Source: an uncultured Gammaproteobacteria bacterium (lineage in GTDB: Bacteria; Patescibacteriota; Microgenomatia; JAMCZE01). From it: a stretch of 64,000 bases of DNA. The stretch is taken from contig CAZNUP010000002.1 in the NCBI GenBank assembly GCA_964576435.1, positions 42,112-106,111 of the forward strand. The letters run 5' to 3'. Below the pieces are notes generated by a model. That model ran no database searches. It was not told the DNA's origin and worked only from the letters and a program-made list of their open reading frames with translations. Shown here one piece after another: positions 1 to 64,000 of this stretch; the stretch's first letter is position 1; the number at the start of each line of letters is the position of its first letter. The position numbers and the translations under genes are program-made.

Positions 1-1834
<1,834 letters not shown>

Positions 1835-1838
1835 TAAT

Positions 1839-2105
1839 ATGAATCTTCTTGAGGTCCGTGTGATTAGTCCGAGTGGGGAACTTCATAAACTTAGTGCCCG
1901 GTCAGTGTCGTCAAATAATTCGGCAGGTAGATTTGATATTTTGCCGGGACATGCAAATTTTGTCACTTTTATTTCTGGAAAAACAATTGATGTGGTTTTG
2001 GAAGATAAGCAAAATTTTGAGCTCAAATATCCTGTAGCAATCATCGAAGTTAGTAAAGATAAAGTGACTATTTTTGTTGATGTAGAATCTATAAAATCTT
2101 TGTAA
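1839..2105 (+). CDS. atpC: F0F1 ATP synthase epsilon subunit
   Basis: An 88-aa protein with the N-terminal beta-sandwich pattern (LEVRVISPSGELHK...GHANFVTFI), located immediately after atpD. Confidence 0.75.
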   Translation: MNLLEVRVISPSGELHKLSARSVSSNNSAGRFDILPGHANFVTFISGKTIDVVLEDKQNFELKYPVAIIEVSKDKVTIFVDVESIKSL

Positions 2106-2251
2106 ATATTTTTTCTACCTTTTCTAACAATCTATTCTTCATTTTTTAAATTTTCCGCAACTGAAGTGTTAACTTTTTTGGAAAAAGTTTTTTTCAAAAT
2201 GGTTTGATAGTGGTTTTTGAAAAACTCCTTAATTAATATTGATTCTCTCTA

Positions 2252-2290
2252 TTGACACTCCTCCTACTATATTATTAATTATATATATGC
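2252..2290 (+). promoter_or_regulatory. Putative sigma70-like promoter upstream of the giant ORF (TTGACA -35, followed by an AT-rich tatattattaat -10 region)
   Basis: A TTGACA hexamer at 2252-2257 is followed by AT-rich TATATT/TATTAT-like elements. The spacing is ambiguous, so this is a weak call. Confidence 0.2.
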
Positions 2291-2368
2291 AAAATTCCCG
2301 TGACGAGAAATCAAGTTCAAATACTTACTGCAACCTTTATGTTTCACGCAGCCTGAGAGCCTGCATTC

Positions 2369-5300
2369 TTGAACGATAAACTAATTTCAGCTTCGGAATT
2401 AATTAGATTAGCTTCAGAAAGAGGCTTCAGCTTTGGTCGCGGGAACCCGATGAATCGCCTCAGATATTACACAAAGATTGGGCTCATTCCTCATGCTGTA
2501 AGGAAACAGGCTCTTCCTGGACAACCATACACGGTTGGTTATTATCCAGACTACACATTGGATTTGTTACTTAAGATTCAAGGACTTCGCAAGGGTGGGC
2601 AGGATGTCTCTCAGGTTAAAGAACATATGAAGGTTGAGCAGGTTAGAGCTCATGTCAGGTCACAGCTTCCAACAGCTCAAGTTGGTGAAGGCTTAAACTC
2701 AGACAACTTATTGCACGCTTCAGAATATTTGTCCAATAATACACAAAGTTCTAGATCGATATCAAATGATACAGTTTTGGAAACCCAAAATGAAATTACT
2801 GAACTTGGAAATGATTCTGAGAAAAAGAGTGAAAAGAAAATATGGAAGTACGCTATCCCTGTTATACTCCTCTTTTTATTACTTGGTGGATTGGTCATTA
2901 CTGCCTCGAATTCTTTGTGGGGTAAACAATCTTTTTTTCAGATTGCTTCATTGCTAAACAATTCTCACAAGGAAACTGTTGAACTGGCTCAATCTCAAGG
3001 TGAAGTACTTGCGGGCTTTGATGTTAATAAGTTCTTGCAGTTCAATTCGAGGGTGAGATTTCAAAACACGTTTTTGAATCTGTCTGGCGATGAAGTGTCG
3101 ATTGACCAAGATCTGTTGACCACAAGTGAACCAACTTTTGCCACCCTGAACCTAACTGCGGGGACAAATCAGATCGTGCTTGGTGGCAACGGCACATTGG
3201 CTTGGCCAACAATAACAGGTAATCAAACTATATCATTCCCTGATGCTTCTGGAACAGTTTTATTGGCGACGAGCTCAGCAATAACCATCAACACATCGGG
3301 AAATCTTAGTGGTGGAGGAAGTGTGTCGCTTGGGGGGTCAATCACACTCACAGGGAATTCCTCGGGAGTCACAGCCACAACTTCCGCCGGATATATTCCG
3401 ATGATGGAAGCTAATGGTCAATTTGGCAACTCGATGTTGGCACAAAGTGGCGGCAATTTGTATGTGAATGGAACACAAGGCGTGACTTTGCCCAGCGTCT
3501 CCTGTGTTATCACGGAAAACGGCATCGTCACTGGCAGTGCCACATGTCCAACTCTCGGAGTGTCAGGGACACCAAACAGTATTGTTAAGTTTGTGACGTC
3601 GAACACGGTTGGGGATTCGTCAATTTCGGACACAGGAAGTGCAGTGACCATTGCCAATCCATTAACAATTACAACTGGAGGAATCACACTGACTGGATCA
3701 CAAGCTATTGATTCATCCGGAGGAACTTTATCGATTGGAACTAGTGGCCAAACTTCATTGACTCTTGGTAGAAATGCGGCACCAACAATCATTAACGGAG
3801 CGACCATTACTGCGGGACCATTGGTGCTCAACACCACAACCAATGTCGCGACATTTTCGGGACAGGTTGGAGTTGGGGGAGATCTTGATGTGTCAGGTTT
3901 TTATAGAGCAAATGGAGTGCCTGGCGTGAGTTTGGCAACAGCGTCGTGTGTTATTACGACAAACGGAATTGTGACTTCGAGTGCTGCGTGTCCTGGGAGT
4001 GGTTCGGGAGGATCAAAATGGCAACTTAATTCTGGAGTGCTGGCGCCAAATGATGTGACGCAATCATTAGCACTTGGCGGAATTTCCACAGGTTCAGCAC
4101 AAGTTTATTTTAATGCAGTTTCTGGAGATGGGACTTTTGCGGGAGCATTGGCAGCGGCCACACTTAACACAGGGCAAGGAGCAAATGAGCTCTACGCTAT
4201 GAATCAGGATGTCAGAACAAGTGATGCTCCGACGTTTGGAGGTTTGACACTTAGCAATTTAACGACCAACAATGGACTTTTGTACACGAACGGATCGGGA
4301 GTGTTGGCGCAAACCACAGCTGGAACAAGTGGACAATGTTTGGTGGGCAACACTGGGAGTGCACCAAGTTGGAGTGATTGTGGAACAGCAAGTGGAGATG
4401 ATTGGCAAAGAAATGCCGGAGCAATTTCGCCACTTAATGTCACAGACTCTTTGATCATCGGAGGGACGGCAACGAGTTCTGGAAAGTTTCAAATATATGG
4501 AGTCAGTAGCTTGAATCCAGTAGCCAGCATCTCGGCATCTTCTTCAAAAGCCGCCTTTATTGTTGACAACACGGTTGGGGATTTGTTCACAGCTTCTTCA
4601 TCAGGGCTTTCAAGATTTGTGATTAAACAGAATGGTAATATTGGGATTGGGACTAGCAATCCTGGCGGTGCATTTCAGGTTGTTGGAGGAGGAACTTCAT
4701 TTACGTTGAATAGCTCTGGTGTACTTACTTCTCAGTTTAATGTGGCAAACGATATTGTTCCCACAACAGATGCATCTAGGTCTCTGGGTAATAGCAGTAA
4801 TGGTTGGTTTTCCTTATATACTAATCAAATTCATAGCACCAACAGTGAAGATTTGTCTTTAAATTCTTCTGGAACGCAGATTTATGTTTTGGACACGCTA
4901 AATTTTGGTTCTGTATCTACAGATATTATAACTGGTACAAATGAGGATTTGGTCATTACACCGGGAGGAACGGGTAATGTTGGAATAAACACTTCTACAC
5001 CGCAGGCAAAATTCCAAGTTTTTAACTCCTCCAATTCTCAGACCGCTTCAATCTCGGCCGCAAACGGCAAGTCAGCGTTGTTAGTTGATAATACTGTAGG
5101 AGATCTAATCACTGCTTCTTCATCAGGAATAAGTAGATTCACAGTCAAACAAAACGGGGATGTGATCATCAATACTCTTGCCGCGTCAAACGCGGTGACC
5201 TATGTTGACTCCACTGGAAAACTCAATGGAGTGACACCAAATGGATCTTCAATTATGTGTCTAACCCAAGCAACAAGCGGAGCTCCACAATGGAGTGATT

Positions 5301-8300
5301 GTAACTCAGGTGGAGGAATCAGTGGCTCTGGCACTTTGAACTACATTTCTAAATTCACACCTGATGGATCAACACTTGGGAACACTGGACTGTATGAAAC
5401 ATCAGGAGCTCTTGGATATGGAACCATAGCACCACTTGCAAAGCTTGATATTCAAGGTGGAGCAACCACATCTGCAATCGCTTCATTCTCTGGAGCAACT
5501 GGAAAAGCATCTTTGGTGGTGGATAACAGTGTTGGTGATTTGTTCACTGCAAGTTCATCTGGAATGACAAGATTTGTTATTAATCAGAATGGGAACGTCG
5601 GAATTGGAACCAGTAATGCGGCAAACGCACTCGATGTTAAAGGGAATGTTACCGTTCGCGGAAATTCCACAGGAACACCTGGTGGAAGCCAAGGATTGCT
5701 TTTGGGTTACTCCTCCACTGGAAATGTTGGAAGCATTACTTCTATTTATTCAGGGAATTATTTCACCACACTTTCTCTTGTTGCAGCAGAAATAACATTT
5801 AACACTGGAGCAAGTGGTACTGAGCAAATGCGTCTCACTCAGCAGGCAACTCTTGGACTTGGAACAACAGTGCCGCTTGGTAGGCTTGATGTTCGGGGAA
5901 ATTCAACCATTGCCAATTCTGGGACAAATTCAGTGGCGACATTTTCCGGAGCAACGTCGAAAGCAGTTCTTGTTGTTGACAACTCTGGGGTTGGTGACTT
6001 GATTACTGCGTCTTCTTCAGGCATGAGCAGATTCACAGTCAAACAAAATGGTGATGTGATCATTAACTCTCTTGCAGCAGCAAACGCGGTTACCTATGTT
6101 GATTCAACTGGAAAGTTGAATGGAATTACTCCAAATGGCACTGGAACTGCACTGTGTCTGACACAAACATCATCTGGAACTCCAACATGGGCATCGTGTA
6201 ATTCAGGTGGAGGAATTTCTGGTTCAGGAACATTGAATTATATCTCCAAATTCACACCCGATGGATCAACACTTGGGAATTCTTCCATTTTTGACAACGG
6301 GAGTGTGCAAATTGGTGGAGCAACTCCTGTTGCACTGTTCAACATTGGAGCTAACAGTGATGTCAGAATCAATGGAACTGGAGATATCACAGCCAGAACA
6401 TTCAATGGCAACACTATTGCAACTGGATCTGGAAACTTAACGATTTCTGGGACAGCAAATGTTGATCAAGATTTGAGAACCGTTTCTTCACCAACATTTG
6501 CAGGACTGACACTTAGTTCACTGACAACAAACAACGGTCTTTTGTACACCAATGGATCTGGTGTGATTGCTCAAAGCGCTGCTGGTGCAACAGGGGAATG
6601 TTTGATTGGTAACACAGGATCTGCTCCAACATGGAGTTCGTGTTCATCTGCAGCATCTGACGACTGGCAAAGAAACAGTGGGGTACTTTCACCAACAAAC
6701 ATCACTGATTCACTCATTATTGGTGGAACGTCCACTGCTTCTGGAAAGTTCCAGGTTTATGGACTCTCATCACTTAATCCTGTGGCAAGCATCTCAGGTT
6801 CATCAGCAGTCGCTGCTTTAGTTGTTGATAATTCTGCTGGAGATGTGTTCACCGCATCAACATCTGGATTAACTAGATTTGTGGTAAATAAAAATGGAAA
6901 TATTGGAATCGGTACTAGTAACCCAACACGGCCGTTCCATGTTGTGGATGGAAGTTCAGTGATTTACGCTAGCAATAATATTGGCACAACTTTGGCGTAT
7001 GGTACAAGCAGTCTTGATGCCAGGAATGGATTTGTCACTTTAGGAAATAATGCTGGGTCAATAACTTATAACGGCACTGAGTTTTATCCACAAGTTTCGA
7101 ACAATGTAAATATCGGGAGAGCAAGCCTAACTTATAAGAATTTGTATCTAAATAATCTCCAAGTCCTTAACTCAGGAACAACAGCAAATGCTTCTATATC
7201 CGGGTCAACAGCATTTGCTGGTCTTGTTGTTGACAACTCTGGTGTTGGTGACTTGATTACTGCATCTTCTTCAGGGGCCAGTAGATTCACAGTCAAACAA
7301 AATGGTGATGTGGTTATTAATTCTCTTGCAGCAGCAAATGCAGTGACCTATGTTGATTCAACTGGAAAGTTGAATGGAATTACTCCAAATGCAGGAGCCA
7401 TTCAATGTTTGACTCAAACATCTTCTGGAACACCAGTGTGGGCAGCGTGTTCATCTGGTGGAGGATTGTCTGGGTCTGGAACCTTAAACTATATCTCCAA
7501 ATTCACACCAGATGGATCAACACTTGGGAACACTGGGCTGTATGAAACATCAAATGCACTTGGCTATGGAACCATTGCACCTCTAGCTAAACTTGACATT
7601 CAAGGTGGGGCAACAACATCTGCAATTGCTTCGTTCTCTGGATCAACAGGAACAGCTGCTCTGGTTGTTGATAACTCAGTGGGAGATTTATTCACTGCAA
7701 GTTCATCTGGACTTTCTAGGTTTGTGATTAAGCAAAACGGAACTGTTGGGATTGGTTTGAGTGCACCAGGAAACTTACAAATTGGAGTTGATGGTGCCGG
7801 TGCCGCGAACAACTTTACAGCTTATGGAACTACATCTGGAGGAAGGATAGTGATGAATGGAAGCGGCTTATCCAATCCCAGAGGAACTAATAATCTTTGG
7901 CTTAGGGCATCTGATCTGGTCATATCAAACGGAACCATCACTACCGTAAATAGCGATTTAACACTTGCGCCAATGTCAACGTATAACACTGTGATAACTT
8001 CGGGTAATGTGGGCATTGGCAGTGCAACACCCGGAACAACACTCGATATCACTGGGACATTGAGAGCATCAGGAGTCACCACACTTTCCAACTACACCAC
8101 AAACAATGGTCTTTTGTACACCAATGGTTCTGGTGTTGTTGCACAAACTGCAGCGGGATCAACTGGAGAGTGTTTGATTGGCAACACAGGAAGTGCACCA
8201 TCATGGAGTTCGTGTTCATCAGCAGCATCTGATGATTGGCAGAGAAATGCTGGAGTTCTTTCTCCGACAAACATAACTGATTCACTCATTATTGGTGGAA

Positions 8301-11300
8301 CTGCAACGTCTTCTGGAAAGTTTCAAATATATGGAGTCAGTAGTCTGAATCCTGTAGCCAGCATTTCTGCTTCAAGTTCACAAGCTGCATTGGTTATTGA
8401 TAACACAGTCGGAGATTTGTTCACTGCATCTTCGTCTGGACTTACAAGGTTTGTGATTAACCAAAATGGGAACGTTGGAATTGGAACTTCCAACCCAAGT
8501 TATAAACTGGATGTGGTCGGAACGAATATGCAGTTTTGGAATGGTGGGACGGGGAATGGCTTTAATTTTACTACGGCCGCTTCGGGTGGCGATGTAACCT
8601 TAACCGCAACTGGTCCAACTTCAGCTGGAGATTTCATTATTAAACCAGTTAGTACTAGTGGGTCAGATCTGATATTAACTTCGCCAAATGGTATTACCAA
8701 AGTTCGTGGTGGAGACCCGCTCTTAAATATTGAAGAGTCAAATGGCACTTTGCGATATGCTTTCTCGAAAAATACCGCTACTTTTGATTGGGCTGACTAT
8801 CCAGGAGTTTTGACATTTGATACAAATGGAATATCTTACGCTGGGGCGGCTTTGAATTTGGGCACTTCAGATAGCAACTTGGTTGCGTTAAAAACAGGGG
8901 GATCCGAGAGAATGAGAGTTGATACTAATGGCAATATCGGTGTGGGAACTACTGCTCCAATTGGTTTATTAAATGTTTCAAACAAAGCAACCGGAAAGGC
9001 TTTAACTATCCTCAATGAAACTGGAGATCAAAACATTCTTGTTGGCTCAGCTTCAGGAACAACGGAATTTGTGTTTGATCGAACTGGTGGACTGACATTG
9101 ACTGGTCTTGCAGGAAGTGCAAACTCACTAGTGTATGTTGACGCCAATGGAAAACTGACAAACACTGCCGCTGGAACAAGTGGACAGTGTTTGGTGGGAA
9201 ACACAGGAGCACCAGCATCATGGAGTTCGTGCTCAGGAGCAGCTGGAGGACTATTTTGGCAGAGAAATTCTGGAGTGTTAGCACCACAAAACATTTCTGA
9301 ATCACTCGCTATTGGGGGAACTTCCACCAGTTCAGCTCTGGCATATTTTGATGGAGTTAATGGCAATGCACTGCTTCGTGGCGGTCTATCAGTTGCAAGT
9401 TCATCGGGAGCTGCAGCTCTCACAGTTAATCAATCGTCAACTGGAGATATTTTCACAGCAAGTGCAGCGGGAGTTTCAAAATTTGTTATCACAGCGGCTG
9501 GTAACGTCGGGATTGGAACTACAGTCCCTGGGGCAAGCTTGTCCATAAATAATAGCTCAGGAACTAGTGCAGATATTGTTCAACAAGGCACTTCTTTTTA
9601 CGGATTGTTGCGCGGAAATTTAATACGAGGAGGCACCAGCTCCAGTATTTATGGCCAAATCGATCTTTATAACGGCTCCACTGGGGATTTAAATATTATT
9701 CCAAGGGGTTCAAATAACTTTACTGTAGTCACTAATTCTATTGAGCGATTTAGGATTGATGGGAACGGAAATGTCGGAGTGGGAACAACAGTTCCATTGG
9801 CAACATTAAACGTCAAGACAGTTGGAAATACTCAAACAGCTTCTATCTCGGGGACAAGTGGCACAGCAGCACTTCTTGTTGACAATACTGTTGGTGATTT
9901 GTTCACGGCCTCTTCTTCAGGAGCTTCAAGATTCACAGTCAAACAAAATGGTGATGTGATCATTAACTCTCTTGCAGCAGCAAACGCAGTTACTTATGTT
10001 GACTCAACTGGAAAATTGAATGGAATTACTCCAAATGGAACTGGAACTGCACTGTGCCTCACTCAAACTTCAAGTGGAACACCAACATGGGCATCGTGTA
10101 ATTCAGGTGGAGGAATTTCGGGTTCAGGAACACTCAACTATATTTCCAAATTTACTCCAGATGGATCAACACTGGGGAATTCTGGACTGTTTGACACTGG
10201 ATCCGCTCTTTCTTATGGAACAACTAATGCCTTAGCAACTCTGGATATCCGGTCTCAATCAGGTATCACAGGTATTGCGAGTATCTCAGGTAGCACAGCA
10301 CATGCTGCACTGGTTGTCGATAATTCTGGAGTTGGAGATATCTTCACAGCATCCAGTTCTGGTTTGACACGTTTTGTTATACAGCAAAATGGCAATGTGG
10401 CAATTGGTGGGGCAGTGCGACTTGGACAAAATGGCGGAGCAAATGATGTGCTTAATACAGCAGCTGCGATCGGAGCTCCAAGTGGTCAACTCTATTGGGG
10501 TTCACGATATCTGTGCGATTCCACAAACAACTGCGTTGGTGGTGGAGGCGGAGGAGCAATTGGTGGAGGCGGAGTGGCCAACTATATTTCTAAATTTACA
10601 CCTGATGGAAACAATATTGGCAATTCACAACTGTATGACACCGGATCGGCAATTGCCATTGGCACAACATCACCCTTGGCAACTATTGATGTCAGATCTC
10701 AATCAGGTATCACAGGTATTGCGAGTATCTCAGGTAGCACAGCACACGCGGCACTGGTTGTCGATAATTCCGGGGTCGGTGACATTTTCACTGCTTCGTC
10801 AGCGGGACTGGCAAGATTTGTGATTAAGAATAGCGGGAATATTGGAATCGGAACCACAACGACAACTGCTAAATTAACTTTGTTAACTTCAGGTGTAGGT
10901 GATGGATTCACGGCAATTAATTCTTCAACTTTGGGAGCTAATTCTGGAGCCGGGATTGTTGGGAGAACGTCAAGTGATCCAACTGGTGCAGATCAGCGGC
11001 TTGGATTTTATGTATTTGGCAGCAATGGTTCGAACGCAGCTAATTCGGCGGGAATGCTTGGGTATGCTGGCGGAGCCTGGAGTGGCAGTTCAAAACCAGC
11101 ATATTTGACGTTTGAAACAACAGCGGTTGGGTCCACGTCACGGGCAGAACAAATGAGGATTGATGCCAACGGCAACGTTGGAATTAGTAGTTCTGTTCCA
11201 GGAGCGAAACTGGATGTTTTGACCAGCGCAGGAAGCGGACAGACCGCCCTTTTTAGTAATTACGGTACTGGAGTTCCGCTCACGCTAACCAATGGTAGTG

Positions 11301-14300
11301 GATCAACATCAAATGTGTTTTCTGCGACCCGTTTTGGTTCGCAGGTGTTCAGAGTTGGTGGTACCGGCGATTATGCTATGTATGCTTCCCATACGAGTGC
11401 AACCGTTCCTGTTGGATTTATTTATAATTCCGACGTTTCCGGTACTGGGCTAAATATCCTCGGAGCTAATGGGGCTACAGGTAAACTACTTTATGTACAA
11501 TCGTGGGGTTCCACCGATTTACTTACGGTCAAAGGTAATGGGGATGTAATTATGAATGGTGGTAACATTGGAATTGGTTCCGCTTCCCCAATTGGAAAAC
11601 TCAACGTTTCAGGAGCTGCAACTGGAAAAGCTCTCACAATCTTGAATGAAACTGGCGACCAAAACATCCTCGTTGGTTCTGCCTCTGGAGTGACTGAATT
11701 TGTGTTTGACAGATCTGGAGGACTGACTTTGACTGGTCTTTCCGGAAGTGCAAACTCACTTGTGTATGTTGATGCTAATGGGAAACTCACAAACACTGCT
11801 GCGGGAACAAGTGGACAGTGTTTGGTTGGGAACACTGGTTCTCCAGCATCGTGGAGTGATTGTGGAACTGCATCTGGAGATGATTGGCAAAGAAATGCTG
11901 GAGCGTTGTCACCAAAGAATATTTCTGACAGTTTGATCATTGGTGGAACTGCAACATCATCTGGAAAGTTCCAGGTTTATGGAGTCAGTAGTCTGAATCC
12001 TGTAGCCAGCATTTCAGCTTCAAGTTCACAAGCCGCATTGGTTATTGATAATACGGTCGGAGATTTGTTCACGGCAAGTTCGTCTGGACTAACAAGATTT
12101 GTGATCCAGCAGAATGGTAATGTTGGAATTGGATATTCCAATCCTTCAGGTGCAAAATTGGCAATCAATGGAGGGGTCGGAATTGGAACAACAACAGCAA
12201 GTTATGCGCTTGATGTCGAAGGAAATATCAGGTCTAGAAGCACAGGGTATATTGGAACAAATGCAGAAGATCTGGGACTATACTTGGGTCCAGACACTTC
12301 AAGATTTATCTTTGCTCGGTCTGGTGGAACTTTGTCAATTGGTGCAGGTTCTAATGACAGGATAACCCTTCTAAGTGGAGGCAATGTCGGTATCAATTCA
12401 ACAACACCTGGAGCAAATTTTGATGTTACAGGCACAGCACGCATTTCAGGAGTTACAACACTTTCCAACTACACCACAAACAATGGTTTGTTATACACAA
12501 ATGGTTCAGGTGTTATTGCTCAAACTGCTGCTGGTGCAACAGGGGAATGTTTGATTGGCAATACAGGAAGTGCACCATCATGGAGTTCATGTTCAGCAGC
12601 AGCTGGAGGACTATTCTGGCAGAGAAATTCTGGAGTGTTAGCACCACAAAACATTTCTGAATCACTCGCTATTGGGGGAACTTCCACCAGTTCAGCTTTG
12701 GCATATTTTGATGGAGTAAATGGCAATGCACTGCTTCGTGGTGGAGCTTACATTGCATCATCTTCTGGAAAAGCAGCACTTACTGTTAACCAATCATCAA
12801 CTGGAGATTTGTTCACTGCATCTGCAGCAGGCGCATCGAGATTTGTGATTAACAATGTGGGGAACGTTGGAGTGGGAACTAGTAATCCGACCAATAAGTT
12901 GTATGTGGCCGCTGGAGCAATCGCTGCAGGATCAAATGGTGTTTTATTCTCGGGTGATATTTCGGGGGGGAATATGTATTCAGCTCAACTCGGAGTCTTT
13001 AACTCTGGTTCTGCAAATGCTCCAACGAGATTGCAATTTGGAGATTTGACCGCTGGGGAAGGGACAGCTGTTATTGAATCAGCTCGTACCGGCTCACTTA
13101 CTGGCTATTTAGCTTTCCAAACTCGCAACACAAATTATGTTGAAGCAATGAGGATTAATTCTGATGGGAACGTTGGTATTAACACGACACTTCCTGTTAA
13201 TAAACTTGATGTGAGTGGTTCGGCAGCCTTTGGTTCGTATGCGGGAGCTAACTCTGCCCCATCAAATGGCCTAATTGTGAGCGGGAACGTCGGTGTGGGG
13301 ACGACGACACCAGGAGGAATTCTTGAAGTGTCTGGACACCTGACAGGTTGGAATCCGTTTGTATTGTTCGAAGACACAGGTGATCCGGGTGCTGGGGCAA
13401 CGACGCTTGAGATCAAAAATTCTCAGTCTGATTTAAAAATTCGCGCTTACGGTTCAACAGCTCCAAGTTATCTGGCCAATGCGGTTGGTTTGTGGTCCGA
13501 CGCAAACGACATGATTAACGGTGTTGGTTCAGGGAAGAAAATTTATTTGGCTTCAAATGATAATTATGCAAACCCTGAAGTTACAATTGCCGCCGGGAAT
13601 GTTGGAATTGGGAGTGTCACTCCAGGCTTTAAATTTGATGTTAATGGAAACACTAATTCAACGGCATATTATGTTGGTGGAGTGGCTGGTGCAGCAAGTG
13701 TCAGTAACTCATGTGTTAATGTCACAAACGGCATTGTTACATCAGCTGGAACATGCGCATTAGCAGGTAATCAGTGGCAACTCAATTCAGGTGTGATTGC
13801 ACCATATGATGTTACACAAAGTGTTGCTATTGGTGGGACAGCAACAAGTTCAGCACTTGTATATTTCAACGGAGTCAATGGCAATGCACTGCTTCGTGGT
13901 GGACTATCAGTTGCTTCATCATCTGGTGCAGCAGCTCTCACTGTTAACCAATCATCAACAGGGGATATCTTCACAGCTTCTGCTGCTGGAGCTTCAAAGT
14001 TTGTGATTACTGCAGCGGGGAACGTTGGGATTGGCAGCAGTGCTCCTGGCAATAAGTTTGTGGTAAATGGTGGAGCTTTGGTTGATGGGGGATCGGTTGG
14101 AGTTATTAAGGGAGATAATTCCACTGGCAGCTTTACTGCACATCTTAATCTCTTGAATAACGGGACAGCGGGAAATGTAGTTCGACTCGGCTTTGGGGAT
14201 GAAACTGCGGGAGAAGGCGTCGCGGCAATCGAGTCAGCAAGAACCGGGTCACAGCAAGGCTATCTGTCGTTCCGAACAAGAAACGCCACGATGAATGAAG

Positions 14301-17300
14301 TTGGGAGATTTGACCACACGGGCAATTTGGGGATTGGTTACAGCTCAAGTCTTAATGGCAAATTAGTGGTTAACGGCAACGTCGGAATTGGAACTTCAAC
14401 AGCCAATGCGGCACTGGAAGTTGTTGGGACGACTGGCATGCTCCTTAAAGCCAACAGTTCATCAGCCGGCTTCACAATTAAAGATCGGGCATCGGTGCCA
14501 GGAGATCAGTTGATTTTTGAAGGGAATACAGGAAATTACACTGTCTTTAATGTTGGCACCAATGGGGCAACTTCCGGAAGTCCAAAGCAATCTGGTTTTG
14601 CTTTGTGGACAGTTGACCCTGATAGCACTGACGATGCAACTCAGTTCCAAGTGCAGTCTAATCCCACATATGGTGGTGTGGTGTTCACCCAAAAGTTTGG
14701 TTCGGGAGCACAAGGTGACTATCCAATTTCGTTGCAGTCAGTTTGGGATCAAGTCTCGACACCAAGTCAACTTGTGCTCGGAACTGGTGGCAATGTTGGG
14801 GTTGGCAGTTCAAGCCCAGGGAATAAGCTTGATGTCACTGGAACTTTGAGGGCGTCGGGCGTGACCACTTTGTCAAACTACACTACTAATAATGGACTGC
14901 TTTACACCAACGGTTCCGGGGTCATTGCTCAAACTGCCGCCGGCTCAACAGGGCAGTGTTTGGTGGGGGCAACAGGATCTGCACCTTCCTGGGCAGCGTG
15001 TGCAGCTGGATCTAGGTGGCAGTTAAACAGCGGAGTGCTTGCCCCAAATGATGTAACACAATCTTTGGCAATAGGGGGAACGGCAACGGGTTCAGCTCTG
15101 GCATATTTTGATGGAGTGAACGGAAATGCACTTCTTAGAGGTGGACTTTCAGTTGCATCATCTTCTGGAAAAGCAGCTCTCACAGTTAATCAGTCAAGCA
15201 CTGGGGATTTGTTCACAGCAAGTGCAGCAGGTGCATCGAGATTCGTGATTAATAATGCTGGCAACGTCGGAATTGGAACGAGCAACCCAACACAAAAATT
15301 AGTGGTTGGTGGTGCAACAAGTGAACTCGAGCTGTATTCGGATTCGGATTTGGGCACTATTGATTCACGAGCTTTGGGTGGGTCATCGTCAAGATGGCTC
15401 GTTATTAATCCAAGCGGTGGCAACGTCGGCATCGGAACGACGGGAGTTAGCAATTCTAAATTCTTGGTGTATGGCGATAGTGGGGCATCGGCGACAAATA
15501 GTTTGGCCATTTTTGGCGATAACCTTGGCATGAGCACCGATGTTAATCGAGCCAAAGTAACCATTGGCAACACTGATGGAATTTCTGAACTCCTATTAGG
15601 GCAAGACAGCACTCACGGGCTGCTGTTTAATTGGAACTATAACGCAACGGCTGGAAACGCGTATGGCGTTTTGGAAACATATGGTGGCAATAATCCGCTA
15701 GCTTTGCAAACAGCTGGTGGTAATGTTGGCATTGGCAGCATCACGCCGGGCTATAAACTCGATGTGAATGGCAACACCAATTCAACTGGGTATTATGTTG
15801 GTGGAGTGGCTGGAGCATCCGTCACAGGACAGTGTGTCACAACAACAAACGGAATTGTTACAGCCAGTGCAACATGTCCAGCAACTGGCGGATCAAAGTG
15901 GCAGCTTAATTCGGGAGTCCTTGCTCCAAATGATGTGACACAAAGTTTGGCAATTGGTGGAACAGCAACTTCAAGCGCACTCGTTTATTTTGACGGAGTC
16001 AATGGCAATGCACTTCTTCGAGGTGGTCTTTCAGTGGCATCATCATCTGGAAAAGCAGCTTTGACAGTTAATCAATCAAGTACTGGAGATATTTTCACAG
16101 CAAGTGCAGCAGGAGCTTCAAAGTTTGTTATTACTTCAGCTGGGAATGTTGGAGTAAATACTACAAACCCCGCAGCATTGTTGGAGATCCATAGCTCGAA
16201 TAATTATTCTAACAGTGGACTAGTATTGACTAATAATGTGGGAGTAGTTAGTGGAGGGTTATCCCTGGGTGGCAGTGGAGAAGTGATATTTAGTTCATCA
16301 AATCTAAATTATTTGTCTATTCAAGCAGGGGGTTTTGGAATTGCTAACAGTATTAATGATTCTTATAGCGGTTTGCTTCAAGTCCCAAATGGTTTGCAGG
16401 TTAATCCCGCTTCGGCTAGTTCTATCGGACTTTCTGTGTTTGGAGAAAGTGGACAAACAGCTAATTTGTCAAACTGGTATGACTCCTCCAGTAATTTGCT
16501 GTTTTCTGTTAATAATCGTGGGTATATTGCTAATGAAGGCAACATAACTGGGCTAAATAATATTCCTGGTTCATTGTCTGTGAATGACATTTTATCTGTG
16601 GCTGCAACATCCTCTGCTTATCCGGCATTTAGACTTAATGCTACAACGGGGCAAGCAGCGATGGTTATTAATCAAGATGATCCGGGTGGAGATTTGTTCA
16701 CTGCCTCGGCAGCTGGTTCACCAAAAGTGGTCATTAGTAATGTTGGGTTCTTGGGAGTTGGCACTACGACACCAGGTGGAATTGGACATTTTAGACAGGA
16801 TGCTAATGGTGGAGTTAGAGTTTATGTTGACAATGCAAGCAATGGTTCGTCGGCTTCAGTCGGGATCGCGCTTCGTGCAACACTCTTGACTGGTGATGGA
16901 ACATTTAACATCGCTAAATATGGATCAGGCTACAGTGATAACCCAAATTGGACAAATGCAGGAGTTATATCCGCCTGGAACGATGTAGCAGGAATAAGAA
17001 TAAGTTCATTTAATGGCCTGGCTTTTGAGACCGGAAATAATGCAGTGAGAGGTTCTTGGACTAATACTGGAAATTTGGGCATAAACACAACCGCACCTCT
17101 TTCTCTTTTTGATGTGCGCGGGGTGAACGGGACAAATGCATATTCTGGTATTTCCTCGGTGGCAACAATTTCTGGCCAAACTTCATTTGCAACTTTGGTT
17201 GTTGATAATTCTGGGGTGGGAGATTTGTTTACAGCTTCTTCCTCTGGCCTTACAAGATTTGTAATTAATCAGAACGGAAATATTGGTATTGGCACAACAT

Positions 17301-20300
17301 ATCCGACTGCAAAATTAGCTTTTGGAGCAGCAACGACGGCGGCGGGGGGAATTGATTTTGGAGGAGATGTGAGTTTGTATCGTTCAGCTGCCGATATATT
17401 AAAGACCGGAGATACATTTTCAATTAGATCTACGATTGGAATCACTGCAACTGGTCCAGCTCTTATTGTCGGCGGCGACGGATTGTCAGATGGTGTCGGA
17501 AATGTTGGCATTAACAAAGGAAGTATTGAGTATTACAGTAGTGGTTATGGACTTAACCTTGGTAGGCCGAATATTGGACCGATTGAATCTATAATTAGCC
17601 GTTCAACTGATGGTTCAACTGGTTACATTGATATCGGAAATAATACTGGTTGGACCGCAACAACACTGCAAGCTTCTGGTGGCAACGTTGGAATCGGCAC
17701 GACCGTGCCCATGGCAACACTGGATGTCCGAAGAAGCAATGGCACAATTGCGACGGCATCAATTTCCGGAGCAACGAGCTTTGCAGGCCTGGTTGTTGAT
17801 AATTCTGGGGTGGGAGATTTGTTTACAGCTTCTTCATCTGGCCTTACAAGATTTGTAATTAATAATGTTGGAGATGTGTTGCCTGGGACTGATGACGCTC
17901 AAGATCTGGGATCCAACGCACTCAGGTGGAGAGATTTGTATCTCGGATCAGACACGTTGCATATTGGCACGTCAACCTCAGATGAATATACGTTAAGCTA
18001 TAACACTGCATCAAACTATCTTGGGTTTAATGTCAATGGCAGTGGGAATTCGGAAGTGGTTTTTGATGCAAATGGGAATGTTGGAATTGGCAGCATCACA
18101 CCTGGATCAAAACTTGATGTTGCCGGAAGTATATCGATGTCTGGGTCACAAACGTTGACGTCAACAGGGACACTTGGAATTGGAACAGCCAATCAAACAG
18201 CCCTCACACTCGGTCGACCAGGAGCACCAACTGTGATTGATGGGTCGACGATCACAATTAATGGAGCACTTATTAATGGAGGAGGAAGTGCAACAATTTC
18301 AGGGACATTGGGGCTTGGTGGAGATGCTTCGTTCTCAGCAAAACTGACATTGGACTCAACAACACCTCAGATTAATGCAACAAACAACAGACCGCTGCAA
18401 CTTGGATTTATGAATACAGGGTCGGTTCAGTTTATGAATGCTTCTAATTACGTTGATGCAAACAACAATCTTTATATTAATGGTGTATTAATTTCTGGAT
18501 CCGCAGTCCAGGGTCATTGGCAGAGGAATAGTGGGGCTGTGGCACCAACTAATATCACTGACTCGCTGCTTGTTGGTGGGACGTCAACAGCGTCTGCTAA
18601 GTTCCAAGTTTATGGTTTGTCTGCATTGAATCCAGTGGCGTCAATTTCGGGTTCAAGTTCCAAGGCAGCACTTATTGTGGATAATACAGTCGGTGATTTA
18701 TTTGCTGCGAGTTCATCAGGATTGTCAAGGTTTGTCATTAATCAAAATGGCAACGTCGGAATTGGAACGACAAATCCCGCAGCACTTTTTGCAGCTGGGC
18801 AGTCGAATCAGTTTAGAGTTAATTCAGCTGGAACCGCATATATAACAAATGCAGCAGGGTCTATATCGTTAGCATCCTATATCGATGATGAGTGGGGAAC
18901 TTTTATTACGACTATTGGTGGAAGTGGGCAAAATTGGAAAATTTCTCCTAATCCAGGAAATAGAACAGCGATTGCATATAGAAATTTCCAGATCGCAGAT
19001 TCGTATAATCCATTCCAGTTTACTTTTAGAACAACGGTGGAGGATGGCAGCGGTGCAAATAACTTAACATTGTCAAGCTATTTCGAACCGTGGCAAACAA
19101 ATCGAGGTAATATGGCGGCATTATATGTTCCATACACTGTTGACGCAGCTGCCTCGCAAAATGGCATTGTTAGAGGGATTTATGTTGACTCAACTGAAAC
19201 CAGCCTGAACGGGTTTACAAATAATTTGATTGATCTACGCGTTGGTGGGGTGCCAAAGTTTGTTGTTGGAGCATCTGGCACTTCGACTACGGCCACGGTG
19301 TCTGGAACAACCAGTTCTGCAGCACTTGTGGTTGATAACTCGGGAGTTGGGGATGTGTTTAGTGCCAGCGCGGCTGGGGTGTCGAGGTTTGTTGTTACAA
19401 GTGGTGGAAATATTGGAATTGGCACCAACATCCCTGGATATAAACTGCAAGTTGCAAGTGGGCAAATTGCTGTTGCTGATGGGTCTGCTGGAACTCCTTC
19501 ATATAGTTTCTTTAATGATCCTGACAATGGCATGTTTAGACCTGGACCAAACACAATTGGCTTAAGTGCTGGGGGATCACAGGTTTTTTATGGAACGTTG
19601 GGGGGATCAGTGGTTTCAGGCTATATGGTTGGGGATGCAAGCCCGCTAACCCTTGGAAACAATAATGATTGGGGAGTGGGTGAGCAAATGCAGTTTGATT
19701 ATGCTGATGATAGCACTGTGGTTTCTCGAATTGGCTCGAATCAACATGCATCGGGAGATTATAGTTTGGATTTTTACACTACAACTGATGGTGGGTCAAG
19801 TTTGCCAGCGAGACTGCGAATTGGCCATGATGGAAACATTGGCATAAACACAACTGCACCTCTGTCACTATTGGATGTTCGAGGAATAAGTGGAACGAAT
19901 GCTTATTCAGGCATATCCTCGGTGGCAACAGTTTCTGGAAAAACATCGTTTGCAGCAATGGTTGTTGACAACTCAGGAGTAGGAGACCTGTTTACTGCCT
20001 CATCATCAGGCCTGTCTAGGTTTGTGATCTCACAAAATGGGAATATTGGGATTGGGACAACAGTTCCTGATGCTAAGGTTACAATTCTTGGAGGAAATGA
20101 CATTAAATTTACCGGAGTGTCTGCTCAAAATCAGGCATCGTTCATTGGTAGTAATGCCACGGATGATTTCAGTATTTTGGCTGGAATTGGGAACGGCAAG
20201 ACATTGACCATTGGAGCAAACGGCAGTTTGACTTCATTGAATAGAATAATTTTGTCGTCCACGGCGCTGCAAATTTTGCCTGGAAACACCAATGTTGGTA

Positions 20301-21763
20301 TTAACACTTCTGCGCCCGCCGCGGTTGTGGATATCAGAGGTTCTCAAGGATCAAACACCATGTCTGGAATAATTCCTGTGGCATCAATTTCAGGTCAAAC
20401 ATCGTTTGCAGCACTTGTTGTGAACAACAATTTCAGCACTGGAGATATTTTTACGGCATCAGCATCGGGACTTAATAGGTTTGTGATCAAAAATAATGGC
20501 TGGGTGGGGATTGGAACTGCGAACCCGTCAGCGACGTTGGATCTTGTCGGGAACGCAAGCATTTCTGGGCAGCTAGTTTTCCCTGGGTCAACAAACATAA
20601 ATGGAAGCTGGATTCGTGGAGATGGGGGAAATAGTCATTTGGAAATCGGAACTGGTACCATTCAAGATGCAAATGCCCGGCTTTATATTACTTCGGCTGG
20701 AAATATTGGCGTCAATACAACAAATCCAGGTCAGACATTTGATATAAATGGATCACTGAGGGTGAGAACATCGGTTGCTGGGACGGATACAAGGACACTT
20801 TGTGTGCCTGACACAACGGGAGTTGTTGAATTTGTGAACGGAGCTTGTGGAACTTCATCTCTTAGATATAAAGAAAATGTCAAAGATATTGGATATGGTT
20901 TGGATCAAATCAAGCAACTAAAACCAGTCTTCTTCAACTATATTCGAGATTCGGAGGTACCAAATGACTTGGATTTGAAAGACGATAGAACAAAGAGACG
21001 AATCGGTTTTATTGCTGAAGAAATGCAGCAAGTAGTTCCTGAGGTTGTTATTTGGCAAAATGGACAAATTGAGAGCATTGACTATTCCTACTTAACAGCT
21101 CTCTTAACCAAGGGTGTGCAAGACCTGGCAGGCGAGGTTGACGCTTTGAAGGTGGATGTGTCAAACATCGCTCCTGATATTTCCAATCAGTTGTCAGAGA
21201 TTCCGCAAATTAAAGCTGATTTGGCTCAAACTCAGTCAGAAATGGCATCGGTGTCAGCACAACTGGCTGATGTGTCGACAAGACAGGCTTCTGATTCAGC
21301 AAAACTCGCAGAACTTTTGGAGAAGGGGATGGCGACAAACTCTGGAAACATTAATGGAGCGACGGTTTCTGGAGACCTTAAAGTTCTCGGTATTACTGAG
21401 CTTGCTAAGACGGTTATTGGTGGCAAATTGTCAGTTGGACTTGTGATGATCGATGACATTAAAGCGGAGATTTCAAGTTTGACGGGACTTGTCAAAATTG
21501 ATGGCATCTTGTCGATCTTAAAGCTTCGAGTTGATACAGGTGATGTGGCAGCAGCTTCGGCCGGGAAAGCCACGATTTTGTCAGGCGAATCTGAAATTGA
21601 AATCACAACAACAGCGCTGACACCTGATTCGATGATCTTTGCTACACCAGAGGATGTGCCAGTGGCTGTGTCGACGACTAAGACTGGGGGAAATAAATTC
21701 AAGATTAAGCTTGCTAGCCCTGCAGTTTCAGATATTAAGATTAGTTGGTGGATTGTAAATTAG
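2369..21763 (+). CDS. Giant (6464-aa) membrane-anchored repetitive fibre-like protein with an N-terminal MerR-type HTH domain, one TM helix, tandem Gly/Ser/Thr-rich repeat modules and a C-terminal peptidase S74 (intramolecular chaperone auto-processing) domain
   Basis: A single uninterrupted ORF of 19.4 kb. The start is TTG at 2369; an alternative ATG is at 2450. The N-terminus LISASELIRLASERGFS...NRLRYYTKIGLIP...YTLDLLLKIQGLRKGGQDVSQVKEHM fits the MerR HTH pattern. A hydrophobic helix IWKYAIPVILLFLLLGGLVITA lies about 160 aa in. There are more than 15 copies of modules such as ...ALVVDNSGVGDLFTASSSGLTRFVINQNGNVGIGT..., CL(V/I)GNTGSAPSWSxC...WQRN and WQLNSGVLAPNDVTQSLAIGG.... The C-terminus has GTSSLRYKENV...LDQIKQLKPVFFNY...RIGFIAEEMQQVVPEVV...IDYSYLTALLTKGVQDL, which is the S74 ICA-domain signature. 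Confidence 0.85.
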   Translation: MNDKLISASELIRLASERGFSFGRGNPMNRLRYYTKIGLIPHAVRKQALPGQPYTVGYYPDYTLDLLLKIQGLRKGGQDVSQVKEHMKVEQVRAHVRSQLPTAQVGEGLNSDNLLHASEYLSNNTQSSRSISNDTVLETQNEITELGNDSEKKSEKKIWKYAIPVILLFLLLGGLVITASNSLWGKQSFFQIASLLNNSHKETVELAQSQGEVLAGFDVNKFLQFNSRVRFQNTFLNLSGDEVSIDQDLLTTSEPTFATLNLTAGTNQIVLGGNGTLAWPTITGNQTISFPDASGTVLLATSSAITINTSGNLSGGGSVSLGGSITLTGNSSGVTATTSAGYIPMMEANGQFGNSMLAQSGGNLYVNGTQGVTLPSVSCVITENGIVTGSATCPTLGVSGTPNSIVKFVTSNTVGDSSISDTGSAVTIANPLTITTGGITLTGSQAIDSSGGTLSIGTSGQTSLTLGRNAAPTIINGATITAGPLVLNTTTNVATFSGQVGVGGDLDVSGFYRANGVPGVSLATASCVITTNGIVTSSAACPGSGSGGSKWQLNSGVLAPNDVTQSLALGGISTGSAQVYFNAVSGDGTFAGALAAATLNTGQGANELYAMNQDVRTSDAPTFGGLTLSNLTTNNGLLYTNGSGVLAQTTAGTSGQCLVGNTGSAPSWSDCGTASGDDWQRNAGAISPLNVTDSLIIGGTATSSGKFQIYGVSSLNPVASISASSSKAAFIVDNTVGDLFTASSSGLSRFVIKQNGNIGIGTSNPGGAFQVVGGGTSFTLNSSGVLTSQFNVANDIVPTTDASRSLGNSSNGWFSLYTNQIHSTNSEDLSLNSSGTQIYVLDTLNFGSVSTDIITGTNEDLVITPGGTGNVGINTSTPQAKFQVFNSSNSQTASISAANGKSALLVDNTVGDLITASSSGISRFTVKQNGDVIINTLAASNAVTYVDSTGKLNGVTPNGSSIMCLTQATSGAPQWSDCNSGGGISGSGTLNYISKFTPDGSTLGNTGLYETSGALGYGTIAPLAKLDIQGGATTSAIASFSGATGKASLVVDNSVGDLFTASSSGMTRFVINQNGNVGIGTSNAANALDVKGNVTVRGNSTGTPGGSQGLLLGYSSTGNVGSITSIYSGNYFTTLSLVAAEITFNTGASGTEQMRLTQQATLGLGTTVPLGRLDVRGNSTIANSGTNSVATFSGATSKAVLVVDNSGVGDLITASSSGMSRFTVKQNGDVIINSLAAANAVTYVDSTGKLNGITPNGTGTALCLTQTSSGTPTWASCNSGGGISGSGTLNYISKFTPDGSTLGNSSIFDNGSVQIGGATPVALFNIGANSDVRINGTGDITARTFNGNTIATGSGNLTISGTANVDQDLRTVSSPTFAGLTLSSLTTNNGLLYTNGSGVIAQSAAGATGECLIGNTGSAPTWSSCSSAASDDWQRNSGVLSPTNITDSLIIGGTSTASGKFQVYGLSSLNPVASISGSSAVAALVVDNSAGDVFTASTSGLTRFVVNKNGNIGIGTSNPTRPFHVVDGSSVIYASNNIGTTLAYGTSSLDARNGFVTLGNNAGSITYNGTEFYPQVSNNVNIGRASLTYKNLYLNNLQVLNSGTTANASISGSTAFAGLVVDNSGVGDLITASSSGASRFTVKQNGDVVINSLAAANAVTYVDSTGKLNGITPNAGAIQCLTQTSSGTPVWAACSSGGGLSGSGTLNYISKFTPDGSTLGNTGLYETSNALGYGTIAPLAKLDIQGGATTSAIASFSGSTGTAALVVDNSVGDLFTASSSGLSRFVIKQNGTVGIGLSAPGNLQIGVDGAGAANNFTAYGTTSGGRIVMNGSGLSNPRGTNNLWLRASDLVISNGTITTVNSDLTLAPMSTYNTVITSGNVGIGSATPGTTLDITGTLRASGVTTLSNYTTNNGLLYTNGSGVVAQTAAGSTGECLIGNTGSAPSWSSCSSAASDDWQRNAGVLSPTNITDSLIIGGTATSSGKFQIYGVSSLNPVASISASSSQAALVIDNTVGDLFTASSSGLTRFVINQNGNVGIGTSNPSYKLDVVGTNMQFWNGGTGNGFNFTTAASGGDVTLTATGPTSAGDFIIKPVSTSGSDLILTSPNGITKVRGGDPLLNIEESNGTLRYAFSKNTATFDWADYPGVLTFDTNGISYAGAALNLGTSDSNLVALKTGGSERMRVDTNGNIGVGTTAPIGLLNVSNKATGKALTILNETGDQNILVGSASGTTEFVFDRTGGLTLTGLAGSANSLVYVDANGKLTNTAAGTSGQCLVGNTGAPASWSSCSGAAGGLFWQRNSGVLAPQNISESLAIGGTSTSSALAYFDGVNGNALLRGGLSVASSSGAAALTVNQSSTGDIFTASAAGVSKFVITAAGNVGIGTTVPGASLSINNSSGTSADIVQQGTSFYGLLRGNLIRGGTSSSIYGQIDLYNGSTGDLNIIPRGSNNFTVVTNSIERFRIDGNGNVGVGTTVPLATLNVKTVGNTQTASISGTSGTAALLVDNTVGDLFTASSSGASRFTVKQNGDVIINSLAAANAVTYVDSTGKLNGITPNGTGTALCLTQTSSGTPTWASCNSGGGISGSGTLNYISKFTPDGSTLGNSGLFDTGSALSYGTTNALATLDIRSQSGITGIASISGSTAHAALVVDNSGVGDIFTASSSGLTRFVIQQNGNVAIGGAVRLGQNGGANDVLNTAAAIGAPSGQLYWGSRYLCDSTNNCVGGGGGGAIGGGGVANYISKFTPDGNNIGNSQLYDTGSAIAIGTTSPLATIDVRSQSGITGIASISGSTAHAALVVDNSGVGDIFTASSAGLARFVIKNSGNIGIGTTTTTAKLTLLTSGVGDGFTAINSSTLGANSGAGIVGRTSSDPTGADQRLGFYVFGSNGSNAANSAGMLGYAGGAWSGSSKPAYLTFETTAVGSTSRAEQMRIDANGNVGISSSVPGAKLDVLTSAGSGQTALFSNYGTGVPLTLTNGSGSTSNVFSATRFGSQVFRVGGTGDYAMYASHTSATVPVGFIYNSDVSGTGLNILGANGATGKLLYVQSWGSTDLLTVKGNGDVIMNGGNIGIGSASPIGKLNVSGAATGKALTILNETGDQNILVGSASGVTEFVFDRSGGLTLTGLSGSANSLVYVDANGKLTNTAAGTSGQCLVGNTGSPASWSDCGTASGDDWQRNAGALSPKNISDSLIIGGTATSSGKFQVYGVSSLNPVASISASSSQAALVIDNTVGDLFTASSSGLTRFVIQQNGNVGIGYSNPSGAKLAINGGVGIGTTTASYALDVEGNIRSRSTGYIGTNAEDLGLYLGPDTSRFIFARSGGTLSIGAGSNDRITLLSGGNVGINSTTPGANFDVTGTARISGVTTLSNYTTNNGLLYTNGSGVIAQTAAGATGECLIGNTGSAPSWSSCSAAAGGLFWQRNSGVLAPQNISESLAIGGTSTSSALAYFDGVNGNALLRGGAYIASSSGKAALTVNQSSTGDLFTASAAGASRFVINNVGNVGVGTSNPTNKLYVAAGAIAAGSNGVLFSGDISGGNMYSAQLGVFNSGSANAPTRLQFGDLTAGEGTAVIESARTGSLTGYLAFQTRNTNYVEAMRINSDGNVGINTTLPVNKLDVSGSAAFGSYAGANSAPSNGLIVSGNVGVGTTTPGGILEVSGHLTGWNPFVLFEDTGDPGAGATTLEIKNSQSDLKIRAYGSTAPSYLANAVGLWSDANDMINGVGSGKKIYLASNDNYANPEVTIAAGNVGIGSVTPGFKFDVNGNTNSTAYYVGGVAGAASVSNSCVNVTNGIVTSAGTCALAGNQWQLNSGVIAPYDVTQSVAIGGTATSSALVYFNGVNGNALLRGGLSVASSSGAAALTVNQSSTGDIFTASAAGASKFVITAAGNVGIGSSAPGNKFVVNGGALVDGGSVGVIKGDNSTGSFTAHLNLLNNGTAGNVVRLGFGDETAGEGVAAIESARTGSQQGYLSFRTRNATMNEVGRFDHTGNLGIGYSSSLNGKLVVNGNVGIGTSTANAALEVVGTTGMLLKANSSSAGFTIKDRASVPGDQLIFEGNTGNYTVFNVGTNGATSGSPKQSGFALWTVDPDSTDDATQFQVQSNPTYGGVVFTQKFGSGAQGDYPISLQSVWDQVSTPSQLVLGTGGNVGVGSSSPGNKLDVTGTLRASGVTTLSNYTTNNGLLYTNGSGVIAQTAAGSTGQCLVGATGSAPSWAACAAGSRWQLNSGVLAPNDVTQSLAIGGTATGSALAYFDGVNGNALLRGGLSVASSSGKAALTVNQSSTGDLFTASAAGASRFVINNAGNVGIGTSNPTQKLVVGGATSELELYSDSDLGTIDSRALGGSSSRWLVINPSGGNVGIGTTGVSNSKFLVYGDSGASATNSLAIFGDNLGMSTDVNRAKVTIGNTDGISELLLGQDSTHGLLFNWNYNATAGNAYGVLETYGGNNPLALQTAGGNVGIGSITPGYKLDVNGNTNSTGYYVGGVAGASVTGQCVTTTNGIVTASATCPATGGSKWQLNSGVLAPNDVTQSLAIGGTATSSALVYFDGVNGNALLRGGLSVASSSGKAALTVNQSSTGDIFTASAAGASKFVITSAGNVGVNTTNPAALLEIHSSNNYSNSGLVLTNNVGVVSGGLSLGGSGEVIFSSSNLNYLSIQAGGFGIANSINDSYSGLLQVPNGLQVNPASASSIGLSVFGESGQTANLSNWYDSSSNLLFSVNNRGYIANEGNITGLNNIPGSLSVNDILSVAATSSAYPAFRLNATTGQAAMVINQDDPGGDLFTASAAGSPKVVISNVGFLGVGTTTPGGIGHFRQDANGGVRVYVDNASNGSSASVGIALRATLLTGDGTFNIAKYGSGYSDNPNWTNAGVISAWNDVAGIRISSFNGLAFETGNNAVRGSWTNTGNLGINTTAPLSLFDVRGVNGTNAYSGISSVATISGQTSFATLVVDNSGVGDLFTASSSGLTRFVINQNGNIGIGTTYPTAKLAFGAATTAAGGIDFGGDVSLYRSAADILKTGDTFSIRSTIGITATGPALIVGGDGLSDGVGNVGINKGSIEYYSSGYGLNLGRPNIGPIESIISRSTDGSTGYIDIGNNTGWTATTLQASGGNVGIGTTVPMATLDVRRSNGTIATASISGATSFAGLVVDNSGVGDLFTASSSGLTRFVINNVGDVLPGTDDAQDLGSNALRWRDLYLGSDTLHIGTSTSDEYTLSYNTASNYLGFNVNGSGNSEVVFDANGNVGIGSITPGSKLDVAGSISMSGSQTLTSTGTLGIGTANQTALTLGRPGAPTVIDGSTITINGALINGGGSATISGTLGLGGDASFSAKLTLDSTTPQINATNNRPLQLGFMNTGSVQFMNASNYVDANNNLYINGVLISGSAVQGHWQRNSGAVAPTNITDSLLVGGTSTASAKFQVYGLSALNPVASISGSSSKAALIVDNTVGDLFAASSSGLSRFVINQNGNVGIGTTNPAALFAAGQSNQFRVNSAGTAYITNAAGSISLASYIDDEWGTFITTIGGSGQNWKISPNPGNRTAIAYRNFQIADSYNPFQFTFRTTVEDGSGANNLTLSSYFEPWQTNRGNMAALYVPYTVDAAASQNGIVRGIYVDSTETSLNGFTNNLIDLRVGGVPKFVVGASGTSTTATVSGTTSSAALVVDNSGVGDVFSASAAGVSRFVVTSGGNIGIGTNIPGYKLQVASGQIAVADGSAGTPSYSFFNDPDNGMFRPGPNTIGLSAGGSQVFYGTLGGSVVSGYMVGDASPLTLGNNNDWGVGEQMQFDYADDSTVVSRIGSNQHASGDYSLDFYTTTDGGSSLPARLRIGHDGNIGINTTAPLSLLDVRGISGTNAYSGISSVATVSGKTSFAAMVVDNSGVGDLFTASSSGLSRFVISQNGNIGIGTTVPDAKVTILGGNDIKFTGVSAQNQASFIGSNATDDFSILAGIGNGKTLTIGANGSLTSLNRIILSSTALQILPGNTNVGINTSAPAAVVDIRGSQGSNTMSGIIPVASISGQTSFAALVVNNNFSTGDIFTASASGLNRFVIKNNGWVGIGTANPSATLDLVGNASISGQLVFPGSTNINGSWIRGDGGNSHLEIGTGTIQDANARLYITSAGNIGVNTTNPGQTFDINGSLRVRTSVAGTDTRTLCVPDTTGVVEFVNGACGTSSLRYKENVKDIGYGLDQIKQLKPVFFNYIRDSEVPNDLDLKDDRTKRRIGFIAEEMQQVVPEVVIWQNGQIESIDYSYLTALLTKGVQDLAGEVDALKVDVSNIAPDISNQLSEIPQIKADLAQTQSEMASVSAQLADVSTRQASDSAKLAELLEKGMATNSGNINGATVSGDLKVLGITELAKTVIGGKLSVGLVMIDDIKAEISSLTGLVKIDGILSILKLRVDTGDVAAASAGKATILSGESEIEITTTALTPDSMIFATPEDVPVAVSTTKTGGNKFKIKLASPAVSDIKISWWIVN
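5981..6300 (+). repeat. Intragenic DNA repeat unit of about 320 bp inside the giant ORF; a copy at about 92% identity lies at 9899-10218 and diverged copies near 5100 and 7200
   Basis: Direct comparison of the 5981-6300 and 9899-10218 segments shows long identical runs, for example ggtgatgtgatcattaactctcttgcagcagcaaacgc. Confidence 0.8.
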
Positions 21764-21995
21764 CTTAATATCTGGGCTTGAAGTATTAATTAATCAGGTT
21801 TGGAAATAATAGATAATGTTTTTGTAAACGTCTAAGACCTTTAAGTATGAGCTGTGGCTCCTTAATGGGAGGGGTAACGAGCGTTTAAATTAAACTTCAT
21901 GTGGATGTTGCATGGTGATTGGCTCAGATTTAAATAAGGATGATGTCAGTTAAACACTTGGTCTGGGGTTAAAATAGAAGTTGTTGGGGAAATTT

Positions 21996-23750
21996 TTAGA
22001 ACTCGATGATGAGAGGAACTTCTGATATAGGCACCGTTGTTAGACCATCTTTTGTTTCTGCTTGATATTGTTTTCCAGATATTTCAGTTAGTGTAACCGG
22101 CCCTCTAAATTGCAAAACAGACTGTTTTTCGGGTGCGTTTTTATCACGTTTATTAGTCCAGACAATCTCTTTTCTTTTTTGGTTGGGTGCAATAAAAATA
22201 TAACCTTCTATGTATTCAGGATCTGAGGTTTCTATTGATAAGAACTTAGATCCACCAAAGATTTTCTGCATGGTTTTGAAGACGTTGTAGACTGGCAATT
22301 TTTCACCAGTGTTTTCTTTTATGAGGCCGCAATATTCTGAGGTTGCACCGGGTCTTCCGAAAAGAGTGAAATAATTTATGTCCCTAACTGAGTCTTTAGA
22401 GGCTACTTGGGCGAGGGTTTTTGCAACTCGAGTTGGCTGTTCATTCATGGTTGTTGGCCCTGCGCAGTACCCAATTTCACTAAAGACAATAGGTTTGACT
22501 CCGCCATACTGACGCATCAAATCTTCTGTCCATTTTATTTTCCCCCTAACACTTCCACCAGAATAGGGGTCGTTTTGAATCCACACGGGCATTGTTTTTT
22601 GGTCGTCATAATAGTGGATATCCATATAATCGAAGAATGGTTGATTGGCAGACGCTTGCATAACTCTTGTTAAGAAATCAAGTGACTTTGGGCCATAGAG
22701 AGCAAATCTAGATGTCCCCAATTTTACTTCAGGGTTTGTGGTTTTTAGCTTGTCATAGACGATCCTCATCATGGTCACATAGTCAGTGCTATCGATTTGT
22801 TTGTTATTATTTAAATCTTCGTCTGTCCAATAGATGGGGGAGCCACATGCTGGTTTGGCTCCTGGTTTCCTTGTATTTTGTTGATAGTCAATTTCATTAA
22901 AAAGGGTAACATATGCTGCTTTTGGGGCTCCGTTTTTACCGTTATAACGGTTGGCAATTAGATTTACAAAATTTGCTAAGTTGCTGTATTGACTAGGGTC
23001 AATTGGATAAGGGTAATCGTTGTTACAAGTTAGGGGAATTTTTGAAAGTCCTCCTTTAACGGCATAATCTGGAACCCCGCCAATAAAGATCCCGCAGTCG
23101 AGATTTTTATCTCTACATTCAGCCATGTTAGCATCTAAATATCTTCCGACATTGGCAATTATTTGTGAGTCTGACATTTTTTCTTGAGGTTGGGCGGCTG
23201 ACCAGTAAATACCTGGTTGCATAGATTTGACTCCTAGATCGGCTCTTTCAGTTGGTCCTTGCCCACTTCCTAAACCTCCGATACCATAGTTTGTTGGATA
23301 GTTAAATTCTTCTGGGACTGTTAAAGTCTTGACGTTGTAGTAGTTTCTTTCACTGGTTGGATTTTTGGGGTCGGAAATTTGGTTGGCGGTAATTTTAACT
23401 CTTTGACCAACTAATGGCTCAAAGAATTTAGAAGGATCAGTTGGTAGGGTGTATTGCTTTTTTACTCCTTCACTTGGCTTTATCCAAAAATTTTGCCCTT
23501 CTTGGTTGTAGAGTTTGTAACAATAGTTGTAACCGTTAGCTTCATTGCATTTATTGATGCTGCCGCCTGGTTGGATTATGCCGTAAATTTCTATATTTTT
23601 ATTGGGGTTAAGTTCTGCAATTGCTAGAGCTTGTCCTGATATCTGTTTTGAGGACTCTATGAAGAGGATTATAAGCAGGGGAATGGTGACAGATATGATG
23701 AGCGCTAAAAGAAGGGTGATTCTGACTGATCCAATATTTTGTTTTTTCAC
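21996..23750 (-). CDS. Membrane-anchored putative glycoside hydrolase (GH-A clan (beta/alpha)8-like)
   Basis: It has an N-terminal TM anchor. There is an NE motif (VTLFNEID) and a second Glu motif (IVFSEIGY) in the positions expected for the clan GH-A acid/base and nucleophile. The family cannot be assigned. Confidence 0.4.
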   Translation of the reverse strand: MKKQNIGSVRITLLLALIISVTIPLLIILFIESSKQISGQALAIAELNPNKNIEIYGIIQPGGSINKCNEANGYNYCYKLYNQEGQNFWIKPSEGVKKQYTLPTDPSKFFEPLVGQRVKITANQISDPKNPTSERNYYNVKTLTVPEEFNYPTNYGIGGLGSGQGPTERADLGVKSMQPGIYWSAAQPQEKMSDSQIIANVGRYLDANMAECRDKNLDCGIFIGGVPDYAVKGGLSKIPLTCNNDYPYPIDPSQYSNLANFVNLIANRYNGKNGAPKAAYVTLFNEIDYQQNTRKPGAKPACGSPIYWTDEDLNNNKQIDSTDYVTMMRIVYDKLKTTNPEVKLGTSRFALYGPKSLDFLTRVMQASANQPFFDYMDIHYYDDQKTMPVWIQNDPYSGGSVRGKIKWTEDLMRQYGGVKPIVFSEIGYCAGPTTMNEQPTRVAKTLAQVASKDSVRDINYFTLFGRPGATSEYCGLIKENTGEKLPVYNVFKTMQKIFGGSKFLSIETSDPEYIEGYIFIAPNQKRKEIVWTNKRDKNAPEKQSVLQFRGPVTLTEISGKQYQAETKDGLTTVPISEVPLIIEF

Positions 23751-23832
23751 GAATATGTTTTTATCTTAAAGTATTAGATATAAAATTGATATCTATCACT
23801 TTTACACTGTACTAGTAGTTAATATCATTTTA

Positions 23833-23861
23833 TTGCTCTTTGTCAATCCTGACTGTATAAT
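23833..23861 (+). promoter_or_regulatory. Sigma70-type promoter with an extended -10 (TTGCTC N17 TGTATAAT) upstream of the leuS leader
   Basis: TGTATAAT lies at 23854-23861, with TTGCTC 17 nt upstream. Confidence 0.45.
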
Positions 23862-24017
23862 AGTTTATATAAGTTATGATCCCGACTATCTCACCGGGGG
23901 AATTTATCGAAAAGCTTGCGAAAGTAGCTTAGAAATTAAGAAGCAAACAAGGTGGTACCACGGAAGTTTCCGTCCTTGTATACTAAATATTAGTAGTATA
24001 TAGAGGGCGGCTTTTTT
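23862..24017 (+). promoter_or_regulatory. T-box-like leader RNA for leuS (candidate Leu CUC specifier, T-box motif, terminator/sequestrator helix and U-run)
   Basis: AACAAGGUGGUACCACGG at 23946-23963 matches the T-box consensus AGGGUGGNACCGCGG (UGGU would pair with the ACCA end of tRNA-Leu). A long hairpin CCGUCC...GGGCGG at 23970-24010 is followed by UUUUUU directly before the ATG. A candidate specifier CUC-A is at 23890-23893 in a hairpin loop. AGAGGG inside the 3' arm may be a sequestered SD. Confidence 0.5.
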
Positions 24018-26375
24018 ATGGACAAGAAATATAATCCAGCAGAAATTGAGCCTAAATGGCAGGAAGTCTGGGAGAGGGAAAAGCTTTACCAAACCCCAGA
24101 TAGACCTGAAAAGAAAAAATATGTTCTTGATATGTTTCCTTATCCATCAGGGGCAGGACTCCACGTGGGACATATTGAAGGATACACAGGGACTGATATC
24201 ATCTCCAGGTTTTTACGTATGAACGGGCATGGAGTTTTACATCCCATGGGGTGGGATGCGTTTGGGCTGCCTGCTGAAAACTATGCTATTAAGAAGGGAA
24301 TCGAGCCAAATAAGTCGACTCATGACAATATAGCTAACTTTAAGGAGCAAATTAATAGAGCTGGTTTATCTTATGATTGGGACCGGGAAATAGATTCAAG
24401 TAGCCCTAACTACTATAAATATACACAGTGGATCTTTATTCAGCTATTTAAGAATGGTTTAGCTTATAAAAAGAAGGCGCCGGCTAATTGGTGCCCTAAA
24501 GACGAAACTGTGCTTGCCAACGAACAGGTGATTGATGGGAAGTGTGAGAGATGTGGAAGTGAAGTTATTCAGAAAGATTTGGAACAGTGGTTTTTTAAGA
24601 TAACTGACTATGCTGATAGGTTAATAGATGGTTTGATGTATATCGACTGGCCTAAATCAACCAAAATGCAGCAGGAAAACTGGATTGGAAGAAAAGAAGG
24701 GGCAAATATAAAGTTTGGAGATATTAGTGTTTTTACAACTAGACCAGATACAATTTTTGGAGCGACGGCTTTGGTGCTTGCGCCTGAGCATGAAGTGTCT
24801 AAAAAGTTAGCATTGGAGAATAAAAAAGTTTCTGATTATATTTCTTCAGTTAAAAACGAGACACAAATTCAGAGGGAATCGTTGAATAAGGAGAAGACTG
24901 GAATTGATACCGGACTTAAAGTCGTCAATCCGGCAAATGGGGAGGAGATTGCTGTTTGGATTTCTGACTATGTTTTATCTGGAACTGGAACTGGAGCTAT
25001 TATGGCGGTTCCATATCTTGATGAACGAGATAGACAGTTTGCTTTGAAGTTTAATTTGCCAATTAAAGAAATTGAAGTTGACCCTTCGATATTTGGGAAA
25101 CTAGTTGAAAAGGGAGTAGCTTCAAAGCAAGTGAATTATCATCTTAGAGATTGGTTAGTTTCAAGACAAAGGTATTGGGGGGCACCTATTCCAATGATTG
25201 TTTGCGAAAAATGTGGGTGGCAGCCAGTTCCCGAGGAAAATTTACCGGTACTTTTGCCAACAGATGTTGATTTTCAGCCACACGGGGAGTCACCAATTGC
25301 AAGATCAGAGAGCTTTCAAAAAGATGTGGTTTGCCCAAAATGTGGAGGTAGTGCCAAACGAGAAGTAGACACAATGGATACCTTTGTTGATTCCTCGTGG
25401 TATTTTTGGGCATTTACGTTTGCAAATAAAGAACTGATGAGAGATTCTAAATTGGAGAAAAAAGGTGCTGAGAATGTATTTAGTGAGTTTAGAGAAGAAA
25501 TTAAAACTTGGACTCCTGTGGACTTTTATGTAGGTGGAGCTGAGCATACGGTTTTGCATCTTATGTACTCGAGATTCTTCTGGAAAGCATTTATGGATTT
25601 TGGTTTTTTTGATAAATCCTTAGGTGAAGAACCGTTTTTGAAGCTTAGACATCCTGGAACAGTTCTTGGGGAAGATTCACGCAAGATGTCTAAGAGGTGG
25701 GGAAATGTAATTAACCCAACAGATGTAGCTAATCAATATGGGGCTGACACTTTAAGGGTTTATGAGATGTTCATGGGACCATTTGATGCCACTAAACCTT
25801 GGAATACCAAAAGTGTTGCCGGGGTTCACAGGTTTTTGACAAAGATTTTTAAGCTTTTTAATGAAAGCGATATGGAAGTTCCCGCGACTGAAGAGTCAAA
25901 TAGAGCCTTGAATAAGCTTATTTCTAAAGTAACCGCTGATATTTCAGAACTTCACTTTAATACGTGTGTTTCTTCGATGATGGAATTTATGAATTTTGTC
26001 CAAGAAGAGAAAAATATTGGAAAAGATGTCTGGATGAAGTTTTTACTTGTTCTGGCGCCTTTTGCACCATATTTGACTGAAGAACTATATCAAACAATGT
26101 CTGAAAAAAGTCGAGGCAAAAACGAAAAATTTGAGTCAATTCATAAGCAGTCATGGCCTGTGATTGATAACAAATATTTAGTTGATTCTAAAGCCAAAGT
26201 AGCTGTTTCAATAAACGGCAAAACCAGGGGAGTTTTGGAAATTGAGGGCGGAATATCTCAAGAGAAAATTGTTGAAAAGGCAAAGTTAGACGAAAAGATA
26301 TGTAAATATTTGGATAATACCGAAATTAAGAAAGTGGTGTATGTCCCTGGGAAGATTTTGAATTTCGTGGTTTAG
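24018..26375 (+). CDS. leuS: Leucine--tRNA ligase
   Basis: A 785-aa protein with a HIGH motif (PYPSGAGLHVGH), KMSKS (KMSKRWGN) and LeuRS-specific editing/insertion domains. Confidence 0.92.
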   Translation: MDKKYNPAEIEPKWQEVWEREKLYQTPDRPEKKKYVLDMFPYPSGAGLHVGHIEGYTGTDIISRFLRMNGHGVLHPMGWDAFGLPAENYAIKKGIEPNKSTHDNIANFKEQINRAGLSYDWDREIDSSSPNYYKYTQWIFIQLFKNGLAYKKKAPANWCPKDETVLANEQVIDGKCERCGSEVIQKDLEQWFFKITDYADRLIDGLMYIDWPKSTKMQQENWIGRKEGANIKFGDISVFTTRPDTIFGATALVLAPEHEVSKKLALENKKVSDYISSVKNETQIQRESLNKEKTGIDTGLKVVNPANGEEIAVWISDYVLSGTGTGAIMAVPYLDERDRQFALKFNLPIKEIEVDPSIFGKLVEKGVASKQVNYHLRDWLVSRQRYWGAPIPMIVCEKCGWQPVPEENLPVLLPTDVDFQPHGESPIARSESFQKDVVCPKCGGSAKREVDTMDTFVDSSWYFWAFTFANKELMRDSKLEKKGAENVFSEFREEIKTWTPVDFYVGGAEHTVLHLMYSRFFWKAFMDFGFFDKSLGEEPFLKLRHPGTVLGEDSRKMSKRWGNVINPTDVANQYGADTLRVYEMFMGPFDATKPWNTKSVAGVHRFLTKIFKLFNESDMEVPATEESNRALNKLISKVTADISELHFNTCVSSMMEFMNFVQEEKNIGKDVWMKFLLVLAPFAPYLTEELYQTMSEKSRGKNEKFESIHKQSWPVIDNKYLVDSKAKVAVSINGKTRGVLEIEGGISQEKIVEKAKLDEKICKYLDNTEIKKVVYVPGKILNFVV

Positions 26376-26604
26376 GTTTCCCGAAAAATTGTTCTTCCCG
26401 TCTTCGTGATAGCCAGCCTTCTAATTCTTTTCGATCCTTTCTCGATGAAGTGAGGATTTGCCTTTGCACTGCTTTTCCAAGGAGCCGTCGATTTATTGTA
26501 ACCCCTTTTTCCCTTCCCATCTCTAATTCATTTTCAGTTTCTCCTGTGCTCATAGTTCTAGGGTTTATTTTAGCATATCCTATAAATATATTATAGTTTA
26601 ATTC

Positions 26605-26632
26605 TTGACAAAGATTTTTAAAGTGTAAACAT
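26605..26632 (+). promoter_or_regulatory. Putative promoter (TTGACA ... TGTAAACAT) giving a very short or leaderless comEA transcript
   Basis: TTGACA is at 26605-26610, with a TG-TAAACA element 15 nt downstream and the ATG at 26639. Confidence 0.25.
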
Positions 26633-26638
26633 AAAAAT

Positions 26639-27286
26639 ATGAGTTATCCACAGGATGTTGATAAAAATAATGACCTTCAATTTGCGACGCCATGGCGTCG
26701 TTTTTTACCATTCATTGTGGGTGGAGTGGGTGTGGTTTTGATTGGTGCAGGAATATTTGTAAATATGTGGAAACAGCAAGAAAGTGAAAGTGTGGAAACA
26801 AGTGAAGATGTTTCACCACAAGCTACTGAATTTGTGAAAGGCGTGAATAATGTGAAGATTATTAAAGTTGATATTTCTGGCGCCGTCATAAAACCTGGAC
26901 TCGTTGAAATACCAGCTGATTCCCGCGTTCAAGATGTGCTCATTTCCGCAGGTGGGATTGATGCGAAAGCTGACCGAAACTATATATCAAGATCTATCAA
27001 TCTCGCTCAGCCAGTTCAAGATGGAATGAAAATATATATTCCATTTGAAGGTGAGTCTGTTAGTGCCAATACAGAGTCAGGTGGAGGTGCGGGAGGACAG
27101 AGTAGTAGTTTTAATATTAATAGTGCGTCACAGGCTAAGCTTGAAGAACTTCCTGGTGTTGGACCTGTTACAGCTAAGAAGATTATCGATGGACGGCCCT
27201 ATGGTGACGTATCTGAACTTAGTACTAAGAAGGTTGTGTCGAAGGCGGTGTTTGACAAAATTAAAGACCAAGTGGCTACATATTAA
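26639..27286 (+). CDS. comEA: Competence protein ComEA (helix-hairpin-helix DNA-binding/uptake protein)
   Basis: It has an N-terminal TM helix and a C-terminal LEELPGVGPVTAKKIIDGRPYGDVSEL HhH motif. Confidence 0.75.
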   Translation: MSYPQDVDKNNDLQFATPWRRFLPFIVGGVGVVLIGAGIFVNMWKQQESESVETSEDVSPQATEFVKGVNNVKIIKVDISGAVIKPGLVEIPADSRVQDVLISAGGIDAKADRNYISRSINLAQPVQDGMKIYIPFEGESVSANTESGGGAGGQSSSFNINSASQAKLEELPGVGPVTAKKIIDGRPYGDVSELSTKKVVSKAVFDKIKDQVATY

Positions 27287-28459
27287 ATGCTCAAAATATA
27301 TCTGATCCTCTTATGCTTACTCTTAATTCGAGTTTATACCTTTAATAACTTTAACTTCAGTAATAGCGACACTCAGGATATTAGGGGCAGGTTGACCTCT
27401 GAACCCACCGTTTATAAGGGTAACTATATATTAGATGTCGAAGGCAAGAGAGTTTATGTGACTATTAATAATATATATCACTATGGTGACTATGTAGTCA
27501 TAAGAGATCATGAAGCGACCAAAATTCGAACTGGCCAACCTCAAAGTAATATTTTTCTAACATTCAGACAATCTGTGCAAAAGGTTTATAAAACAATTCT
27601 TCGACCTAGAGAGGCAGACATAATTTCTGGAATGGTTCTTGGAGCTGATGATATGGGAGACAAGTTAAAAAATGAGATGGCAAATGCTGGTTTGATACAT
27701 TTAGTAGTAGCATCAGGTATGAACCTTACTTTGGTAGGTGGATTTGTATTTGCTCTTTTCACTGGCCTTCACTTACATCGACGCTCGGTTGTACTGATAG
27801 CTAGTGGTGCGGTAATTTGTTACGCTGCAGTAGCTGGATTTAACCCACCTATTGTCCGGGCCTTGATCATGTTTGAAGCAGTCATGCTGGGAGGACTGGT
27901 GGGTCGAAAGAGTGGTGGCCTATTTGCATTAATAGCAGCAGGATATTTAATGTTATGGGTTAATCCATCACTTACGACAAGCTATTCATTTTTATTGTCT
28001 TTTGCTTCTATGATGGGGCAGATTTTCCTTAGCACTATCAAACTTTCTTTGCCAGCAGTCATTGAAGCCTGTGTCCTTGTAGTTTTACAGAATTTATTGG
28101 CTTTAGTGTTTACAGCACCCATTATTTTGATTGGATTCAGTCGTTTTTCACCGATTTCCATAATTTCTAACCTCTTTATCACTTGGATGGTTGAGCCTCT
28201 AATGATAGTAGGGGGCTTTGCGGGAATTATTGGACTTGGATCGATGGAACTTGCTAGATTCCTACTTATACCAGTCAGTTTATTATTAGAATTTTTCCTT
28301 TTTATTGTTGATGTGTTTGGGGGGAGTGAAAAATATGTCGTCCATGTTGAGGGATTTAATATCTTTATAGCAATTGGTTACTATTTGCTTCTTGGGGCAT
28401 CAATATATAAAATACGGCATCATGGCGAAGAAAACAGTTCAAACACAAATGCCAATTAA
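27287..28459 (+). CDS. comEC: ComEC/Rec2-family competence channel protein (short form, no beta-lactamase domain)
   Basis: Polytopic membrane protein that follows comEA. It has the ComEC DUF4131 / competence-domain-like hydrophobic profile. Confidence 0.55.
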   Translation: MLKIYLILLCLLLIRVYTFNNFNFSNSDTQDIRGRLTSEPTVYKGNYILDVEGKRVYVTINNIYHYGDYVVIRDHEATKIRTGQPQSNIFLTFRQSVQKVYKTILRPREADIISGMVLGADDMGDKLKNEMANAGLIHLVVASGMNLTLVGGFVFALFTGLHLHRRSVVLIASGAVICYAAVAGFNPPIVRALIMFEAVMLGGLVGRKSGGLFALIAAGYLMLWVNPSLTTSYSFLLSFASMMGQIFLSTIKLSLPAVIEACVLVVLQNLLALVFTAPIILIGFSRFSPISIISNLFITWMVEPLMIVGGFAGIIGLGSMELARFLLIPVSLLLEFFLFIVDVFGGSEKYVVHVEGFNIFIAIGYYLLLGASIYKIRHHGEENSSNTNAN

Positions 28460-29504
28460 GGATATTTTAGTAATGGCTGCGGCTGGGCTAATTGTTATTC
28501 TAGGGCTTAGATATATTGCTGCTGATTTGGTAGCACCACTTTTGGTTGCTTTCTTTTTGACGGCAATTTTTAGGCCCTTTTTTAATTTTTTCAGGAATAA
28601 AGGGTTGGGTCGGGGGTTGTCTATGTTTTTAATGGTTGGATCGGTCGCACTTGGGTGTATAGCCACCTTTCTTTTAATTACATGGTCTGTAGACGTTCTC
28701 AGACAGTCATTGTCTCAATATACGGCTGGATTTAATCAGGCTCTTTCTGAGATGAAAGCGGGATCAGAGTTTTCTAGCTTTAACCCTCAGGTGACATTTG
28801 GTTTTCTTCTTGCAATTCTTAGTAATATTGGATATTTAGTGTTGTACTTCTTTATTGTGCCGCTTCTTGCCATCCTGGTTCTTTTACAGCTTGATTCGAT
28901 GCCAAAGGAGACACTTAATCAAATTGTTGCTAACTCTGGAATTGCAGCTCGAATGAGTCGGGTTTCTGAGGCTATGGTTCGCTATGTTGGAGGAAGACTT
29001 AAGGTAAATATAATTTGCGCCTCTCTTTATACGGTTGTGTTTATATTTTTTGGAGTAGATTTTGCATTCCTGTGGGGATTTATGGCAATTATCTTAGGGT
29101 TTGTACCTTATATTGGATTCTTCCTTAGTGGACTTTTCCCAACTCTTATGGCATTTTCCCAGTATGGCCCAGTGGTAGCTTTGATGGTTTTAGGTTCAAT
29201 TCTTTTAATCGCATTCTTTGGAGAAAATGTTATTGATCCTAAAGTTCAAGGACAAAGGAATAAGATTTCGACTGCATCTATGGTGGTCGCTTTAGTATTT
29301 TGGACATGGCTTCTTGGAGCAGTTGGAGCCATTTTGTCGGCTCCCTTAACATTTCTAATTAAGACTATCCTTGCTGATTACCCTGAAACTAGATGGGTGA
29401 GCCAGTTTATGGAAGGTGACTACGCGGCATCTAAGAAAGCAATGAAGAAGTCGAACATTGGAACTAAGCTTAAATCATTTATTCCTTTTAAGAAAAAAGC
29501 TTAA
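28422..29504 (+). CDS. AI-2E family transporter (UPF0118 / PerM-like permease)
   Basis: Polytopic membrane protein whose length and hydrophobic pattern are typical of the AI-2E family. The ATG at 28422 overlaps the comEC end; the ORF track's alternative start is 28374. Confidence 0.55.
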   Translation: MAKKTVQTQMPIKDILVMAAAGLIVILGLRYIAADLVAPLLVAFFLTAIFRPFFNFFRNKGLGRGLSMFLMVGSVALGCIATFLLITWSVDVLRQSLSQYTAGFNQALSEMKAGSEFSSFNPQVTFGFLLAILSNIGYLVLYFFIVPLLAILVLLQLDSMPKETLNQIVANSGIAARMSRVSEAMVRYVGGRLKVNIICASLYTVVFIFFGVDFAFLWGFMAIILGFVPYIGFFLSGLFPTLMAFSQYGPVVALMVLGSILLIAFFGENVIDPKVQGQRNKISTASMVVALVFWTWLLGAVGAILSAPLTFLIKTILADYPETRWVSQFMEGDYAASKKAMKKSNIGTKLKSFIPFKKKA

Positions 29505-29825
29505 GCAGGCGCTAACAATTGAAAGGACAACTGCTCCAAGAACGGCTGGTATAAAACCATCCACTGTGAATCCTGGGACAAACCAAGCGGCTAGAAGAAG
29601 CATAAGGCCGTTTACAATTAAGGCAAAGATACCAAAGGTGATAATTGAAATTGGAAGAGCAATTAGTTGGACAATGGGTCTTATGAGAGCGTTAACTAGG
29701 CCGACCACAATCGCAGCAATTGCTAGGGTTTGAAAATTGTCCACAGAAATACCTGGGATGATCATGGTGATTAGCCAGAGGGCGACCGCATTAATTAAGA
29801 AGGAAACAAGCAGTGAAACAATCAT
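29475..29825 (-). CDS. Phage holin family 4 / DUF360 small membrane protein
   Basis: A 116-aa protein with 3-4 TM segments. LINAVALWLITMIIPGISVDNF...LVNALIRPIV...FVPGFTVDGF matches the Phage_holin_4_2 (YvlD-like) pattern. Confidence 0.65.
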   Translation of the reverse strand: MIVSLLVSFLINAVALWLITMIIPGISVDNFQTLAIAAIVVGLVNALIRPIVQLIALPISIITFGIFALIVNGLMLLLAAWFVPGFTVDGFIPAVLGAVVLSIVSACLSFFLKRNK

Positions 29826-30355
29826 TATTTGTCGAGATATTCCTTGTACTTTAGTGAATAGACCATTTCAGAAAGACCAGTAATTACGATAAAGAGACCG
29901 AACATAATGACTACTAGGCTGACTGTGAACTGTGGAAAAGATAGAAGTGCAAAGCCAACTAAGATTTTGAAGAGACTACTAAAGAGTGTTGAATGGTTGA
30001 CATCGTGATCGTGTTTCGAGAAAACAACCTTTACAACTCCAATTATACCTACTGCAATTGCCCAAATGGCAAACAGTAGGAAGATAACTTCTAACGTTAC
30101 TTGTGGCCAAGACATGATTAAGATTGATGCAACTAAGCCAATGATACCTTCAAAGACTAGAATTCCTGTAGTGCCGTTTTTATCACCTGGCCAGAAGGCG
30201 GCAATAATTAAGAGAACCGATTCAAATAAAAGAAAAGCTCCAACAAACCAAGTCAAAAGCACTAGGGTTTTACCTGGAAGAAGAATGGCAACAAGGCCAA
30301 GAGCAAGTGCAATTAAACCTTGAAGAAAAACTAAGAGCCAGTAGTGTTTTTTCAT
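29825..30355 (-). CDS. HdeD-family (DUF308) membrane protein
   Basis: Repeated GxxxIxxGxxxL hydrophobic helical hairpins. It is a tandem paralogue of the next gene. Confidence 0.55.
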   Translation of the reverse strand: MKKHYWLLVFLQGLIALALGLVAILLPGKTLVLLTWFVGAFLLFESVLLIIAAFWPGDKNGTTGILVFEGIIGLVASILIMSWPQVTLEVIFLLFAIWAIAVGIIGVVKVVFSKHDHDVNHSTLFSSLFKILVGFALLSFPQFTVSLVVIMFGLFIVITGLSEMVYSLKYKEYLDK

Positions 30356-30900
30356 TTAGAATCTTTAAGAGCAAATGAAGCGATGATTGCAGAGATTCCA
30401 CCAATCATTGCTACAAAGGCGAGCACCCAGATTAGTGCGGCGGCATCGGCAATCATTGGTCCACCAAGAAGCATTAGACCTAATATGACGTAGAAGATTC
30501 CAAGAATTAGACCACCCCATGTCCATTTGTGGTCTTTTCCTAGGAAAATGTGAGTAAATCCACTAAAGATAAAGGCGAATGCTACAAAATAGACTAAGAA
30601 TGTAACTGTAAAGACTGTTGAGACTACTGGATTATTGATGATAACTAAACCAGCAATGATTCCAATAACACCACTTGCCAGTTCCCAACCTCTACTTTTT
30701 TCGCCAGTCTTATTAAAGATAGCAAGAATTACGTCAACACTCCCGGCTATTAACCAATAGAGTCCAAGTAGAGTTACTAATGCGAGCGTTGTTAGAGCTG
30801 GAGTAGTTAAAAGGTACCAACCAATAAAGATAAGAAGAACGCCTTGGATAATACCTAGCCACCAATATGGATTTCCCGATTCAACTTTATTTTCAGCCAT
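30352..30900 (-). CDS. HdeD-family (DUF308) membrane protein
   Basis: Same architecture as the adjacent gene, with a 4-nt overlap. Confidence 0.55.
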   Translation of the reverse strand: MAENKVESGNPYWWLGIIQGVLLIFIGWYLLTTPALTTLALVTLLGLYWLIAGSVDVILAIFNKTGEKSRGWELASGVIGIIAGLVIINNPVVSTVFTVTFLVYFVAFAFIFSGFTHIFLGKDHKWTWGGLILGIFYVILGLMLLGGPMIADAAALIWVLAFVAMIGGISAIIASFALKDSK

Positions 30901-30986
30901 GATCTAGATTTATCACCCAGTAAATTTGATGTCAAGGGGTAAATTGGTCCATTTACAATTTTCTTACTTACTGATAAAACTGAAAT

Positions 30987-31865
30987 ATGGCTAAGAGTTC
31001 TGAAAAAGAAGTGAAGACAACACAAACAGTAAGTCCCCAGGGTAATTCTATGGTCGGACCATTATTGCTTTTGTTGGTAGCGGTAGTTTTTGCTTGGTTT
31101 AGTATTACTTCTGCTTGGATTACAAGGACAATTTTCAACCAACAAGTTTTTGTATCAACTGTAACGGCAGCTTTGCAAACTCCAGAATCACGACAAGCAA
31201 TTTCCGAATCAGTTGTTAATAGAGTGCTTGCTGATTACCCAATAATTAGAAGAGCAGTTGGTCCAACGCTTGTTAATACGGTGTCTGGAGTTTTAGCTTC
31301 TCCTCAATTCCAACCAGTTTATGAGAAAGCAGCACAACAAGTGTTCATTCAAATGACAACTGCAAATCCACAAGAAGTATCACTCGATATTAAATCAGCA
31401 ACAGATTTTGCAGCCCCTATTATTGATAGGCTTGATCCACAACTTGGAGCAAGACTTGCCAATGTTCCAGATAAGATTGTGATTATCGGAAAGGGTGAAA
31501 TTCCATCAATTTATGATTTTGGAGCAAAAATTTCTTTCTGGGGACCAGTTCTTGGTTTAGTATCGATTATCATTTTTGGGTTCCTTATGTGGAAAGCTAA
31601 AGGAATGGAAATGAGAGTTAAGCTGGTTGTTTGGACAGCAGTATATTTTGCAGCAATTGCATTCCTTATCTATTTCCTAATTCCATCTCTTGAGATGAGA
31701 GTGATGGCACAGATTAGTAATCAAGCGGCTGTAACAGTTATTAGTCAGCTCTTTGAAACAATGACCGCAAGCTTTATTCAGATGGTGATGTGGATTTTCT
31801 ATGTAAGCATTGCAATAATAATTGGTGGCTTTGCTTTCCTTAAACTTGCTCCAAGAAGAGGATAA
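30987..31865 (+). CDS. Hypothetical membrane protein
   Basis: One N-terminal TM helix plus three C-terminal TM helices; no recognisable motif. Confidence 0.5.
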   Translation: MAKSSEKEVKTTQTVSPQGNSMVGPLLLLLVAVVFAWFSITSAWITRTIFNQQVFVSTVTAALQTPESRQAISESVVNRVLADYPIIRRAVGPTLVNTVSGVLASPQFQPVYEKAAQQVFIQMTTANPQEVSLDIKSATDFAAPIIDRLDPQLGARLANVPDKIVIIGKGEIPSIYDFGAKISFWGPVLGLVSIIIFGFLMWKAKGMEMRVKLVVWTAVYFAAIAFLIYFLIPSLEMRVMAQISNQAAVTVISQLFETMTASFIQMVMWIFYVSIAIIIGGFAFLKLAPRRG

Positions 31866-31900
31866 AATGACAAAATATTTATCTCATAGTATAATGTACT

Positions 31901-33085
31901 ATGGGAAAAAAGAAGGAACAACCTCGTAAGAAAAATACAGCAGCGGAAAGATTTCGTCAGATATTAATTGGAGCGGGAATCGCCATTGGCCTTTTAGGTA
32001 TTGGGGCGGCGGCCCATTTTTCTATAAACAACTCCAAGGCCAATAACATTCCAGAATTCGTAGACGGTGAAGGAAAAACTGAACAGCTTTTAAATGGCCG
32101 TAGATTGAGTTTCGGAAAGATTTTATCGGATCAAGATTTAGTTCTTCAAATCGATAAGTCAGCTGAAGATGGATTATTAGATCAATCTGAAGCCGACCAG
32201 ATTGTTCGCACGGCTATTTATAATTCAATTATTTATTACAGTGGCGATAAATCTATTGCTGACAAACGTCTTGGAAATTTAGCATGGACAGATGATATAG
32301 AATCTGCCTGTATGGGTAGGCCTCTAGCTTGTGTTGTTAATACTAAACAAGGCCTTAGTATCCAAGTTGATCAAAAGTACTACGAACAATATAAACATGA
32401 TCCTAAATGGCTCGCAATTACTCTAGCTAATGCAGCTAGTCATGAGGCGTTTCATGACTTGCCACCTGTTTTAGTGGGCCAGATGGAAGAAGATTATGGG
32501 GTTTTGGGCAGATGTAAAAGGGAGGGGTTTTTCAAAGGTTTTTGGTCAGAGTTTGATGATTGTTCAGGTTTGGCGGCTGATTTAATGCATAAGACTATTG
32601 TGGATAATGGTAGGTTTGGGGTTGTGATTACAGTAGAGGAATTCGTGGCAGAAGCTGGCAGATTTAGTTATATGCTTCATTTGGCCAAAGGGAATACTCA
32701 ATCCGAACTAATAGCTCGCTCCGGATACTATATGGATCAATCTCTTGTCAATACTTTCTATCCAAATCAATCGGCAGATTCAGATTGGAAAAATTTTTGG
32801 AATGAAAAACTAGAAATTGATTCAATAACGAAATATTATTTGAGTTCATACCAAAGGGCTGACTTTTTTGTTGGCTTAGGGCATGCGATTGCCTCGAAGA
32901 ACCAATATCCTACCAACCTATCTGAAGAAAATTATGCAGCCTTGGGACTTGTAGGAGGTACTAGTTATTTCGACTATGAACTTGATCAATATGCTACTTT
33001 AACTAGATTGACTTCCGAACCAATTACACCTGATCTCATTAGTCAGATTGCCCAAGGGCTTAAACTTAGGAAACAAGGCAACTAA
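31901..33085 (+). CDS. Hypothetical membrane-anchored protein with an HExxH motif
   Basis: Lys-rich N-terminus, one TM helix (ILIGAGIAIGLLGIGAAAHF), then an exposed domain containing ANAASHEAFHDL (HExxH). Confidence 0.5.
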   Translation: MGKKKEQPRKKNTAAERFRQILIGAGIAIGLLGIGAAAHFSINNSKANNIPEFVDGEGKTEQLLNGRRLSFGKILSDQDLVLQIDKSAEDGLLDQSEADQIVRTAIYNSIIYYSGDKSIADKRLGNLAWTDDIESACMGRPLACVVNTKQGLSIQVDQKYYEQYKHDPKWLAITLANAASHEAFHDLPPVLVGQMEEDYGVLGRCKREGFFKGFWSEFDDCSGLAADLMHKTIVDNGRFGVVITVEEFVAEAGRFSYMLHLAKGNTQSELIARSGYYMDQSLVNTFYPNQSADSDWKNFWNEKLEIDSITKYYLSSYQRADFFVGLGHAIASKNQYPTNLSEENYAALGLVGGTSYFDYELDQYATLTRLTSEPITPDLISQIAQGLKLRKQGN

Positions 33086-33100
33086 CCTTTGTTTCAAAGG

Positions 33101-33312
33101 CTTTGTGTTAAAATAAATTAGGTTAATTTCGCTGTGAGGTGTTAGAAACACTGAGCGAGTGGGAAGAAAGTAGAAATACAAGTACCACCAGGAAGAGAGA
33201 CTTCCAGAGATAAAAATAAGTGTGGCACCGTGGTTACTTTACACCACCACTTTATAAGATTATCCTTGATGTAGGATAACTTAATAAGTTGGTGGTTTTT
33301 TATTTTTAATTT
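33101..33312 (+). promoter_or_regulatory. Promoter (extended -10 TGTGTTAAAAT) plus T-box-like leader for argS, ending in a terminator hairpin and U-run
   Basis: AAAUAAGUGUGGCACCGUGG at 33214-33233 resembles the T-box motif. A hairpin CCACCACUU...AAGUUGGUGG at 33244-33295 is followed by UUUUUUAUUUUU immediately before the ATG. A GGAAG-AGAGA-CUUCC hairpin at 33191-33205 sits upstream. Confidence 0.4.
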
Positions 33313-35148
33313 ATGGAAAAAACGAATTCAAAAGTGAATATTTCTTATCACTTGAAAGAATTGATTGCTAAGGCTGTTTTGGAAAGCTTTGACAATCTAA
33401 ATTTAACAGCTGAGGCTGTTTCTATTGAACATCCTACGGTAGAAGACTATGGAGATTATTCGTCAAATGTGGCGTTGGTACTTTCCAAACAAATAGGAGG
33501 GAATCCGAGGAAAATAGCAGAGAAAATTGTTGCTGCTTTGGAACAGAATAGATCAGATAGTGCATCAAACAACATCATAGAAAAAATTTCGATCGCTGGG
33601 GCTGGATTTATCAACTTTGAGCTCAAAGAGGAGTTTTTGAAAAATCAGATAAAACAAATCAGTGAGCTTGGAGAAAAATTTGGGAACGGGGATTGGGGAG
33701 AAGGACAAAAAATCGCAATTGAAATTGTTAGTCCCAATATTAATAAACCGTTGCACATTGGCCACCTTAGGAATGCGGCACTTGGTATGAGTCTTTCAGA
33801 GCTTTACAAGGCTTCAGGTTGGCAAGTTGTTCGTGATGAAATTAATAATGATCGTGGACTTCATATTATGAAGGCTGCTTACGGATATTTAATTTTTGGA
33901 AGGAAAGAGAAGAGTAGTGAATATTCTTGGAAGAAGCTTCTTGACAATTGGATTTCAGATACAAGTTCTAATAAAAACTATTCTATACCAGGTCTGGAAA
34001 AAGGAGATGAATTTGTAGGTAAATTTTATGTTCTTGGAGAGAAGTTTTTAGAGGAAAACAAGGATATTGCTGAACCACAACTTACTAGCATGCTTCAAGC
34101 ATGGGAGGACGAAGACAAAGATGTTTGGGCTTTGTGGGAGACAATGAGTGAGTGGGTGCATTCTGGAATTGATCAGACATATAAAAGGATTGGCGTCTTA
34201 CATGACAAAAAATGGTATGAACATGAGCTTTATAAGGAAGGTAGAGATTATGTGTTGGAAGCAGTTAAGGAAGGAAAATTTGAAAAGTTGTCAGATGGTG
34301 CTATTCAGGCAAATTTAGAGTCTTATAAACTTCCAAATAAAATACTCATTAGAAACGATGGCACATCTATTTATGTGACTTTTGATATAGCTTTAACAAA
34401 ACACAAAGTAGAGGAATTTAAAGCTGACAAGTATGTTTGGGTTGTGGGATCAGATCAGGTAGACCATTTTAAAAGATTGTTTGCGATTTTTGAGATCTTG
34501 GGTTTTGGGAAAGTTGATAACTTTTACCATCTAGCTTATGGAATGGTCAGAATGCCTGGAGGAAAGATGAGCAGTAGACTTGGGAATGTAATTTTGGCTG
34601 ACGATCTTATTGACAAAATGGTCGAATCGGCAGGGAAATTGATGATGGATAGAAAGATTGGAATGGATTACTCTGATGAAGAAAAAGCAAAAATTAAAGA
34701 AGCGGTTGGAGTTGGGGCACTCAAATATGCAATGCTTAAGGTGAGTCCACTTTTAGATATAACTTTTGATTTAGACAAGTCAGTATCTCTGGAAGGAGAT
34801 TCAGGACCATATTTGCAATACACTTACGCAAGGGCTAAATCAGTTGTTCGAAAAGCAAGCGAAACAAATAATTCCGGGGACAAATTAGAAGATTCTTTAT
34901 CTCCAGAAGAACGGGCTCTTCTTAGGTGGATTTATAGATTCCCAGAAGTTGTAGAGCTTGCAAGCAAGAATTATGCACCAAACCTAATTGCTACATATTT
35001 ATTTGATTTAGCTAAGAGATTTAATAATTTTTATAATAATCAACAGATTGTAGGGAGCAAATCTAGATTAGACCTTACCAAGGCTACATCGGTCGTTTTA
35101 AAGAATGGTCTTACTTTGTTGGGGATTGAAGCTTTGGAAAGAATGTGA
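33313..35148 (+). CDS. argS: Arginine--tRNA ligase
   Basis: A 611-aa protein with HIGH (NINKPLHIGHLRNAALG), the ArgRS N-terminal Arg_tRNA_synt_N-like domain and a DALR-type anticodon-binding C-terminus. Confidence 0.9.
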   Translation: MEKTNSKVNISYHLKELIAKAVLESFDNLNLTAEAVSIEHPTVEDYGDYSSNVALVLSKQIGGNPRKIAEKIVAALEQNRSDSASNNIIEKISIAGAGFINFELKEEFLKNQIKQISELGEKFGNGDWGEGQKIAIEIVSPNINKPLHIGHLRNAALGMSLSELYKASGWQVVRDEINNDRGLHIMKAAYGYLIFGRKEKSSEYSWKKLLDNWISDTSSNKNYSIPGLEKGDEFVGKFYVLGEKFLEENKDIAEPQLTSMLQAWEDEDKDVWALWETMSEWVHSGIDQTYKRIGVLHDKKWYEHELYKEGRDYVLEAVKEGKFEKLSDGAIQANLESYKLPNKILIRNDGTSIYVTFDIALTKHKVEEFKADKYVWVVGSDQVDHFKRLFAIFEILGFGKVDNFYHLAYGMVRMPGGKMSSRLGNVILADDLIDKMVESAGKLMMDRKIGMDYSDEEKAKIKEAVGVGALKYAMLKVSPLLDITFDLDKSVSLEGDSGPYLQYTYARAKSVVRKASETNNSGDKLEDSLSPEERALLRWIYRFPEVVELASKNYAPNLIATYLFDLAKRFNNFYNNQQIVGSKSRLDLTKATSVVLKNGLTLLGIEALERM

Positions 35149-35176
35149 TGTTATAATTTTTGAGAGGTGAGAAGTT

Positions 35177-35374
35177 ATGGGAATAGACCTATCTGAATTT
35201 AGTACATTAACCCCTGAACAGCAAGACCAATTTTTAGCCGCGGAACGGGCCAAAAAGCAATCTCAAGTTAATAATGGCCAAGGTGAGGGATTTGGTATTA
35301 AAAAAGGCGAGAATCTTACCGAACGGGCAAAATCTGATGAAGAAACAAATCCTTCAAAACCTAATCAAGGTTAA
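35177..35374 (+). CDS. Small hypothetical hydrophilic protein (65 aa)
   Basis: A good SD (GAGAGGTGAGAAGTT) lies 5-8 nt upstream of the ATG. It sits between argS and the M16 gene. Confidence 0.4.
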   Translation: MGIDLSEFSTLTPEQQDQFLAAERAKKQSQVNNGQGEGFGIKKGENLTERAKSDEETNPSKPNQG

Positions 35375-35412
35375 TATGGGACGATTGAGGATTTTCGTGC
35401 TAAAATCTCTTC

Positions 35413-36669
35413 ATGTTTTCTAAGAGTGTACTTCCAAATGGCCTCAGGTATATTTTGGCGCCGATGCCACAAGTGAAATCTGCAACAGTTCTTGTGATGG
35501 TTGAAGCAGGGTCAAGATATGAAGATAAAACGAATAATGGAGTGTCTCATTTTTTGGAACACATGATGTTTAAAGGAACTAAAAAGAGACCTTCCAAAAT
35601 TGAAATATCCAAACTTCTTGATGGAATTGGTGCCTCATTTAATGCCTTTACCTCTAAAGAATATACAGGCTTTTATGTCAAAGCGGCCTCTGAGCACCTG
35701 GACCTTATAACAGATGTAGTATCTGATATGGTTTTGAATTCAACTTACCCTGAAGTTGAGGTTGAAAGAGAAAGAGGGGTCATCATTGAAGAAATTAACA
35801 TGGGTGAGGATGATCCTTCTGGGAAAGTTTTTGAAGTATTTGAAAAGATGATGTTTAAGGGGTCGCCACTTGCAATGACAATTGCCGGAGAAAAAGAAAT
35901 TATTGGCAAAATGAGCCAGAAACAAGTCAAAGATTATGTAGATAAGATGTACCACCCTGGTGCCATGGTTGTTACAATGGCCGGGCAAATTGGGCCGGAA
36001 AACCTTGTTGAGAAATATTTTGGCAAAAGCACTGGCAAATCAGAGAATAAATATCTTCCTGGAGTTGATTTACAAAAAGGCCCACAGGTTTCAGTTTATG
36101 ACAAAAAAACTGAACAAGCGCATTTTGTTCTTGGGGTTAGAGGATATGCACTATCTGATCCAAAAAGACACGCTGCTTCAATTCTTGGAAACATCTTAGG
36201 TGGAAACATGTCTTCAAGGCTATTTCAGGAAGTAAGGGAGAAAAGAGGGCTTGCTTATTATGTTTCAGCTGCAGCTGATGAATACTTAGACACTGGATTT
36301 CTTCTTGCGGGAGCTGGAGTCCGGATTAGTGATTCTGAAGAAGCGGTTAAAGTGGTTTTGGAACAGTTTAACTTAATTAGAGAAAAAGGGGTTACAGAAG
36401 AAGAGTTGGCAATGGCTAAACAATACGCTAAAGGGAAAATGATTCTAGCTTTAGAGGATCCATTTAGAGTGGCGTCATTTTTTGCTGCACAAGAACTTAT
36501 GGAGAAGAAAGTTCTTTTGCCAGATGAAGTTTTAGCAAGGCTTGATAGTGTGACAGCTGAGCAGGTTCAAGATGTTGCACAAGAATTATTCTTGACTGAT
36601 AGATTGAATCTTGCTGTAATTGGACCATTTTCAGATAAGGTAAAGTTTGATAAAATACTTAAATTATGA
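35413..36669 (+). CDS. M16 family zinc peptidase (pitrilysin-like)
   Basis: The HxxEH inverted zinc motif (HFLEHMMFKGT) is near the N-terminus, and the two-domain M16 layout is present. Confidence 0.75.
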   Translation: MFSKSVLPNGLRYILAPMPQVKSATVLVMVEAGSRYEDKTNNGVSHFLEHMMFKGTKKRPSKIEISKLLDGIGASFNAFTSKEYTGFYVKAASEHLDLITDVVSDMVLNSTYPEVEVERERGVIIEEINMGEDDPSGKVFEVFEKMMFKGSPLAMTIAGEKEIIGKMSQKQVKDYVDKMYHPGAMVVTMAGQIGPENLVEKYFGKSTGKSENKYLPGVDLQKGPQVSVYDKKTEQAHFVLGVRGYALSDPKRHAASILGNILGGNMSSRLFQEVREKRGLAYYVSAAADEYLDTGFLLAGAGVRISDSEEAVKVVLEQFNLIREKGVTEEELAMAKQYAKGKMILALEDPFRVASFFAAQELMEKKVLLPDEVLARLDSVTAEQVQDVAQELFLTDRLNLAVIGPFSDKVKFDKILKL

Positions 36670-37295
36670 GCGGGAAACAAAAATTTACAGAAAAAACTTT
36701 AGTAATTTTAAAGCCAGACACAGTTCAAAGAGGACTTATTGGGGAAATTATTACTAGATTTGAGAAAAAAGGTCTTAAGATTGTGGCCTTGAAGATGATT
36801 TGGCCAACTGAAGAGATGGCGAGAAAACATTACGATCAGCCGGAAGAAGCTGCAAGAGGGCTCGGAGAAAAGACAATTGCTACATACAAAGAAAAGAATG
36901 TGCCTCTTTGGACGGATGACCCTATGGAAATTGCTAAAGACATACAAAAAAAACTTGTGAGGTATATGTCTTCTGGTCCAGTAGTTGTGATGGTGGTTGA
37001 AGGAGCTCATGCTGTTGAGCACGTGAGGAAAATTAGAGGCAATACAAGCCCATCAAAAGCAGAAGTCGGGAGTATTACTGCTGATTATACAGTTGACTCC
37101 TACTTCATGTCAGACGAAGACTCAAGAGCACTTAGAAATTTGGTACATGCTTCAGGGACTGTTGAAGAAGCTAATACTGAAATTGATCTTTGGTTTAATG
37201 AAGATGAGATAAGTGATTACACTTTAGCCATTGAAGAAATTTTGTACGAAACAGATTGGGAGAATAAGCACAAGAGGTCTTCAAAGAAAAATTAA
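36666..37295 (+). CDS. ndk: Nucleoside diphosphate kinase (with internal insertions)
   Basis: It has LVILKPDTVQRGLIGEIITRFEKKGLKIVALK and NLVHASGTVEEANTEIDLWF (the catalytic His region). Its 209 aa compare with about 150 aa in typical NDKs. Confidence 0.8.
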   Translation: MSGKQKFTEKTLVILKPDTVQRGLIGEIITRFEKKGLKIVALKMIWPTEEMARKHYDQPEEAARGLGEKTIATYKEKNVPLWTDDPMEIAKDIQKKLVRYMSSGPVVVMVVEGAHAVEHVRKIRGNTSPSKAEVGSITADYTVDSYFMSDEDSRALRNLVHASGTVEEANTEIDLWFNEDEISDYTLAIEEILYETDWENKHKRSSKKN

Positions 37296-37316
37296 ATTTT
37301 CCCTCACTAAAAAATT

Positions 37317-37664
37317 ATGCCAGTTAATCTCAGTGGACGAGTTGAATGTGTTCTCAAAGGCATACGCAAGGGAAAAATACCTATAGATGAGAACCAGGAT
37401 AATGGTGGACATGTTGAGGGTTCTAACAATCTATGTTTTTTTTGTGGGAGGTGCTCTCGAGAGATTAGTGGTTCGCCTGGTGGTCGTGTTGATTTGGTCA
37501 AATTTACTGGCAGAGTATCTAGTGATTCTTGCTTGGAAGAGGATCCACTTGTGATGAAAGTTGATCTTAATCCAATCAAAAGAGGAAGAATTGTTACTGG
37601 ATTTTATTTTAACAATAAATATTTAATTCCAGGCCTTTTTCCGAAAAAACCAAAAAAGGGATGA
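37317..37664 (+). CDS. Questionable hypothetical ORF (115 aa) in the 375-nt gap between ndk and tRNA-Pro
   Basis: ORFs are open on both strands here. There is no SD and no recognisable motif; the region could instead hold an unrecognised ncRNA. Confidence 0.15.
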   Translation: MPVNLSGRVECVLKGIRKGKIPIDENQDNGGHVEGSNNLCFFCGRCSREISGSPGGRVDLVKFTGRVSSDSCLEEDPLVMKVDLNPIKRGRIVTGFYFNNKYLIPGLFPKKPKKG

Positions 37665-37671
37665 GTTTTTG

Positions 37672-37743
37672 TCGGGGTGCAGGGAATTGAACCCTGTGTC
37701 TCACGGTCCCGAACCGTGCGTGTTACCGATGCACCACACCCCG
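37672..37743 (-). tRNA. tRNA-Pro (anticodon CGG)
   Basis: Manual cloverleaf: acceptor CGGGGUG/CACCCCG with C1-G72 and A73 (typical of bacterial tRNA-Pro), anticodon arm CACGG-UUCGGGA-CCGUG, T-arm CAGGG-UUCAAUU-CCCUG. No encoded CCA. Confidence 0.7.
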
Positions 37744-37792
37744 AATAATTTTTTCCATTTTACTGTATTTACTGATAAAATTGGAATGTTTA

Positions 37793-37864
37793 GCCCTCGT
37801 AGCTCAACGGATAGAGCAATCCCGTCCTAAGGGAAAGATAACAGTTCAATTCTGTTCGAGGGTA
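37793..37864 (+). tRNA. tRNA-Arg (anticodon CCU)
   Basis: Manual cloverleaf: acceptor GCCCUCG/CGAGGGU, D-arm GCUC-AACGGAUA-GAGC, anticodon loop GUCCUAA, T-arm AACAG-UUCAAUU-CUGUU, discriminator A. Confidence 0.7.
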
Positions 37865-37868
37865 CTTA

Positions 37869-38516
37869 ATGAATAGGTCAGAATATATCAAAGTCTTTAC
37901 ACTCCGAGTCATCGGAAATTTTTTGTTGCTTTCAGCTTGTGCTGGGGTGTTTTTGACTTTTGCTCCTGCTATTCAAGCGGAAGCAAAGTTTAGATATGAC
38001 GAAATTTTGGGAGTTAAATATGTGGTATCTGATGACAAAGAGCAGGGAAGTTTTGGAAATATTTATCAAGGACTTGAACCAAAATCAAGAGATTTTGGTG
38101 TTGTGATAACTCGAATTGGTGCAAATGCTAATGTGATTCCTAATGTGGATCCCGGAAACGAAAGGGAATATATGGAAGCTTTGCAAGAAGGGGTGGCTCA
38201 CGCAGCAGGAAGCGTTATGCCAGGTGAAAAAGGTAACTCAGTACTGTTTGCTCATTCAGTGGGAAATTTTTGGGAAGTCAATCAGTGGAACGCAGTATTT
38301 TATTTACTTAAGGAACTCGAACCAGGGGACACAATAGATGTGTTTTATAAAGATAAGAGATATGTTTATGAAGTTTATGACAAAACAATTGTTGACCCTG
38401 ATCAGGTAGAATTTTTGAGACCAGAAGCTGATTTTCAGAAACTTACTTTAGAAACATGCTGGCCTCCAGGAACAACACTCAAGAGGCTGTTAGTTTTTGC
38501 AAAACTTAAGGACTAG
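37869..38516 (+). CDS. Sortase family transpeptidase
   Basis: N-terminal TM anchor, a TLxTC active-site motif (LTLETCWPP), a downstream Arg (LKRLLVF) and an upstream His (LFAHS). Confidence 0.6.
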   Translation: MNRSEYIKVFTLRVIGNFLLLSACAGVFLTFAPAIQAEAKFRYDEILGVKYVVSDDKEQGSFGNIYQGLEPKSRDFGVVITRIGANANVIPNVDPGNEREYMEALQEGVAHAAGSVMPGEKGNSVLFAHSVGNFWEVNQWNAVFYLLKELEPGDTIDVFYKDKRYVYEVYDKTIVDPDQVEFLRPEADFQKLTLETCWPPGTTLKRLLVFAKLKD

Positions 38517-39600
38517 ATTTAAGTGCTGTTTTTCTTGTTGCATTAAATTTCCCAATATTAATTCCATTTTTTGCCCATTCGTCGTTTAAGTTGTTTATTT
38601 TCAATATATATAATTCTCTGTTGTCTGGCGTAGAACAAATTAGACCTATTGCCACCTTTTCATTGCTGCCTTCCTCGTCTTCTAAACCAGGTCCTCCACT
38701 ACTGCCATGGTCTTGTGCCTGTTTAAGTATTAAGTAAATGTTTCTAGTTCTGTCGAAGTATATTTGAGGTCTATCGACAGTTTTTCCATAAAGACTTACG
38801 TCAAAATTTGAACCATTGTCTTTAACTGCTTGATAGGGTATCCCCATGTGTGTAATGGGGGAATCGACATTGATCTTGTCATTTTTCTTGAACTTATAGC
38901 CGGGCATATTATCAAATATCTTTTTTGTACCGTCGTTTTTAGGAATAAGTAAAATTACAGCATCGTTAATTCCATCTCTATAGACCCAATCTACAGGAAA
39001 AACTTTTTTTTCTGTTCCTAACCCAACTTGTGTCATTGAGAAATTAGAATTTTCCCAATTATTACCAAGCGAACCATGGTCGGTTGTTGCTACAAAATAA
39101 AACTCATCATCTTCATAATCCATTTTGAAACCTGTAGATCTTTCTTCTAGATTTTGGTTGTTTGGGTTGGTAAAAGTTAGGCTAAATATAGCCTGCTCAC
39201 TTTTCTTTTTTTCAAATTCTGAAAAATTGTTTGTAATGGGCAAAGAAATTTCTTCGTTATTTCCTTGAACGGTTGCATATTCTTGAGCTGTAACTGTTTT
39301 AAAAACAGTTGTGGGAACTTGTTCTGGTCCTTTTTGTGAGATATCTGCTAAGAATTTCGGTGAGGAATAATTCACCTCTGGATATTCTTTTCTGAACTGG
39401 GGAGAATTTGAAGAATAAGATGATATTTGATTCGGATTTGTGTTGATAGTTGAGATTTCAGTTCCTCCGCAAGCTAGGAGAAGTACTGCTGGGGCAACAA
39501 TAGGCAAAGCTTTTGCTAACCTAATTAGGTGTTTGTTAAAGCTTTGTTTGATTTTGTCTTTACTTTTGAGTTCGGGTTCACTTTTGGAATCTGGGTTCAT
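38506..39600 (-). CDS. Lipoprotein, putative trypsin-like (S1-type) serine protease
   Basis: Lipobox LLAC-G after the signal peptide; GSSGGP (a GDSGGP-like motif) in DHGSSGGPGL. Confidence 0.4.
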   Translation of the reverse strand: MNPDSKSEPELKSKDKIKQSFNKHLIRLAKALPIVAPAVLLLACGGTEISTINTNPNQISSYSSNSPQFRKEYPEVNYSSPKFLADISQKGPEQVPTTVFKTVTAQEYATVQGNNEEISLPITNNFSEFEKKKSEQAIFSLTFTNPNNQNLEERSTGFKMDYEDDEFYFVATTDHGSLGNNWENSNFSMTQVGLGTEKKVFPVDWVYRDGINDAVILLIPKNDGTKKIFDNMPGYKFKKNDKINVDSPITHMGIPYQAVKDNGSNFDVSLYGKTVDRPQIYFDRTRNIYLILKQAQDHGSSGGPGLEDEEGSNEKVAIGLICSTPDNRELYILKINNLNDEWAKNGINIGKFNATRKTALKSSP

Positions 39601-39603
39601 GGA

Positions 39604-40806
39604 CTACCTAAGGTTTATGGTGTAGAGATTTTCCCCGTTGCCAGGGCTTAGATTAAGACTAGTCAAAATTACGATTTTTGTCCAGTTGGGCCAGGGGAAA
39701 ATATAGCCGTTGGTGAAGGGACCTGCATAAACTACTGCTTTATTTGTGCCGTCAAAATCAGATACGGCGATTTCTTTATCAGTGTGAGTTAAGAGATGTC
39801 TTGAAGAGGGAAACCAAGAAACATTGGAGCCTTCAATTGGATAGTTTCTATCTTCTTTAATGTCGTAAACATAAAGTTTGCCAGCTTTGATGGTGCGTTC
39901 CTCTGGGGTGGGGTTAGTTCCTGGTAAAGGTGTTTTTAATTGACGTTCAAGAGTAGCTGCTTGAGTTGCTTGGTAAAGTACCTTGCTTTGATCTGGTGGA
40001 AATTCGATGCTAGTGGCATTTTCATTAAAGAATTTTCTTAAGCTAGCTGGAAGTCTACTCATTTGAGCTTTTTCTCTGTCAGCAATTTGTGAATTCCAAT
40101 CGGCAAGGATCTCTGGAAGAGTTGCTGTAACTACTGGTGGGTTTTGATTAATTTGACCTGTATTTAAGAGATAAGCAATCTGACCTGAGGGTGTGGATTC
40201 AAGAGTGAGAGGTTCTCCAAAGTAGGCAATAATTTCTCTGCCATCTGGGGACCATAGATAATTAGCTTCTGAAAAGGGTTCAGAACCTGAGTCAATTTGA
40301 ATTTGGCGAAACTCGGCACTGCCTCCAAGAGGGCCGGGAAGACTTCTTCCCATATCTGCTATCCAGACACCGCTTTTTTCCGCTGAAGCGGAAGAAACTC
40401 CATAAGCAATTCGGCTTTGGTCAAAAGAAAGACTAGGATTTTTAGCACCTGTTAGAGTTAAAGGCCTTAAATCAGGCACTCTTGGGAAAAGGAAAACATT
40501 AGTTTTGAAGACTTCTTCGGGTTTAATCTCTAGGGATTTTTCCCAAGGATAGAATCCATCTAACTGGATCTTAATATCATATTTGCCAGGAGTGAGGTTG
40601 ATAGTGTTGTTGGTGGCGGTTTTTAGTTCGCCATTGATCCAAACTTCGGCGCCATTGGGGTCACTAGTTGCAACTAGGATACCTGTTGGTTTGACTGCTT
40701 TTGTACTTAAATCCAAGGTGTAACCTTTGGCAGCTCCGATTGCAATTGCCGAACCTAGGATAATGATAAATAGGGCAGCTATTATCGCCACCAGGCCTCG
40801 ATTCAT
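39604..40806 (-). CDS. Membrane-anchored PEGA-domain / beta-propeller (TolB-like) protein
   Basis: N-terminal TM helix, then SDPNGAEVWINGELKTATNNTINLTPGKYDIKIQLDGFYPW (a PEGA-like domain), then a WD/TolB-like repeat region. Confidence 0.5.
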   Translation of the reverse strand: MNRGLVAIIAALFIIILGSAIAIGAAKGYTLDLSTKAVKPTGILVATSDPNGAEVWINGELKTATNNTINLTPGKYDIKIQLDGFYPWEKSLEIKPEEVFKTNVFLFPRVPDLRPLTLTGAKNPSLSFDQSRIAYGVSSASAEKSGVWIADMGRSLPGPLGGSAEFRQIQIDSGSEPFSEANYLWSPDGREIIAYFGEPLTLESTPSGQIAYLLNTGQINQNPPVVTATLPEILADWNSQIADREKAQMSRLPASLRKFFNENATSIEFPPDQSKVLYQATQAATLERQLKTPLPGTNPTPEERTIKAGKLYVYDIKEDRNYPIEGSNVSWFPSSRHLLTHTDKEIAVSDFDGTNKAVVYAGPFTNGYIFPWPNWTKIVILTSLNLSPGNGENLYTINLR

Positions 40807-40820
40807 GGTAGAATTTTAAC

Positions 40821-41828
40821 ATGTTTTCAATTGGGAAGCGACTTGGCATTGACCTCGGAACTGCAAACTCACTGGTCTATTTGGTCGGTCAGGGGTTGGT
40901 TTTAAATGAACCTACTGTCGTTGCTGTTGGAGTTGATGATGGGGCAGTGGTTGCTGTGGGAAATGAAGCTAAAGCGATGCTTGGGAGGACTCCGGGAAAC
41001 ATCACTGCTTCAAGACCAATGCGTGAAGGGGTTATCGCTGATTATGAGGTTACGGAAGCCATGCTTCGGTATTTTATTGACAAGGTTTGTGGCTCATCAA
41101 GGCTCTTTAAACCAGAAGTGATGATTTGTGTTCCGGCGGGAGTTACCCAAGTGGAGAGACGAGCGGTTCTTGATGCAACTTTGTCAGCGGGAGCAAAACT
41201 AGCCTATTTAATTGATGAACCACTGGCTGCTGCAATTGGAGCTAGAATTCCAATTGCAAATCCATCGGGGAACATGATTGTTGATATAGGTGGAGGATCG
41301 ACTGAAGCGGCGGTTATATCTTTAGGAGGAGTTGTAACTCATAGATCAGCAAGAGTGGCGGGAAACAAACTGGACGAGGCCATTCAATCTTATGTTAAGA
41401 AGAAGTTTAATCTTCTGATTGGGGAGAATACTGCTGAAGAGATTAAGATTCAAATAGGTTCCGCAGTTCTCTCTGAGAATAAAACAATGGAAGTCCGAGG
41501 AAGAGATGCAGCTACGGGTTTACCTCGGATGATTAATCTTACCTCGGCTGAAGTAGTTGAGGCCATCACACCAGTCTTAAATCAAATTGTCACTGCCCTT
41601 AAGGGAGTGCTAGAAGAAACACCTCCTGAGCTCGCTTCTGACATCATTGATCGAGGGATTGTGCTCAGTGGAGGAACTAGTCTCCTTCGGAATCTTGATA
41701 AGTTGTTCACCCAAACTTTGGGAGTGCCGGCACATGTTGCGGATGATCCACTATTTTGCGTTGTCAAAGGATGTGGGATTGCCATGGAGAACATTGATTT
41801 GTATCGAAAATCAGTTACTAGGAAATAG
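40821..41828 (+). CDS. mreB: Rod shape-determining protein MreB (actin homologue)
   Basis: IGIDLGTANSLVY phosphate-1 motif, MVDIGGGSTE and LSGGTSLLRNL actin-fold motifs; 335 aa. Confidence 0.88.
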   Translation: MFSIGKRLGIDLGTANSLVYLVGQGLVLNEPTVVAVGVDDGAVVAVGNEAKAMLGRTPGNITASRPMREGVIADYEVTEAMLRYFIDKVCGSSRLFKPEVMICVPAGVTQVERRAVLDATLSAGAKLAYLIDEPLAAAIGARIPIANPSGNMIVDIGGGSTEAAVISLGGVVTHRSARVAGNKLDEAIQSYVKKKFNLLIGENTAEEIKIQIGSAVLSENKTMEVRGRDAATGLPRMINLTSAEVVEAITPVLNQIVTALKGVLEETPPELASDIIDRGIVLSGGTSLLRNLDKLFTQTLGVPAHVADDPLFCVVKGCGIAMENIDLYRKSVTRK

Positions 41829-41938
41829 CCTATAAATTTAAAGTCTATTTTAAATAGTGACTCGTATAAAACTCATATTCGAACTGGAAAAATTGTGTTC
41901 AAAAGCAGGTATATAGAAAAATTAAGTATTTAAAATAT

Positions 41939-42643
41939 ATGACTCATAATGTACTTGGTGTAAGAATAGATGATATACCCGAAGGGGAGGTAATTTCAAA
42001 AATTAGTGAGGCTAAGAAAGATTTTTTAGTGTTTACGCCAGGACCTGAGTTTTTAGTGACTGCTTCAAAAGATTCAGAATTCACGAAAGTTCTTAATGAG
42101 TCTAATTTAAATATTCCAGATGGTGTGGGTTTAGGGCTTGCTGGCGTGCGAAATAGAATAACCGGTGTGGATTTGATGATTAAACTTCTTAATTTAGCTG
42201 CAGAAAAGGATTGGAGTGTAGGACTTATTGGAGGAGTTAATGGAGTGAGTGAGAAAGTAGCTAGGAAATTTCCAAAGACAAAGTTTAAATATACTTGGTC
42301 TGACGAAGAGGCAGATAAAATAATGAAGCATTACTTAATAGATAATACTATTAATATATCTTCTGATAATGTAGATCTACTTTTTGTTGGACTGGGGCAC
42401 CCAAAGCAAGAAAAGGTGCTTTTCAATATAGTCAAAGAAAAAAAAGGAATTAAATTTAAAGTTGGAATGGGGGTCGGTGGAAGTTTTGATTTAATTGCAG
42501 GGACAAAAAAGAGAGCACCTAAGTTTATACAGCAAATTGGAATGGAATGGCTTTGGAGGGGATTACAGGACCCCAAACATTTTGTCAGAATTTGGAGAGC
42601 AACGGGAGAATTTGTGTGGGTACTAATTTCTTCAAAAAACTAG
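41939..42643 (+). CDS. WecB/TagA/CpsF family (GT26) glycosyltransferase
   Basis: LLFVGLGHPKQEKVLFN and the C-terminal EWLWRGLQDPKHFVRIWRA are characteristic of the family. Confidence 0.7.
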   Translation: MTHNVLGVRIDDIPEGEVISKISEAKKDFLVFTPGPEFLVTASKDSEFTKVLNESNLNIPDGVGLGLAGVRNRITGVDLMIKLLNLAAEKDWSVGLIGGVNGVSEKVARKFPKTKFKYTWSDEEADKIMKHYLIDNTINISSDNVDLLFVGLGHPKQEKVLFNIVKEKKGIKFKVGMGVGGSFDLIAGTKKRAPKFIQQIGMEWLWRGLQDPKHFVRIWRATGEFVWVLISSKN

Positions 42644-42658
42644 AGGACTGTCTTGTAG

Positions 42659-43219
42659 TTATTTTTGTCGAAAATGTTCTCTAAAGACAACTTCGTATGG
42701 TGGCTCATACAAGTGATCTGGAACAATTTGTCTTTCTACATAGTCCTGGGGATTTAGCACTAGTTGCCTGAGACCTCTATTTCTTACGGTCTTTTCGTGA
42801 ATTAGTTTTAATTCGTCTAAAATTATATTCATTGGTGTACCGCTCACTTCATAATCTTCTTGAGCTAGAATAAAAGGTTTGTTTTCGTTAGCATCTGGAT
42901 AAACATTTATAATCAAATATTTATAGTGATCGTCAGGTTTAATTTTTAAAGCCCCTTTTCTTTGCAAAGCTTCAAAGTGGCTGATAATTTTTTTCTCATT
43001 TCCTGGTTCATAACCAAATATCCCGTAAGACAATAAACTAAATGCTCCTATATCTATTCGACCACTTCGATTAGCTACTCGTTCTGCTTGCCTTACTATT
43101 AAATCATCCAACTCTTGGGGAGGTATTTTTCTTGTATATTTATTTACGCCTAATTGGGCAATACCAATTGTCTTTAATGTATCTCTACAGAGAGAAACCC
43201 AATCAGGTGTCTTGACCAT
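42659..43219 (-). CDS. Hypothetical protein (186 aa), downstream partner of an HTH_17 gene
   Basis: No motif recognised. It begins 15 nt after the HTH gene's stop. Confidence 0.45.
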   Translation of the reverse strand: MVKTPDWVSLCRDTLKTIGIAQLGVNKYTRKIPPQELDDLIVRQAERVANRSGRIDIGAFSLLSYGIFGYEPGNEKKIISHFEALQRKGALKIKPDDHYKYLIINVYPDANENKPFILAQEDYEVSGTPMNIILDELKLIHEKTVRNRGLRQLVLNPQDYVERQIVPDHLYEPPYEVVFREHFRQK

Positions 43220-43233
43220 ATATTGAAGATTAA

Positions 43234-43443
43234 TTACGCGGTCTTTGTTTCAATTCCAAGAAGCCAAAGCACAGCCTCTTTTTTGTAACGTCTGTCGCCT
43301 CTGGAATTAATTCTTAGAGGAACTAACTTGCCGCGTTTACCCCAACGTTTAATTGTTAACACTGACACTCTGAAGATCTGGGCAACCTCTTTTACTGTAA
43401 GAAGATCTGGTAAGTTATCAAGTGATAGATTTTGATCTGCCAT
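43234..43443 (-). CDS. Excisionase-family HTH (HTH_17) DNA-binding protein
   Basis: LLTVKEVAQIFRVSVLTIKRWGKRGKLVPLRI matches the HTH_17 pattern. Confidence 0.6.
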   Translation of the reverse strand: MADQNLSLDNLPDLLTVKEVAQIFRVSVLTIKRWGKRGKLVPLRINSRGDRRYKKEAVLWLLGIETKTA

Positions 43444-43549
43444 ACGCTTGAAACTATGTTTATTTCGTTCTTTATATAACTGAGTATATCACTTGTCAAT
43501 AGATCAATATGAATTAAATTTATTTTTCTTTTATTTTTGGAGCTATATA

Positions 43550-43978
43550 TTAAATAAGCAGAGTGAAGGGGAGAATGCCGTAATAGAATTGAGAGTAGTC
43601 GAAGCTGGCTATTTGGGCAATTTGTTTTTTATCTGAAATTGAATTAACAAGTGCTTGCTCAAAAGTAATTGTTTGGGCAGAACTAGCATTTGCGAGAACC
43701 AATTTTAATGCATTCTTGGTTTCTGCTTCTTCGGGATAGAGAACATCAATGTTTCCAAGAAAAATTGTTCTTATAAAATCTTGAGCTGTACTGAAACCGA
43801 CATTTTTTTGAAGTTCCTCGTGGGTGCTTATAATTTCTGGAAGTGAAGTGAAGAGGTGCATACCTTCTTGGGCAAAGTATCTAAAGAAGGCTTCTGATTG
43901 AGCATGTCTTGGATTACTTCTGTCTATGAAGGCGTAAAAGACGGAACTAGTTACAAAAACTTTTTTACTTCTTGTCAT
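43550..43978 (-). CDS. Hypothetical protein (142 aa), possible PIN-like toxin partner of the upstream HTH_17 gene
   Basis: Size and position (4-nt overlap with the HTH gene) fit a toxin-antitoxin layout. The N-terminal KVFVTSSVF lacks the usual first PIN Asp, so PIN is uncertain. Confidence 0.4.
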   Translation of the reverse strand: MTRSKKVFVTSSVFYAFIDRSNPRHAQSEAFFRYFAQEGMHLFTSLPEIISTHEELQKNVGFSTAQDFIRTIFLGNIDVLYPEEAETKNALKLVLANASSAQTITFEQALVNSISDKKQIAQIASFDYSQFYYGILPFTLLI

Positions 43979-44265
43979 ATTGCTAAGCTCATACCAGAAC
44001 CGTTAAGTTTCCAAAACGGATCGTTAAAGGAAAATGGTTTTTCTGTTTGGGATTTGTTTTTTAGTGGATTGAAGTCTTTTGCGGAATATTCTTTTTGAAA
44101 CTTTAGAAAATCTTCTTCCTTAACACGTACTGCGCCACCAATTTTTACGGCAGAAAGTTTTTTTTCGCGCAAGTAACGCCTCACAGTTAGTGGGTGGACT
44201 TTTAAAATGAAAGCAATTTGTTTGACTGAAAAAAAGTTCTCCATATAGTATGCAAAAGTATACAT
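43975..44265 (-). CDS. Excisionase-family HTH (HTH_17) DNA-binding protein
   Basis: SVKQIAFILKVHPLTVRRYLREKKLSAVKIGGAVRVKEEDFLKF matches the HTH_17 pattern. Confidence 0.55.
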   Translation of the reverse strand: MYTFAYYMENFFSVKQIAFILKVHPLTVRRYLREKKLSAVKIGGAVRVKEEDFLKFQKEYSAKDFNPLKNKSQTEKPFSFNDPFWKLNGSGMSLAI

Positions 44266-44377
44266 CTATATATAAAAGTATGCAAGTCTTGGAAACATTT
44301 GACCCTTATATTTAGGGGTGCTCTAATAAAAACAGTTATTTTTTGATAGTTATTTTTTTGAAGGAGGTGACTCACAA

Positions 44378-44524
44378 ATGTTGTCAGGAATTGGCACACC
44401 CGAACTAGTAGTTGTCGGTATAGTTTTATTAGTTCTCTTTGGAGGTACAAAACTCCCAGAACTCGCAAGAGGTATTGGAGAAACTTTTAAGGAGTTTCGT
44501 AAGGCTGCTGGTGACACAGTTTAA
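44378..44524 (+). CDS. tatA: Sec-independent translocase protein TatA/E (48 aa)
   Basis: Not in the ORF track because it is under 60 aa. There is a strong SD (AAGGAGGTGA) 8 nt upstream. The sequence MLSGIGTPELVVVGIVLLVLFGGTKLPELARGIGETFKEFRKAAG is a canonical TatA. Confidence 0.7.
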   Translation: MLSGIGTPELVVVGIVLLVLFGGTKLPELARGIGETFKEFRKAAGDTV

Positions 44525-44528
44525 ACAT

Positions 44529-46043
44529 ATGGAAAGATCTGCAAAATTTGCCAAAATAGCATTGTTAGCAGTTCTACTAAACGGGGCAGCCTTGGTGTTC
44601 CCTAAGGACACTTGGGCTGCTGATCGTTTAGATTTTCAAGTTGTGAGTCAAGTTTTAGACACGACGTGGAATTTTTCTGACAGGAGCCTAACAACATTTG
44701 GAAACCTTATTGTGAACCCTCAGGAGCCACCTGTCGTGGCACTTCTTCGACCAAAAGCACCAAAGCCTTCAACAATGGCAGTAGTTCTTGAAACCAAGCC
44801 TGAAGCTTCTACCGAAACTATTCCTACCTTAGATAGTAAGATTCTTCAAACTGAAGCAGTTGCTAAAGAACTTTTTGTTTCAACATCTTATGCAAAAAGT
44901 GAAGCAGGACTTTTGGGACTTAAATGGACAGATTATTCTGGACAAGACGCGGCTTCTAAATTTTATGAACTTCAAAAGAAGTTTGGTCAGGAAACAGATT
45001 CTTCCACAAGTGATTCAATTTTTGGACGCGCAAGCTATTTGAGTGGGTCATGGAATTGGAGTTCTACTACTTTAATAGCAGATAGAATGAAAACCATTGG
45101 CAAAATCTTGAATGATCCAGCGGGACTAACTTATGAGAATGTTCAAACGCTTAGCTCTTTGTTTAATGAACTAGATAGTTTAGTTGGGGACACCAGTGAT
45201 CCATCTGAAAAAGCTACACTTCATGGACAATTATCGCAAACCAAAAATTTAGCTTCCTTACTTTCTCAGCAGACTAGTGATTTAGGGATGCTTCTTTCTA
45301 AGTGGGATAGCTATTCACAGGGAGACAAAGAGCAAAAACTTAATGATATAGCTTTGGGAGTTAAGTCTATAAACCAAATTCCTGGACTTGATGATGTGTT
45401 GTCCGCAACACCATCAGGATCAGATAAAGATCTCAAGAATAAAAGTTATGCAGTACTTGGGGTTGCTAATGCAAATAAACAACTTTTGACAGATAAACCA
45501 GGACAACCTCTTAATAGTAGTTGGCTAGAACTCGGGAGTGTTGTCTTTAAAAACCTGATTTTTAATCCATCTAATACAAACACTCAAGAAATGACGGTTG
45601 ATTACTATTTGCCTCCAGAAGTAGTTAAACAGGAAGATGTTATTGAGATTGATCCAAGTCTGGTTGTTCTTTTTGATTCATCAAAAAAACAGTATCATGT
45701 GACAGGGAAGTTTGTTCTTAATCCACAAGAATCGAAGATTGTTTACGTCCGGGTAAATGATCTTTGGATAATTGACCAAAAAGAGATTTCTAAACTTTCA
45801 GAAGAGGCTAGTGAAGCTTATAAACCATTTTCTAAAGTAGCATTTTTACCATACTTTTCTGAAGGAACTGAAATAAAGAGACAGATTGACGAATCCTTAG
45901 ATAAGGCAATGAAATTTGCTAAAGAATCTGAAGGTTCACCTGAAGAAGAAATAAAATCATATAGACTTGCAAACGATGAGATTAGTAAAGCGTCTAATCT
46001 AATTGAGAAATTACAAGAAAAGGGGAAGATAATTCCATTTTAA
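44529..46043 (+). CDS. Secreted hypothetical protein (505 aa)
   Basis: The ATG at 44529 gives MERSAKFAKIALLAVLLNGAALVFPKDTWAADR, a signal peptide with an AxA site. The ORF track's longer version would read through tatA. Confidence 0.55.
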   Translation: MERSAKFAKIALLAVLLNGAALVFPKDTWAADRLDFQVVSQVLDTTWNFSDRSLTTFGNLIVNPQEPPVVALLRPKAPKPSTMAVVLETKPEASTETIPTLDSKILQTEAVAKELFVSTSYAKSEAGLLGLKWTDYSGQDAASKFYELQKKFGQETDSSTSDSIFGRASYLSGSWNWSSTTLIADRMKTIGKILNDPAGLTYENVQTLSSLFNELDSLVGDTSDPSEKATLHGQLSQTKNLASLLSQQTSDLGMLLSKWDSYSQGDKEQKLNDIALGVKSINQIPGLDDVLSATPSGSDKDLKNKSYAVLGVANANKQLLTDKPGQPLNSSWLELGSVVFKNLIFNPSNTNTQEMTVDYYLPPEVVKQEDVIEIDPSLVVLFDSSKKQYHVTGKFVLNPQESKIVYVRVNDLWIIDQKEISKLSEEASEAYKPFSKVAFLPYFSEGTEIKRQIDESLDKAMKFAKESEGSPEEEIKSYRLANDEISKASNLIEKLQEKGKIIPF

Positions 46044-46063
46044 AATAGATCTATATTTTTAGA

Positions 46064-46231
46064 CTATTTTTTATCTTCGTCGTCTTTAATTTGACCGCCT
46101 ATTCCTTCTTTGATGTTTTTAATAGCTTCGCCTAATCCTTTTGCTAGTTCAGGAAGTTTTTTGCCTCCAAAAAGAAGTAGCAAGACTACTGCGACTACGA
46201 TGATTTCAGTTGTTCCAATTTTGTTAAGCAT
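46064..46231 (-). CDS. tatA: Sec-independent translocase protein TatA (55 aa)
   Basis: Not in the ORF track. The sequence is MLNKIGTTEIIVVAVVLLLLFGGKKLPELAKGLGEAIKNIKEGIGG.... Confidence 0.65.
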   Translation of the reverse strand: MLNKIGTTEIIVVAVVLLLLFGGKKLPELAKGLGEAIKNIKEGIGGQIKDDEDKK

Positions 46232-46247
46232 TATTCTTCACCTTCCT

Positions 46248-46973
46248 TCACTTAGATTTAAAAACAAATCTATTTAATATTAAGGTCAATTCGAACAGGA
46301 ATACAAGTGGCAGAAGAAGAAGGGCGTCTGACAAAAGGTCGTTTAAGGGGAGAAGAACTACAAAAATTAAAGCAATAAAGTAAATGATTGCTCTTTGTTT
46401 TGATAGAAACTTGTGAGAAATTACCTTAAATCTGAGAAGGAGGGCAAGAATGATGGGGAACTGGAAGGCGACTCCTAAAAGAGTTGATGTTAGAAGCGTT
46501 TGAGAAAGAAATTGACTAATGTCCAAAAAATTTCCCACACCTAATCCGGTTGTTTGGACATAGAAAAGTTCAACTGTGTAGCGCATGATCAGGATTCCAT
46601 AGGTAAACCCAATCAAGAAAAGGACCAAGCTAACTGGTAGGAGAATTAAAAGTACCCTAAATTCTTTGGGTTTTAGAGCTGGCTTTAGAAAAGCTAGTAA
46701 CTGGAACATTAAAACTGGGAAAACTACCACAAATCCGACCAGAAGACTGGAATTAATTGCTAGGCCTATGAACTGAAATGGGGAAGTGAACACTAAGTTG
46801 ACGCCTTTAAACTCGAAAATACTTAGAACAAAGCTAACAATTTTTTCGTAATAGATAAAACCGATTATTCCTGCTATTAAAAACAGAGAAACTACAAAAA
46901 GAAGCCGCTTTCTAATCTCAATGACGAACGGAAGAAATCTACTGGTGTTGTCTAAAGCTAAATCTTCGAGCAT
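46248..46973 (-). CDS. tatC: Sec-independent translocase protein TatC
   Basis: A 241-aa protein with 6 TM segments in the TatC pattern (N-terminal ...RKRLLFVVSLFLIAGIIGF...). Confidence 0.75.
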   Translation of the reverse strand: MLEDLALDNTSRFLPFVIEIRKRLLFVVSLFLIAGIIGFIYYEKIVSFVLSIFEFKGVNLVFTSPFQFIGLAINSSLLVGFVVVFPVLMFQLLAFLKPALKPKEFRVLLILLPVSLVLFLIGFTYGILIMRYTVELFYVQTTGLGVGNFLDISQFLSQTLLTSTLLGVAFQFPIILALLLRFKVISHKFLSKQRAIIYFIALIFVVLLPLNDLLSDALLLLPLVFLFELTLILNRFVFKSK

Positions 46974-47122
46974 TATTTGTCGTCTTTAGCACCTTTTCTA
47001 AATTCTTTGATGGAATCTCCGAGTCCTTTAAAGAATTCGGGAATTTTCTTTGAACCAAAAAGAAGGATGACAACTGCGGCGATAATTATAATCTCTGTCA
47101 AACCAATATTGAGGCCAAACAT
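46973..47122 (-). CDS. tatA: Sec-independent translocase protein TatA (49 aa)
   Basis: Not in the ORF track. The sequence is [49 protein letters not shown]. Its stop overlaps the tatC start by 1 nt. Confidence 0.65.
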
Positions 47123-47344
47123 TTACGCCACCTCCTTCTCTTTTTCTGAAGTTGAGTCGGACGTAGTGGAATCATTTTCGTTTTCTAAGGCACTTGAAAA
47201 TTCTTTTTTGACCTTTTTAAGTTCTTTACCTGTTTCACCTAAACTTCTAGCCCATTCGGTCATTCTTTTCCCGCCAAAAATTACAAGAAGAACTACACCA
47301 ATGATTATTAATTCTGTTGTGCCAATATTATCTAAGAATGCCAT
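47123..47344 (-). CDS. TatA/TatB-family protein (73 aa, acidic C-terminal tail)
   Basis: MAFLDNIGTTELIIIGVVLLVIFGGKRMTEWARSLGETGKELKK... Its stop codon abuts the next tatA start. Confidence 0.6.
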   Translation of the reverse strand: MAFLDNIGTTELIIIGVVLLVIFGGKRMTEWARSLGETGKELKKVKKEFSSALENENDSTTSDSTSEKEKEVA

Positions 47345-47390
47345 ACAAAATTAATAATAGAAGTGAGTGTGTGAAAAATCAAGTAAGAGT

Positions 47391-47945
47391 TTAGTCAACC
47401 AGAGGGTCCATAGCAACTACATACCAAGCAATTCCGTCCCACATTTCTAGAGATTGGATTTCTGTATTAAAGCCAAGGGTGCCGACTTCTGGTTTTTTAG
47501 GTCTACCGTTTGTGTTCCAGGTGGCAATTCTTGGAAGACCAACCATCACTGACAATCCGCCACCAATTTCAATGTAGGTTGAGGAGTTTTTGGAAAGTTC
47601 TGGCTTGGCGTCGGGATTACTTGGCAGTCTGATATGACCTCCAAGAACAGTGCCTGATCCATCGTTTGCAAATGTTGCACCCAAAACACCCACACCAGTT
47701 GCTTGTTGGATGTCAGTTTCTGTAACTCCAACTCTTTTAAAGGAATCAGCACCATGAGCCGCAAGGGTTAGTTTAAATTTATTACTGCTTGTCCCATGAA
47801 TTAGGAGATTATTTGACCAAGTTCTGGCGTCAGTGCCATGGAAGATGATTGCCGACTTTGATTTAAAAGTGTCTGTCGCATGAAGAACGCCAGTGTCTCT
47901 GGATTTTATTGCGTCAGCGGTGTGAGTAATTAGAATGTTATCCAT
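47391..47945 (-). CDS. Hypothetical protein (184 aa) with N-terminal HxTD repeats and a C-terminal domain shared with the serine-rich repeat protein
   Basis: Repeats ITHTADA / VLHATDT / IFHGTDA / LIHGTSS / AAHGADS lie about 13 aa apart. The C-terminus RIATWNTNGRPKKPEVGTLGFNTEIQSLEMWDGIAWY aligns with [37 protein letters not shown] of the next gene. Confidence 0.55.
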   Translation of the reverse strand: MDNILITHTADAIKSRDTGVLHATDTFKSKSAIIFHGTDARTWSNNLLIHGTSSNKFKLTLAAHGADSFKRVGVTETDIQQATGVGVLGATFANDGSGTVLGGHIRLPSNPDAKPELSKNSSTYIEIGGGLSVMVGLPRIATWNTNGRPKKPEVGTLGFNTEIQSLEMWDGIAWYVVAMDPLVD

Positions 47946-47946
47946 A

Positions 47947-50900
47947 TTAATTTGAATTAGGATTTAAATTCATACGTAAAGTGTACCAGGATTGTCCACC
48001 CCAGAGTTCTAGATTTCCTGTATCTGTATTTAGACCTAGTGTTCCTGATTTTGGTTTCATTGGCCTCGTTGATGTTGTCCAGGTGGCCATTTTGGTTAGG
48101 CCAAGTAGGCCGGAACCTCTTGGGGTAACTTTACCCAGCATTGATGGTTGATACTTTGGAGCAGTTGGCCTATTAACCAACAGTTCTAACTCAGCTGGCG
48201 TTAAATTACCACCCCTTAAGAATGCATCAGTTGTGTTGGAGATTGTATATGAGGGGATTGACGATTCACTGGGACTGGCACTGCCAGTTGGGGAGAAGCT
48301 TAGTGAAATACTAATCGATTGGCTTATTGAACCTGTTGGACTTGCTGAAGCAGATTCAGATGATGATGGAGATGGGGAGAAGCTACTTGATGGTGAAGTA
48401 GATGAAGACTCCGAGAGTGATGAACTTTCAGAAATAGATGTTGAGAGTGAAGCTGATGGTGAAAGACTGGCACTTGGTGAGACTGAAGCAGATGTGCTAC
48501 TTGACTCTGAACCTGATAAAGATTCTGATGCACTTTCTGAAAGTGAGGACGATGGACTTTGGCTAGCACTTTGTGACAAAGAAGAACTTTGTGAGAGTGA
48601 TGAACTTTCAGAAAGAGAAGCGGATGGAGAAAGTGACGCCGAGGTACTTCCTGACGTGGAGCTACTTATAGAAGCTGAGGTGCTTTGGGAAACAGAAGAA
48701 GATTGTGAAATTGATGAGGACTCCGATAAACTACTTGACTGTGAGAGTGAAGATGATTCTGACAAACTAGCTGAAGGTGACAAGCTTGCACTTGGTGAAG
48801 TTGATGCAGAAATACTTGGAGAAATTGAAGAACTTATTGAAGCGGATGTACTTTCTGAAACAGAACTACTTGGAGAAAGTGAACTTGACTGGGAAATAGA
48901 AGCTGATGGTGATTGACTTGCTGATGGTGACAATGAGGATGATTCCGACAAACTTGCTGATGGGGAAATCGAGGCTGACGGAGAAAGAGACGACGATGTA
49001 CTTCTACTAGTTGAGGAACTTGTTGATGCAGAAATACTAGACGAGGTTGACGTGGATGGAGAAACTGATTGTGATTCTGACAAACTACTAGATGGTGAGA
49101 GTGATGAACTTGGTGACAAAGATGCTGATGGAGAAATAGAAGCACTGGGTGAGATTGATGCTGATGGAGATGTGGAAGCTGAAACACTAGCACTAGTTGA
49201 AGCTGAAACTGATGCGGAAGTACTTGCTGATGTTGAGGAACTTGGTGATAGGGATGCCGAACTACTTGCTGAAGCAGATCTTGATGCAGAGGATGAACTA
49301 CTTGCTGAAATTGAAGATGACGGGGAAAGACTTGCGCTTGGTGATATAGAAGATGATGGAGAAAGAGACGCTGATGGTGAAAGGGATGCTGATGGAGAAG
49401 TTGATGATGATGGTGAAAGAGATCTGGAAGCACTGGAACTTGTTGAAGATGAAACTGAAGCAGAAGTGCTTGCTGAAGTTGATGAGCTTGGCGAAATTGA
49501 GGCAGAAGGAGAAGTGGATGATGAAGGAGATAGAGATGACGAAGGTGAAAGGCTTGCACTTGGAGAAAGTGATGCTGACGGAGAAGTAGATGCCGATGGT
49601 GATAGGGAGCGCGATGCACTAGCTGATGTTGAAGCACTTTGTGAAGCCGATGTGCTTGCTGAAGTGGAACTACTTGGTGATTGCGATGCGGATGGTGAGA
49701 GTGATGCAGATGGAGAAGTTGATGATGATGGGGAAAGTGACGCAGATGGTGAGATTGATGCGCTTGGTGATGTTGATGAGCTTGGACTTTGAGATGCAGA
49801 CGCACTGGCACTAGTTGAGGCAGAGGTTGACGCTGAACTACTTGCTGAAACAGACGAACTTGGACTTTGAGAAGCAGATGGAGAAATGGATGATGAGGGT
49901 GAAACACTGGCGCTTGGTGAAAGCGATGCTGATGGTGAAACAGATGCCGATGGTGAGAGAGAGGAAGAAGCACTTGCGCTTGTTGAAGCTGAAACGGAGG
50001 CTGACGAACTTGCTGACACGGATGAACTTGGTGAGACTGAAGCTGACGGAGAAACAGATGATGAAGGTGATAATGACGAACTAGGTGATTGTGATGCTGA
50101 TGGGGAAAGGGATGCACTTGGTGACTGTGAGGCAGAAGGGGAAACTGATGCAGAGCTACTTGCTGATGTTGAAGATGAAACAGATGCAGAACTACTTGCG
50201 GAGGTTGATGATGAGGGTGAAATCGATGCCGATGGGGATAAACTAGAGCTTGGTGAAGTACTAGATGATGGACTTAATGAAGCTGATGGTGAAACTGACG
50301 CTGACGGGGAGACTGAGGCTGATGGTGAAAGAGAACTTGATGCACTAGCTGATGTCGACGCACTTGTTGATGCAGAACTACTGGCAGAAACGGAGGAACT
50401 TGGTGACTGAGAAGAAGAAGGTGAGACTGAAGCAGACGGAGATGTTGATGATGATGGGGAAAGTGATGCAGATGGTGAGATTGATGCACTTGGTGAAATT
50501 GAAGATGATGGCGAAAGGGAACTAGATGTACTGGCACTAGTTGAGGCAGAGGTTGACGCTGAACTACTTGCTGAAACAGACGAACTTGGACTTTGAGAAG
50601 CAGATGGAGAGGTGGAAGAACTTGGCGATGTTGAGGAGGATGGAGATAAACTTGCTGAAGGTGAAAGCGAAGCACTAGGAGAAGTGGATGCAGATGGTGA
50701 CAAAGATGATGATGCACTAGCTGATGTTGAAGCACTTACTGAAGCAGATGTACTTGCTGAAATAGAACTTGAGGGACTTAAACTTGCGGATGGTGAGACA
50801 CTCGAGCTTGGTGATAAAGATGCACTTGGTGACAAACTTGCTGATGGGGAGACACTTGAACTTGGAGATTGTGATGCTGATGCACTGGCACTAGTTGAAG

Positions 50901-51936
50901 CTGAAACTGAAGCTGAACTACTTGCTGAAACAGATGAACTTGGGCTTTGAGAAGCAGATGGGGAGATTGAAGCGGAAGGTGATGTTGAAGCAGATGGAGA
51001 AAGTGATGATGACGGTGACAAACTTGCAGATGGTGAAACAGAAGCTGAAGGTGAGAGTGAACTTGATGCACTGGCTGACATTGAGCTACTAGCTGATGCT
51101 GATGAACTTGCTGATGTTGAAGATGATGGACTTATACTCGCCGATGGTGATGTTGAAGCAGATGGAGAAAGACTTGATGATGGAGAAAGTGAAGCGGAAG
51201 GAGAAAGTGATGCGGAAGCTGATGCAGAAACTGATGATGATGCGGAAGCTGAACTACTTGCGGAGCTTGATGAACTTGGTGACTGCGATGCTGATGGAGA
51301 AGTAGATGACGAAGGTGAAGTTGACGCTGATGGTGAAAGACTGGAACTTGGTGATAACGATGCTGACGGTGAGACTGATGCTGATGGCGAAAGAGAACTT
51401 GATGCACTGGCACTAGTTGAAGCTGACACTGATGCGGAAGTACTTGCTGAAGTTGAAGATGAAGGGCTAGTACTTGCACTTGGTGAAAGACTGGAACTTG
51501 GCGATAGTGATGCTGAGGGTGATATTGATGCGCTTTGAGAAATAGAAGCGGATGGACTTTGAGAGGCTGACACACTTGAGGAAGTTGAAGCACTTACTGA
51601 AGCTGAGGCGCTTTGTGAGGCAGAGGCACTTGGAGAAAGTGATGCTGATGGACTAAGGGAAGCTGAAGTTGAAGCACTTGTTGATGCGGAGGTACTAGAA
51701 CTTGGACTTTGCGAGGCAGAGGTACTTGCTGATGTAGATGCTGATGCTGATTCTGATGGACTTAAGCTGGCACTGCTTGCTGAATAGACAGGATATGGTT
51801 GTCCTGGATAAGGTTGACCAAAATCTGTCGTACCAATACCAGAACCTCCTTGAGGAGATTGTTGTGGTGGGGTAGCATTTGGGTCGTCGTTACCTTGAGC
51901 GGGATATGGGTTACCAAAATAGTTAGAACCGAACAT
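47947..51936 (-). CDS. Serine-rich repeat protein (1329 aa), mucin/SRRP-like, with no signal peptide
   Basis: About 1,100 aa of SAS(T/V/L)S(A/P)S repeats (S[PATLVQ]S[AS]...). The N-terminus is [15 protein letters not shown]... with no hydrophobic segment. The unique C-terminal ~130 aa share a domain with the 47391-47945 protein. Confidence 0.7.
48120..51780 (-). repeat. Degenerate short-period coding repeat (6-12 nt periodicity) encoding the Ser-rich tract
   Basis: This low-complexity DNA produces spurious long ORFs in all other frames (D/E/G-rich on the plus strand, H/Q/L-rich on the minus strand). Confidence 0.8.
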
Positions 51937-52012
51937 AGGATTGAATTCCTTTTAAAAGGCATTGTATTGCCCATCAAATATTGTGCATCTTAAGAGGTGA
52001 AGTTACAAGAAG

Positions 52013-52570
52013 TTATTTTTTAATTAAGACTACTTGAATGTCCATTACAACATTTGTGTAATGCCTGAGTGCAAAGGCTTTGGCTTCTTCACTTCTCATT
52101 GCCCAATCTGGGGTGAAATCATATCCAAAAGAAAAATCAAAATCGCAATGTATTGGATAATGATCTAATTTGTTTTGTACTCTCCAATCTTTGTTGTAAT
52201 AGAGGAACGTGGCTTCGGAAATTACTCTTGTATGTGTGGGATCTTGCCAGGCGCGGACTGAGTTGTAATAGGGTGCACGAATTAAGGCTTTTGCCCCTGG
52301 CTTCATGATTCTATAAAGTTCCTCCATAAACTTTATGATGTCTTTTGTGTGCTCAATATAGTGACTGGAAAAAATTTCATCAACGCTATTGTCTGGAATT
52401 GGCCAGGGAAATTTCTCAAGGTCATAAACCATGTCAACTCCGTCTGACTTAGCAATATCGATGCCAAAGAAACCTGGGGCCTTGTTTTGCCCACAGCCAA
52501 TATCAAGCTTAAATGGTGAGGGAAAATTTAACGGGCTTTCTTTCTTTTTTGTTTTTATGTTTTTGGACAT
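52013..52570 (-). CDS. Class I SAM-dependent methyltransferase
   Basis: Motif I LDIGCGQNKAPG and motif II VDEIFSSHYIEH fit the Methyltransf_11/23-type fold. Confidence 0.65.
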   Translation of the reverse strand: MSKNIKTKKKESPLNFPSPFKLDIGCGQNKAPGFFGIDIAKSDGVDMVYDLEKFPWPIPDNSVDEIFSSHYIEHTKDIIKFMEELYRIMKPGAKALIRAPYYNSVRAWQDPTHTRVISEATFLYYNKDWRVQNKLDHYPIHCDFDFSFGYDFTPDWAMRSEEAKAFALRHYTNVVMDIQVVLIKK

Positions 52571-52582
52571 ATGCGAATTATA

Positions 52583-53299
52583 TTACCAGACTAAATCGTT
52601 TACTAGATCGTAGTTGCCAGCTTTAATTCTTGTATCGCAAGCAACTTTGTATCCAAGTTTTTGAATATTCTCGAAGAAAAAAAGATCAAGCATGTCATCT
52701 GGATTTTTGCCAGGGTGCCTTAAAAAAGGAGTTCTAAACCATGGTCTTGGAACTCTGGGGTCTCTGAAGATGTCCAATTTGAAAAGAGTGTAAGAGGTAG
52801 TTAAACCCAAGCATGGTTGGATGCCGTCAACAACAGAGGAAACGGTTTGAAATGATAAGGGAAAAGAATTTGGATGGCCAAAAATTTGTGGTTTACCTTC
52901 CTCTCCTTTTGACCAAATTAAACCGCCAACAACATCGTATTTGCCAATTGATTCAAAAAGACGAGGTAAGCCGTCCAAAGGTGGAAGGATGGTTTCTTCC
53001 AAAGTTAAAATATATTTAAAAGTACTAAGTCCGGGATTTGTTAGAATTTGTTCGATTGCAGCATTATAGGCAAAGTTTTTTTCAAGATTCATCATCATTA
53101 GGCGCATGAATTTTTGATTCATTTGGCTAATTTGATAGAGCCATCTTTCGGCAACTTTTGCGTGAATCGCTCCTGAGTTTGGGATGATGCAAATTGTTCC
53201 TAAGTCTTTATAGCTTTGGGAAGTATAAAGTCTATTTATAGAGGAATTTAAATCACTATTGTGTTTGCCTTGAAAATCGGGATAAGTCAGATCTACCAT
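52583..53299 (-). CDS. Putative GT-A-like glycosyltransferase (paralogue of the next gene)
   Basis: TICIIPNSG near the N-terminus; conserved DIFRDPRVPRPWF and KVACDTRIK..YD shared with the 53293 gene. Confidence 0.35.
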   Translation of the reverse strand: MVDLTYPDFQGKHNSDLNSSINRLYTSQSYKDLGTICIIPNSGAIHAKVAERWLYQISQMNQKFMRLMMMNLEKNFAYNAAIEQILTNPGLSTFKYILTLEETILPPLDGLPRLFESIGKYDVVGGLIWSKGEEGKPQIFGHPNSFPLSFQTVSSVVDGIQPCLGLTTSYTLFKLDIFRDPRVPRPWFRTPFLRHPGKNPDDMLDLFFFENIQKLGYKVACDTRIKAGNYDLVNDLVW

Positions 53300-54015
53300 A
53301 CAATGTCGTTTTCCGCATCATAGTGGCCGACTTTTATCCTTGTGTCACAAGCCACTTTATAATTAAGTTTTTTGATGTTTTCATAAAAATAGAGGTCTTG
53401 GCTATAGCCTCTAATGCCAACGTTTGGAGCAAATTCCTGGAGTGTTTTAAACCATGGTCTTGGAACTCTGGGGTCTCTGAAGATATCTTTTTTGAAAAGA
53501 TTGAATCCCATTCCTAGTCCATTGCATTCTTGAATGGTTTCCGGAATTGGAACTTGGGGAACAAAATTAATTTCCTCTCTTTTATGGTCGCCATAAATCA
53601 TTGGTTGGCCGGCGTCGCCTTTTGTCCAATATAGACCTCCCACAACATCAAATTTTTCCATACCTTCATAGAGCTTTAAGAGTCCGTCGGGAGGAGGCAT
53701 ATTGTCTTCTTCTAAAGTGAGGATATATTTCCAGGAACGAAGGATAGGATTTTCTAAAATTTGAGTGATTGCTTGAGTGTAGGCGGCGCCAACTTCCATG
53801 CCGATAACAAACATACGCATAAATTTTTGATTCATTGGCACCATTAAACCCCACCAGCTTTGCAAAACTTTGGCTGAAATCATGCCTCTCGTTGGGATAA
53901 TGCAGATGGTTGACAGATCTCTATAAAATTCATTGGTTGATAGTTTTTCAGATAAATCAACTGAAATTTGCGCAGGAGGGTCAAAATGGTCAATCACAAT
54001 TTGTGGTTTCGTCAT
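53293..54015 (-). CDS. Putative GT-A-like glycosyltransferase (paralogue of the previous gene)
   Basis: TICIIPTRG, ILTLEEDN (a DxD-like motif), DIFRDPRVPRPWF; overlaps its neighbour by 7 nt. Confidence 0.35.
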   Translation of the reverse strand: MTKPQIVIDHFDPPAQISVDLSEKLSTNEFYRDLSTICIIPTRGMISAKVLQSWWGLMVPMNQKFMRMFVIGMEVGAAYTQAITQILENPILRSWKYILTLEEDNMPPPDGLLKLYEGMEKFDVVGGLYWTKGDAGQPMIYGDHKREEINFVPQVPIPETIQECNGLGMGFNLFKKDIFRDPRVPRPWFKTLQEFAPNVGIRGYSQDLYFYENIKKLNYKVACDTRIKVGHYDAENDIVW

Positions 54016-54028
54016 AGCAGCGAGTTTA

Positions 54029-55171
54029 TCATGTGGAAACGAAAGTTACCGCTGGTAAAATGGTCGCTGTTGAGCCAGCACCACCTGTTGTTCCTAGTTC
54101 GCTTATGGTAATTGCAGTTGGAATGGCGGTTCCACCAAAACCTGCTCTTCCTGTGTTTGTTAGAAAGCCAACAATGTTTCTGCCCCACCAATTTGTGAAG
54201 GCAGAGTTGCTGGCACTCCAAGCCGTGGAGGCAACACCAATCGGCATCAACGAACCAGAGACCATATTTACCGGATTAATGGGTTGACCAATTATGCCTG
54301 CATTACTTAGGCCAAAGGTTGACCTGGTGTCGCCATTGCTTCTTAATTGCAGTAAGCCAATCCAATAAACACCACCTGTCAAGCTCGTCATATCGGCACC
54401 AAATTGTAAGCCAATAATTCTTGTTCCAGAGATGAATGATGACATAAGTCCTGTTGTTGTTAAGCCTGTGCTGCCATTAGTATTGAATGGTCCATACCCG
54501 TAGCCACTGGTCATGGTTGTCGTTGGAAAATTCCAAGTTACTGAGCGGCTATTTAAAGTTTGAGAAATGCCAAAAGAGTTACTGGTTATTAAACTTAGTG
54601 AGTTGTCATTTCTACTATAGAGTCCAAAATAGGAAAAGTGAGTGTGGCTAGCTGCTCCAATGGCGCTGGTTGCAAGGGACAATGAATTGCCAATTAGAAT
54701 TTGATTAAAGTTAAGGTTCGGGGGAATTGTTACTGGGAAAACAAAAAGCGAATTAGTTCCCGTGACTGAGGTGTAATTTGCAGCAATTGTTTGTAATCCA
54801 GTTTGGCCAGCTCCGGCAATGTGGACTGGAGCCCAGTAGGTGAGAGGGGCACTGGCATCGGTCATGGTTTTTTCGGTGATGGTGGCAGCGATTTGAAAGC
54901 CAACTTGAAAAGATTGGGAAGAAGAGCTTTCTTGGGTTCTTAAAATTGTAAAAGTGTCGACATCAATGTCTGTCACCCGGATAATTTCAGCATTGGTGGA
55001 AATTGGTTGGGTTCCCGATGGCCAGACAGTGGCATTAAAAGGAGGTGGGGGAAATTTTAATCCATCTCCAGCTTGCACTGTTAAAGTTGTTCCTGTCCCA
55101 GGATTTGTTGTGTCACCCTGGTTGGTTCCCCGAATTGTTGAATAGGCAAAGTTTCTATGTGCGTCAGCCAT
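54029..55171 (-). CDS. Tandem-paralogue hypothetical protein 3 of 3 (380 aa); candidate structural/glycan-acceptor protein
   Basis: Shares N-terminal ...FPPPPFNATVWPSGTQPISTNAEIIRVTD...DTFTILRTQE, a mid-region ...GYGYGPFNT... and C-terminal ATILPAVTFVST with the two upstream genes. It has no signal peptide or TM and is S/T/N/G-rich. Confidence 0.55.
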   Translation of the reverse strand: MADAHRNFAYSTIRGTNQGDTTNPGTGTTLTVQAGDGLKFPPPPFNATVWPSGTQPISTNAEIIRVTDIDVDTFTILRTQESSSSQSFQVGFQIAATITEKTMTDASAPLTYWAPVHIAGAGQTGLQTIAANYTSVTGTNSLFVFPVTIPPNLNFNQILIGNSLSLATSAIGAASHTHFSYFGLYSRNDNSLSLITSNSFGISQTLNSRSVTWNFPTTTMTSGYGYGPFNTNGSTGLTTTGLMSSFISGTRIIGLQFGADMTSLTGGVYWIGLLQLRSNGDTRSTFGLSNAGIIGQPINPVNMVSGSLMPIGVASTAWSASNSAFTNWWGRNIVGFLTNTGRAGFGGTAIPTAITISELGTTGGAGSTATILPAVTFVST

Positions 55172-55172
55172 C

Positions 55173-56291
55173 TTAAGTAGACATTACATTAGAATAAAAG
55201 GTAACAGTTGGCAAAATTGTGGCTGTTGAGTTGGCAGCTGAAGCACCAAGAGCTGATAAGTTAATGCTGTCTGGAACTGTGGTGCCACCAAAATTTCCAA
55301 GAGAAGTGGCAGTGACAAAAGCAACCATGTGTCGACCCCACCACTGGGTGCTGTTGCCAACATTTGTTCCGCCCCAAAGCGAAGCCACTGAACCTATGGG
55401 CAAAACACCGCTGACGCTGCCCGCAAGATGGGGAGGGTCAATTATTTGACCAATGACACCAGAGATAATTACTCCTGCTCCACTATTATTTGCTGTGCTT
55501 CTAAGTGACATGAGGCCAAGATAGTATATGCCGTTTGTTAGATGCATTTCACTGCCAAATTGCATCCCCACAGCTCTCGTTCCTGAGATGTAGTTAACAA
55601 TTTGAGCGGTGTTGCTCATTGCTAAAGTGTCATAACCATAACCGCTGGTGTTGGTTGTTGTTGGGAAACTCCAAGTTCGTGAGAGGCCGTTCATGCTTTC
55701 AGCGATTGAAAAAGACCCTGTGGCCATTAAAGACAATGCAGTGCTTGCGTTCATAGTATAGAGGCCAAAATAAGAATAGTATGAATTGCTGCCTTGGGCG
55801 TTACTTGTTGTATATGACATTGAGACTGGAAGAATGGCTTGGTTAAAATAGATATTGTTGTTGACAGTTACTGGAAAAACAAAAAGTGAGCCAGATGATG
55901 ATTGTCCTGAAGCAGAAGCTAAGGTTTGAAGTGAGGTAGCTGCAGCTGAAGAGTAAATAAATGGGGACCAAGTGGCAAATGAATTTTCAGCTTCGACTAA
56001 GGTTTGTGCTGTAATTGCTGCAGAAATTTGGTCACCAACAATAATGTTTTTGGCGTTAGTGTCCTCTTGCGCTCTTTCTACAGTAAATGTGTCAGTAGAT
56101 TTGGATACAACGAGCACTATTTCTGCATTTTCTGATGTGGGTTGTTCGCCTGTGGGCCAAATGGTAGCGTAAAAAGGAGTGTCTGGGAAAAGACTGCCAG
56201 TCCCTGCTGAAACTACTAATGAAGTGCCAGTATTGTTGGGTGTTGGGGCGGTGTCAATTGCTGATATGGCAAAATTATTGAAATTACTCAT
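55173..56291 (-). CDS. Tandem-paralogue hypothetical protein 2 of 3 (372 aa)
   Basis: ...SLFPDTPFYATIWPTGEQPTSENAEIVLVV...TFTVERAQE...; C-terminal TILPTVTFYSNVMST. Confidence 0.55.
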   Translation of the reverse strand: MSNFNNFAISAIDTAPTPNNTGTSLVVSAGTGSLFPDTPFYATIWPTGEQPTSENAEIVLVVSKSTDTFTVERAQEDTNAKNIIVGDQISAAITAQTLVEAENSFATWSPFIYSSAAATSLQTLASASGQSSSGSLFVFPVTVNNNIYFNQAILPVSMSYTTSNAQGSNSYYSYFGLYTMNASTALSLMATGSFSIAESMNGLSRTWSFPTTTNTSGYGYDTLAMSNTAQIVNYISGTRAVGMQFGSEMHLTNGIYYLGLMSLRSTANNSGAGVIISGVIGQIIDPPHLAGSVSGVLPIGSVASLWGGTNVGNSTQWWGRHMVAFVTATSLGNFGGTTVPDSINLSALGASAANSTATILPTVTFYSNVMST

Positions 56292-56295
56292 AATT

Positions 56296-57411
56296 TCATG
56301 TAGAAACCAAGCTTACTATTGGTAGGACCGTAGCAATAGTGTTTGCAGTTTGTAAGTTAGCAAGTTCGATTACGTTTGGTAACCTGGTGCCGCCAAATCC
56401 TTGCTGAGCGGTATTGGTGGCAAAGCCCATTATAAACCGACCATTCCAACCTGAGATTCGATTGTTGCTTTGAGCAAATTCTGCGGCTGCTTGACCTATT
56501 GGGTTCATGCCGCTAACTGAACCGGCCATGTTAATGGGATTTATTACTTGGCCGATAATTCCAGCATGGGAAAAACCTAGTGAAGAAACACTTCCGGCAG
56601 TACTTCTGTAGGTGAGAATTGCAAGCCAATAAATACCGCCTGTAATAGATAACTCAGTGTTAAATTGTAATTGCACTTTTCGGGCTCCTGATATAAGTGA
56701 AACCATTTGAGCTGTTGTGGAAATGTTACCAACTCCGGGAAAAGAAGTGCCATAAGCGTAGCCTGTTGTGGCGGTGCTTGTTGGATAGCTCCATGTTAGG
56801 CTGACACTGTTTAGAGTTTCAAGAATACTAAACGAATTAGAAGTGATGAGTTCCATAGTATTTGATGACATTGAATAGAGTCCAAAATTGGAAAAATAGG
56901 TGTTACTGACTCCGGCACTATTGGTGGTCATATACGACTGTGATTGGGCTATAACTATCTGATTAAAGCGCATGGGGAAGGGGAGAGTCATCGGGAAAAT
57001 AAAAATGGAACCGGTTCCTGTTGTAGAGGAATTTGCGGCAAGAGTCTGAACTCCGGTGCCTGCAGAGGCAGCGATTGTTGGAGCCCAGCTATTTATGTAG
57101 TAGTTTTCTAAATCAGTAAAGGTTTTGGCTGTTAAAGCGGCGGCAATTTGGTAACCTGATTGAAGGTTGATGCTTGCAGAGCCTTCCTGCTGACGGGTTA
57201 TTGTAAAGTTGTCTGATGCAATTCCTGTGACTCTAACTATTTCGGCATTAGTGCTAGTTGGTTGTGTGCCGCTTGGCCAAACAGTGGCATTGAAAGGCGG
57301 GGTTGGGAAAAGTGATCCCTGGCCAGTTTGAACATCTAAAGAAGTGCCACCAGTTCCTGGGGAATTGGCAAGAGTGGAATATGCGAAATTTGCGAATTGA
57401 TCGATTGCCAT
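56296..57411 (-). CDS. Tandem-paralogue hypothetical protein 1 of 3 (371 aa)
   Basis: ...SLFPTPPFNATVWPSGTQPTSTNAEIVRVTG...NFTITRQQE...; C-terminal TVLPIVSLVST. Confidence 0.55.
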   Translation of the reverse strand: MAIDQFANFAYSTLANSPGTGGTSLDVQTGQGSLFPTPPFNATVWPSGTQPTSTNAEIVRVTGIASDNFTITRQQEGSASINLQSGYQIAAALTAKTFTDLENYYINSWAPTIAASAGTGVQTLAANSSTTGTGSIFIFPMTLPFPMRFNQIVIAQSQSYMTTNSAGVSNTYFSNFGLYSMSSNTMELITSNSFSILETLNSVSLTWSYPTSTATTGYAYGTSFPGVGNISTTAQMVSLISGARKVQLQFNTELSITGGIYWLAILTYRSTAGSVSSLGFSHAGIIGQVINPINMAGSVSGMNPIGQAAAEFAQSNNRISGWNGRFIMGFATNTAQQGFGGTRLPNVIELANLQTANTIATVLPIVSLVST

Positions 57412-57421
57412 ATTTTAGAGA

Positions 57422-59167
57422 TTATTTTAGCATTTTTAAACGTCTTTGAGGTCTTGGAATTTCTAGTAATTCTCTTAAATTTTGCCAACCTTCTAGTGAA
57501 TCTATGTTTCCTTCTTGCCAGTTTATGAGGAGTTGTTGGTTTCTAAATTCTTCTTTTTGCCATCTGGCTTTGGTAGCATTTTCCCCGTGTTTGACGTCTA
57601 TATTTGGAAACTCTGATTTCCAGGTTTTTAAAGTGTAGATCGTTTGCCATTTAATTCTTTGGTGGGTCATAGGTTCAAAACCCATGTCAGCCGAGTAGCC
57701 TTGGCTTTTAATAAATGCTACGCGTTCTCTAAAATGAGTAATTAGTTCCTCCCGAAATCCACAAAGGCCCGATAATTGGTTTACATCATAGTGAAGTGTG
57801 TGACCATCGGATTTTCTTAGGAACCAAACATTTTGGTTATAGTAGAAAGAGTTTCTATCGTCTGGCGTAAAGTCAAAGTGGCTGGGATGGTAAAACACAT
57901 CATGTTCGCAAAAGAAAATGATGTCTGACTTGCTATTTTCTAACGCCCCAAGAATTTGAGTAAACATGGCTAAGGGACTTTTCTTAAGAGAGGGGAAACG
58001 AATGTTTTTAACTCCGAAATCCAGTTTTTTGAGAGTTGCGGAAACAATGGGGATGTTTTTTTCTGAACTAATTTTTTGCAATTGATCGCGAACGGGTTTG
58101 GCAATTTTTTCGTCTAGCTCGCTATCTGAATAGTAGATTATGCCTTTGGTTTTAGGGCTAGACATTGGTGATTCCTCAGTTGGTTCAATTTCAGCTGGTT
58201 TTGATTGATCGTTTGAATTCGAAAAGGTAAAAGTGTTGTTTTTTAGTTTTTCTAGATCCTCATTAGTCCAACCTTTAACTGGCCAAAACTTTTCAACAAG
58301 CCATGACAGGGGTTTTTTTTGGAGAGGCCATTTGTTATTAAAGAAAAGGTCTCTGGCATATTTTTTGGCGTATTCTTGATCTTTGCCTGAGATTGGATAG
58401 GGGAAACCAAAGTCACCACCTTGAGTTCTAAACATATGTGCATACCAAGTTTTTTTATTACAAAGAACACGACCACCTGAAAGCCAAGTTTTAACTGCAA
58501 CTTCAATTCCTTGTGAGCCCCAGCTACCAAAAGCTTCATCACAAATACCAAGTTCCCAATATTTTTCTCTAGTTAGCATCCAACAAGACCCTTGGAGAGA
58601 CATGGTTTCTGTTATTTCTCCTTGGCCTTCGGGACGTTTGCTGTAATCGCCGAAATATTGGAAGTGGGGTGTTGAGTCAAAACAATAGGAAATACTTTTT
58701 GGACTTTCTTTTGCTATCCAAACAACATCTCTTGTGGTTGGCTTTCCGCATTCCGTACAAGGACCTGATTTTCCTTGATATCTTCTATGGCCATTTTCGC
58801 AAATCCAATCAAAAGCGTGGAGATTTTTCATTAATGGAACCATAGTCCAATCAGATTGCATCTCACTAGTCATCTTTATATCAAACCCTTTGTCAAACGA
58901 ACAATGTGCATCACATTTCATTAAATATTTAGCTCGAGACAATTGAGCGGCTTCATTGGTTGCGGCTCTTTGACCAATGCTTTCATTGTGGTAAATAAGT
59001 GTCACTCGGTCGTCATCTTGGACCGGGGGATTGGCCCAAATACCATCTAAAACGGCGATTATTTCTGTGTTGCCTTCAATTTTTTCGAGAATATCCTGAA
59101 TTGTCCTTGCCAGGAACATTTCATTTCGGGCAGGGATGAGAATGGAAAGATCTGGGGTATTGGTCAT
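57422..59167 (-). CDS. Two-domain glycosyltransferase; the N-terminal GT-A domain has a D-x-H motif and a WGxxxxE...HMFR motif (GT27 polypeptide-GalNAc-transferase-like / GT2-like)
   Basis: LSILIPARNE, then YLMKCDAHCSFDKGFD (DxH), then WGSQGIEVAVKTWLSGGRVLCNKKTWYAHMFR (compare the ppGalNAc-T motif WGGENLEISFRIWQCGG...HVFR). It has no TM, so it is cytoplasmic. Confidence 0.55.
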   Translation of the reverse strand: MTNTPDLSILIPARNEMFLARTIQDILEKIEGNTEIIAVLDGIWANPPVQDDDRVTLIYHNESIGQRAATNEAAQLSRAKYLMKCDAHCSFDKGFDIKMTSEMQSDWTMVPLMKNLHAFDWICENGHRRYQGKSGPCTECGKPTTRDVVWIAKESPKSISYCFDSTPHFQYFGDYSKRPEGQGEITETMSLQGSCWMLTREKYWELGICDEAFGSWGSQGIEVAVKTWLSGGRVLCNKKTWYAHMFRTQGGDFGFPYPISGKDQEYAKKYARDLFFNNKWPLQKKPLSWLVEKFWPVKGWTNEDLEKLKNNTFTFSNSNDQSKPAEIEPTEESPMSSPKTKGIIYYSDSELDEKIAKPVRDQLQKISSEKNIPIVSATLKKLDFGVKNIRFPSLKKSPLAMFTQILGALENSKSDIIFFCEHDVFYHPSHFDFTPDDRNSFYYNQNVWFLRKSDGHTLHYDVNQLSGLCGFREELITHFRERVAFIKSQGYSADMGFEPMTHQRIKWQTIYTLKTWKSEFPNIDVKHGENATKARWQKEEFRNQQLLINWQEGNIDSLEGWQNLRELLEIPRPQRRLKMLK

Positions 59168-59173
59168 AGAGCT

Positions 59174-60088
59174 TTACCAAAGGAATGTCTTTTCAATTCC
59201 TTGATCTAGGGAAAGAGTTTTTCTCCCAGTTGCTTGGCGAAATTTTTGTGAATCTAGGACAGAATTTTTGAGCCTTAGATTGGATTCAATTGGGCCAAAA
59301 AACTGCTTTAGTGTTACAGGATTTACTTTGTTGGTTGGCACGTTTAGTTTTTTACAAACTTTTTGTGCTAGTTCGTAGGGACTTGCGATTTGACTTCCGG
59401 CAATATGATAAATTCCTTTTGCGCCGACATCCAAAAGTGCAATGGTTCCTTCTGTTAGATCATCAATATGGGTGAAAGCTATTTTTTGATCGGTGACAGC
59501 GTTTGTTTTTCCTTTATAGATAAGGTTGTTAACTATACCTTGAACCATGTTGCTGCCTAAACCTCCTTGGCCATAAGCAACAACGCCTCTAACTATTAGA
59601 AACCTCTTTAATCCTGAGTTTAAAACTAGGTCTTCAGCAATACTTTTTGTCTGGCCATACCAGTTTTTTGGTTCTTTGGTATCAGTTTCTTTGTAGCTAT
59701 CTTTTTCTCCTGAAAAAACGCATTCCGTTGAAAGTAGAACAAGTGTTTTACTATTTTCTTTGCAGTAGTTAATTATATTTTGGGTCCCTACAACATTTAC
59801 TTGCCAAGCCAGACTATCTTGACCTAAATTTTTTTCTAGTTCACATCTATCTATATGAGCATAGGCTGCAGCGTGAATTACTATGTTGGCGTCACTTTTA
59901 AGAGTCATAGGCTTAGTCAGGTCGCGCCTTACATATGTTGTTAATTTGGAAGAGTTTTTGGGTGGGGGAGTTTGGTGGTAAACGCCAAGGACTTTATTCT
60001 TGTCAAGATTATCTAAAAATCTTCTTCCTATAAAACCGGCAACGCCGGTTATTATGTAGCTATCTGATTTTTTGGTCTTTTTCTTCAT
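59174..60088 (-). CDS. NAD-dependent sugar epimerase/dehydratase (SDR family)
   Basis: Rossmann motif TGVAGFIG near the N-terminus; about 300 aa; it sits within the GT/MT cluster. Confidence 0.65.
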   Translation of the reverse strand: MKKKTKKSDSYIITGVAGFIGRRFLDNLDKNKVLGVYHQTPPPKNSSKLTTYVRRDLTKPMTLKSDANIVIHAAAYAHIDRCELEKNLGQDSLAWQVNVVGTQNIINYCKENSKTLVLLSTECVFSGEKDSYKETDTKEPKNWYGQTKSIAEDLVLNSGLKRFLIVRGVVAYGQGGLGSNMVQGIVNNLIYKGKTNAVTDQKIAFTHIDDLTEGTIALLDVGAKGIYHIAGSQIASPYELAQKVCKKLNVPTNKVNPVTLKQFFGPIESNLRLKNSVLDSQKFRQATGRKTLSLDQGIEKTFLW

Positions 60089-60930
60089 AGTGTTTCTTTA
60101 GGTAGGGGAGAGAATTTTTCTACTAACCAAGAAAAGTCGTGAACTCGTTCTTTCCATTTGTTATTTAGCCAGTAGTCAGCAGCAAACTCTCTGCCCTGTT
60201 TAATTCCCTCATTATATGCTCTTTGTTCCTGGTGGGTGAAGCCATAGCCTCTACTATCTCTATGCCAGTGGGCATACCAAGTTTTTTTGTTTACAACGAC
60301 CCTTCCTCCTGAAAGCCAAGCTTTATTGCCAATTTCTTGGGCCTCATTGGCAAAACTTCCGTAAGCTTGGTCATCCATGGGGCCAATTACATCCCAGAAG
60401 AAGTCTTTTTTTAAAAACCAACAGGAACCTTGAAAGGTCATGGTGTCATCGATTAGTATGTCTTTTCTTTCTTCTGCACGTTGTTTCCATTCGTTACCAT
60501 GAAGATAGCCGTCTTTGTTTTCTAGATACATGTAATCAATTGGTGGGCGTCCGTCTTTAATTATTTGCCAATTGTCGGCATCAAGCCTGTATCTTCTTGG
60601 AATTACAACCCAATTATCTGAAGAGTCGGCGATGAGTTTTTGGTCAAACCCTTCATCAAACATGCAATGTTCGTCTGTTTTCATTAGATAGGTTCCTTTA
60701 GCAATTGCCATGCCGGCATTTATGCCAGCGCGCATGCCTTTTCCCATCCCAGGTTTTCCTTGATGAATGACTTTTATTCTTGAATCCGTCCAGTTATATT
60801 CTTTGGGCCAATAGCCATCGAGGACGACAACCACTTCAACATTTCCTTTTGCTTTAGAAAGGATGTCGTCTATGGTTTTTTGCAAATAATCCTCAGTCCG
60901 ACTGGGGATAATAACAGAGAGATCTATCAT
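60085..60930 (-). CDS. GT-A glycosyltransferase with D-x-H and WGxxxxE motifs (GT27-like / GT2-like), paralogue of 57422 and 63293
   Basis: LSVIIPSRTE, YLMKTDEHCMFDEGFD, FANEAQEIGNKAWLSGGRVVVNKKTWYAHWHR. Confidence 0.55.
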   Translation of the reverse strand: MIDLSVIIPSRTEDYLQKTIDDILSKAKGNVEVVVVLDGYWPKEYNWTDSRIKVIHQGKPGMGKGMRAGINAGMAIAKGTYLMKTDEHCMFDEGFDQKLIADSSDNWVVIPRRYRLDADNWQIIKDGRPPIDYMYLENKDGYLHGNEWKQRAEERKDILIDDTMTFQGSCWFLKKDFFWDVIGPMDDQAYGSFANEAQEIGNKAWLSGGRVVVNKKTWYAHWHRDSRGYGFTHQEQRAYNEGIKQGREFAADYWLNNKWKERVHDFSWLVEKFSPLPKETL

Positions 60931-60956
60931 GTGGGTAAGTTTTTAGGGCAGAAGAA

Positions 60957-61481
60957 TTACGTGTTCCATTTTTTGACGAACCACCAGGTGACGTCTTCTT
61001 TTGGATGTGAGGTAACATTTAAACTTAGTGAATGGGATTTGACATAACCATCAACAGCTAAGATTACACTCGAATTATTAGCGGCATTATAGTTATTTCC
61101 AGCAATTATGCCACCCTTTTTTACTTTTTTTGACCAGGCTAGAAGATCTGTTATCACATAATCAAATTTTGGATTAGCATCAATATAGACGAAATCTAGT
61201 GCACCATCTGGAAAACTTCTTAGAGCGTCCATACTGGTTTTTCTGACAAGAGTCGCGTTATATGGGCGAAGTCTTTTTTTGGCAAAATCATATTTTCCAT
61301 ACATGACATGATTTTTTACATTGCCGTTTACCCAAGGATCAATGCCGTAGTATTTTAAACCAGGAATAGCTTTGCAAAGTGTTTCAGCAAAATCTCCTGC
61401 GTAGACACCAATTTCAGCACCAATTTTGAAGCCAAGTTTGTTGAAGTATTTAGCTAGATCGCCTCTGGATTTAACTTCCAT
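60957..61481 (-). CDS. Class I SAM-dependent O-methyltransferase (Methyltransf_24 / TylF-like)
   Basis: EIGVYAGDFAETL (motif I) and LDFVYIDANPKFDYVITDL...GGIIAGNNY. Confidence 0.55.
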   Translation of the reverse strand: MEVKSRGDLAKYFNKLGFKIGAEIGVYAGDFAETLCKAIPGLKYYGIDPWVNGNVKNHVMYGKYDFAKKRLRPYNATLVRKTSMDALRSFPDGALDFVYIDANPKFDYVITDLLAWSKKVKKGGIIAGNNYNAANNSSVILAVDGYVKSHSLSLNVTSHPKEDVTWWFVKKWNT

Positions 61482-61517
61482 ATGTTTCTTACATTTTATG
61501 TTATCACATTTATTTTT

Positions 61518-62165
61518 TTACGTGTTAACAAAAAACCAGGATCTAAATCTATCACGAAGCATTCCAGGTTTTATTTCTTTAGTGCCAACTATGAAGTAGG
61601 GGGTTATTCCATAAGCTCTTACATAAGCATCAAGAGCCCACCTAACATGATTTCTTTTCTTTTGTGGAAAAAAACAATAGTCGTGGCCTGCTACAATGCC
61701 ACCTGCTTTTACCTTTTTCTTCCAGGCGTGGATATCATCAGTTACATTTGGGAACTCGTGATTGCCGTCAATGTAGACAAAATCTAGTGATCCATCTTCA
61801 AAGTCTTTAACTGCTTCAAGAGATTGTTTTCTGATGATTTTAGAATTGTAGTTTGCTAGTCTTTTTGTTGCCTCGTCATAGATATCATCAAATTTTTTTT
61901 GCTCGGTATCGACTCCTGAAATTCCGGGTTCATAGGCAGAAGCTAGCCAAGGATCAATGGAGTAGAGGAGAAGACTCGGATTTTCTTTTAGAAGAACTTC
62001 CGAATAGATACCTCTTTCAACTCCAATTTCAGCACCGTTTGTAAATCCTAGTTCGGCAAAAAGTTTAGCTAAACTGTTTCTATCGATGTTTTCGATTTCA
62101 ATTGGTTGAGCGGATTTTAAATTCAGCTTGTATTTCTTGGAGATGAAATCCAATGTATTAGTCAT
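61518..62165 (-). CDS. Class I SAM-dependent O-methyltransferase (Methyltransf_24 / TylF-like), paralogue
   Basis: EIGVERGIYSEVL and LDFVYIDGNHEFPNVTDDIHAW...GGIVAGHDY. Confidence 0.55.
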   Translation of the reverse strand: MTNTLDFISKKYKLNLKSAQPIEIENIDRNSLAKLFAELGFTNGAEIGVERGIYSEVLLKENPSLLLYSIDPWLASAYEPGISGVDTEQKKFDDIYDEATKRLANYNSKIIRKQSLEAVKDFEDGSLDFVYIDGNHEFPNVTDDIHAWKKKVKAGGIVAGHDYCFFPQKKRNHVRWALDAYVRAYGITPYFIVGTKEIKPGMLRDRFRSWFFVNT

Positions 62166-62166
62166 T

Positions 62167-62808
62167 TTAAACCCAATCTTCTTTAGTTCTTATAAACATC
62201 CAGCCTGGATTATCTGGGCCAAAGGTGGGGTCTTTTATATCATTTGTTAGGACAAAAAGAGGTCTAACATTGTGGGCATAAACATATGCTTGAACGACGT
62301 CTTTTACATTGACAATATATTTTGTGTGGCTTCTTTTGTAGTCATGACCAAAGACAATTCCACCAGGACGGACTTTCTTGGCCCAATCGCAGATGTCGAT
62401 TGCGACGTTTTTAAAGTCATGAGCGGCATCAATGTAGACAAAATCTAGTGAGCCATCTTTGAAATCTTTAGCAGCGTCGCTGCTAAATTTCTTTACAATT
62501 TCGACGTTATAGGGAGCTAGTCGTTCTTTTGCCTGGTTAAAATAGTTGTTAATTCTATCTGTGTATTCGTTGTAGCCTTGATATGGTTCCCAAATATCGA
62601 CTGCAAATAATTTAACACCGGGGTTTTCTTTACAAATGGTTTCCGCGTGCCAACCTTGGGCGACACCGACTTCGGCACCTGTTTTGAATCCGAGTTCGCC
62701 AAGAGTTTTTGCCATTATGGTCCTATTTATTCCATGGATTTCTACTGGATTTTTAGGGTGAATCTCGAGATTAAATTTTTTAACTATGAAATCAAGTGTG
62801 TCTACCAT
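62167..62808 (-). CDS. Class I SAM-dependent O-methyltransferase (Methyltransf_24 / TylF-like), paralogue
   Basis: EVGVAQGWHAETI and LDFVYIDAAHDFKNVAIDICDW...GGIVFGHDY. Confidence 0.55.
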   Translation of the reverse strand: MVDTLDFIVKKFNLEIHPKNPVEIHGINRTIMAKTLGELGFKTGAEVGVAQGWHAETICKENPGVKLFAVDIWEPYQGYNEYTDRINNYFNQAKERLAPYNVEIVKKFSSDAAKDFKDGSLDFVYIDAAHDFKNVAIDICDWAKKVRPGGIVFGHDYKRSHTKYIVNVKDVVQAYVYAHNVRPLFVLTNDIKDPTFGPDNPGWMFIRTKEDWV

Positions 62809-63290
62809 AGATTTTCTAGATCAACTAAATTACTTAATACATCAGTTCTTCTGTTATCTTCTTTCCAAATTTTCCGGTATTTAAAGAGGGGATAGATCTC
62901 GTGGTAGCTATAAGTATGATAATAGGTTTTATTAGTGTCGTGAATCACAATATACTTTGCATAATTTGCTAAGCGTTTGATGTCGACTTTTCTTCTGAAA
63001 TCAGGGGAATGGTCAACAAGAACAACATCCCAGGGCCGTTCAATGTCCGCTTTATCCCAGTCATCAACATAATTTATTTCGTGATAGGGCCCTTTGTAAT
63101 AGTCAACCCAACCATTCCATTCAGCACTGTTGTCATAGGAAACTAATTTTCTTTTATTTAAGAGGCACCAATAGTGGAGGAAGGGAGTACTAAAAACTCC
63201 AGTGCCAAGTTCCAAAACGTCACCATTAGTTAGCGAAAGAGTTCTTATTAGGGCTGGCAGGTGGGTGCCATAATTAACGGAGACTCTCAT
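62802..63290 (-). CDS. Putative SAM-dependent methyltransferase-like protein
   Basis: VLELGTGVFSTPFL (a GxGxG-like motif I) and an acidic VVLVDHSPDF motif; the call is weak. Confidence 0.35.
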   Translation of the reverse strand: MRVSVNYGTHLPALIRTLSLTNGDVLELGTGVFSTPFLHYWCLLNKRKLVSYDNSAEWNGWVDYYKGPYHEINYVDDWDKADIERPWDVVLVDHSPDFRRKVDIKRLANYAKYIVIHDTNKTYYHTYSYHEIYPLFKYRKIWKEDNRRTDVLSNLVDLENLW

Positions 63291-63292
63291 GG

Positions 63293-64000
63293 TTATTTTT
63301 TGTAGCGGCCGTTATCAATTAGCCACTGTTTATAGATTTTTTTCCAATTATCTGGCCAAGTGGGCATGGGCATAAATCTGTCAATTAACCACGATAAGTC
63401 GTTTGACCTATCCTCCCAATGGTTGCCCATCCAAAATCTGGCACACCAGTTGTAGGACTTTTTAATTCGTTCATCGGTTAGTGGCCAACCTCTTGGTCTT
63501 TGACCGCCTTTATGCATGTGGGCATACCAAGTTTTTTTGTTGACCATAACTTTCCCTTTCCATGGGCCGAGCCAGGTTTTTAAACATAACTCGGGAGGTT
63601 CCATGGCATAATTGTCATAGCCTTCAGAACTCATGCCTTTTAGTGAATTCCAGAAATAGTCTTTTGTTACAAACCAACCGGAGCCGTGCATTTGAATGGT
63701 TTCATCAATTAAAAATTCTGGTTTCCCTTCCCTTTCTGCAGTTCGTTCTGGCCAATGGCCTCCTGCTTTAAAACGAAATCCGTGGCGATCTGTAAAGGGG
63801 CAAGAAAGATAGAAATAATCGTAGTGCCTCTCATCTTGCCATTTCCAATTTTCGGCATCTAAAACATAAAATCTTGGGGTGACTAACCAATTGTCTTCCA
63901 TATCTGCTTGAAGTATTTCATCAAAGCCTTCACCAAACATACAATGAGAGTCTGATTTGTAGAGGTATTTTCCGGTGGCCATTCCGGAAAGAAGATTGAC
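63293..64000 (-). CDS. GT-A glycosyltransferase with D-x-H motif (GT27-like / GT2-like), 5'-truncated by the window edge
   Basis: The frame stays open to nt 64000 (...VNLLSGMATGKYLYKSDSHCMFGEGFD). It has WLGPWKGKVMVNKKTWYAHMHK and is a paralogue of 57422 and 60085. Confidence 0.5.
   Translation of the reverse strand, partial: VNLLSGMATGKYLYKSDSHCMFGEGFDEILQADMEDNWLVTPRFYVLDAENWKWQDERHYDYFYLSCPFTDRHGFRFKAGGHWPERTAEREGKPEFLIDETIQMHGSGWFVTKDYFWNSLKGMSSEGYDNYAMEPPELCLKTWLGPWKGKVMVNKKTWYAHMHKGGQRPRGWPLTDERIKKSYNWCARFWMGNHWEDRSNDLSWLIDRFMPMPTWPDNWKKIYKQWLIDNGRYKK

Follow-up and report, generated by a model that had tools for sequence, protein, structure and literature searches.

A 64,000-nucleotide stretch of DNA (64 kb, hereafter the window), whose source is an ultrasmall CPR bacterium of the Microgenomates group, contains a giant gene for a cell-encoded surface filament resembling phage tail fibres. 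The product is very probably a trimeric surface fibre, and the explanation favoured here, held with modest confidence, is an attachment fibre ~0.4 µm long that is matured by a Peptidase S74 module and carries cytoplasmic heads binding DNA at the membrane. Self-cleavage by the S74 module, predicted from the sequence, is likely; DNA binding by the MerR-type head is a closer call, on balance in its favour, and may serve to regulate transcription or merely to anchor the fibre.

The gene is a single uninterrupted frame of 6,464 codons with no frameshift, as the initial annotation had described it, and its opening by chance is ruled out in DNA of ~43% GC. An in-frame TGA (2354–2356) lies just 5' of the TTG start. 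From Met28 onwards, the ORF product matches the public protein entry P0026 (6,437 aa) residue for residue; a start at Met28 removes helix 1 of the helix-turn-helix (HTH), and the TTG start is preferred because residues 6–27 are conserved across the family of proteins sharing the head. The protein is rich in Gly (14.5%), Ser (12.5%), Thr (10.4%) and Asn (8.3%), and its features, all on the plus strand, are as follows.

2350..2357, +, leader motif AGCCTGAG, 11 nt 5' of the TTG start
2369..21763, +, giant fibre ORF, 6,464 aa, TTG start, stop codon 21761–21763
2369..2653, +, cytoplasmic MerR-type winged HTH head (aa 1–95)
2654..2851, +, polar low-complexity juxtamembrane linker (aa 96–161), ending KKSEKKIWK
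2852..2908, +, single transmembrane (TM) helix (aa 162–180), signal-anchor, N-in, from hydropathy
2909..4078, +, membrane-proximal ectodomain (aa 181–570)
4079..20752, +, fibre shaft of ~52 diverged ~70-aa modules, from an iterated HMM
20855..21049, +, Peptidase S74 intramolecular chaperone core (aa 6163–6227), PF13884
20855–20857 and 20870–20872, +, predicted nucleophile Ser6163 and Lys6168, in SSLRYKEN
21083..21337, +, 85-residue helix (aa 6239–6323), AF2 model, pLDDT ~85–92
21338..21556, +, beta-rich connector (aa 6324–6396), from alignment, AF2 pLDDT low (45–56)
21557..21760, +, terminal six-stranded beta-sandwich (aa 6397–6464, ending WWIVN), AF2 pLDDT >90

That this ORF is an assembly chimera or repeat collapse, or a small HTH–TM gene wrongly joined to a fibre gene, is very improbable. 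The source is apparently a metagenome-derived assembly, the shaft is repetitive, and stand-alone small HTH–TM proteins exist within the family; however, the intragenic DNA repeats are just 60–90% identical (up to 90%, over 268 nt), which makes short-read repeat collapse unlikely, and 6,464 codons stay open without a shift. The junction between the head and TM segment and the fibre base is colinear with two independent contigs (L001 and P0069), a 4,501-aa relative is present as an identical copy in two separate assemblies, and the domain order claimed at the outset, head, TM helix, fibre and S74, recurs, with the terminal sandwich, in no fewer than five further clusters, from different samples (P0069, P0040, P0050, P0142 and P0042). 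A diversity-generating retroelement (DGR) target was ruled out, no part of the gene having a template-like repeat elsewhere within the window.

The setting of the giant gene is chromosomal, with ATP synthase genes upstream, where the gene lies directly 3' of atpC both in the window and on L001, and LeuRS, ComEA and ComEC downstream; ArgRS and MreB are further housekeeping neighbours in the window. The best GTDB match of the LeuRS is a Blackburnbacteria MAG at 45% identity only, indicating that the organism has no close GTDB representative. A phage or prophage tail-fibre gene working in a virion, not at the cell surface, would account for the matches to PHROG tail-fibre families and S74, and for the likeness of the terminal sandwich to tailspike C-termini, but is scarcely credible in these surroundings: no capsid, portal, terminase or integrase gene was found among the flanking genes, a scan of viral contigs with the head (A2 alignment) gave no matches, and an N-terminal cytoplasmic head with a TM anchor is incompatible with incorporation into a virion. 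A prophage origin was rejected on this gene context. In other genomes, the gene for a conserved 10-TM/TPR protein adjoins family genes.

Upstream of the gene, the leader motif AGCCTGAG has its single occurrence in the 64-kb window; on L001 both MerR–TM genes have it 10 nt ahead of their TTG starts, and on L004 it precedes what is probably the true start of P0040. An Rfam search with the motif returned no match, a scan for sigma-70-like promoters upstream of the giant gene passed no plus-strand site, and no dyads were shared upstream of family genes beyond the motif itself; no operator for the head was identified in these promoter and dyad searches.

The initial annotation had placed a MerR-type HTH at the N-terminus, an assignment now borne out by fold and profile evidence. 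Pfam MerR (PF00376) and MerR_1 (PF13411) both match the head over aa 30–88, at 19.1–20.5 and 17.7–20.3 bits respectively, so that the proposed Pfam search does return the expected families, but under their gathering scores of 28.2 and 21.6 bits. An AF2 model of aa 1–100 (pLDDT 76) has the MerR topology b-a1-a2-wing-a3-a4, the b1-a1-a2-b2-b3-a3-a4 order of the MerR DNA-binding domain is found in the predicted head, and the best Foldseek matches of the model against the PDB are all MerR regulators. The profile of 35 family members matches the MerR structure 4ua1 (E=5.7e-7), and Pfam MerR_1 is matched by 23 of the 35 (E<=0.01; 1.6e-8 at best); the sole match in a single-sequence PDB search of the head, mS26, was judged spurious. 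The window head is a divergent MerR subtype, whose placing needed both profile and fold evidence: an insertion of 8–9 residues lies between helices 1 and 2, in the turn of the HTH, where the loop G-[FV]-x-F-G-x-G-x-P is specific to the family, and the PDB profile alignments stop at ~position 90. The dimerisation helix and effector domain of MerR are absent, placing the whole protein outside the MerR regulators as defined; past helix 4 follows a low-confidence helix and then a 66-aa polar linker into the TM segment.

Given the lengthened HTH turn and the absence of both dimerisation helix and effector domain, promoter distortion of the canonical MerR style is unlikely. Each of the 35 members sampled has a basic head, with a net charge that averages +6.7 and lies between +1 and +14, and R32 and Y33 of the LRYY recognition-helix motif, together with the wing 1 arginine R45, are near-invariant in the family; the equivalent positions contact the DNA backbone in the CueR, BmrR and MerR structures. 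Eight family members carry two heads in tandem, as would be expected of a DNA-binding module that works, as a rule, in dimeric form.

A linker of about 70 aa had been noted ahead of the TM helix; it is present, but is 66 aa long, and its sequence is not conserved in L001 or P0001, with AF2 confidence falling past aa 88. The claim of a single TM helix holds, aa 162–180 being the only Kyte–Doolittle peak above 1.6 in the whole protein (2.48), with K/R clustered on its N-terminal side (five Lys in the 15 aa before it, one in the 15 aa after). Beyond the membrane, the base region (aa ~300–500) is highly conserved with the syntenic ortholog on L001 in alignment, and the alignment of this conserved base, scanned against GTDB genomes and JGI metagenomes, gave no matches. 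The protein contains 15 C-x13-C pairs, the first two loops being at aa 379 and 527, and all lie within the ectodomain, consistent with export. The ~5,900 aa of fibre-like repeats originally described resolve into ~52 copies of a ~70-aa tail-fibre module, for which the iterated HMM gave 52 matches between aa 574 and 6128 with the motifs ...VVDNxxGDLFTASSSG...FVIxQNGNVGIGTxxP.... The shaft matches PHROG tail-fibre families (phrog_9942 down to E=9.5e-21) and the Bdellovibrio MAT fibre Bd2133 (E=9e-15 by profile, 4e-4 by single sequence), and the shaft profile also matches further MAT entries.

Pfam search of the C-terminal part gave PF13884 at 47.3 bits (cut-off 22; E=2.6e-12), which establishes the S74 domain that had been proposed; the match begins exactly at the catalytic serine, and SSLRYKEN, containing S6163 and K6168, aligns with the SDxRxK motifs of homologs (SDRRYK, SDIRYK and SDERFK), leaving the Ser/Lys dyad intact. 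The S74 profile matches the tail fibre 8jov (8e-16), the MYRF ICA 7dc3 (1e-13) and the long-tail-fibre distal subunit 6f45 (4e-12). The module is C-terminal to the shaft, but does not end the protein as had been stated: ~237 residues follow it, comprising helix, connector and terminal beta-sandwich. The modelled 85-residue helix is presumed to form the trimeric coiled coil of the chaperone module, and the connector is conserved with homologs (…TVSGDLKVLGxTxLAxTxIGGxLxVGL…). Foldseek matches the modelled terminal sandwich to the C-terminus of the cyanophage Pam1 tailspike (E=4.9e-4), and further to the Klebsiella K1-lyase C domain, the R2 pyocin fibre foot and Helix pomatia agglutinin, with a weak Pfam K1-lyase_C match (E=0.004); as modelled, the sandwich is lectin-like. 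A sortase gene is located at 37869–38516, and sortase anchoring was ruled out, the C-terminus WWIVN having no LPXTG.

The head belongs to a family defined here by an N-terminal head matching profile A2/A3, one TM segment within ~120 aa and a variable ectodomain, the latter often ending in a WW[VI][VI]N beta-sandwich; the window protein has each of these elements. Exhaustive profile search identified at least 300 cluster representatives at E<=1e-3, 163 of them at E<=1e-10, and made visible a family from which a word-index search with the N-terminus had retrieved one homolog only. The architecture had been thought to match no described family; it is indeed unnamed in the literature searched, where queries on S74 in CPR and on membrane-bound MerR proteins yielded no pertinent work, but it is no one-off. 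All labelled members are from Microgenomates/Patescibacteria. Exactly one TM segment is present in 112 of the 149 top matches, at a median of 34 aa beyond the head, and most of the top matches with no TM segment (28/34) terminate within 60 aa of the head. Ectodomains range from 80 to 6,300 aa, those of ten mid-size members gave no Pfam match, and the terminal sandwich, found in giant members and at the end of many ~220-aa members, is a C-terminal hallmark of the family. The syntenic L001 ortholog combines the same fibre base with a canonical MerR head (Pfam MerR, 55.4 bits), nearest to the DNA-binding HTH of IS607-type serine recombinases.

For the fibre part there is a described cellular analogue: the mosaic adhesive trimer (MAT) fibres of Bdellovibrio bacteriovorus, for example Bd3182 and Bd2133, are the closest described system (Caulton et al. 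2024, PMC10769870). MATs are ~1,000 aa (~55 nm) with a cleavable signal peptide and a conserved, beta-rich N-terminal domain of ~130 aa thought to bind the predator surface; many end in an S74 chaperone-protease with SDxxxK, for which self-cleavage and surface fibres have been shown experimentally, and others end in beta-sandwich or lectin tips (PMC10769870). Both systems are cell-encoded, with sequence-related shaft modules and an S74 domain, a trimeric beta-helical shaft being shown for MAT and predicted here, and each is the product of a bacterium living on other bacteria. The window protein differs in being six times the MAT length, in combining S74 and terminal sandwich in one chain, and in its anchor, a TM helix with cytoplasmic MerR head that is absent in MATs; its N-terminus, an HTH and internal TM with no N-terminal signal peptide, is not that of a MAT. 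Phage S74 fibres (K1F endosialidase, T5 pb1 and the T4-like long tail fibre distal subunit) have in common with it the S74 domain and Ser/Lys dyad, GNVGIGTxxP-type shaft motifs, PHROG tail-fibre matches and a tailspike-like C-terminal sandwich, whereas the window gene is chromosomal and cellular, its product is far longer, with extra domains beyond S74, and has an N-terminal membrane anchor instead of baseplate docking.

At the other end of the protein, the MerR regulators (MerR, CueR, SoxR and BmrR; the short TnrA/GlnR) share the winged-HTH fold, the LRYY..GL.P motif and profile homology with the head, but are small soluble dimers, whereas the window head has an extra loop between helices 1 and 2, has no dimerisation coiled coil or effector domain, and is followed in the same chain by a linker, a TM helix and a giant ectodomain. 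RacA of Bacillus subtilis, a soluble protein of the MerR fold, holds the chromosome at the pole and contacts the membrane via DivIVA; the tether proposed here would be direct, through the TM helix. ToxR/CadC/TcpP and RodZ share the layout of N-terminal cytoplasmic HTH, one TM and extracytoplasmic domain; their HTH is of the OmpR (ToxR) or XRE (RodZ) type, in contrast to MerR, and their periplasmic domains are small, with no fibre or S74, so that the window protein falls in neither class. To our knowledge, MYRF is the only described class joining a DNA-binding domain (DBD), S74/ICA and TM in one chain. Its order is DBD–ICA–TM, with the ICA on the DBD side, and cleavage frees the DBD; in the window protein the order is DBD–TM–fibre–S74 and the TM helix (aa 162–180) parts head from S74, which places it outside the MYRF class. 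Unlike in MYRF, cleavage cannot free the head, since S74 lies beyond the TM, and a MYRF-like release of the DNA-binding domain was rejected on this topology.

In the proposed mechanism, aa 1–95 fold as a winged HTH and stay cytoplasmic, aa 162–180 act as a signal-anchor, and ~6,280 residues are exported past it, as sequence and topology rules show. The C-terminal S74 module is predicted to trimerise, to template folding of the shaft from the C-terminus backwards, and then to cut itself off at Ser6163, as the intact Ser/Lys dyad and the action of S74 in phage and MAT fibres suggest. The mature product would be a trimeric shaft of ~5,980 residues per chain on three TM helices. Scaled from the MAT fibre Bd3182, its length would be about 0.4 µm, more than that of a typical CPR cell, and it would probably serve to contact and hold on to a host or partner. 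The lectin-like sandwich would be borne by the released or loosely attached C-terminal fragment; that cleavage would detach a sandwich conserved in the family is puzzling. On the cytoplasmic face of the membrane, three positively charged MerR heads would be clustered and would most likely bind DNA, tying the fibre base to the nucleoid in the manner of RacA or of ToxR-type membrane-bound regulators. A trimeric fibre would present three heads as against the usual two, a point that counts against this reading.

An unlikely alternative retains the same fibre, with the MerR-fold head docking a cytoplasmic protein (cytoskeletal or chaperone) and not DNA. RodZ docks MreB through its HTH, and CbpM and DafA recognise DnaJ/Hsp70-type proteins by means of a MerR fold; in its smallest form the family layout (HTH, TM and small beta domain) resembles RodZ, P0001 directly follows mreB-wecG on L001, and MerR proteins that bind DNA do not typically carry an insertion in the HTH turn or lack the dimerisation helix. 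However, no family gene adjoins mreB-wecG in the window (40821–42643) and the neighbours of other family genes are unrelated, while the strongly basic heads family-wide, with LRYY and wing arginine kept, the proximity of the L001 ortholog head to recombinase DNA-binding HTHs, and the tandem-head variants, which suggest dimer-like recognition of DNA, all speak against this adaptor role. Decidedly unlikely is a switch in which engagement or breakage of the fibre leads to cleavage of the linker or TM by regulated intramembrane proteolysis, freeing the head as a transcription factor in a bacterial analogue of Notch or MYRF logic. The parts needed are present, the DNA-binding head being joined to a single TM by an unstructured linker of 66 aa, a constant head with variable ectodomain is reminiscent of sensor families, and MYRF, to whose ICA the S74 module matches at 1e-13, is an S74-containing membrane protein acting as a transcription factor. 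Yet S74 itself cannot free the head, being ~5,980 residues distant on the far side of the membrane, the MYRF order of DBD–S74–TM is not the one found, and no site-2 protease or other partner is linked within the window; a specific regulon is hard to reconcile with a head subtype that differs between orthologous fibres, the upstream searches brought up no operator, and the leader motif is common to genes with different head types.

With DNA-binding heads on a membrane-anchored attachment fibre as the preferred reading, the recurrence of this layout in uncharacterised relatives numbering in the hundreds hints at a direct physical link between cell surface and chromosome. Both functions suggested by the initial annotation, an adhesin with a DNA-binding tail or a fibre that transduces signals, are still the foremost candidates. 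A more speculative extension, quite unlikely as a whole, is that the family constitutes a CPR-specific system coupling cell-surface events directly to the chromosome, in which a pull on the fibre or its engagement would be relayed to the DNA-bound heads by clustering or proteolytic release, switching expression or positioning the nucleoid at the site of host contact; a phage tail fibre and a MerR domain would here have been combined into a mechano- or contact-sensing pathway, in which the 10-TM/TPR partner might also take part.

Little is understood of the means by which CPR/Patescibacteria locate, grip and sense a host, and for attachment nothing beyond type IV pili and a few predicted adhesins has been described (PMC11665869). 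The giant gene adds a concrete candidate for attachment, a phage-fibre-derived filament predicted to exceed the length of the cell and paralleling the prey-recognition fibres of Bdellovibrio, and the proteins sharing its MerR head make up a sizeable bitopic membrane family undescribed in the literature searched. Should the head bind DNA, they would be the first MerR-type proteins integral to a membrane, and would provide a direct envelope–chromosome link in organisms with very few conventional regulators. The architecture is easily missed, because the public record truncates the head at Met28 and relatives carry generic labels ('hypothetical' or 'tail fiber domain-containing').

The plus-strand open reading frame at 2369–21763, which occupies 30% of the window, reads from a TTG start as a single frame of 6,464 codons. 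The giant gene is confirmed, and the domain order that the initial annotation had proposed for it is supported; its product has a fibre-type composition (G 14.5%, S 12.5%, T 10.4%, A 9.5%, N 8.3%). An in-frame TGA (2354–2356) lies immediately 5′ of the TTG, and the public record of the gene (P0026, 6,437 aa) matches the product without difference after position 27, beginning at Met28 because the gene caller chose the first ATG. Since residues 6–27 are conserved in an alignment of relatives (I6, E10–I12, A15, G19, F20, F22–P27), it is better to place the start at the TTG, or at least to regard these residues as translated, and the public start truncates helix 1 of the head domain. That the ORF is an artefact of assembly is highly improbable: its intragenic DNA repeats are 60–90% identical (best pair 268 nt at 90%), so that short reads are able to resolve the copies; across the junction from head and TM to fibre base, both an independent contig (L001, Logan SRR23592405) and the related protein P0069 (35% identity over head, TM and post-TM region) are colinear with it; and two assemblies contain identical copies of a 4,501-aa relative. 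The giant fibre protein is real, recurrent and undescribed. Of the architecture first described, the head, TM, fibre and S74 domain stand, except that S74 is not last, being followed by a helix, a connector and a sandwich domain:

aa 1–95: head, MerR-type winged HTH (sub-threshold Pfam, AlphaFold2, Foldseek and profile matches)
aa 96–161: linker, polar and unconserved, ending in KKSEKKIWK
aa 162–180: TM, the sole hydrophobic segment of the protein
aa 181–570: ectodomain base, with aa ~300–500 highly conserved in the syntenic L001 ortholog
aa 571–6128: shaft, ~52 diverged copies of a ~70-aa module
aa 6163–6227: S74 domain, 47.3 bits against a cut-off of 22
aa 6239–6323: helix of 85 residues in the predicted structure
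between this helix and the sandwich: connector, beta-rich, conserved and poorly modelled
aa 6397–6464: terminal sandwich, six-stranded, confidently modelled

Pfam MerR and MerR_1 match head residues 30–88 below threshold, and an AlphaFold2 model built from a two-sequence alignment (pLDDT 76) comprises a strand, helices 1 (8–17), 2 (27–36), 3 (63–75) and 4 (80–86), and a beta-hairpin wing (44–47, 55–60), with MerR regulators as all top Foldseek matches. A profile of 35 family heads, 23 of which match Pfam MerR_1 individually, finds Bacillus megaterium MerR (4ua1; E=5.7e-7) and the MerR-family regulator 3gpv (1.7e-4), with weaker matches to TnrA, GlnR and CadR. Sequence alignments all begin at the recognition helix (position ~31), the family-specific parts being helix 1 and the loop G-[FV]-x-F-G-x-G-x-P joining helices 1 and 2. 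Predicted fold and profile place the head as a divergent member of the MerR superfamily; the whole-protein definition of MerR regulators does not extend to the giant protein, which lacks both the dimerisation helix and the effector domain of MerR. By the positive-inside rule at the TM, the head is cytoplasmic.

Outside the cell, the shaft contains 15 C-x13-C loops and matches phage tail-fibre PHROGs (down to E=9.5e-21) and the Bdellovibrio fibre Bd2133, with no Pfam model for its module in a scan of the giant protein. The S74 match starts at Ser6163; SSLRYKEN lines up with SDxRxK motifs in homologs, so the Ser/Lys dyad is intact; a profile of the region matches phage tail fibre 8jov (8e-16), Bd2133 (9e-15), the MYRF ICA domain (1e-13) and a long-tail-fibre distal subunit (4e-12). 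In fold, the terminal sandwich, which also has a weak Pfam K1-lyase_C match, comes closest to C-terminal domains of phage proteins, namely those of the cyanophage Pam1 tailspike and of Klebsiella capsule depolymerases, including K1 lyase, and to the R2 pyocin fibre foot and Helix pomatia lectin. Sequence and models show the domain order, the N-in topology, a tail-fibre-related shaft, a lectin-like domain at the end and an S74 dyad that is intact.

The head defines a family: when its profile was run exhaustively with HMMER against 1.84 billion cluster representatives, 300 proteins matched at E<=1e-3 (163 at E<=1e-10). Among the best 150 of these 300, the head is present in 149 and almost always N-terminal, 112 of the 149 have exactly one predicted TM (median 34 residues after the head), K+R is richer before the TM (3.1 versus 1.8), eight members carry tandem double heads, and ectodomains range from tens of residues to 6,284 (median 161); 28 of the 34 members lacking a TM stop within 60 residues of the head and are hence fragments or short forms. 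Heads are basic throughout the family (mean net charge +6.7), and ten mid-size ectodomains have no Pfam match. The whole head–TM–fibre–S74 order recurs in P0069, P0040, P0050, P0142 and P0042. The WW[VI][VI]N sandwich also ends P0159, P0098, P0157, P0076, P0149 and many ~220-aa members, so the simplest member consists of head, TM and sandwich, and the giant proteins look, from their sequences, like this unit with a fibre and S74 module inserted between TM and sandwich. P0069, encoded outside the window (1,585 aa), has the same order through to the sandwich, is 34–35% identical to the giant protein at both ends, and probably represents a paralog encoded by the same genome.

On L001, atpC is immediately followed by a fibre gene that the end of the contig cuts short; the head of this fibre is a canonical MerR HTH (PF00376, 55.4 bits), followed by a single TM, and is closest to the HTH of IS607-type serine recombinases, with similarity likewise to small proteins of MerR HTH, one TM and a ~100-aa ectodomain. 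P0001, upstream of the ATP synthase operon on the same contig, combines a head of the window type with a TM and a small ectodomain, and P0040 holds the equivalent position on contig L004. Two distinct MerR subtypes thus hold the same place on orthologous fibres, which argues that selection acts on the presence of a DNA-binding head of MerR type at this cytoplasmic end, not on a single operator specificity.

By analogy with S74 biology and the Bdellovibrio mosaic adhesive trimer (MAT) fibres (PMC10769870), the C-terminal module would trimerise, chaperone shaft folding and cleave itself at Ser6163, leaving a trimeric filament held by three TM helices. Bd3182 spans about 55 nm for ~760 mature residues (PMC10769870), a ratio that would give, as a rough estimate, a filament of roughly 0.4 µm for ~5,980 residues. 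The conserved sandwich, which S74 cleavage would puzzlingly detach, may either stay associated or act as a released factor. For the cytoplasmic heads, DNA binding is the likeliest activity, and one we hold somewhat probable because of the MerR homology and fold, the basic surface, the tandem heads, the recombinase-like ortholog head and the conserved R32, Y33 and R45, which we take to correspond to backbone-contacting residues of the CueR and BmrR complexes.

A protein-binding adaptor role for the head is rather unlikely; it has precedents in MerR-fold proteins that bind proteins (CbpM, DafA) and in RodZ, an HTH on a bitopic protein that can bind MreB, and P0001 adjoins mreB–wecG on L001, although this adjacency is not general among family loci. 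Proteolytic release of the head as a Notch- or MYRF-like transcription factor is very unlikely; lying on the opposite side of the membrane, S74 cannot bring such a release about. The larger proposal of a surface-to-chromosome coupling device is quite doubtful.

The fibre and S74 part constitutes a very large new member of the S74 fibres, with the MAT family as its closest described cellular analogue, but the signal peptide and N-terminal domain that define MAT proteins are replaced by MerR head and TM. To our knowledge, MYRF is the sole described protein uniting a DNA-binding domain, S74 and a TM, and its domain order and logic differ. Descriptions of membrane-integral MerR proteins or of S74 fibres in CPR bacteria were not found in the limited literature searched, which is absence of evidence only. 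The fibre half can be understood by analogy; the cytoplasmic half is the interesting part.

The gene lies in the following setting:

upstream: ATP synthase gamma, beta and epsilon
21996–23750 (-): convergent neighbour on the opposite strand, downstream, a TM-anchored 584-aa protein
after it: LeuRS, ComEA, ComEC, AI-2E transporter
further downstream: ArgRS, M16 peptidase, NDK, two tRNAs, sortase, PEGA protein, MreB, WecG

No phage structural or integration genes occur in this setting within the window; the gene is chromosomal, and a prophage origin is barely credible. Relatives with organism labels belong to Candidatus Microgenomates, Candidatus Shapirobacteria or 'Patescibacteria group', and the best GTDB species representative for the window LeuRS, a Blackburnbacteria MAG, is only 45% identical, which together indicate a poorly sampled Microgenomates-group CPR bacterium.

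Across the 64-kb window there is a single copy of the 8-mer AGCCTGAG (2350–2357, +), 11 nt before the TTG of the giant gene. It recurs on L001 at 9983–9990 and 17338–17345, in each case 10 nt ahead of the TTG that starts a MerR–TM gene, the two genes carrying different head subtypes, and on L004 at 7843–7850 before P0040. Its flanks can form short hairpins with stems differing between sites, and Rfam gives no match to the leader; the 8-mer may act as a DNA site or, in RNA, as an SD-like or leader element. TTG starts are found in three of four related MerR–TM genes. The called start of P0040 (8001–12839, L004) appears too far downstream: a coding stretch ~126 nt upstream (~7869–8000), NDKLISTEELI..., is homologous to residues 2–12 of the giant protein, with no in-frame ATG, GTG or TTG nearby, and P0040 possibly starts at ATT.

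A homologous ~650–750-aa protein with ~9–10 predicted TM and a C-terminal TPR is encoded within ~2 kb of a family gene in five other loci:

L002: 5811–7904
L005: 6778–9039
L088: 8990–11203
L089: 12486–14582
L090: 15289–17253

It immediately adjoins the family gene in four of the five, starting 7 nt after a ~200-aa minimal MerR–TM gene in L088 and L089 and ~100 nt after P0120 in L005. Its TM part has no Pfam match and the window has no homolog; it may be a membrane protein, perhaps glycosyltransferase-like or ligase-like, that works together with the family.

The 584-aa neighbour has a large exported domain behind one N-terminal TM; the protein's sole match, DUF5722, is weak (E=4.6e-4), and it may be a surface glycoside-hydrolase-like protein. 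A 1,329-aa protein (47947–51936, -) is nearly all Ser/Ala/Pro/Thr tri- to hexapeptide repeats, and these account for the strong GC skew at 48–52 kb; over its last ~60 aa it is similar to the C-terminus of the neighbouring 184-aa ORF (47391–47945, -), sharing the pattern ATW.T..RP.KP..GTLG.NT....LE.W.G..WY, and neither protein has a Pfam match. Five co-directional genes (52583–57411, -; 238, 240, 380, 372 and 371 aa), none with a Pfam match, sit between methyltransferase and glycosyltransferase/RmlD genes and may belong to a cell-surface polysaccharide cluster. comEA/comEC (26639–28459) lie ~5 kb downstream of the giant gene, and in L005 (5125–5907 / 6001–6681) dprA and a comM-like gene lie divergently next to P0120, a minimal family gene; this proximity may be coincidence or may link DNA-binding membrane proteins to DNA uptake.

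Follow-up and report, generated by a model that had tools for sequence, protein, structure and literature searches.

The giant gene of the 64-kb stretch of DNA analysed here (the window) encodes a protein whose head is a MerR-type winged helix, a resemblance that goes beyond chance, and which a single membrane helix joins to a very large extracytoplasmic region. In the identity of this domain, its TTG start codon and its membrane tether, taken together, we place very high confidence. We hold with moderate confidence the complete chain of interpretation, in which the head is a membrane-tethered DNA-binding module that is probably autoregulatory. The window comes from an ultra-small bacterium of the Candidate Phyla Radiation (CPR) type, and all named sources of the protein family belong to the CPR: Microgenomates, Gottesmanbacteria, Shapirobacteria, Parcubacteria, WWE3 and Saccharibacteria. 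Bacteria of this group, most of them uncultured, have very small genomes in which few regulators can be recognised, and attachment to host cells is the presumed role of their giant surface proteins. The features discussed below are located in Table 1.

Table 1. Position and character of the features of the giant gene and its leader (window coordinates).
Feature	Position	Strand	Remarks
-35-like hexamer TTGACA, probable promoter	2252..2257	+	117 nt before TTG; read from sequence
Best -10 candidate AATTAT	2277..2282	+	19-nt spacer; weak, uncertain; AT-rich region
15-bp palindrome TTCCCGTGACGAGAA, candidate operator	2295..2309	+	Family consensus TTCCCGT-N-ACGGGAA
Leader box CAGCCTGAG, probable ribosome-binding region	2349..2357	+	12-20 nt 5' of TTG start
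Giant gene	2369..21763	+	TTG start; 6,464 codons plus stop; ORF call and translation
MerR-superfamily winged-helix domain	2378..2665	+	aa 4-99; profile, AF2, Foldseek
Internal ATG (Met28), rejected alternative start	2450..2452	+	V or N here in closest homologues
Low-complexity cytoplasmic linker	2666..2845	+	aa 100-159; Lys-rich juxtamembrane end
Single transmembrane helix (signal anchor)	2846..2914	+	aa 160-182; hydropathy score 2.48
Extracytoplasmic Gly/Ser/Thr/Asn-rich repetitive region	2915..21760	+	~6,280 aa; internal repeats
Peptidase_S74 domain (intramolecular chaperone of endosialidase, tail fibres)	20855..21049	+	aa 6163-6227

An earlier sequence-only reading of this DNA had proposed a MerR-like HTH fused upstream of a transmembrane anchor, and had named a profile search of the N-terminal region and a structure prediction as checks. 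The structure prediction bears the proposal out, as do Foldseek and hydropathy, and profile searches do so at the level of the family. The AF2 model of the domain (pLDDT 94.7, pTM 0.85) has the element order b-a1-a2-b-b-a3-a4, with the first strand at residues 5-7, a1 at 8-17, a Gly-rich loop at 18-26, a2 at 27-36, the wing at 44-60, a3 at 63-75 and a4 at 80-99; the order b1-a1-a2-wing-a3-a4 of the MerR fold is thus present. The best 20 Foldseek matches in the PDB are all MerR-family proteins (probability 0.85-1.0, mostly at least 0.95), at E values of only ~1e-2, and the match to GlnR (4r4e) has an rmsd of 2.3 A. Taken alone, the window protein stays below both Pfam cut-offs (MerR 19.1 bits against 28.2; MerR_1 17.7 bits against 21.6). 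Relatives exceed the MerR_1 cut-off, for example P0027 with 29.1 bits and P0043 with 29.0 bits, and a profile of 48 family sequences matches MerR proteins of known structure (4ua1, E = 2e-8; 3gpv, E = 8e-5; and also GlnR/TnrA). The matches to NmlR and CueR are weak and cover the N-terminal part only.

Helix a2 and the wing carry the conserved polar residues of the domain (N29, R30, R32, Y33, Y34, K36, H42, R45 and K46), among which conservation is highest in the RYY motif of MerR proteins and in the wing Arg. The recognition helix is near-invariant over all ectodomain types, and the mean net charge of the domain across the family is about +6. From these sequence features we infer that the head binds DNA. 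Absent from the AF2 model and the sequence is a long dimerisation helix (a5), the last helix (residues 80-99) giving way to the low-complexity linker and the membrane helix; likewise, the domain is followed by no C-terminal effector region for binding metals, drugs or redox signals.

The giant protein contains one strongly hydrophobic segment only (residues ~160-182), with EKKSEKKIWK immediately before it. Of the 105 family proteins long enough to judge, 104 have a membrane helix after the domain, at a median gap of 35 residues. Across the family, Lys and Arg together average 3.7 before the helix and 2.0 after it, the excess lying before it in 79 proteins and after it in 13, and this positive-inside bias supports a cytoplasmic head with the N-terminus inside. 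In other words, a DNA-binding-type domain and a membrane helix share one polypeptide, with the domain predicted to be cytoplasmic, as expected of a transmembrane regulator. ToxR, CadC and TcpP are built alike, with a cytoplasmic DNA-binding domain at the N-terminus and one membrane helix leading to an extracytoplasmic part, but regulators of this kind mostly have an OmpR-type or other HTH and a small sensor domain, whereas the outer part here can be a 6,000-residue fibre-like region or almost nothing. Membrane-tethered MerR domains had been called rare. This is so in relative terms, but the supplement to a survey of 50,302 transmembrane transcription regulators lists 386 MerR and 350 MerR_1 domains (PMC10269533), and in the CPR family the tether is nearly universal.

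The ectodomain is homologous to those of the giants P0006, P0027 and P0037 and of the giant in locus L001. Pfam finds no domains in the middle region of the protein and nearly none over the whole ectodomain. The exception is the Peptidase_S74 match near its end (E = 9e-12, 45.5 bits, cut-off 22). Giants P0017, P0027 and P0037 also terminate in this domain, and relatives bear K1-lyase_C or T4 gp36-like pieces. Because the terminal chaperone domain is of the tailspike type, the sequence suggests that the ectodomain may form a trimeric surface fibre. Phage tailspike and tail-fibre proteins share this C-terminal chaperone; the giant protein differs from them in being cell-encoded, anchored in the membrane at its N-terminus and equipped with a DNA-binding-type head.

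The family profile retrieves 363 representative proteins at E <= 1e-3, of which 179 still match when the threshold is lowered to 1e-10; family members range from ~145 residues, which is head plus helix alone, to more than 6,000. Heads are 65-68% identical between proteins with unrelated ectodomains and are better conserved than the remainder of the protein, which contradicts the earlier suggestion of a DNA-binding relic. The L001 giant, homologous to the window protein (40% identity over ~600 residues), has a different, canonical MerR head (PF00376, 55.5 bits) at the equivalent place. As judged from these comparisons, head plus helix is a conserved, shuffled and reusable module of CPR bacteria, and the head is its own CPR-specific subfamily, a distinct MerR-type branch among transmembrane regulators. 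Literature searches gave no description of the head family, and neither the window nor the ~5-kb loci contain a further copy of the domain. An F-ATPase operon adjoins family genes in the window, L001 and L005, and a small subfamily adjoins dprA/comM/comEA/comEC in L004, L006, L007 and L009; we take these neighbourhoods as conserved synteny and set them aside as functional evidence.

The TTGACA that the sequence-only reading had picked out as a -35 element is present, and a consensus promoter scan called no promoter with 16-18-nt spacing at the giant gene's leader. In relatives the order is cTTGACA, 17 nt, -10, 11 to 14 nt, dyad. That reading had also proposed a check for nearby MerR-type operator palindromes with 19-20-bp promoter spacers. 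No operator dyad lies between the -35 and -10 elements (2258-2276), and we rejected a MerR-style promoter, given the 17-nt spacers of the relatives and the position of the conserved dyad 3' of the -10. Other dyads at the leader, namely AT-rich low-complexity palindromes near 2268-2288 and TTTTTCAAAA-N15-TTTTGAAAAA at 2190-2224, are not conserved. Rfam gave two tRNAs and nothing else.

The conserved dyad is a 15-bp palindrome (perfect form TTCCCGTGACGGGAA) that sits between the promoter and the start codon of the giant gene and occurs once in the window, even with two mismatches allowed. The first few loci served to define its motif, which was then tested on loci fetched later. A set of 74 non-redundant loci contains 57 sites, of which 49 fall no more than 800 nt from the start of a family gene (p = 3e-21) and 8 lie elsewhere; only 40 of the loci have a site this close. 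In non-ORF DNA, the density beside family genes is 1.71 per kb against 0.31 elsewhere (p = 2e-7, all loci), and the enrichment holds in the new loci alone (1.76 against 0.53 per kb, p = 9e-4). Distances to the promoter are fixed, at 11-14 nt after the -10, or 6-10 or 24 nt before the -35. Within L001, the family-type gene P0002 has the palindrome and the giant with the other head type is without it. A WWE3 subfamily has another dyad, TTCTAGTT-A-AACTAGAA, with its centre near -24. The palindrome may be the binding site of the head.

These features place the head close to, but apart from, the known MerR regulators (MerR, CueR, BmrR, HiNmlR and the minimal GlnR/TnrA). It has their winged-helix topology, with RYY on a2, the wing Arg and a3-a4, and shares with GlnR/TnrA the lack of a long coiled coil. 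It differs in its membrane tether, in the missing effector-binding C-terminus, in a 9-residue Gly-rich loop (GFxFGxGxP) that replaces the tight a1-a2 turn, in a longer wing, and in a candidate operator that is a 7-1-7 dyad outside the promoter spacer. Lacking an effector domain, a long coiled coil and an operator within the promoter spacer, the giant protein is not one of the classical MerR activators, which sense a ligand and untwist DNA.

We favour the following explanation. Translation from TTG 2369 makes the first ~100 residues a basic MerR-superfamily winged helix that is kept in the cytoplasm, joined by a linker of ~60 residues and one N-in membrane helix to ~6,280 residues of extracellular repeats. 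The tethered head would bind DNA from the membrane, with the 7-1-7 palindrome as its presumed target. At the giant gene the palindrome lies ~13 nt 3' of the -10 region, a position typical of repressors, and transcription of the gene would be subject to feedback from the quantity of protein inserted. The earlier suggestion that the protein might regulate its own gene is made plausible by the conserved palindrome that the leader of this gene contains. The remaining members of the family would use this motif too, whether the site is at a member's own promoter or at that of a neighbouring envelope gene. Counter to DNA binding, a palindrome implies a dimer, but no long dimerisation helix is predicted, and the S74 domain favours a trimer. 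Half-sites spaced at 9 bp are closer together than is usual for MerR-type dimers. Furthermore, another regulator could account for the palindrome, and common descent of a promoter-plus-head cassette may explain part of the conservation.

A more far-reaching possibility, which we put forward tentatively, is that CPR surface proteins are wired straight to the chromosome, with always-tethered heads reading one shared palindrome at the promoters of giant-fibre and envelope genes. Every surface protein that is inserted, or engaged with a host, would in this way signal to transcription with no soluble regulator in between. To our knowledge, the nucleoid is always beside the membrane in cells this small.

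Alternatively, the head could be a repurposed HTH that binds a cytoplasmic partner (cytoskeletal, secretion or division) instead of DNA, with the palindrome serving another regulator. A precedent is RodZ, whose cytoplasmic HTH binds MreB, according to PMC6946637. RodZ too is bitopic, its one membrane helix separating the cytoplasmic HTH from an outer domain; small family members (150-290 residues) are similar to it in size and layout, and in L001 P0002 is the second gene after mreB. An adaptor would also fit a head that is always tethered, has neither long coiled coil nor effector domain and occurs on many unrelated ectodomains. However, the HTH of RodZ is of the XRE type, whereas fold and profile of the head are MerR-type, and what the family conserves in this strongly basic domain is the motif with which MerR proteins contact DNA, along with the wing Arg. 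Family genes are accompanied by a specific palindrome, and no conserved partner gene was seen across the loci. We therefore consider an adaptor unlikely.

A shade less probable again is a structural tether, in which the head binds DNA and holds the nucleoid or a locus at the membrane without transcriptional control. By analogy with RacA or Noc, this could aid co-transcriptional insertion of the product of the 19-kb message. The arguments for DNA binding, contact residues and basic charge, apply here equally; a recognition helix that hardly varies would suit one shared DNA target, and minimal head-plus-helix proteins exist. RacA, the Bacillus subtilis chromosome anchor, is a MerR-like winged helix that holds DNA at the cell envelope. 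Unlike the tethered head, RacA is soluble, reaches the membrane via DivIVA, and has a coiled coil and GC-rich ram sites. Arguing for transcriptional control instead are the fixed palindrome-to-promoter distances, and sites are few, with only one in the 64-kb window.

We regard as improbable that the head is structurally kept but functionally inert, the palindrome being a 5' RNA hairpin or the site of another factor. In many loci the dyad does coincide with the predicted transcript 5' end, the arms can extend into longer RNA hairpins in L003 and L031, and double-compensated variants (TTCTCG..CGAGAA) occur. The hairpin is nevertheless the less likely interpretation of the dyad. Many sites are upstream of the -35 and hence outside that gene's transcript. 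Symmetry spans the would-be loop, because positions 7 and 9 are mostly T (46 of 57 sites) and A (44 of 57). Single-arm G-to-A changes, which break sense-strand pairing, outnumber wobble-preserving C-to-T changes by 18 to 8, a comparison limited by the choice of sites at <=1 mismatch. The greater conservation of the head than of the rest of the protein also speaks against inertness.

Very improbable, finally, is translation from ATG 2450 with no complete HTH produced: one public gene call, P0003 (6,437 residues), does use that ATG, P0006 is likewise called from the equivalent Met, and TTG is a weak start codon, but residues 5-27 are kept in homologues and Met28 is not, relatives conserve TTG starts with the upstream box, and the confident fold requires strand b1 and helix a1. 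ATG 2450 is codon 28, at the beginning of a2; initiation there would lose b1, a1 and the Gly-rich loop, as the sequence-only reading had foreseen in warning that this start cuts into the HTH. An in-frame stop at 2354-2356 leaves TTG 2369 as the sole canonical start 5' of the HTH. G23 is invariant across the 48 aligned family sequences. The CAGCCTGAG box, whose 12-mer occurs once in the window, is invariant in five aligned leaders (the window, L010, L011 and two L001 genes), and the TTG start recurs alongside it. Given the conserved residues 5-27 and this box, comparison of the sequences identifies TTG 2369 as the real start of the giant gene.

Looking across the analysis, the TTG start corrects public gene calls that begin at the internal ATG, and the layout of the protein corrects labels under which 2,000-residue membrane proteins are called simply 'MerR family transcriptional regulator'. 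Transmembrane regulators gain a distinct MerR-type branch. For CPR bacteria, a conserved DNA-binding-type head together with a matching palindrome makes a concrete, testable regulatory circuit.

The head of the giant surface protein (amino acids 4-99; N-terminal sequence LNDKLISASELIRLASERGFSFGRGNPMNRLRYYTKIGLIPHAVRKQ...GYYPDYTLDLLLKIQGLRKGG) is, at the level of fold, a domain of the MerR superfamily. Taken alone, the protein stays below threshold against Pfam MerR and MerR_1 (E about 1e-3), and its matches to NCBIfam NmlR and CueR are weak. Searching 1.84 billion representative proteins with a profile returned 363 relatives at E <= 1e-3 (179 at E <= 1e-10), several of which pass the MerR_1 cut-off. 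For profile, Pfam-comparison and structure tests we used a 48-sequence domain alignment, A2, whose profile matched the solved structures of Bacillus megaterium MerR (4ua1, E = 2e-8), the MerR-family protein 3gpv (8e-5) and GlnR/TnrA, in an alignment that extends from helix a2 over the wing to a3 and a4. AlphaFold2 on A2 gave a confident model (pLDDT 94.7, pTM 0.85) in which the predicted elements (b5-7, a8-17, a27-36, b44-47, b55-60, a63-75, a80-99) follow the MerR DNA-binding topology. With the single membrane helix, these results confirm the sequence-only reading of a MerR-like HTH upstream of a membrane anchor. The family departs from canonical MerR domains in its conserved 9-residue Gly-rich loop between a1 and a2 (G19, F22, G23, G25, P27) and its longer wing. 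Classical MerR regulators also have a coiled coil, an effector domain and an operator in a 19-20-bp spacer, none of which is found in this head or its gene. The most conserved polar residues (N29, R30, R32, Y33, Y34, K36, H42, R45, K46) are found on a2 and in the wing, the surfaces by which MerR proteins contact DNA.

Behind the head come a low-complexity stretch, the segment EKKSEKKIWK and one strongly hydrophobic helix (aa ~160-182), and then some 6,280 residues in which Gly, Ser, Thr and Asn abound. The only solid Pfam match in that long part is Peptidase_S74 (aa 6163-6227; score 45.5 bits, cut-off 22), known from endosialidase and tail fibres as a self-cleaving chaperone. This architecture is family-wide: of the 150 top-ranking representatives, 105 extend 80 residues or more beyond the domain, and in 104 of these a hydrophobic helix follows within 200 residues (median gap 35). 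Two or three copies of the head occur in thirteen proteins. Lys and Arg are more frequent ahead of the helix than behind it (mean 3.7 versus 2.0; 79 proteins, with the reverse in 13) and the domain has a mean net charge of +6, on which grounds the head is predicted to be cytoplasmic. By architecture the protein groups with transmembrane transcription regulators. Membrane-tethered MerR domains, earlier called rare, are indeed uncommon but are documented, since a survey of 11,337 genomes lists 386 MerR, 350 MerR_1 and 151 HTH_17 among 50,302 such regulators (PMC10269533).

As the sequence-only reading pointed out, the choice of start matters for the HTH. Translation begins at TTG 2369, the sole canonical start before Met28 (ATG 2450) because of an in-frame TGA at 2354-2356. 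The closest homologues, P0001 and P0002, keep I6, E10, L11, I12, A15, G19, F20, F22, G23, G25, N26 and P27, and have V or N at the position of Met28; across the 48 sequences G23 is invariant and G19 nearly so. The box CAGCCTGAG is invariant ahead of the TTG start in five aligned leaders (the window, loci L010, which encodes P0001, and L011, and two genes of locus L001), and the predicted fold requires strand b1 and helix a1. Given this N-terminal conservation, leader box and fold, the public gene calls that begin at an internal Met, P0003 (6,437 aa, the identical protein) and P0006, are probably truncated.

Features of the window
Feature	Position	Strand	Remark
F-ATPase operon, last three genes (gamma, beta, epsilon)	31-2105		followed by the giant gene
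TTGACA	2252-2257		position as in the sequence-only reading
Palindrome TTCCCGTGACGAGAA	2295-2309		found by leader comparison
Giant gene	2369-21763	+	uninterrupted 6,464-codon frame, TTG first codon
comEA, comEC homologues	26639-28459		~5 kb 3' of the giant gene
Two divergent tRNA genes	37672-37743; 37793-37864	-; +	only Rfam matches in the window
1,329-aa ORF	47947-51936	-	almost wholly Ser/Ala/Pro/Thr repeats

The smallest family members, at about 145 aa, consist of the head, the helix and a short tail; there is also a class of 220 aa, and the largest has 6,464 aa. Those with a named source come from Microgenomates, Gottesmanbacteria, Parcubacteria, WWE3, Shapirobacteria and Saccharibacteria, and databases name them 'hypothetical protein' or 'MerR family transcriptional regulator'. 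Among the window protein, P0230 (Gottesmanbacteria) and P0002 the heads are 65-68% identical on ectodomains that are unrelated or nearly so: P0002 has no other match, and P0230 a single weak one (31% over 103 residues). An S74 ending is common to the giants P0017, P0027 and P0037, and K1-lyase_C ends P0065. The head has thus been shuffled among ectodomains and is under strong purifying selection, so the suggestion that it is a DNA-binding relic is rejected. In locus L001, of another genome, the giant gene behind atpC (17356-20535) encodes a homologue of the window protein, with 40% identity over ~600 aa and further matches in repeats, that bears a different head: a canonical MerR HTH (PF00376, 55.5 bits) with a membrane helix behind it. 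The closest relatives of this head are IS607-type recombinase HTHs and small proteins that pair MerR with a helix; the gene retains the CAGCCTGAG box and the TTG start and lacks the palindrome. In locus L005, a 112-aa head (P0160, 8001-8339) and the next ORF, with membrane helix and ectodomain (8309-9688), overlap at a Lys/poly-A run. A frameshift or an assembly error has probably split a single gene here, and some 'short' database entries may be such fragments.

Sequences similar to the palindrome stand upstream of family genes in L001, L002, L003 and L005, and within the 64 kb window it is a single match with two mismatches allowed. Eighty further metagenomic loci were retrieved, and the dyad TTCCCG-N3-CGGGAA was scored with at most one arm mismatch. 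It is associated with family genes: in 74 non-redundant loci (428 kb) there are 49 sites within 800 nt of a family gene start (0.44 per kb) versus 8 elsewhere (0.025 per kb; binomial p = 3e-21). In non-ORF DNA the densities are 1.71 versus 0.31 per kb for all loci (p = 2e-7), and 1.76 versus 0.53 per kb for loci retrieved after the motif was defined (p = 9e-4). On the minus strand at window 2435-2445, the codons of the conserved G-R-G-N-P loop read GGTCGCGGGAACCCG, which holds the half-site-like CGCGGGAA, probably a coincidence of codon choice.

Leaders of giant and mid-size genes have the order TTGACA, 17 nt, -10 element, 11-14 nt, dyad, and therefore the dyad covers about +5 to +20; the window matches, with its best -10 candidate, AATTAT, at 2277. 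In the 148-220-aa subfamily the dyad comes after the stop codon of the gene itself (it reads TTC CCG TAA, Phe-Pro-stop, in L004 and L006, both WWE3-type loci) and 6-10 nt ahead of the TTGACA belonging to the next gene, which encodes a conserved Wzy_C/TPR membrane protein, and it remains with that gene where the two are unlinked (L009, L043). Other sites, a third set, are found 24 nt ahead of a TTGACA. Of 57 sites, 46 have T at position 7 and 44 have A at position 9, giving a 7-1-7 symmetry that runs through the would-be RNA loop. Changes of G to A, which break sense-strand pairing, number 18 against 8 wobble-preserving changes of C to T, a comparison limited because the sites had been selected to have one mismatch or none. 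Many sites precede -35 elements and fall outside the transcript of the gene concerned. These patterns speak for a DNA operator with a symmetric binder rather than an RNA hairpin; longer RNA hairpins could form in L003 and L031. A MerR-type promoter, with the operator dyad inside the spacer, is rejected, as the window and the giant and mid-size leaders carry the dyad after the -10. The functional interpretation given in the sequence-only reading is supported in part.

Small-subfamily genes have second dyad types upstream (L004 ~7975-7991 and the equivalent place in L006 and L007; L034, L039, L072 and others). One, TTCTAGTT-A-AACTAGAA, ends 3 nt before an extended -10 and is centred at about -24, which is a MerR-like position; a second, TTCTAR-N5-YTAGAA, is centred near -33. 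Genes with these dyads appear nearly leaderless, with ATG 6-15 nt after the -10. An RNA-like structured element of ~90-125 nt lies 20-100 nt upstream of the family gene at L005 7840-7948 and occurs also in L016, L018, L033, L037, L041, L042, L048, L051, L061, L066, L071, L073, L078 and L081. Its 11-bp closing stem (AGAAGGCCCGC...GCGGGCCTTCT), with compensatory changes at 5 of 11 pairs, precedes a U-rich tail, and its inner hairpins vary. This element has no Rfam match and is absent from the window. Placed between promoter-plus-dyad and gene start, it could be an attenuator or small RNA.

We infer that the tethered head binds the palindrome, because residues of a2 and the wing are conserved, recognition helix and palindrome are both nearly invariant across subfamilies, and regulator genes commonly adjoin their own sites. 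The window giant, once inserted, would negatively autoregulate its own gene, as the site's place after the -10 suggests; at neighbouring envelope genes, sites upstream of the -35 elements suggest that binding would activate. The model has weaknesses: another regulator could bind the palindrome, no dimerisation element is predicted, the S74 domain implies trimers, and half-sites spaced 9 bp apart are close together for MerR dimers. Functionally, the closest alternatives are RodZ, whose HTH binds MreB, and RacA, which anchors the chromosome and is MerR-like.

Family genes directly adjoin the F-ATPase operon in three loci (window 1-2105 with 2369; L001 12502-17071; L005 321-4789), and the small head-plus-helix subfamily adjoins dprA/comM/comEA/comEC in four; both neighbourhoods may be conserved synteny only. 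Window and L001 share the gene order comEC, ArgRS, M16 peptidase, PEGA. The source of the window is most likely a Microgenomates-like CPR bacterium. The region of the 1,329-aa ORF, which has no Pfam match, shows a GC skew of 0.40 and GC above its surroundings.

A literature search of incomplete coverage found no paper on the family, its giant tailspike-like attachment or the palindrome. In CPR bacteria, the module ties giant surface proteins to a particular DNA motif, a link that is directly testable.

Follow-up and report, generated by a model that had tools for sequence, protein, structure and literature searches.

The window, the whole stretch of 64,000 nt that was analysed, contains leuS at 24018-26375 (+), identified by protein comparison and domain search as encoding a leucyl-tRNA synthetase (LeuRS) of 785 amino acids and regarded here as the regulated gene. 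The genes comEA and comEC lie on its 3' side, an order that is kept in relatives. The gene on the 5' side (21996-23750) is on the opposite strand, and the intergenic region comprises 267 nt. Since this gene is divergent, the intergenic region belongs to leuS and the hairpin found in the leader is not the terminator of another gene. Domain searches revealed leuS and argS as the only aminoacyl-tRNA synthetase genes within the window. The codons CUC and CUU together account for 40% of the Leu codons of the window. A tRNA search found no tRNA-Leu gene in the window or in the fetched loci and, thus, the anticodon and the A73 of tRNA-Leu referred to below are predicted.

One NCBI record and Logan assemblies contain an identical copy of the LeuRS, and no other relative exceeds 60% identity. 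Relatives with a source name were assigned to Patescibacteria, Microgenomates, Woesebacteria and similar groups; judged from sequence, the host of the window is an ultrasmall bacterium of the CPR/Patescibacteria. The sequence of the leuS leader was invariant across three independent assemblies (L161-L163). Two further features of the window are an ORF of 6464 amino acids with a TTG start (2369-21763, +), which occupies nearly one third of the window, and an ORF of 1329 amino acids (47947-51936, -) that gave no Pfam match and is located where the GC skew of the window peaks (0.40), with a GC content of 0.46 versus approximately 0.39 in the flanks.

Anatomy of the leuS leader

The leader extends from approximately 23868 to 24017, with about 150 nt between the predicted transcript start and the AUG, in agreement with the unusually short length remarked on in the initial annotation. 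The extended -10 promoter-like box reported there, TGTATAAT, is present at 23854-23861 (+); the promoter is a prediction from sequence, and the predicted transcript start is at about 23867-23869, at the base of Stem I. An alternative promoter-like pair, TTTACA-16-TATCAT, is located at 23801-23828. Boxes of the TGnTAnAAT type like that of the leuS leader are found 5' of many genes in the window.

Folding, alignment to the Rfam model and comparison of three leaders revealed an ultrashort Stem I (23870-23906, +). The C helix of 5 bp (23870-74 with 23902-06) leads into a canonical K-turn with the bulge UAU (23875-77) and tandem G.A/A.G pairs (G78.A01 and A79.G00; 23875-79 with 23900-01), followed by an NC helix of 5 bp (23880-84 with 23895-99) and an apical loop of 10 nt, ACUAUCUCAC (23885-94), the hairpin spanning 23880-23899. 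The CUC-A previously noticed in a hairpin loop lies on the 3' side of this apical loop (23890-23893, +) and comprises the Leu specifier codon CUC (23890-23892), complementary to the anticodon GAG, and the conserved 3' purine A23893. The next element, recovered in the minimum free energy (MFE) structure, is a hairpin of 7 bp, AAGCUUGC-GAAA-GUAGCUU (23912-23930, +), that in alignment A3 sits opposite the distal Stem II of the leaders of two relatives, L164 and L165. It is a reduced Stem II: the GNRA cap is retained, Watson-Crick pairs take the place of the S-turn internal loop, and there is no basal helix. A purine-rich linker, AAUUAAGAAGCA (also given as AAUUAAGAAGCAAA; 23934-23945, +), is near-identical in L164 and includes AGAAG, a match to RRRxG, the motif normally found beside Stem III as defined in PMC7583486. 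The Stem III flank purines AGAAG and AAA are present at 23939-47. The only candidate for Stem III itself is a helix of 4 bp (GCUU 23927-30 with AAGC 23941-44) that competes with the 23912-23930 hairpin and received low Rfam posteriors; a true Stem III is probably absent or marginal (4 bp at most).

The strong match to the T-box sequence listed in the initial annotation, AACAAGGUGGUACCACGG, is found at 23946-23963 (+), where AAGGUGGUACCACG (23949-62) agrees with 12 of the 14 positions of the conserved 14-nt AGGGUGGNACCGCG; a G-to-A change in the A1 strand is compensated on the 3' strand. This sequence forms the 5' part of an antiterminator (23947-23979, +) with a constrained folding energy of -10.2 to -11.2 kcal/mol, computed with the 3' arm of the terminator blocked. 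The antiterminator consists of helix A1 (6 bp, 23947-52 with 23974-79), a 7-nt bulge, UGGUACC (23953-59), and helix A2 (5 bp, 23960-64 with 23969-73) with the loop AGUU. The basal pair of A2, A23960-U23973, is A-U and not the usual G.U in all three leuS leaders compared, which is not disqualifying because the corresponding ACCACG variant also occurs in canonical T-boxes with Rfam scores of 103-122 bits.

An intrinsic terminator (23970-24017, +) was predicted with an energy of -19.1 to -22.2 kcal/mol and was recovered in the RNAalifold consensus of three leaders. It comprises the 5' arm CCGUCCUUGUAUACUA (23970-85), a loop (23986-93), the 3' arm UAGUAUAUAGAGGGCGG (23994-24010), C24011 and a U6 tract (24012-17) directly before the AUG at 24018, consistent with the earlier description of a long hairpin followed by U6 that reaches the start codon. 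The 5' arm reuses the 3' strands of A2 and A1 (23970-79, about 9 nt) and, via this segment, the antiterminator (-10 to -11 kcal/mol) and the terminator (-19 to -22 kcal/mol) are mutually exclusive. The 3' arm contains the SD-like sequence GAGGG (24003-24007, +), 10 nt 5' of the AUG. The MFE of the whole leader is ordinary (z = -1.3). A simple terminator scanner reported nothing at the leuS leader, probably the result of a single bulged G (G24003) that breaks the stem.

A permissive scan with the Rfam T-box model (RF00230) aligned 23867-23980 end to end with a score of 35.5 bits and an E value of 1.9e-6 for a region of 401 nt. When the whole window was searched on both strands with all 4227 families, the E value was 3e-4 and the leader was the sole non-tRNA match. 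The score does not reach the RF00230 gathering score of 93, and a default Rfam scan of the window returned two tRNAs only and missed the leader. K-turn, proximal helix of Stem I and discriminator are retained in the alignment. Of the distal Stem I, 72 consensus positions are deleted and 6 nt are left, and Stem II shrinks from 27 to 4 nt and IIA from 13 to 2 nt; the deletion of these Stem I, Stem II and IIA positions explains the shortfall from 93 bits. Thus, the leader contains the conserved T-box sequence, the 7-nt UGGN+ACC bulge, an exclusive terminator, a K-turn and a specifier that matches the gene. It is devoid of the platform of the distal Stem I (IDTM, made up of the AG bulge and the distal loop), with Stem I ending in the 10-nt loop, and of both the S-turn of Stem II and the IIA/B pseudoknot.

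Homologous leaders and a second compact T-box

The leuS loci of relatives were retrieved by twelve contig look-ups for the closest LeuRS proteins. T-box leaders were found only for P0003 (L164) and P0002/P0005 (L165/L168), which represent two further lineages of the CPR. The leader of L164, whose LeuRS is 57% identical, is directly 5' of leuS, scores 39.9 bits with Rfam and presents the loop UUAUCUCA, the core GGGUGGUACCACG and a terminator with U7 followed by the AUG. L165 and L168 are the same in sequence (LeuRS 55% identical) and have the leader, with the loop AGCUAAACUCG and an Rfam score of 49.2 bits, 5' of a ridA-leuS pair. In both loci (L165:880-1500) the RidA-family gene (PF01042, 129 amino acids) ends 4 nt before leuS.

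In the window leader and L164 (CUC-A) and in L165 (CUC-G), the apical loop carries the specifier CUC and a following purine on its 3' side, the specifier loop UAUCUCA of the window is the same as that of L164, and UGGU is present in all three leuS leaders. Local alignments between leaders scored 43-83 versus 17+/-2.5 for shuffled sequences, with the LeuRS proteins only 55-57% identical, and the 3' half was the best-conserved part between the window and L165 (score 83). All proposed helices form in each of the three leaders, with compensatory changes in Stem I, A1 and A2. In a MAFFT alignment of these three independent leaders (the window leader showing no variation among its assemblies), 93% of the cells were paired and seven pairs had changed on both sides, a result reached by 2 of 500 shuffles and compared with 0-2 such pairs in slid controls. 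RNAalifold applied to the three leaders independently recovered Stem I, the IIA hairpin and the terminator. The Stem II S-turn halves and a IIA-type hairpin are kept in L164, L165 and the argS leader described below, and a proper Stem III is missing in both the window leuS leader and L164. In alignment A3 the window leader has a 23-nt gap that corresponds to the 3' base of Stem II, IIA and an F-box-like segment. From these comparisons, the window copy is a reduced derivative of the design of the clade in which the tRNA-contacting elements are kept.

These results, namely the Rfam alignment, the mutually exclusive folds, the CUC specifier with its purine, the UGGU bulge and the homologous leaders, uphold the principal claim of the initial annotation that a compact Leu T-box precedes leuS, and the leader is a real, stripped-down T-box riboswitch.

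A LeuRS search of genome and metagenome contigs gave 160 loci, none with a T-box core 5' of leuS; the best of these was only about 45% identical over the full length and many were from Actinobacteria or Clostridia. A pattern scan of viral contigs gave 21 loci, four of which aligned over the full length to the compact model (15.5-27.9 bits). The four were rejected as compact T-boxes since Rfam scores of 103-122 bits identified them as canonical T-boxes with a long Stem I, and they served as positive controls for Rfam.

Among the twelve look-ups, no leader was found 5' of leuS in L166, L167 and L174, and elements other than a T-box were found in L169-L173 and L175. L169:1370-1478 and L175:798-900 have no T-box and contain short Leu-rich ORFs (MKQTNLVLPLDLLLDEDV and MNGRVLLLALLQSSQ) that start 7-8 nt after a TAAGAT box and are followed by strong terminators of similar sequence. 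In the predicted folds a G-rich segment immediately 3' of the stop codon is paired with the Leu codons, and with the codons masked this segment pairs with the 5' arm of the terminator, which is the classical 1:2 / 2:3 / 3:4 logic of a leader-peptide attenuator. L169 shares colinear UUAA(U)GAAGCAAACAA and AAAUUCGUCCC with the T-box leaders, and its attenuator may be T-box-derived, a derivation that is not claimed here given the marginal score of 23-25 versus 17+/-2.3 for shuffles. A common motif, UAAUUGGCR...GUGCUAGGAAA, without a T-box was present 5' of leuS in L170:~1340-1400, L171:~1210-1260 and L172:~1230-1290, and Rfam gave no match for this motif at E<=5.

A covariance model (R1) built from the three leuS leaders matched 33114-33256 with 23.7 bits, 5' of argS (33313-35148), which was identified by its Pfam catalytic, DALR and Arg N-terminal domains. 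The compact T-box at this site (33106-33312, +) scored 22.2 bits with the Rfam T-box model (E 0.0036 locally) and was not detected in the window-wide Rfam scan. It consists of an extended -10 box (33106-14, +); a Stem I with a canonical K-turn, a 5-bp helix and the apical loop UUAGAAA (33129-58, +) that contains the specifier AGA (33144-46, +) followed by A; a Stem II with the S-turn halves GAA/AGUA and a GAAA cap (33159-88, +); a IIA-like hairpin (33191-205, +); A1, the bulge UGGCACC and A2 (33218-52, +); and a terminator of -23 kcal/mol followed by U6 (33244-95, +). Between the end of the terminator stem and the AUG are 17 nt, which contain no SD-like motif. AGA is the major Arg codon of the window (52%). 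When the argS leader was added to the covariation analysis, 92% of the cells were paired and 18 pairs had changed on both sides, a result reached by none of 500 shuffles and compared with 1-3 in slid controls, in a four-leader alignment fitted to the model, which misplaces Stem I of argS as an insertion.

The window contains a divergent tRNA pair (37671-37865), tRNA-Pro(CGG) and tRNA-Arg(CCU). The latter has A73 and does not match the argS T-box, either at the specifier AGA or at the bulge UGGC. Judged from its sequence, this T-box would be expected to read a tRNA-Arg(UCU) that has G73 and is encoded elsewhere. Sequences resembling a -10 box are located inside the 5' arms of both terminators of the window, TGTATACT (23977-84) in the leuS leader, with an identical string in L165, and TAAGAT (33255-33260) in the argS leader. 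If active, these boxes would give rise to transcripts without the 5' arm that escape termination; they could equally be chance occurrences in AT-rich stems.

Mode of regulation

The leuS leader is very probably a T-box that responds to tRNA-Leu mainly by transcription attenuation. In the proposed mechanism, transcription would begin just 3' of the TGTATAAT box and the nascent RNA would form the ultrashort Stem I with its K-turn, displaying CUC and the adjacent A in the apical loop. Uncharged tRNA-Leu(GAG) would pair through its anticodon with CUC and through its 3'-ACCA end (A73) with UGGU of the bulge. A73 is the discriminator base of bacterial tRNA-Leu, and the UGGU sequence predicts a tRNA with A73. 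This pairing would stabilise the A1/A2 antiterminator and RNA polymerase would read into leuS. Charged tRNA would be unable to stabilise the antiterminator, such that the terminator, stronger by about 10 kcal/mol, would form and transcription would end in the U6 tract right before the AUG. The binding of tRNA, the response to charging and termination in vivo are thus put forward for the leuS leader as predicted steps. Since leuS is essential and there is no room for a promoter 3' of the terminator, antitermination must work.

The initial annotation had suggested that the hairpin may sequester the SD sequence. GAGGG (24003-24007) is indeed within the 3' arm, but sequestration as the main mode is doubtful, since an SD-like core (GGAG, GAGG or AGGA within 25 nt upstream) precedes only 4 of the 37 long ORFs of the window, leuS among them. 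A mainly translational T-box, in which the hairpin sequesters the SD or start site as in actinobacterial ileS and the U-run is incidental, is therefore unlikely. Such a mode would be in accord with the position of GAGGG, 10 nt before the AUG, with GGAGGG 8 nt before the AUG in L164, and with a hairpin base only 7 nt from the AUG that would occlude the 30S binding site; it is in translational T-boxes that an ultrashort Stem I has otherwise been described (PMC7583486; 10.1101/2023.02.28.530422). However, a GC-based stem passes directly into U6-U7 in all four compact leaders, and the leuS hairpin with its U6 is a textbook intrinsic terminator. The GAGGG sequence is moreover forced by complementarity to the conserved 3' strand of the T-box, CCGUCCUU. 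In L165 about 33 nt separate the same arm, GAGGGCGG, from the downstream AUG, with the end of the terminator stem about 30 nt from the AUG of ridA, and in argS the distance is the 17 nt given above; in these two leaders the distance between terminator and AUG is too great for an SD to be hidden. At many starts of the window an extended -10-like box (TGnTAAAAT, TAGAAT or TATAAT, of the TGnTAnAAT type) ends 5-8 nt before the ATG, for instance at 40821, 39604(-), 31901, 35413, 52013(-), 30987, 30352(-) and 56296(-), an arrangement pointing to frequent leaderless mRNAs in this CPR genome. Attenuation of transcription as the main mode does not preclude a second layer of control: with GAGGG inside a hairpin that directly adjoins the start codon, refolding of the hairpin on full-length mRNA could also block initiation, plausibly as a secondary effect.

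Quite improbable is a decaying relic that no longer binds tRNA usefully after loss of the S-turn and IIA/B and acts as a fixed, leaky attenuator, with leuS expressed by read-through or from the internal -10-like box TGTATACT (23977-84). The 23-nt gap relative to L164/L165 does remove elements reported as essential with a short Stem I (PMC7583486), a shortened Stem II abolished binding (PMC11297988), and relatives have replaced or lost the T-box (L166, L167, L169-L175). The argS leader of the same genome keeps the S-turn, indicating that the need for it is not gone lineage-wide. Against decay, the parts that contact the tRNA are intact and conserved, including the K-turn, the UAUCUCA loop shared with L164, a perfect UGGUACC and A1/A2; the 3' half is the part best conserved with L165 despite a LeuRS identity of 55%; and for an essential gene a terminator of -20 kcal/mol right before its AUG would carry a high cost unless it can be relieved. 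The last alternative, a chance resemblance or a small coding ORF in place of an RNA element (a program-made call of a 56-amino-acid TTG ORF covers 23833-24003, and the Rfam score is below the gathering threshold), is effectively refuted by the window-wide E value of 3e-4 and the covariation of homologous leaders, and the coding ORF was rejected on finding stops in all frames in L164 and L165.

Relation to described T-boxes and significance

T-boxes are textbook regulators of Gram-positive bacteria. Structures of the ultrashort (US) ileS T-boxes are those of M. tuberculosis and N. farcinica ileS, and ultrashort translational ileS T-boxes of Actinobacteria were reportedly described by Sherwood et al. 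in 2015. A specifier in the apical loop of an ultrashort Stem I characterises the translational class, found mostly in Actinobacteria (PMC7583486), and every US T-box is stated to control ileS in response to tRNA-Ile (10.1101/2023.02.28.530422). The window leader resembles this class in the K-turn, in a strongly shortened Stem I whose terminal loop holds the specifier and a 3' purine, in the missing elbow platform and in a discriminator core with a UGGN bulge between A1 and A2; L164, L165 and the argS leader resemble it further in the Stem II S-turn halves and the IIA-type hairpin. It differs from the US ileS class in that the specifiers are CUC for leuS and AGA for argS, the host belongs to the Patescibacteria and not the Actinobacteria, the expression platform is a hairpin with U6-7 forming an intrinsic terminator and not a pure SD sequestrator, and the window leuS copy is without the S-turn and the IIA/B pseudoknot.

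With canonical RF00230 T-boxes such as those of Bacillus leuS and tyrS, the leader shares the regulatory logic, the T-box sequence, the competition between antiterminator and terminator, the K-turn, CUC as the Leu specifier and the position 5' of an aminoacyl-tRNA synthetase gene. Unlike these, it lacks the AG bulge, the distal loop and the specifier-loop S-turn, approximately 72 consensus positions of Stem I in all, and its sensing part is about 110 nt versus a consensus of 219 positions, with a score of 35.5 bits versus 103-122 bits for the controls. The glyQS-type T-boxes, naturally without Stem II and IIA/B, are similar to the leuS leader in that Stem I and the discriminator are not separated by a functional Stem II domain and in a relatively strong codon-anticodon pair (CUC:GAG, with two G-C pairs); they possess, however, a long Stem I with an elbow platform and a proper Stem III, both of which are missing from the window leader.

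Transcriptional T-boxes generally need the IDTM and the distal Stem I, and a truncated Stem I was reported to make the S-turn and IIA/B pseudoknot indispensable to tRNA binding (PMC7583486). The biochemistry of actinobacterial ileS predicts barely any tRNA binding for a combination as reduced as that of the leuS leader. That the leader is nonetheless a working minimal T-box, with a sensing part of about 110 nt that dispenses with the elbow platform, the S-turn purines, IIA/B and nearly all of Stem III, and that the CPR carry a transcriptional ultrashort class serving several aminoacyl-tRNA synthetases (leuS, argS), is advanced tentatively, and we lean somewhat against it. If true, compensation would be needed, for example by docking of the GAAA-capped hairpin on the codon-anticodon helix, by the stronger CUC:GAG pairing or by contact with the long variable arm of tRNA-Leu.

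The ultrashort Stem I with terminators serving leuS and argS is a variant that goes beyond the described ileS class, and the miniature T-boxes reported here are a small, previously undescribed set missed by standard annotation. With scores of 22-49 bits and a threshold of 93, the compact leaders will go unreported in annotation based on Rfam. A literature search found no paper linking T-boxes to CPR/Patescibacteria, and gene regulation in the CPR has been described as virtually unknown (PMC11665869). The CPR leaders break two published generalisations, that ultrashort T-boxes serve ileS only and that transcriptional T-boxes require a long, elbow-binding Stem I. The leuS copy represents a natural deletion experiment on the Stem II domain, and its length of about 110 nt makes it attractive as a minimal scaffold, both in structural work and in the engineering of tRNA-responsive switches. 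Finally, the relatives that have swapped the T-box for Leu leader-peptide attenuators at leuS offer a rare view of regulatory turnover.

Follow-up and report, generated by a model that had tools for sequence, protein, structure and literature searches.

In C. jejuni and Vibrio it is ordinary for one TatC to have two or three TatA-family partners (PMC4148689, PMC5777986), and E. coli likewise has TatA, TatB and TatE with one TatC. Glu8 of TatB is reported to ligate TatB to TatC, and TatAc of B. subtilis is an extra TatA paralogue with an auxiliary role (both PMC5777986). Glycosylation of SRR proteins takes place in the cytoplasm and precedes their export (PMC7948813, PMC6973325). For Microgenomatia, TatA and TatC are mentioned only in passing in the searchable literature (PMC9166423). 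The division of labour among TatA, TatB and TatE is still debated even in the well-studied pathway. In B. subtilis each main TatA has a TatC of its own and a substrate that bears RR, and phoD-tatAd-tatCd is a precedent for a substrate-linked Tat unit. In E. coli the twin-arginine motif is bound by two glutamates of TatC, E15 near the N-terminus and E103 in the first cytoplasmic loop. Genome size in Microgenomates is about 1 Mb, and obvious cofactor-containing enzymes are few among their exported proteins.

The DNA analyzed here, a 64-kb stretch referred to below as the window, comes from a Microgenomates (Patescibacteria/CPR) bacterium. Its tat locus is a known Tat system in variant form, with conserved linkages of tat to the gene of a protein X and to fibre genes. 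A Microgenomates class with four separately conserved TatA classes and one TatC is a natural experiment on the purpose of extra TatA paralogues.

Tat genes of the window

An HMM scan of every ORF of at least 30 aa found four TatA genes and one TatC in the window, and no more:

44378..44524, + strand: tatA1, 'X-linked' class; 48 aa, PF02416 54.3 bits, TIGR01411 54.1
46064..46231, - strand: tatA2, 'D1' class; 55 aa, PF02416 55.5 bits, TIGR01411 54.9
46248..46973, - strand: tatC; 241 aa, PF00902 123.1 bits
46973..47122, - strand: tatA3, 'U1' class; 49 aa, PF02416 54.9 bits, TIGR01411 64.3
47123..47344, - strand: tatA4, 'U2' class; 73 aa, PF02416 45.6 bits, TIGR01411 42.8

A sequence-only reading had placed four TatA-family genes and a single tatC in 44378-47344. 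All were found there, all above the Pfam gathering scores of 21 for PF02416 (TatA_B_E) and 25.1 for PF00902 (TatC), and the three tatA genes that it took to be under 60 aa encode 48, 55 and 49 aa. The gene set of the window was assembled independently from four sequencing runs with 100% identity. In 80 further genomes the amino-acid sequence of each small tat ORF was conserved, with E values from 1e-15 to 1e-27, so these ORFs are coding sequences. Chance ORFs were ruled out by the family-model matches together with this conservation.

The type of each TatA copy was determined from model scores and from alignment with E. coli TatA. The TatA/E model TIGR01411 (cut-off 53.9) was passed by tatA1, tatA2 and tatA3, and tatA4 was below it (42.8), while the TatB model TIGR01410 gave 27.1-33.5 for all four copies against a cut-off of 56.5. 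All four have the make-up of the TatA/TatE family, that is, a TatA_B_E match, a single N-terminal transmembrane helix, a hinge of the TatA-type FG, not the TatB GP, and an amphipathic helix. In none of them was the TatB model score, the GP hinge or the long C-terminal region of TatB found, and the longest copy, tatA4, has 73 aa compared with 171 aa in E. coli TatB. All four carry a Glu where E. coli TatB has Glu8. The earlier label 'tatA/tatB-family' is thus right only at the Pfam level (PF02416); by model score and hinge there is no TatB, and all copies appear nearer to TatA/E than to TatB.

The TatC of the window scored 109.7 with TIGR00945, under the NCBIfam equivalog cut-off of 132.7. E15 and E103 of E. 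coli TatC correspond to E19 and E104 in this protein. Both were invariant in an alignment of 24 Microgenomates TatC sequences that includes the window protein, and also when E. coli TatC was aligned with eight Microgenomates proteins, the one of the window among them. Because TatC retains both signal-binding glutamates, canonical twin-arginine transport is most likely the function of this Tat system. No twin-arginine substrate was found among the ORFs of the 64-kb window. Canonical RR signal peptides probably occur in related genomes, where the candidates were L061:6663-7874 (TRRDFFK; TAT_signal 18.2 bits, below the cut-off of 22.7) and L045:10928-11833 (ERRKFL).

The starts and joints of the genes were also analyzed. 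The Shine-Dalgarno sequence claimed for tatA1 was present as AAGGAGGTG, 10 nt 5' of the start. A strong AAGGAGGTG precedes tatA3 within the 3' end of tatA4, and tatA4 terminates with TAA directly ahead of the tatA3 ATG. The tatA3 stop and the tatC start overlap (TAATG), and GAAGGAAGGTGA of tatA2 overlaps the tatC stop. No Shine-Dalgarno sequence was present upstream of the tatA4 start; a -10-like TATTAT ends 9 nt 5' of its ATG. The minus-strand tat genes are probably co-transcribed. Two promoter-like sites were noted by match to the consensus only:

44222-44249: TTGACT-16-TATAGT, upstream of tatA1
47354..47382, - strand: TTGATT-17-TATTAT, in the 46-nt gap between p184 and tatA4

Such sites were no more numerous in the region than in shuffled sequence. 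No terminator was predicted in 43900-52700, and no regulatory RNA was found near the tat genes with Rfam.

TatA classes in related genomes

The comparison set comprised 80 related species-level Microgenomates loci. Among the complete loci, four tatA genes were commonest (17 loci), followed by two (12), three (11), five to eight (5) and one (1). The number of copies per TatC, which had been regarded as an oddity and whose check in relatives had been proposed, is therefore the rule in these loci, with a range from 1 to 8. Several tatA genes beside one tatC are the ancestral norm in Microgenomates, and four conserved TatA classes lie at the high end.

The four classes were set by gene position, and the same classes were given by sequence; the window holds one of each. 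When the five nearest neighbours of each protein were taken from other loci, the class was recovered in 55/60 cases for U2, 52/69 for U1, 40/48 for D1 and 31/36 for the X-linked class. For the window genes, all five neighbours of tatA3 were U1, four of the five of tatA2 were D1, four of five of tatA1 were X-linked, and three of five of tatA4 were U2. The consensus sequences differ between the classes, and each class keeps its operon position across relatives. The window paralogues share 43-58% identity, and each is nearer to its positional counterpart in other genomes. Recent tandem duplication, which the sequence-only reading had named as a case against itself, was rejected on the grounds that the classes are orthologous across genomes and the paralogues only 43-58% identical.

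Each class has its own features. The U2 gene, tatA4, heads the tat operon and is a long paralogue with an acidic, Ser/Thr-rich tail. The U1 gene, tatA3, has the signature KKIPEFFKG and is most like classical TatA (43% identity to E. coli TatA). The D1 gene, tatA2, sits immediately downstream of tatC, and the X-linked tatA1, with the signature KLPELARG, leads a two-gene operon with X. Both of these last classes retain the transmembrane Glu, the FGG hinge, the KKLPE motif and the amphipathic helix.

Protein X and the fibre-domain proteins

The genes that adjoin tat were examined in the window and in its relatives:

44529..46043, + strand: X, a truncated member of a Microgenomates surface-protein family; 504 aa, homologues in relatives
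47391..47945, - strand: p184, an N-terminally extended 'mini' fibre-domain protein; shared C-terminal domain, E 2.4e-24
47947..51936, - strand: Ser-rich repeat protein of 1329 aa, 51% Ser; same C-terminal fibre domain, E 5.2e-19

Homologues of X were found 44 times among the 80 loci (E 1e-26 to 1e-99), typically with 770-1100 aa, and in the relatives they carry SH3_3 and two transmembrane segments. Window X has a Sec-type signal peptide and a conserved core of about 400 aa. Alignment with the 822-aa homologue of L089 showed that it is without the Cys-rich N-terminal domain, the transmembrane hairpin and the C-terminal SH3_3. The AlphaFold2 model (mean pLDDT 63) consists of a helical bundle, a beta-sandwich and further helices, and it had no significant match in the PDB. 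Only 4 nt separate the tatA1 stop from the start of X, and the corresponding gap in relatives is mostly 1-9 nt. D1 and X were both present in 38 loci, both absent from 22 and mismatched in 8. A PrsW-like gene follows D1 in most relatives and is absent from the window; tatA(D1)-prsW-like is convergent with X-tatA in 38 of 43 relative loci.

The atypical n-region reported for this protein was confirmed in the translation: it starts with MERSAKFAKI, followed by a hydrophobic stretch and then ..TWA/AD, with no RR. The RR motif occurred in only 2 of 42 family members, and the h-regions were very hydrophobic (mean hydropathy 1.9-3.6). To judge from these features the signal peptide is of the Sec type across the family, and X was rejected as a canonical Tat substrate on the RR count and the strongly hydrophobic h-region.

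Between p184 and the minus-strand tat genes downstream of it are 46 nt, and these tat genes run in the same direction as p184 and the Ser-rich ORF. Upstream of these two are a methyltransferase gene, two GT2 glycosyltransferase genes, an RmlD-like gene and Methyltransf_24 genes. The co-direction of tat with Ser-rich and glycosylation genes that had been noted before therefore stands, and its Ser-rich part proved to be conserved synteny: a Ser-rich giant and a mini-protein lie directly upstream of tatA-tatA-tatC in about 25 relatives, the remaining flanks not being conserved. The giant homologues contain 33-54% Ser, and the mini-protein directly ahead of the tat operon usually has about 66 aa in relatives. 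Neither a signal peptide nor an N-terminal RR was found on the fibre proteins. The Ser-rich protein has no hydrophobic segment at its N-terminus, and its C-terminus is the fibre domain, with no LPXTG.

The predicted structure of p184 was confident at residues ~120-180 only (pLDDT 81-97). This domain matched structurally the TSP3 tailspike of phage CBA120, the trimerisation domains of collagen XV/XVIII and cyanophage fibre-like proteins. A search of PDB sequences with p184 gave no match, Pfam gave only a sub-threshold match to DUF7360, and PHROGs gave only families of unknown function; seven giant Ser-rich homologues contained no Pfam domains. The core motif of the fibre domain is widespread as a repeat module (1612 cluster representatives, up to 17 copies per protein). 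In look-ups of the mini-protein, tat was adjacent in 4 of 6, and in 2 of 6 the fibre pair was away from any tat gene. The idea that the fibre domain is a Tat-specific targeting signal is weakened, because the motif is widespread and two of the six mini-protein loci have no nearby tat. The remainder of the window is housekeeping chromosome, and a prophage origin of the region was rejected in view of these surrounding genes and of the synteny conserved across the lineage.

Relatives share the layout of the locus, with tat beside surface-fibre genes, so that it is genuine and unusual only to a moderate degree. X and the fibre proteins, although tightly linked to tat, are by their sequences not recognisable Tat cargo. 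X bears a signal peptide of the Sec type and the fibre proteins bear none, so that service as Tat cargo does not readily explain the conserved linkage. The linkage of tat to the lineage-specific X and to signal-less Ser-rich fibres points to an unrecognised part of episymbiont cell-surface building, whether Tat is the exporter or not.

Explanations of the locus and comparison with known systems

We consider it probable that the locus encodes a canonical Tat translocase of folded proteins, with one TatC and four anciently diverged TatA-family paralogues. The locus is made up of two conserved modules. The core operon, tatA(U2, long)-tatA(U1)-tatC, is found in nearly all relatives and lies directly downstream of the fibre pair of Ser-rich giant and mini-domain protein. 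One core paralogue, most likely the long U2, would stay with TatC in the signal-receptor complex in the manner of TatB or TatE, and the other would polymerise and permeabilise the membrane. A TatB-like role of U2 is a guess from length and position, because no paralogue reaches the TatB cut-off or has the GP hinge. The accessory module comprises tatA(D1) after tatC and the convergent two-gene operon tatA(X-linked)-X, co-inherited with the surface protein X, which in the window is truncated at both ends.

The sequence-only reading had suggested substrate-specialised translocases, in which the paralogues and the single TatC would serve cargo encoded next to them (X-linked and D1 for X, U2 and U1 for the fibres). 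The tight and conserved tatA-X operon with its mostly 1-9-nt gaps, the co-occurrence of D1 and X, the fibre pair ahead of tat in about 25 species-level genomes with otherwise unconserved flanks, and the four of six mini-protein look-ups with tat adjacent are consistent with it, and C. jejuni TatA1 and TatA2 show paralogue-dependent differences in substrate (PMC4148689). However, the candidate cargo lends no support: the signal peptides of X are Sec-type by RR count and h-region, and the fibre proteins have neither an N-terminal signal peptide nor RR. Two of six look-ups showed no tat gene near the fibre pair, and only one TatC is available, which sets the locus apart from the precedent in B. 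subtilis. We regard this reading as unlikely. Interchangeable copies that provide an excess of TatA over TatC in small genomes would fit the range of 1 to 8 tatA genes, the closeness of every copy to TatA/E, and the reported need for many TatA copies per translocation site (PMC10092561). Such gene dosage is very doubtful, since the copies have not been homogenised: the four signature-bearing classes persist in relatives whose TatC is only 38-58% identical to that of the window, and operon position is conserved class by class.

Some paralogues might also have left Tat, so that the X-linked TatA, and perhaps D1, would be small membrane partners that help, for example, to insert, anchor or regulate X, together with the PrsW-like intramembrane protease of relatives, and would have no part in translocation. 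The hairpin and SH3_3 of full-length X, the convergent arrangement with prsW-like genes and the failure of X to resemble a Tat substrate argue for this, but both classes keep every hallmark of TatA and score at or above the TatA/E cut-off, and window X has lost its membrane segments while both tatA genes are intact; we hold it to be very unlikely. A bolder reading, which we think quite unlikely, is that the expanded-TatA Tat system is a dedicated exporter of folded, oligomeric, possibly cytoplasmically glycosylated, signal-peptide-less surface fibres in Microgenomates. The cargo would then be the Ser-rich fibre-domain proteins, or beta-helix proteins in other lineages, which would reach Tat through a signal of a non-canonical kind or by riding along with a partner. 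Tat would play the part that the accessory Sec system plays for serine-rich adhesins, and the retention of 2-8 tatA genes, welded to fibre genes, in genomes of about 1 Mb would be explained.

The canonical Tat system that we prefer, and the genes around it, resemble several known systems. The C-terminal domain of about 55 aa in p184 and the Ser-rich protein is like phage fibres and tailspikes (CBA120 TSP3; cyanophage fibre-like, 'sericin-like'; Pfam DUF7360) in predicted structure and, weakly, in sequence. Elsewhere the domain often occurs in several copies, as many as 17 in one protein; here just one copy is present, at the C-terminus of Ser-rich cellular proteins encoded on the chromosome, with no other phage gene context in the window. 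SRR islands with accessory Sec (GspB, Fap1, SraP) are similar in having a giant Ser-rich protein, glycosyltransferase and modification genes and dedicated-looking export genes in the same direction. However, the export genes of the window are Tat instead of SecA2/SecY2 (no Sec-family match was found among the part of its ORFs that was scanned), its Ser-rich protein has no long N-terminal signal peptide or LPXTG and ends in a phage-fibre-like domain, and its glycosylation is putative.

The Gram-positive TatAC systems (B. subtilis TatAd-TatCd with phoD, TatAy-TatCy, TatAc) are likewise TatA-only, with no recognisable TatB, and there too a tat gene adjoins the gene of a secreted protein. In contrast to B. 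subtilis, only one TatC is encoded in the window, and X, the protein next to tat, bears a signal peptide of the Sec type; with a single TatC and an X without RR, the window does not show the make-up of a substrate-dedicated Tat unit of the PhoD-TatAd-TatCd type. E. coli TatABC with TatE shares the single TatC, the several TatA-family paralogues mostly in one operon ahead of tatC, the conserved signal-binding glutamates, and the transmembrane helix, hinge and amphipathic helix of the TatA family. The GP hinge, long tail and model score of E. coli TatB are in no window paralogue, and the TatB-type transmembrane Glu is in all four. While E. coli has three TatA-family proteins, Microgenomates have four conserved classes and up to 8 genes in relatives, and the window differs from E. 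coli in having one tatA copy after tatC and another in a separate convergent operon.

Tat genes of the window and of its relatives

Between window positions 44378 and 47344, the ORF list and the sequence showed four short ORFs and one of 241 amino acids, at exactly the coordinates that the sequence-only reading had given. Classes below are named by position.

44378-44524, plus strand: tatA1, X-linked class (before the gene for protein X)
46064-46231, minus strand: tatA2, class D1 (after tatC)
46248-46973, minus strand: tatC
46973-47122, minus strand: tatA3, class U1
47123-47344, minus strand: tatA4, class U2 (long, first in the operon)

Pfam assigned TatA_B_E to all four short ORFs (45.6-55.5 bits, cut-off 21) and TatC to the 241-aa ORF (123.1 bits), which confirmed the claim of four tatA-family genes with one tatC. 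With the NCBIfam models, three of the four copies reached the TatA/TatE cut-off of 53.9 (54.1, 54.9, and 64.3), the 73-aa product of tatA4 scored 42.8, under this cut-off, and all four scored 27-34 against the TatB model, far under its cut-off of 56.5. A TatA HMM built from the four copies was run over every window ORF of at least 30 aa, and no further TatA gene was found. Strong Shine-Dalgarno sequences were read upstream of three of the four tatA genes, as was translational coupling of tatA4 to tatA3 via TAAATG and of tatA3 to tatC via TAATG. The identical tat locus was assembled from four sequencing runs.

The closest TatC relatives (50-68% identity) belonged to Levybacteria, Blackburnbacteria, Woesebacteria, and other Microgenomates or Patescibacteria bins. 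Around TatC relatives, 80 species-representative loci were retrieved and searched for tatA genes with the TatA HMM.

Number of tatA genes per locus, counted only in loci flanked by 5 kb or more on each side
1 tatA: 1 locus
2 tatA: 12 loci
3 tatA: 11 loci
4 tatA: 17 loci
5-8 tatA: 5 loci

Several tatA genes per tatC are a lineage trait; the tat locus represents a variant of the Tat system found across the lineage, not a quirk of one genome. The commonest full layout was that of the window: long tatA, short tatA, tatC, tatA, then a convergent large gene with its own tatA before it. In a marine Patescibacteria genome (L008:4832-10841), eight tatA genes surrounded a single tatC: six lay upstream and one downstream of it, and the eighth was X-linked.

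The tatA classes, although defined by position only, had distinct consensus sequences. When class was assigned from sequence alone, by the five closest copies in other loci, 55 of 60 U2, 52 of 69 U1, 40 of 48 D1, and 31 of 36 X-linked copies were placed correctly, and all four window copies fell into the class expected from their position. The mutual identity of the window copies was only 43-58% over the core. Because the classes were recovered across loci and identity was this low, the copies are ancient paralogues, and recent tandem duplication, set beforehand as the refuting finding, was ruled out.

Genes beside the tat operon

The following genes precede the minus-strand tat operon in the window.

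47391-47945, minus strand: p184, 184 aa
47947-51936, minus strand: Ser-rich giant, 1329 aa, 51% Ser
52013-52570: class I methyltransferase
52583-54015, minus strand: two overlapping paralogues (238 and 240 aa) without Pfam match, adjoining the methyltransferase
54029-57411, minus strand: three tandem paralogues (371-380 aa) without Pfam match or signal peptide, between glycosyltransferases and the Ser-rich gene

The 371-380-aa paralogues shared the N-terminal motif ..PPFNATVWPSGTQP.S.NAEI.RVT....D.FTI.R.QE.., which we take to be that of phage fibre-like proteins. p184 and the giant have their C-terminal domain in common (about 55 aa, the fibre domain). It was modelled confidently (pLDDT 81-97) and resembles the phage CBA120 TSP3 tailspike, the trimerisation domains of collagen XV/XVIII, and many fibre-like proteins of cyanophages. 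The core motif of the domain occurs widely as a repeat module (1612 cluster representatives). Long ORFs with a high content of Asp, Glu, and Gly lay antisense over the Ser-rich repeat gene in the window (48233-50410, plus strand) and in loci L001, L085, L087, and L089. Public gene calls of the same or related contigs took the antisense strand and missed the real Ser-rich gene, as at L085 3197-6208(-).

Fibre-domain proteins were found in about 25 of the fetched loci, nearly all in the order giant (33-54% Ser) with fibre domain, mini protein of about 66 aa (little more than the domain), and tatA-tatA-tatC; the gene adjoining the first tatA usually ended 20-140 nt before it. Besides TatC, and excluding the likely-antisense ORF family of the Ser-rich gene, no gene family occurred in more than 8 of the 25 loci; therefore, the linkage is not simple gene-order inertia. 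It is frequent, not obligatory, since 4 of 6 independent look-ups starting from the mini protein led to a place beside tatA-tatA-tatC and two did not.

Fibre-type and X-type loci, named for fibre-domain proteins and protein X, were almost mutually exclusive (20 versus 37 loci, with one carrying both and two neither); the window's lineage carries the fibre pair and X together. In X-type loci the place of the fibre pair was taken by a signal-less family, which immediately preceded the first tatA in 34 of 43 (L005-L083). Its members of both sizes, exemplified here, shared a conserved domain at the N-terminus (about 100 aa).

L005:3746-5053, plus strand: member of about 435 aa, right-handed beta-helix
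L014:4989-5501, plus strand: member of about 170 aa

Protein X (504 aa, 44529-46043, plus strand) had 44 homologues in the 80 loci. Full-length members (770-1100 aa) began with a signal peptide and a Cys-containing N-terminal domain, followed by a conserved core (about 400 aa), a transmembrane hairpin, and, at the C-terminus, an SH3_3 domain; relative to the 822-aa homologue of L089, which has the same gene layout, window X lacked about 115 N-terminal and 200 C-terminal residues. Its model showed a helical bundle, a beta-sandwich, and further helices (mean pLDDT 63), and a fold search with it gave no significant match. An X-linked tatA preceded X in 35 of 44 loci, as a rule 1-9 nt away, and X was correlated with D1 tatA (both in 38 loci, neither in 22, mismatched in 8). 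A PrsW-family intramembrane-protease-like gene (about 130 aa) followed D1 tatA in 38 of 43 X-type loci (L005-L083, e.g. L005:6726-7121, plus strand) and was absent from the window.

Beside tatA1 lay one further pair, which is conserved in the four relatives L017, L025, L026, and L054, there too adjoining X-linked tatA; it looks like a candidate toxin-antitoxin or regulator pair.

43550-44265, minus strand: HTH_17 protein (96 aa) overlapping a 142-aa protein without Pfam match

Elsewhere the window carried ATP synthase beta subunit, LeuRS, ArgRS, ComEA/ComEC, MreB, and two tRNAs; by gene content it is ordinary chromosome, and a mobile-element origin was ruled out. A single 6464-aa ORF (2369-21763, plus strand) had a GC of 0.42-0.49 versus about 0.38 across the rest. 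A sortase gene (PF04203) in the public gene calls of the contig (37869-38516, plus strand) adjoined a divergent tRNA-Pro/tRNA-Arg pair (37671-37865); the Ser-rich protein had no LPXTG motif.

Tat function, substrates, and known systems

Alignment with E. coli TatC (locus L091) showed that positions E15 and E103, the glutamates that bind the twin-arginine motif, were invariant in the window protein and seven other Microgenomates proteins, and their counterparts were also invariant in 24 aligned Microgenomates TatC sequences. All four window TatA proteins kept the TatA-type FG hinge and had Glu where TatB has Glu8, the residue that ligates TatB to TatC; TatA usually has Gln or His there (PMC5777986). 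In two related genomes, textbook twin-arginine signal peptides were found a few kb at most from the tat locus, in a PD40-repeat protein (TRRDFFK; L061:6663-7874, plus strand) and at L045:10928-11833 (ERRKFL; minus strand); none was found within the 64-kb window. A literature search on Tat in Microgenomatia found only a passing statement that they encode TatA and TatC (PMC9166423).

A canonical Tat translocase with a sub-functionalised TatA component is the most economical reading, in which a receptor-complex (TatB/TatE-like) role would fall most plausibly to the long U2 copy. The sequence-only reading had proposed substrate-specialised translocases. The signal peptides of the neighbours gave this no support, but the very tight conserved linkage leaves room for the idea. 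X signal peptides were Sec-type across the family, with RR in 2 of 42 members and very hydrophobic h-regions; therefore, X was ruled out as a recognisable Tat substrate. No N-terminal signal peptide was present in the fibre-domain proteins or in the beta-helix family before the tat operon of X-type loci. Tat-dependent export of signal-less folded fibres seems quite unlikely.

Like E. coli TatABC with TatE, the canonical system favoured here combines one TatC with several TatA-family proteins; however, Microgenomates have four classes in a split-operon layout, and neither model score nor hinge marks any of them as TatB-like. In the substrate-linked TatAd-TatCd/PhoD system of B. subtilis a tat gene likewise adjoins a secreted protein, whereas the window has a single TatC and a neighbour without RR. 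Accessory Sec loci of serine-rich-repeat adhesins (PMC7948813, PMC6973325) resemble the window in that a single array combines a Ser-rich giant with glycosyltransferase, methyltransferase, and export genes, but no accessory Sec feature was found among the window ORFs scanned, and this resemblance, though striking, is an analogy only.
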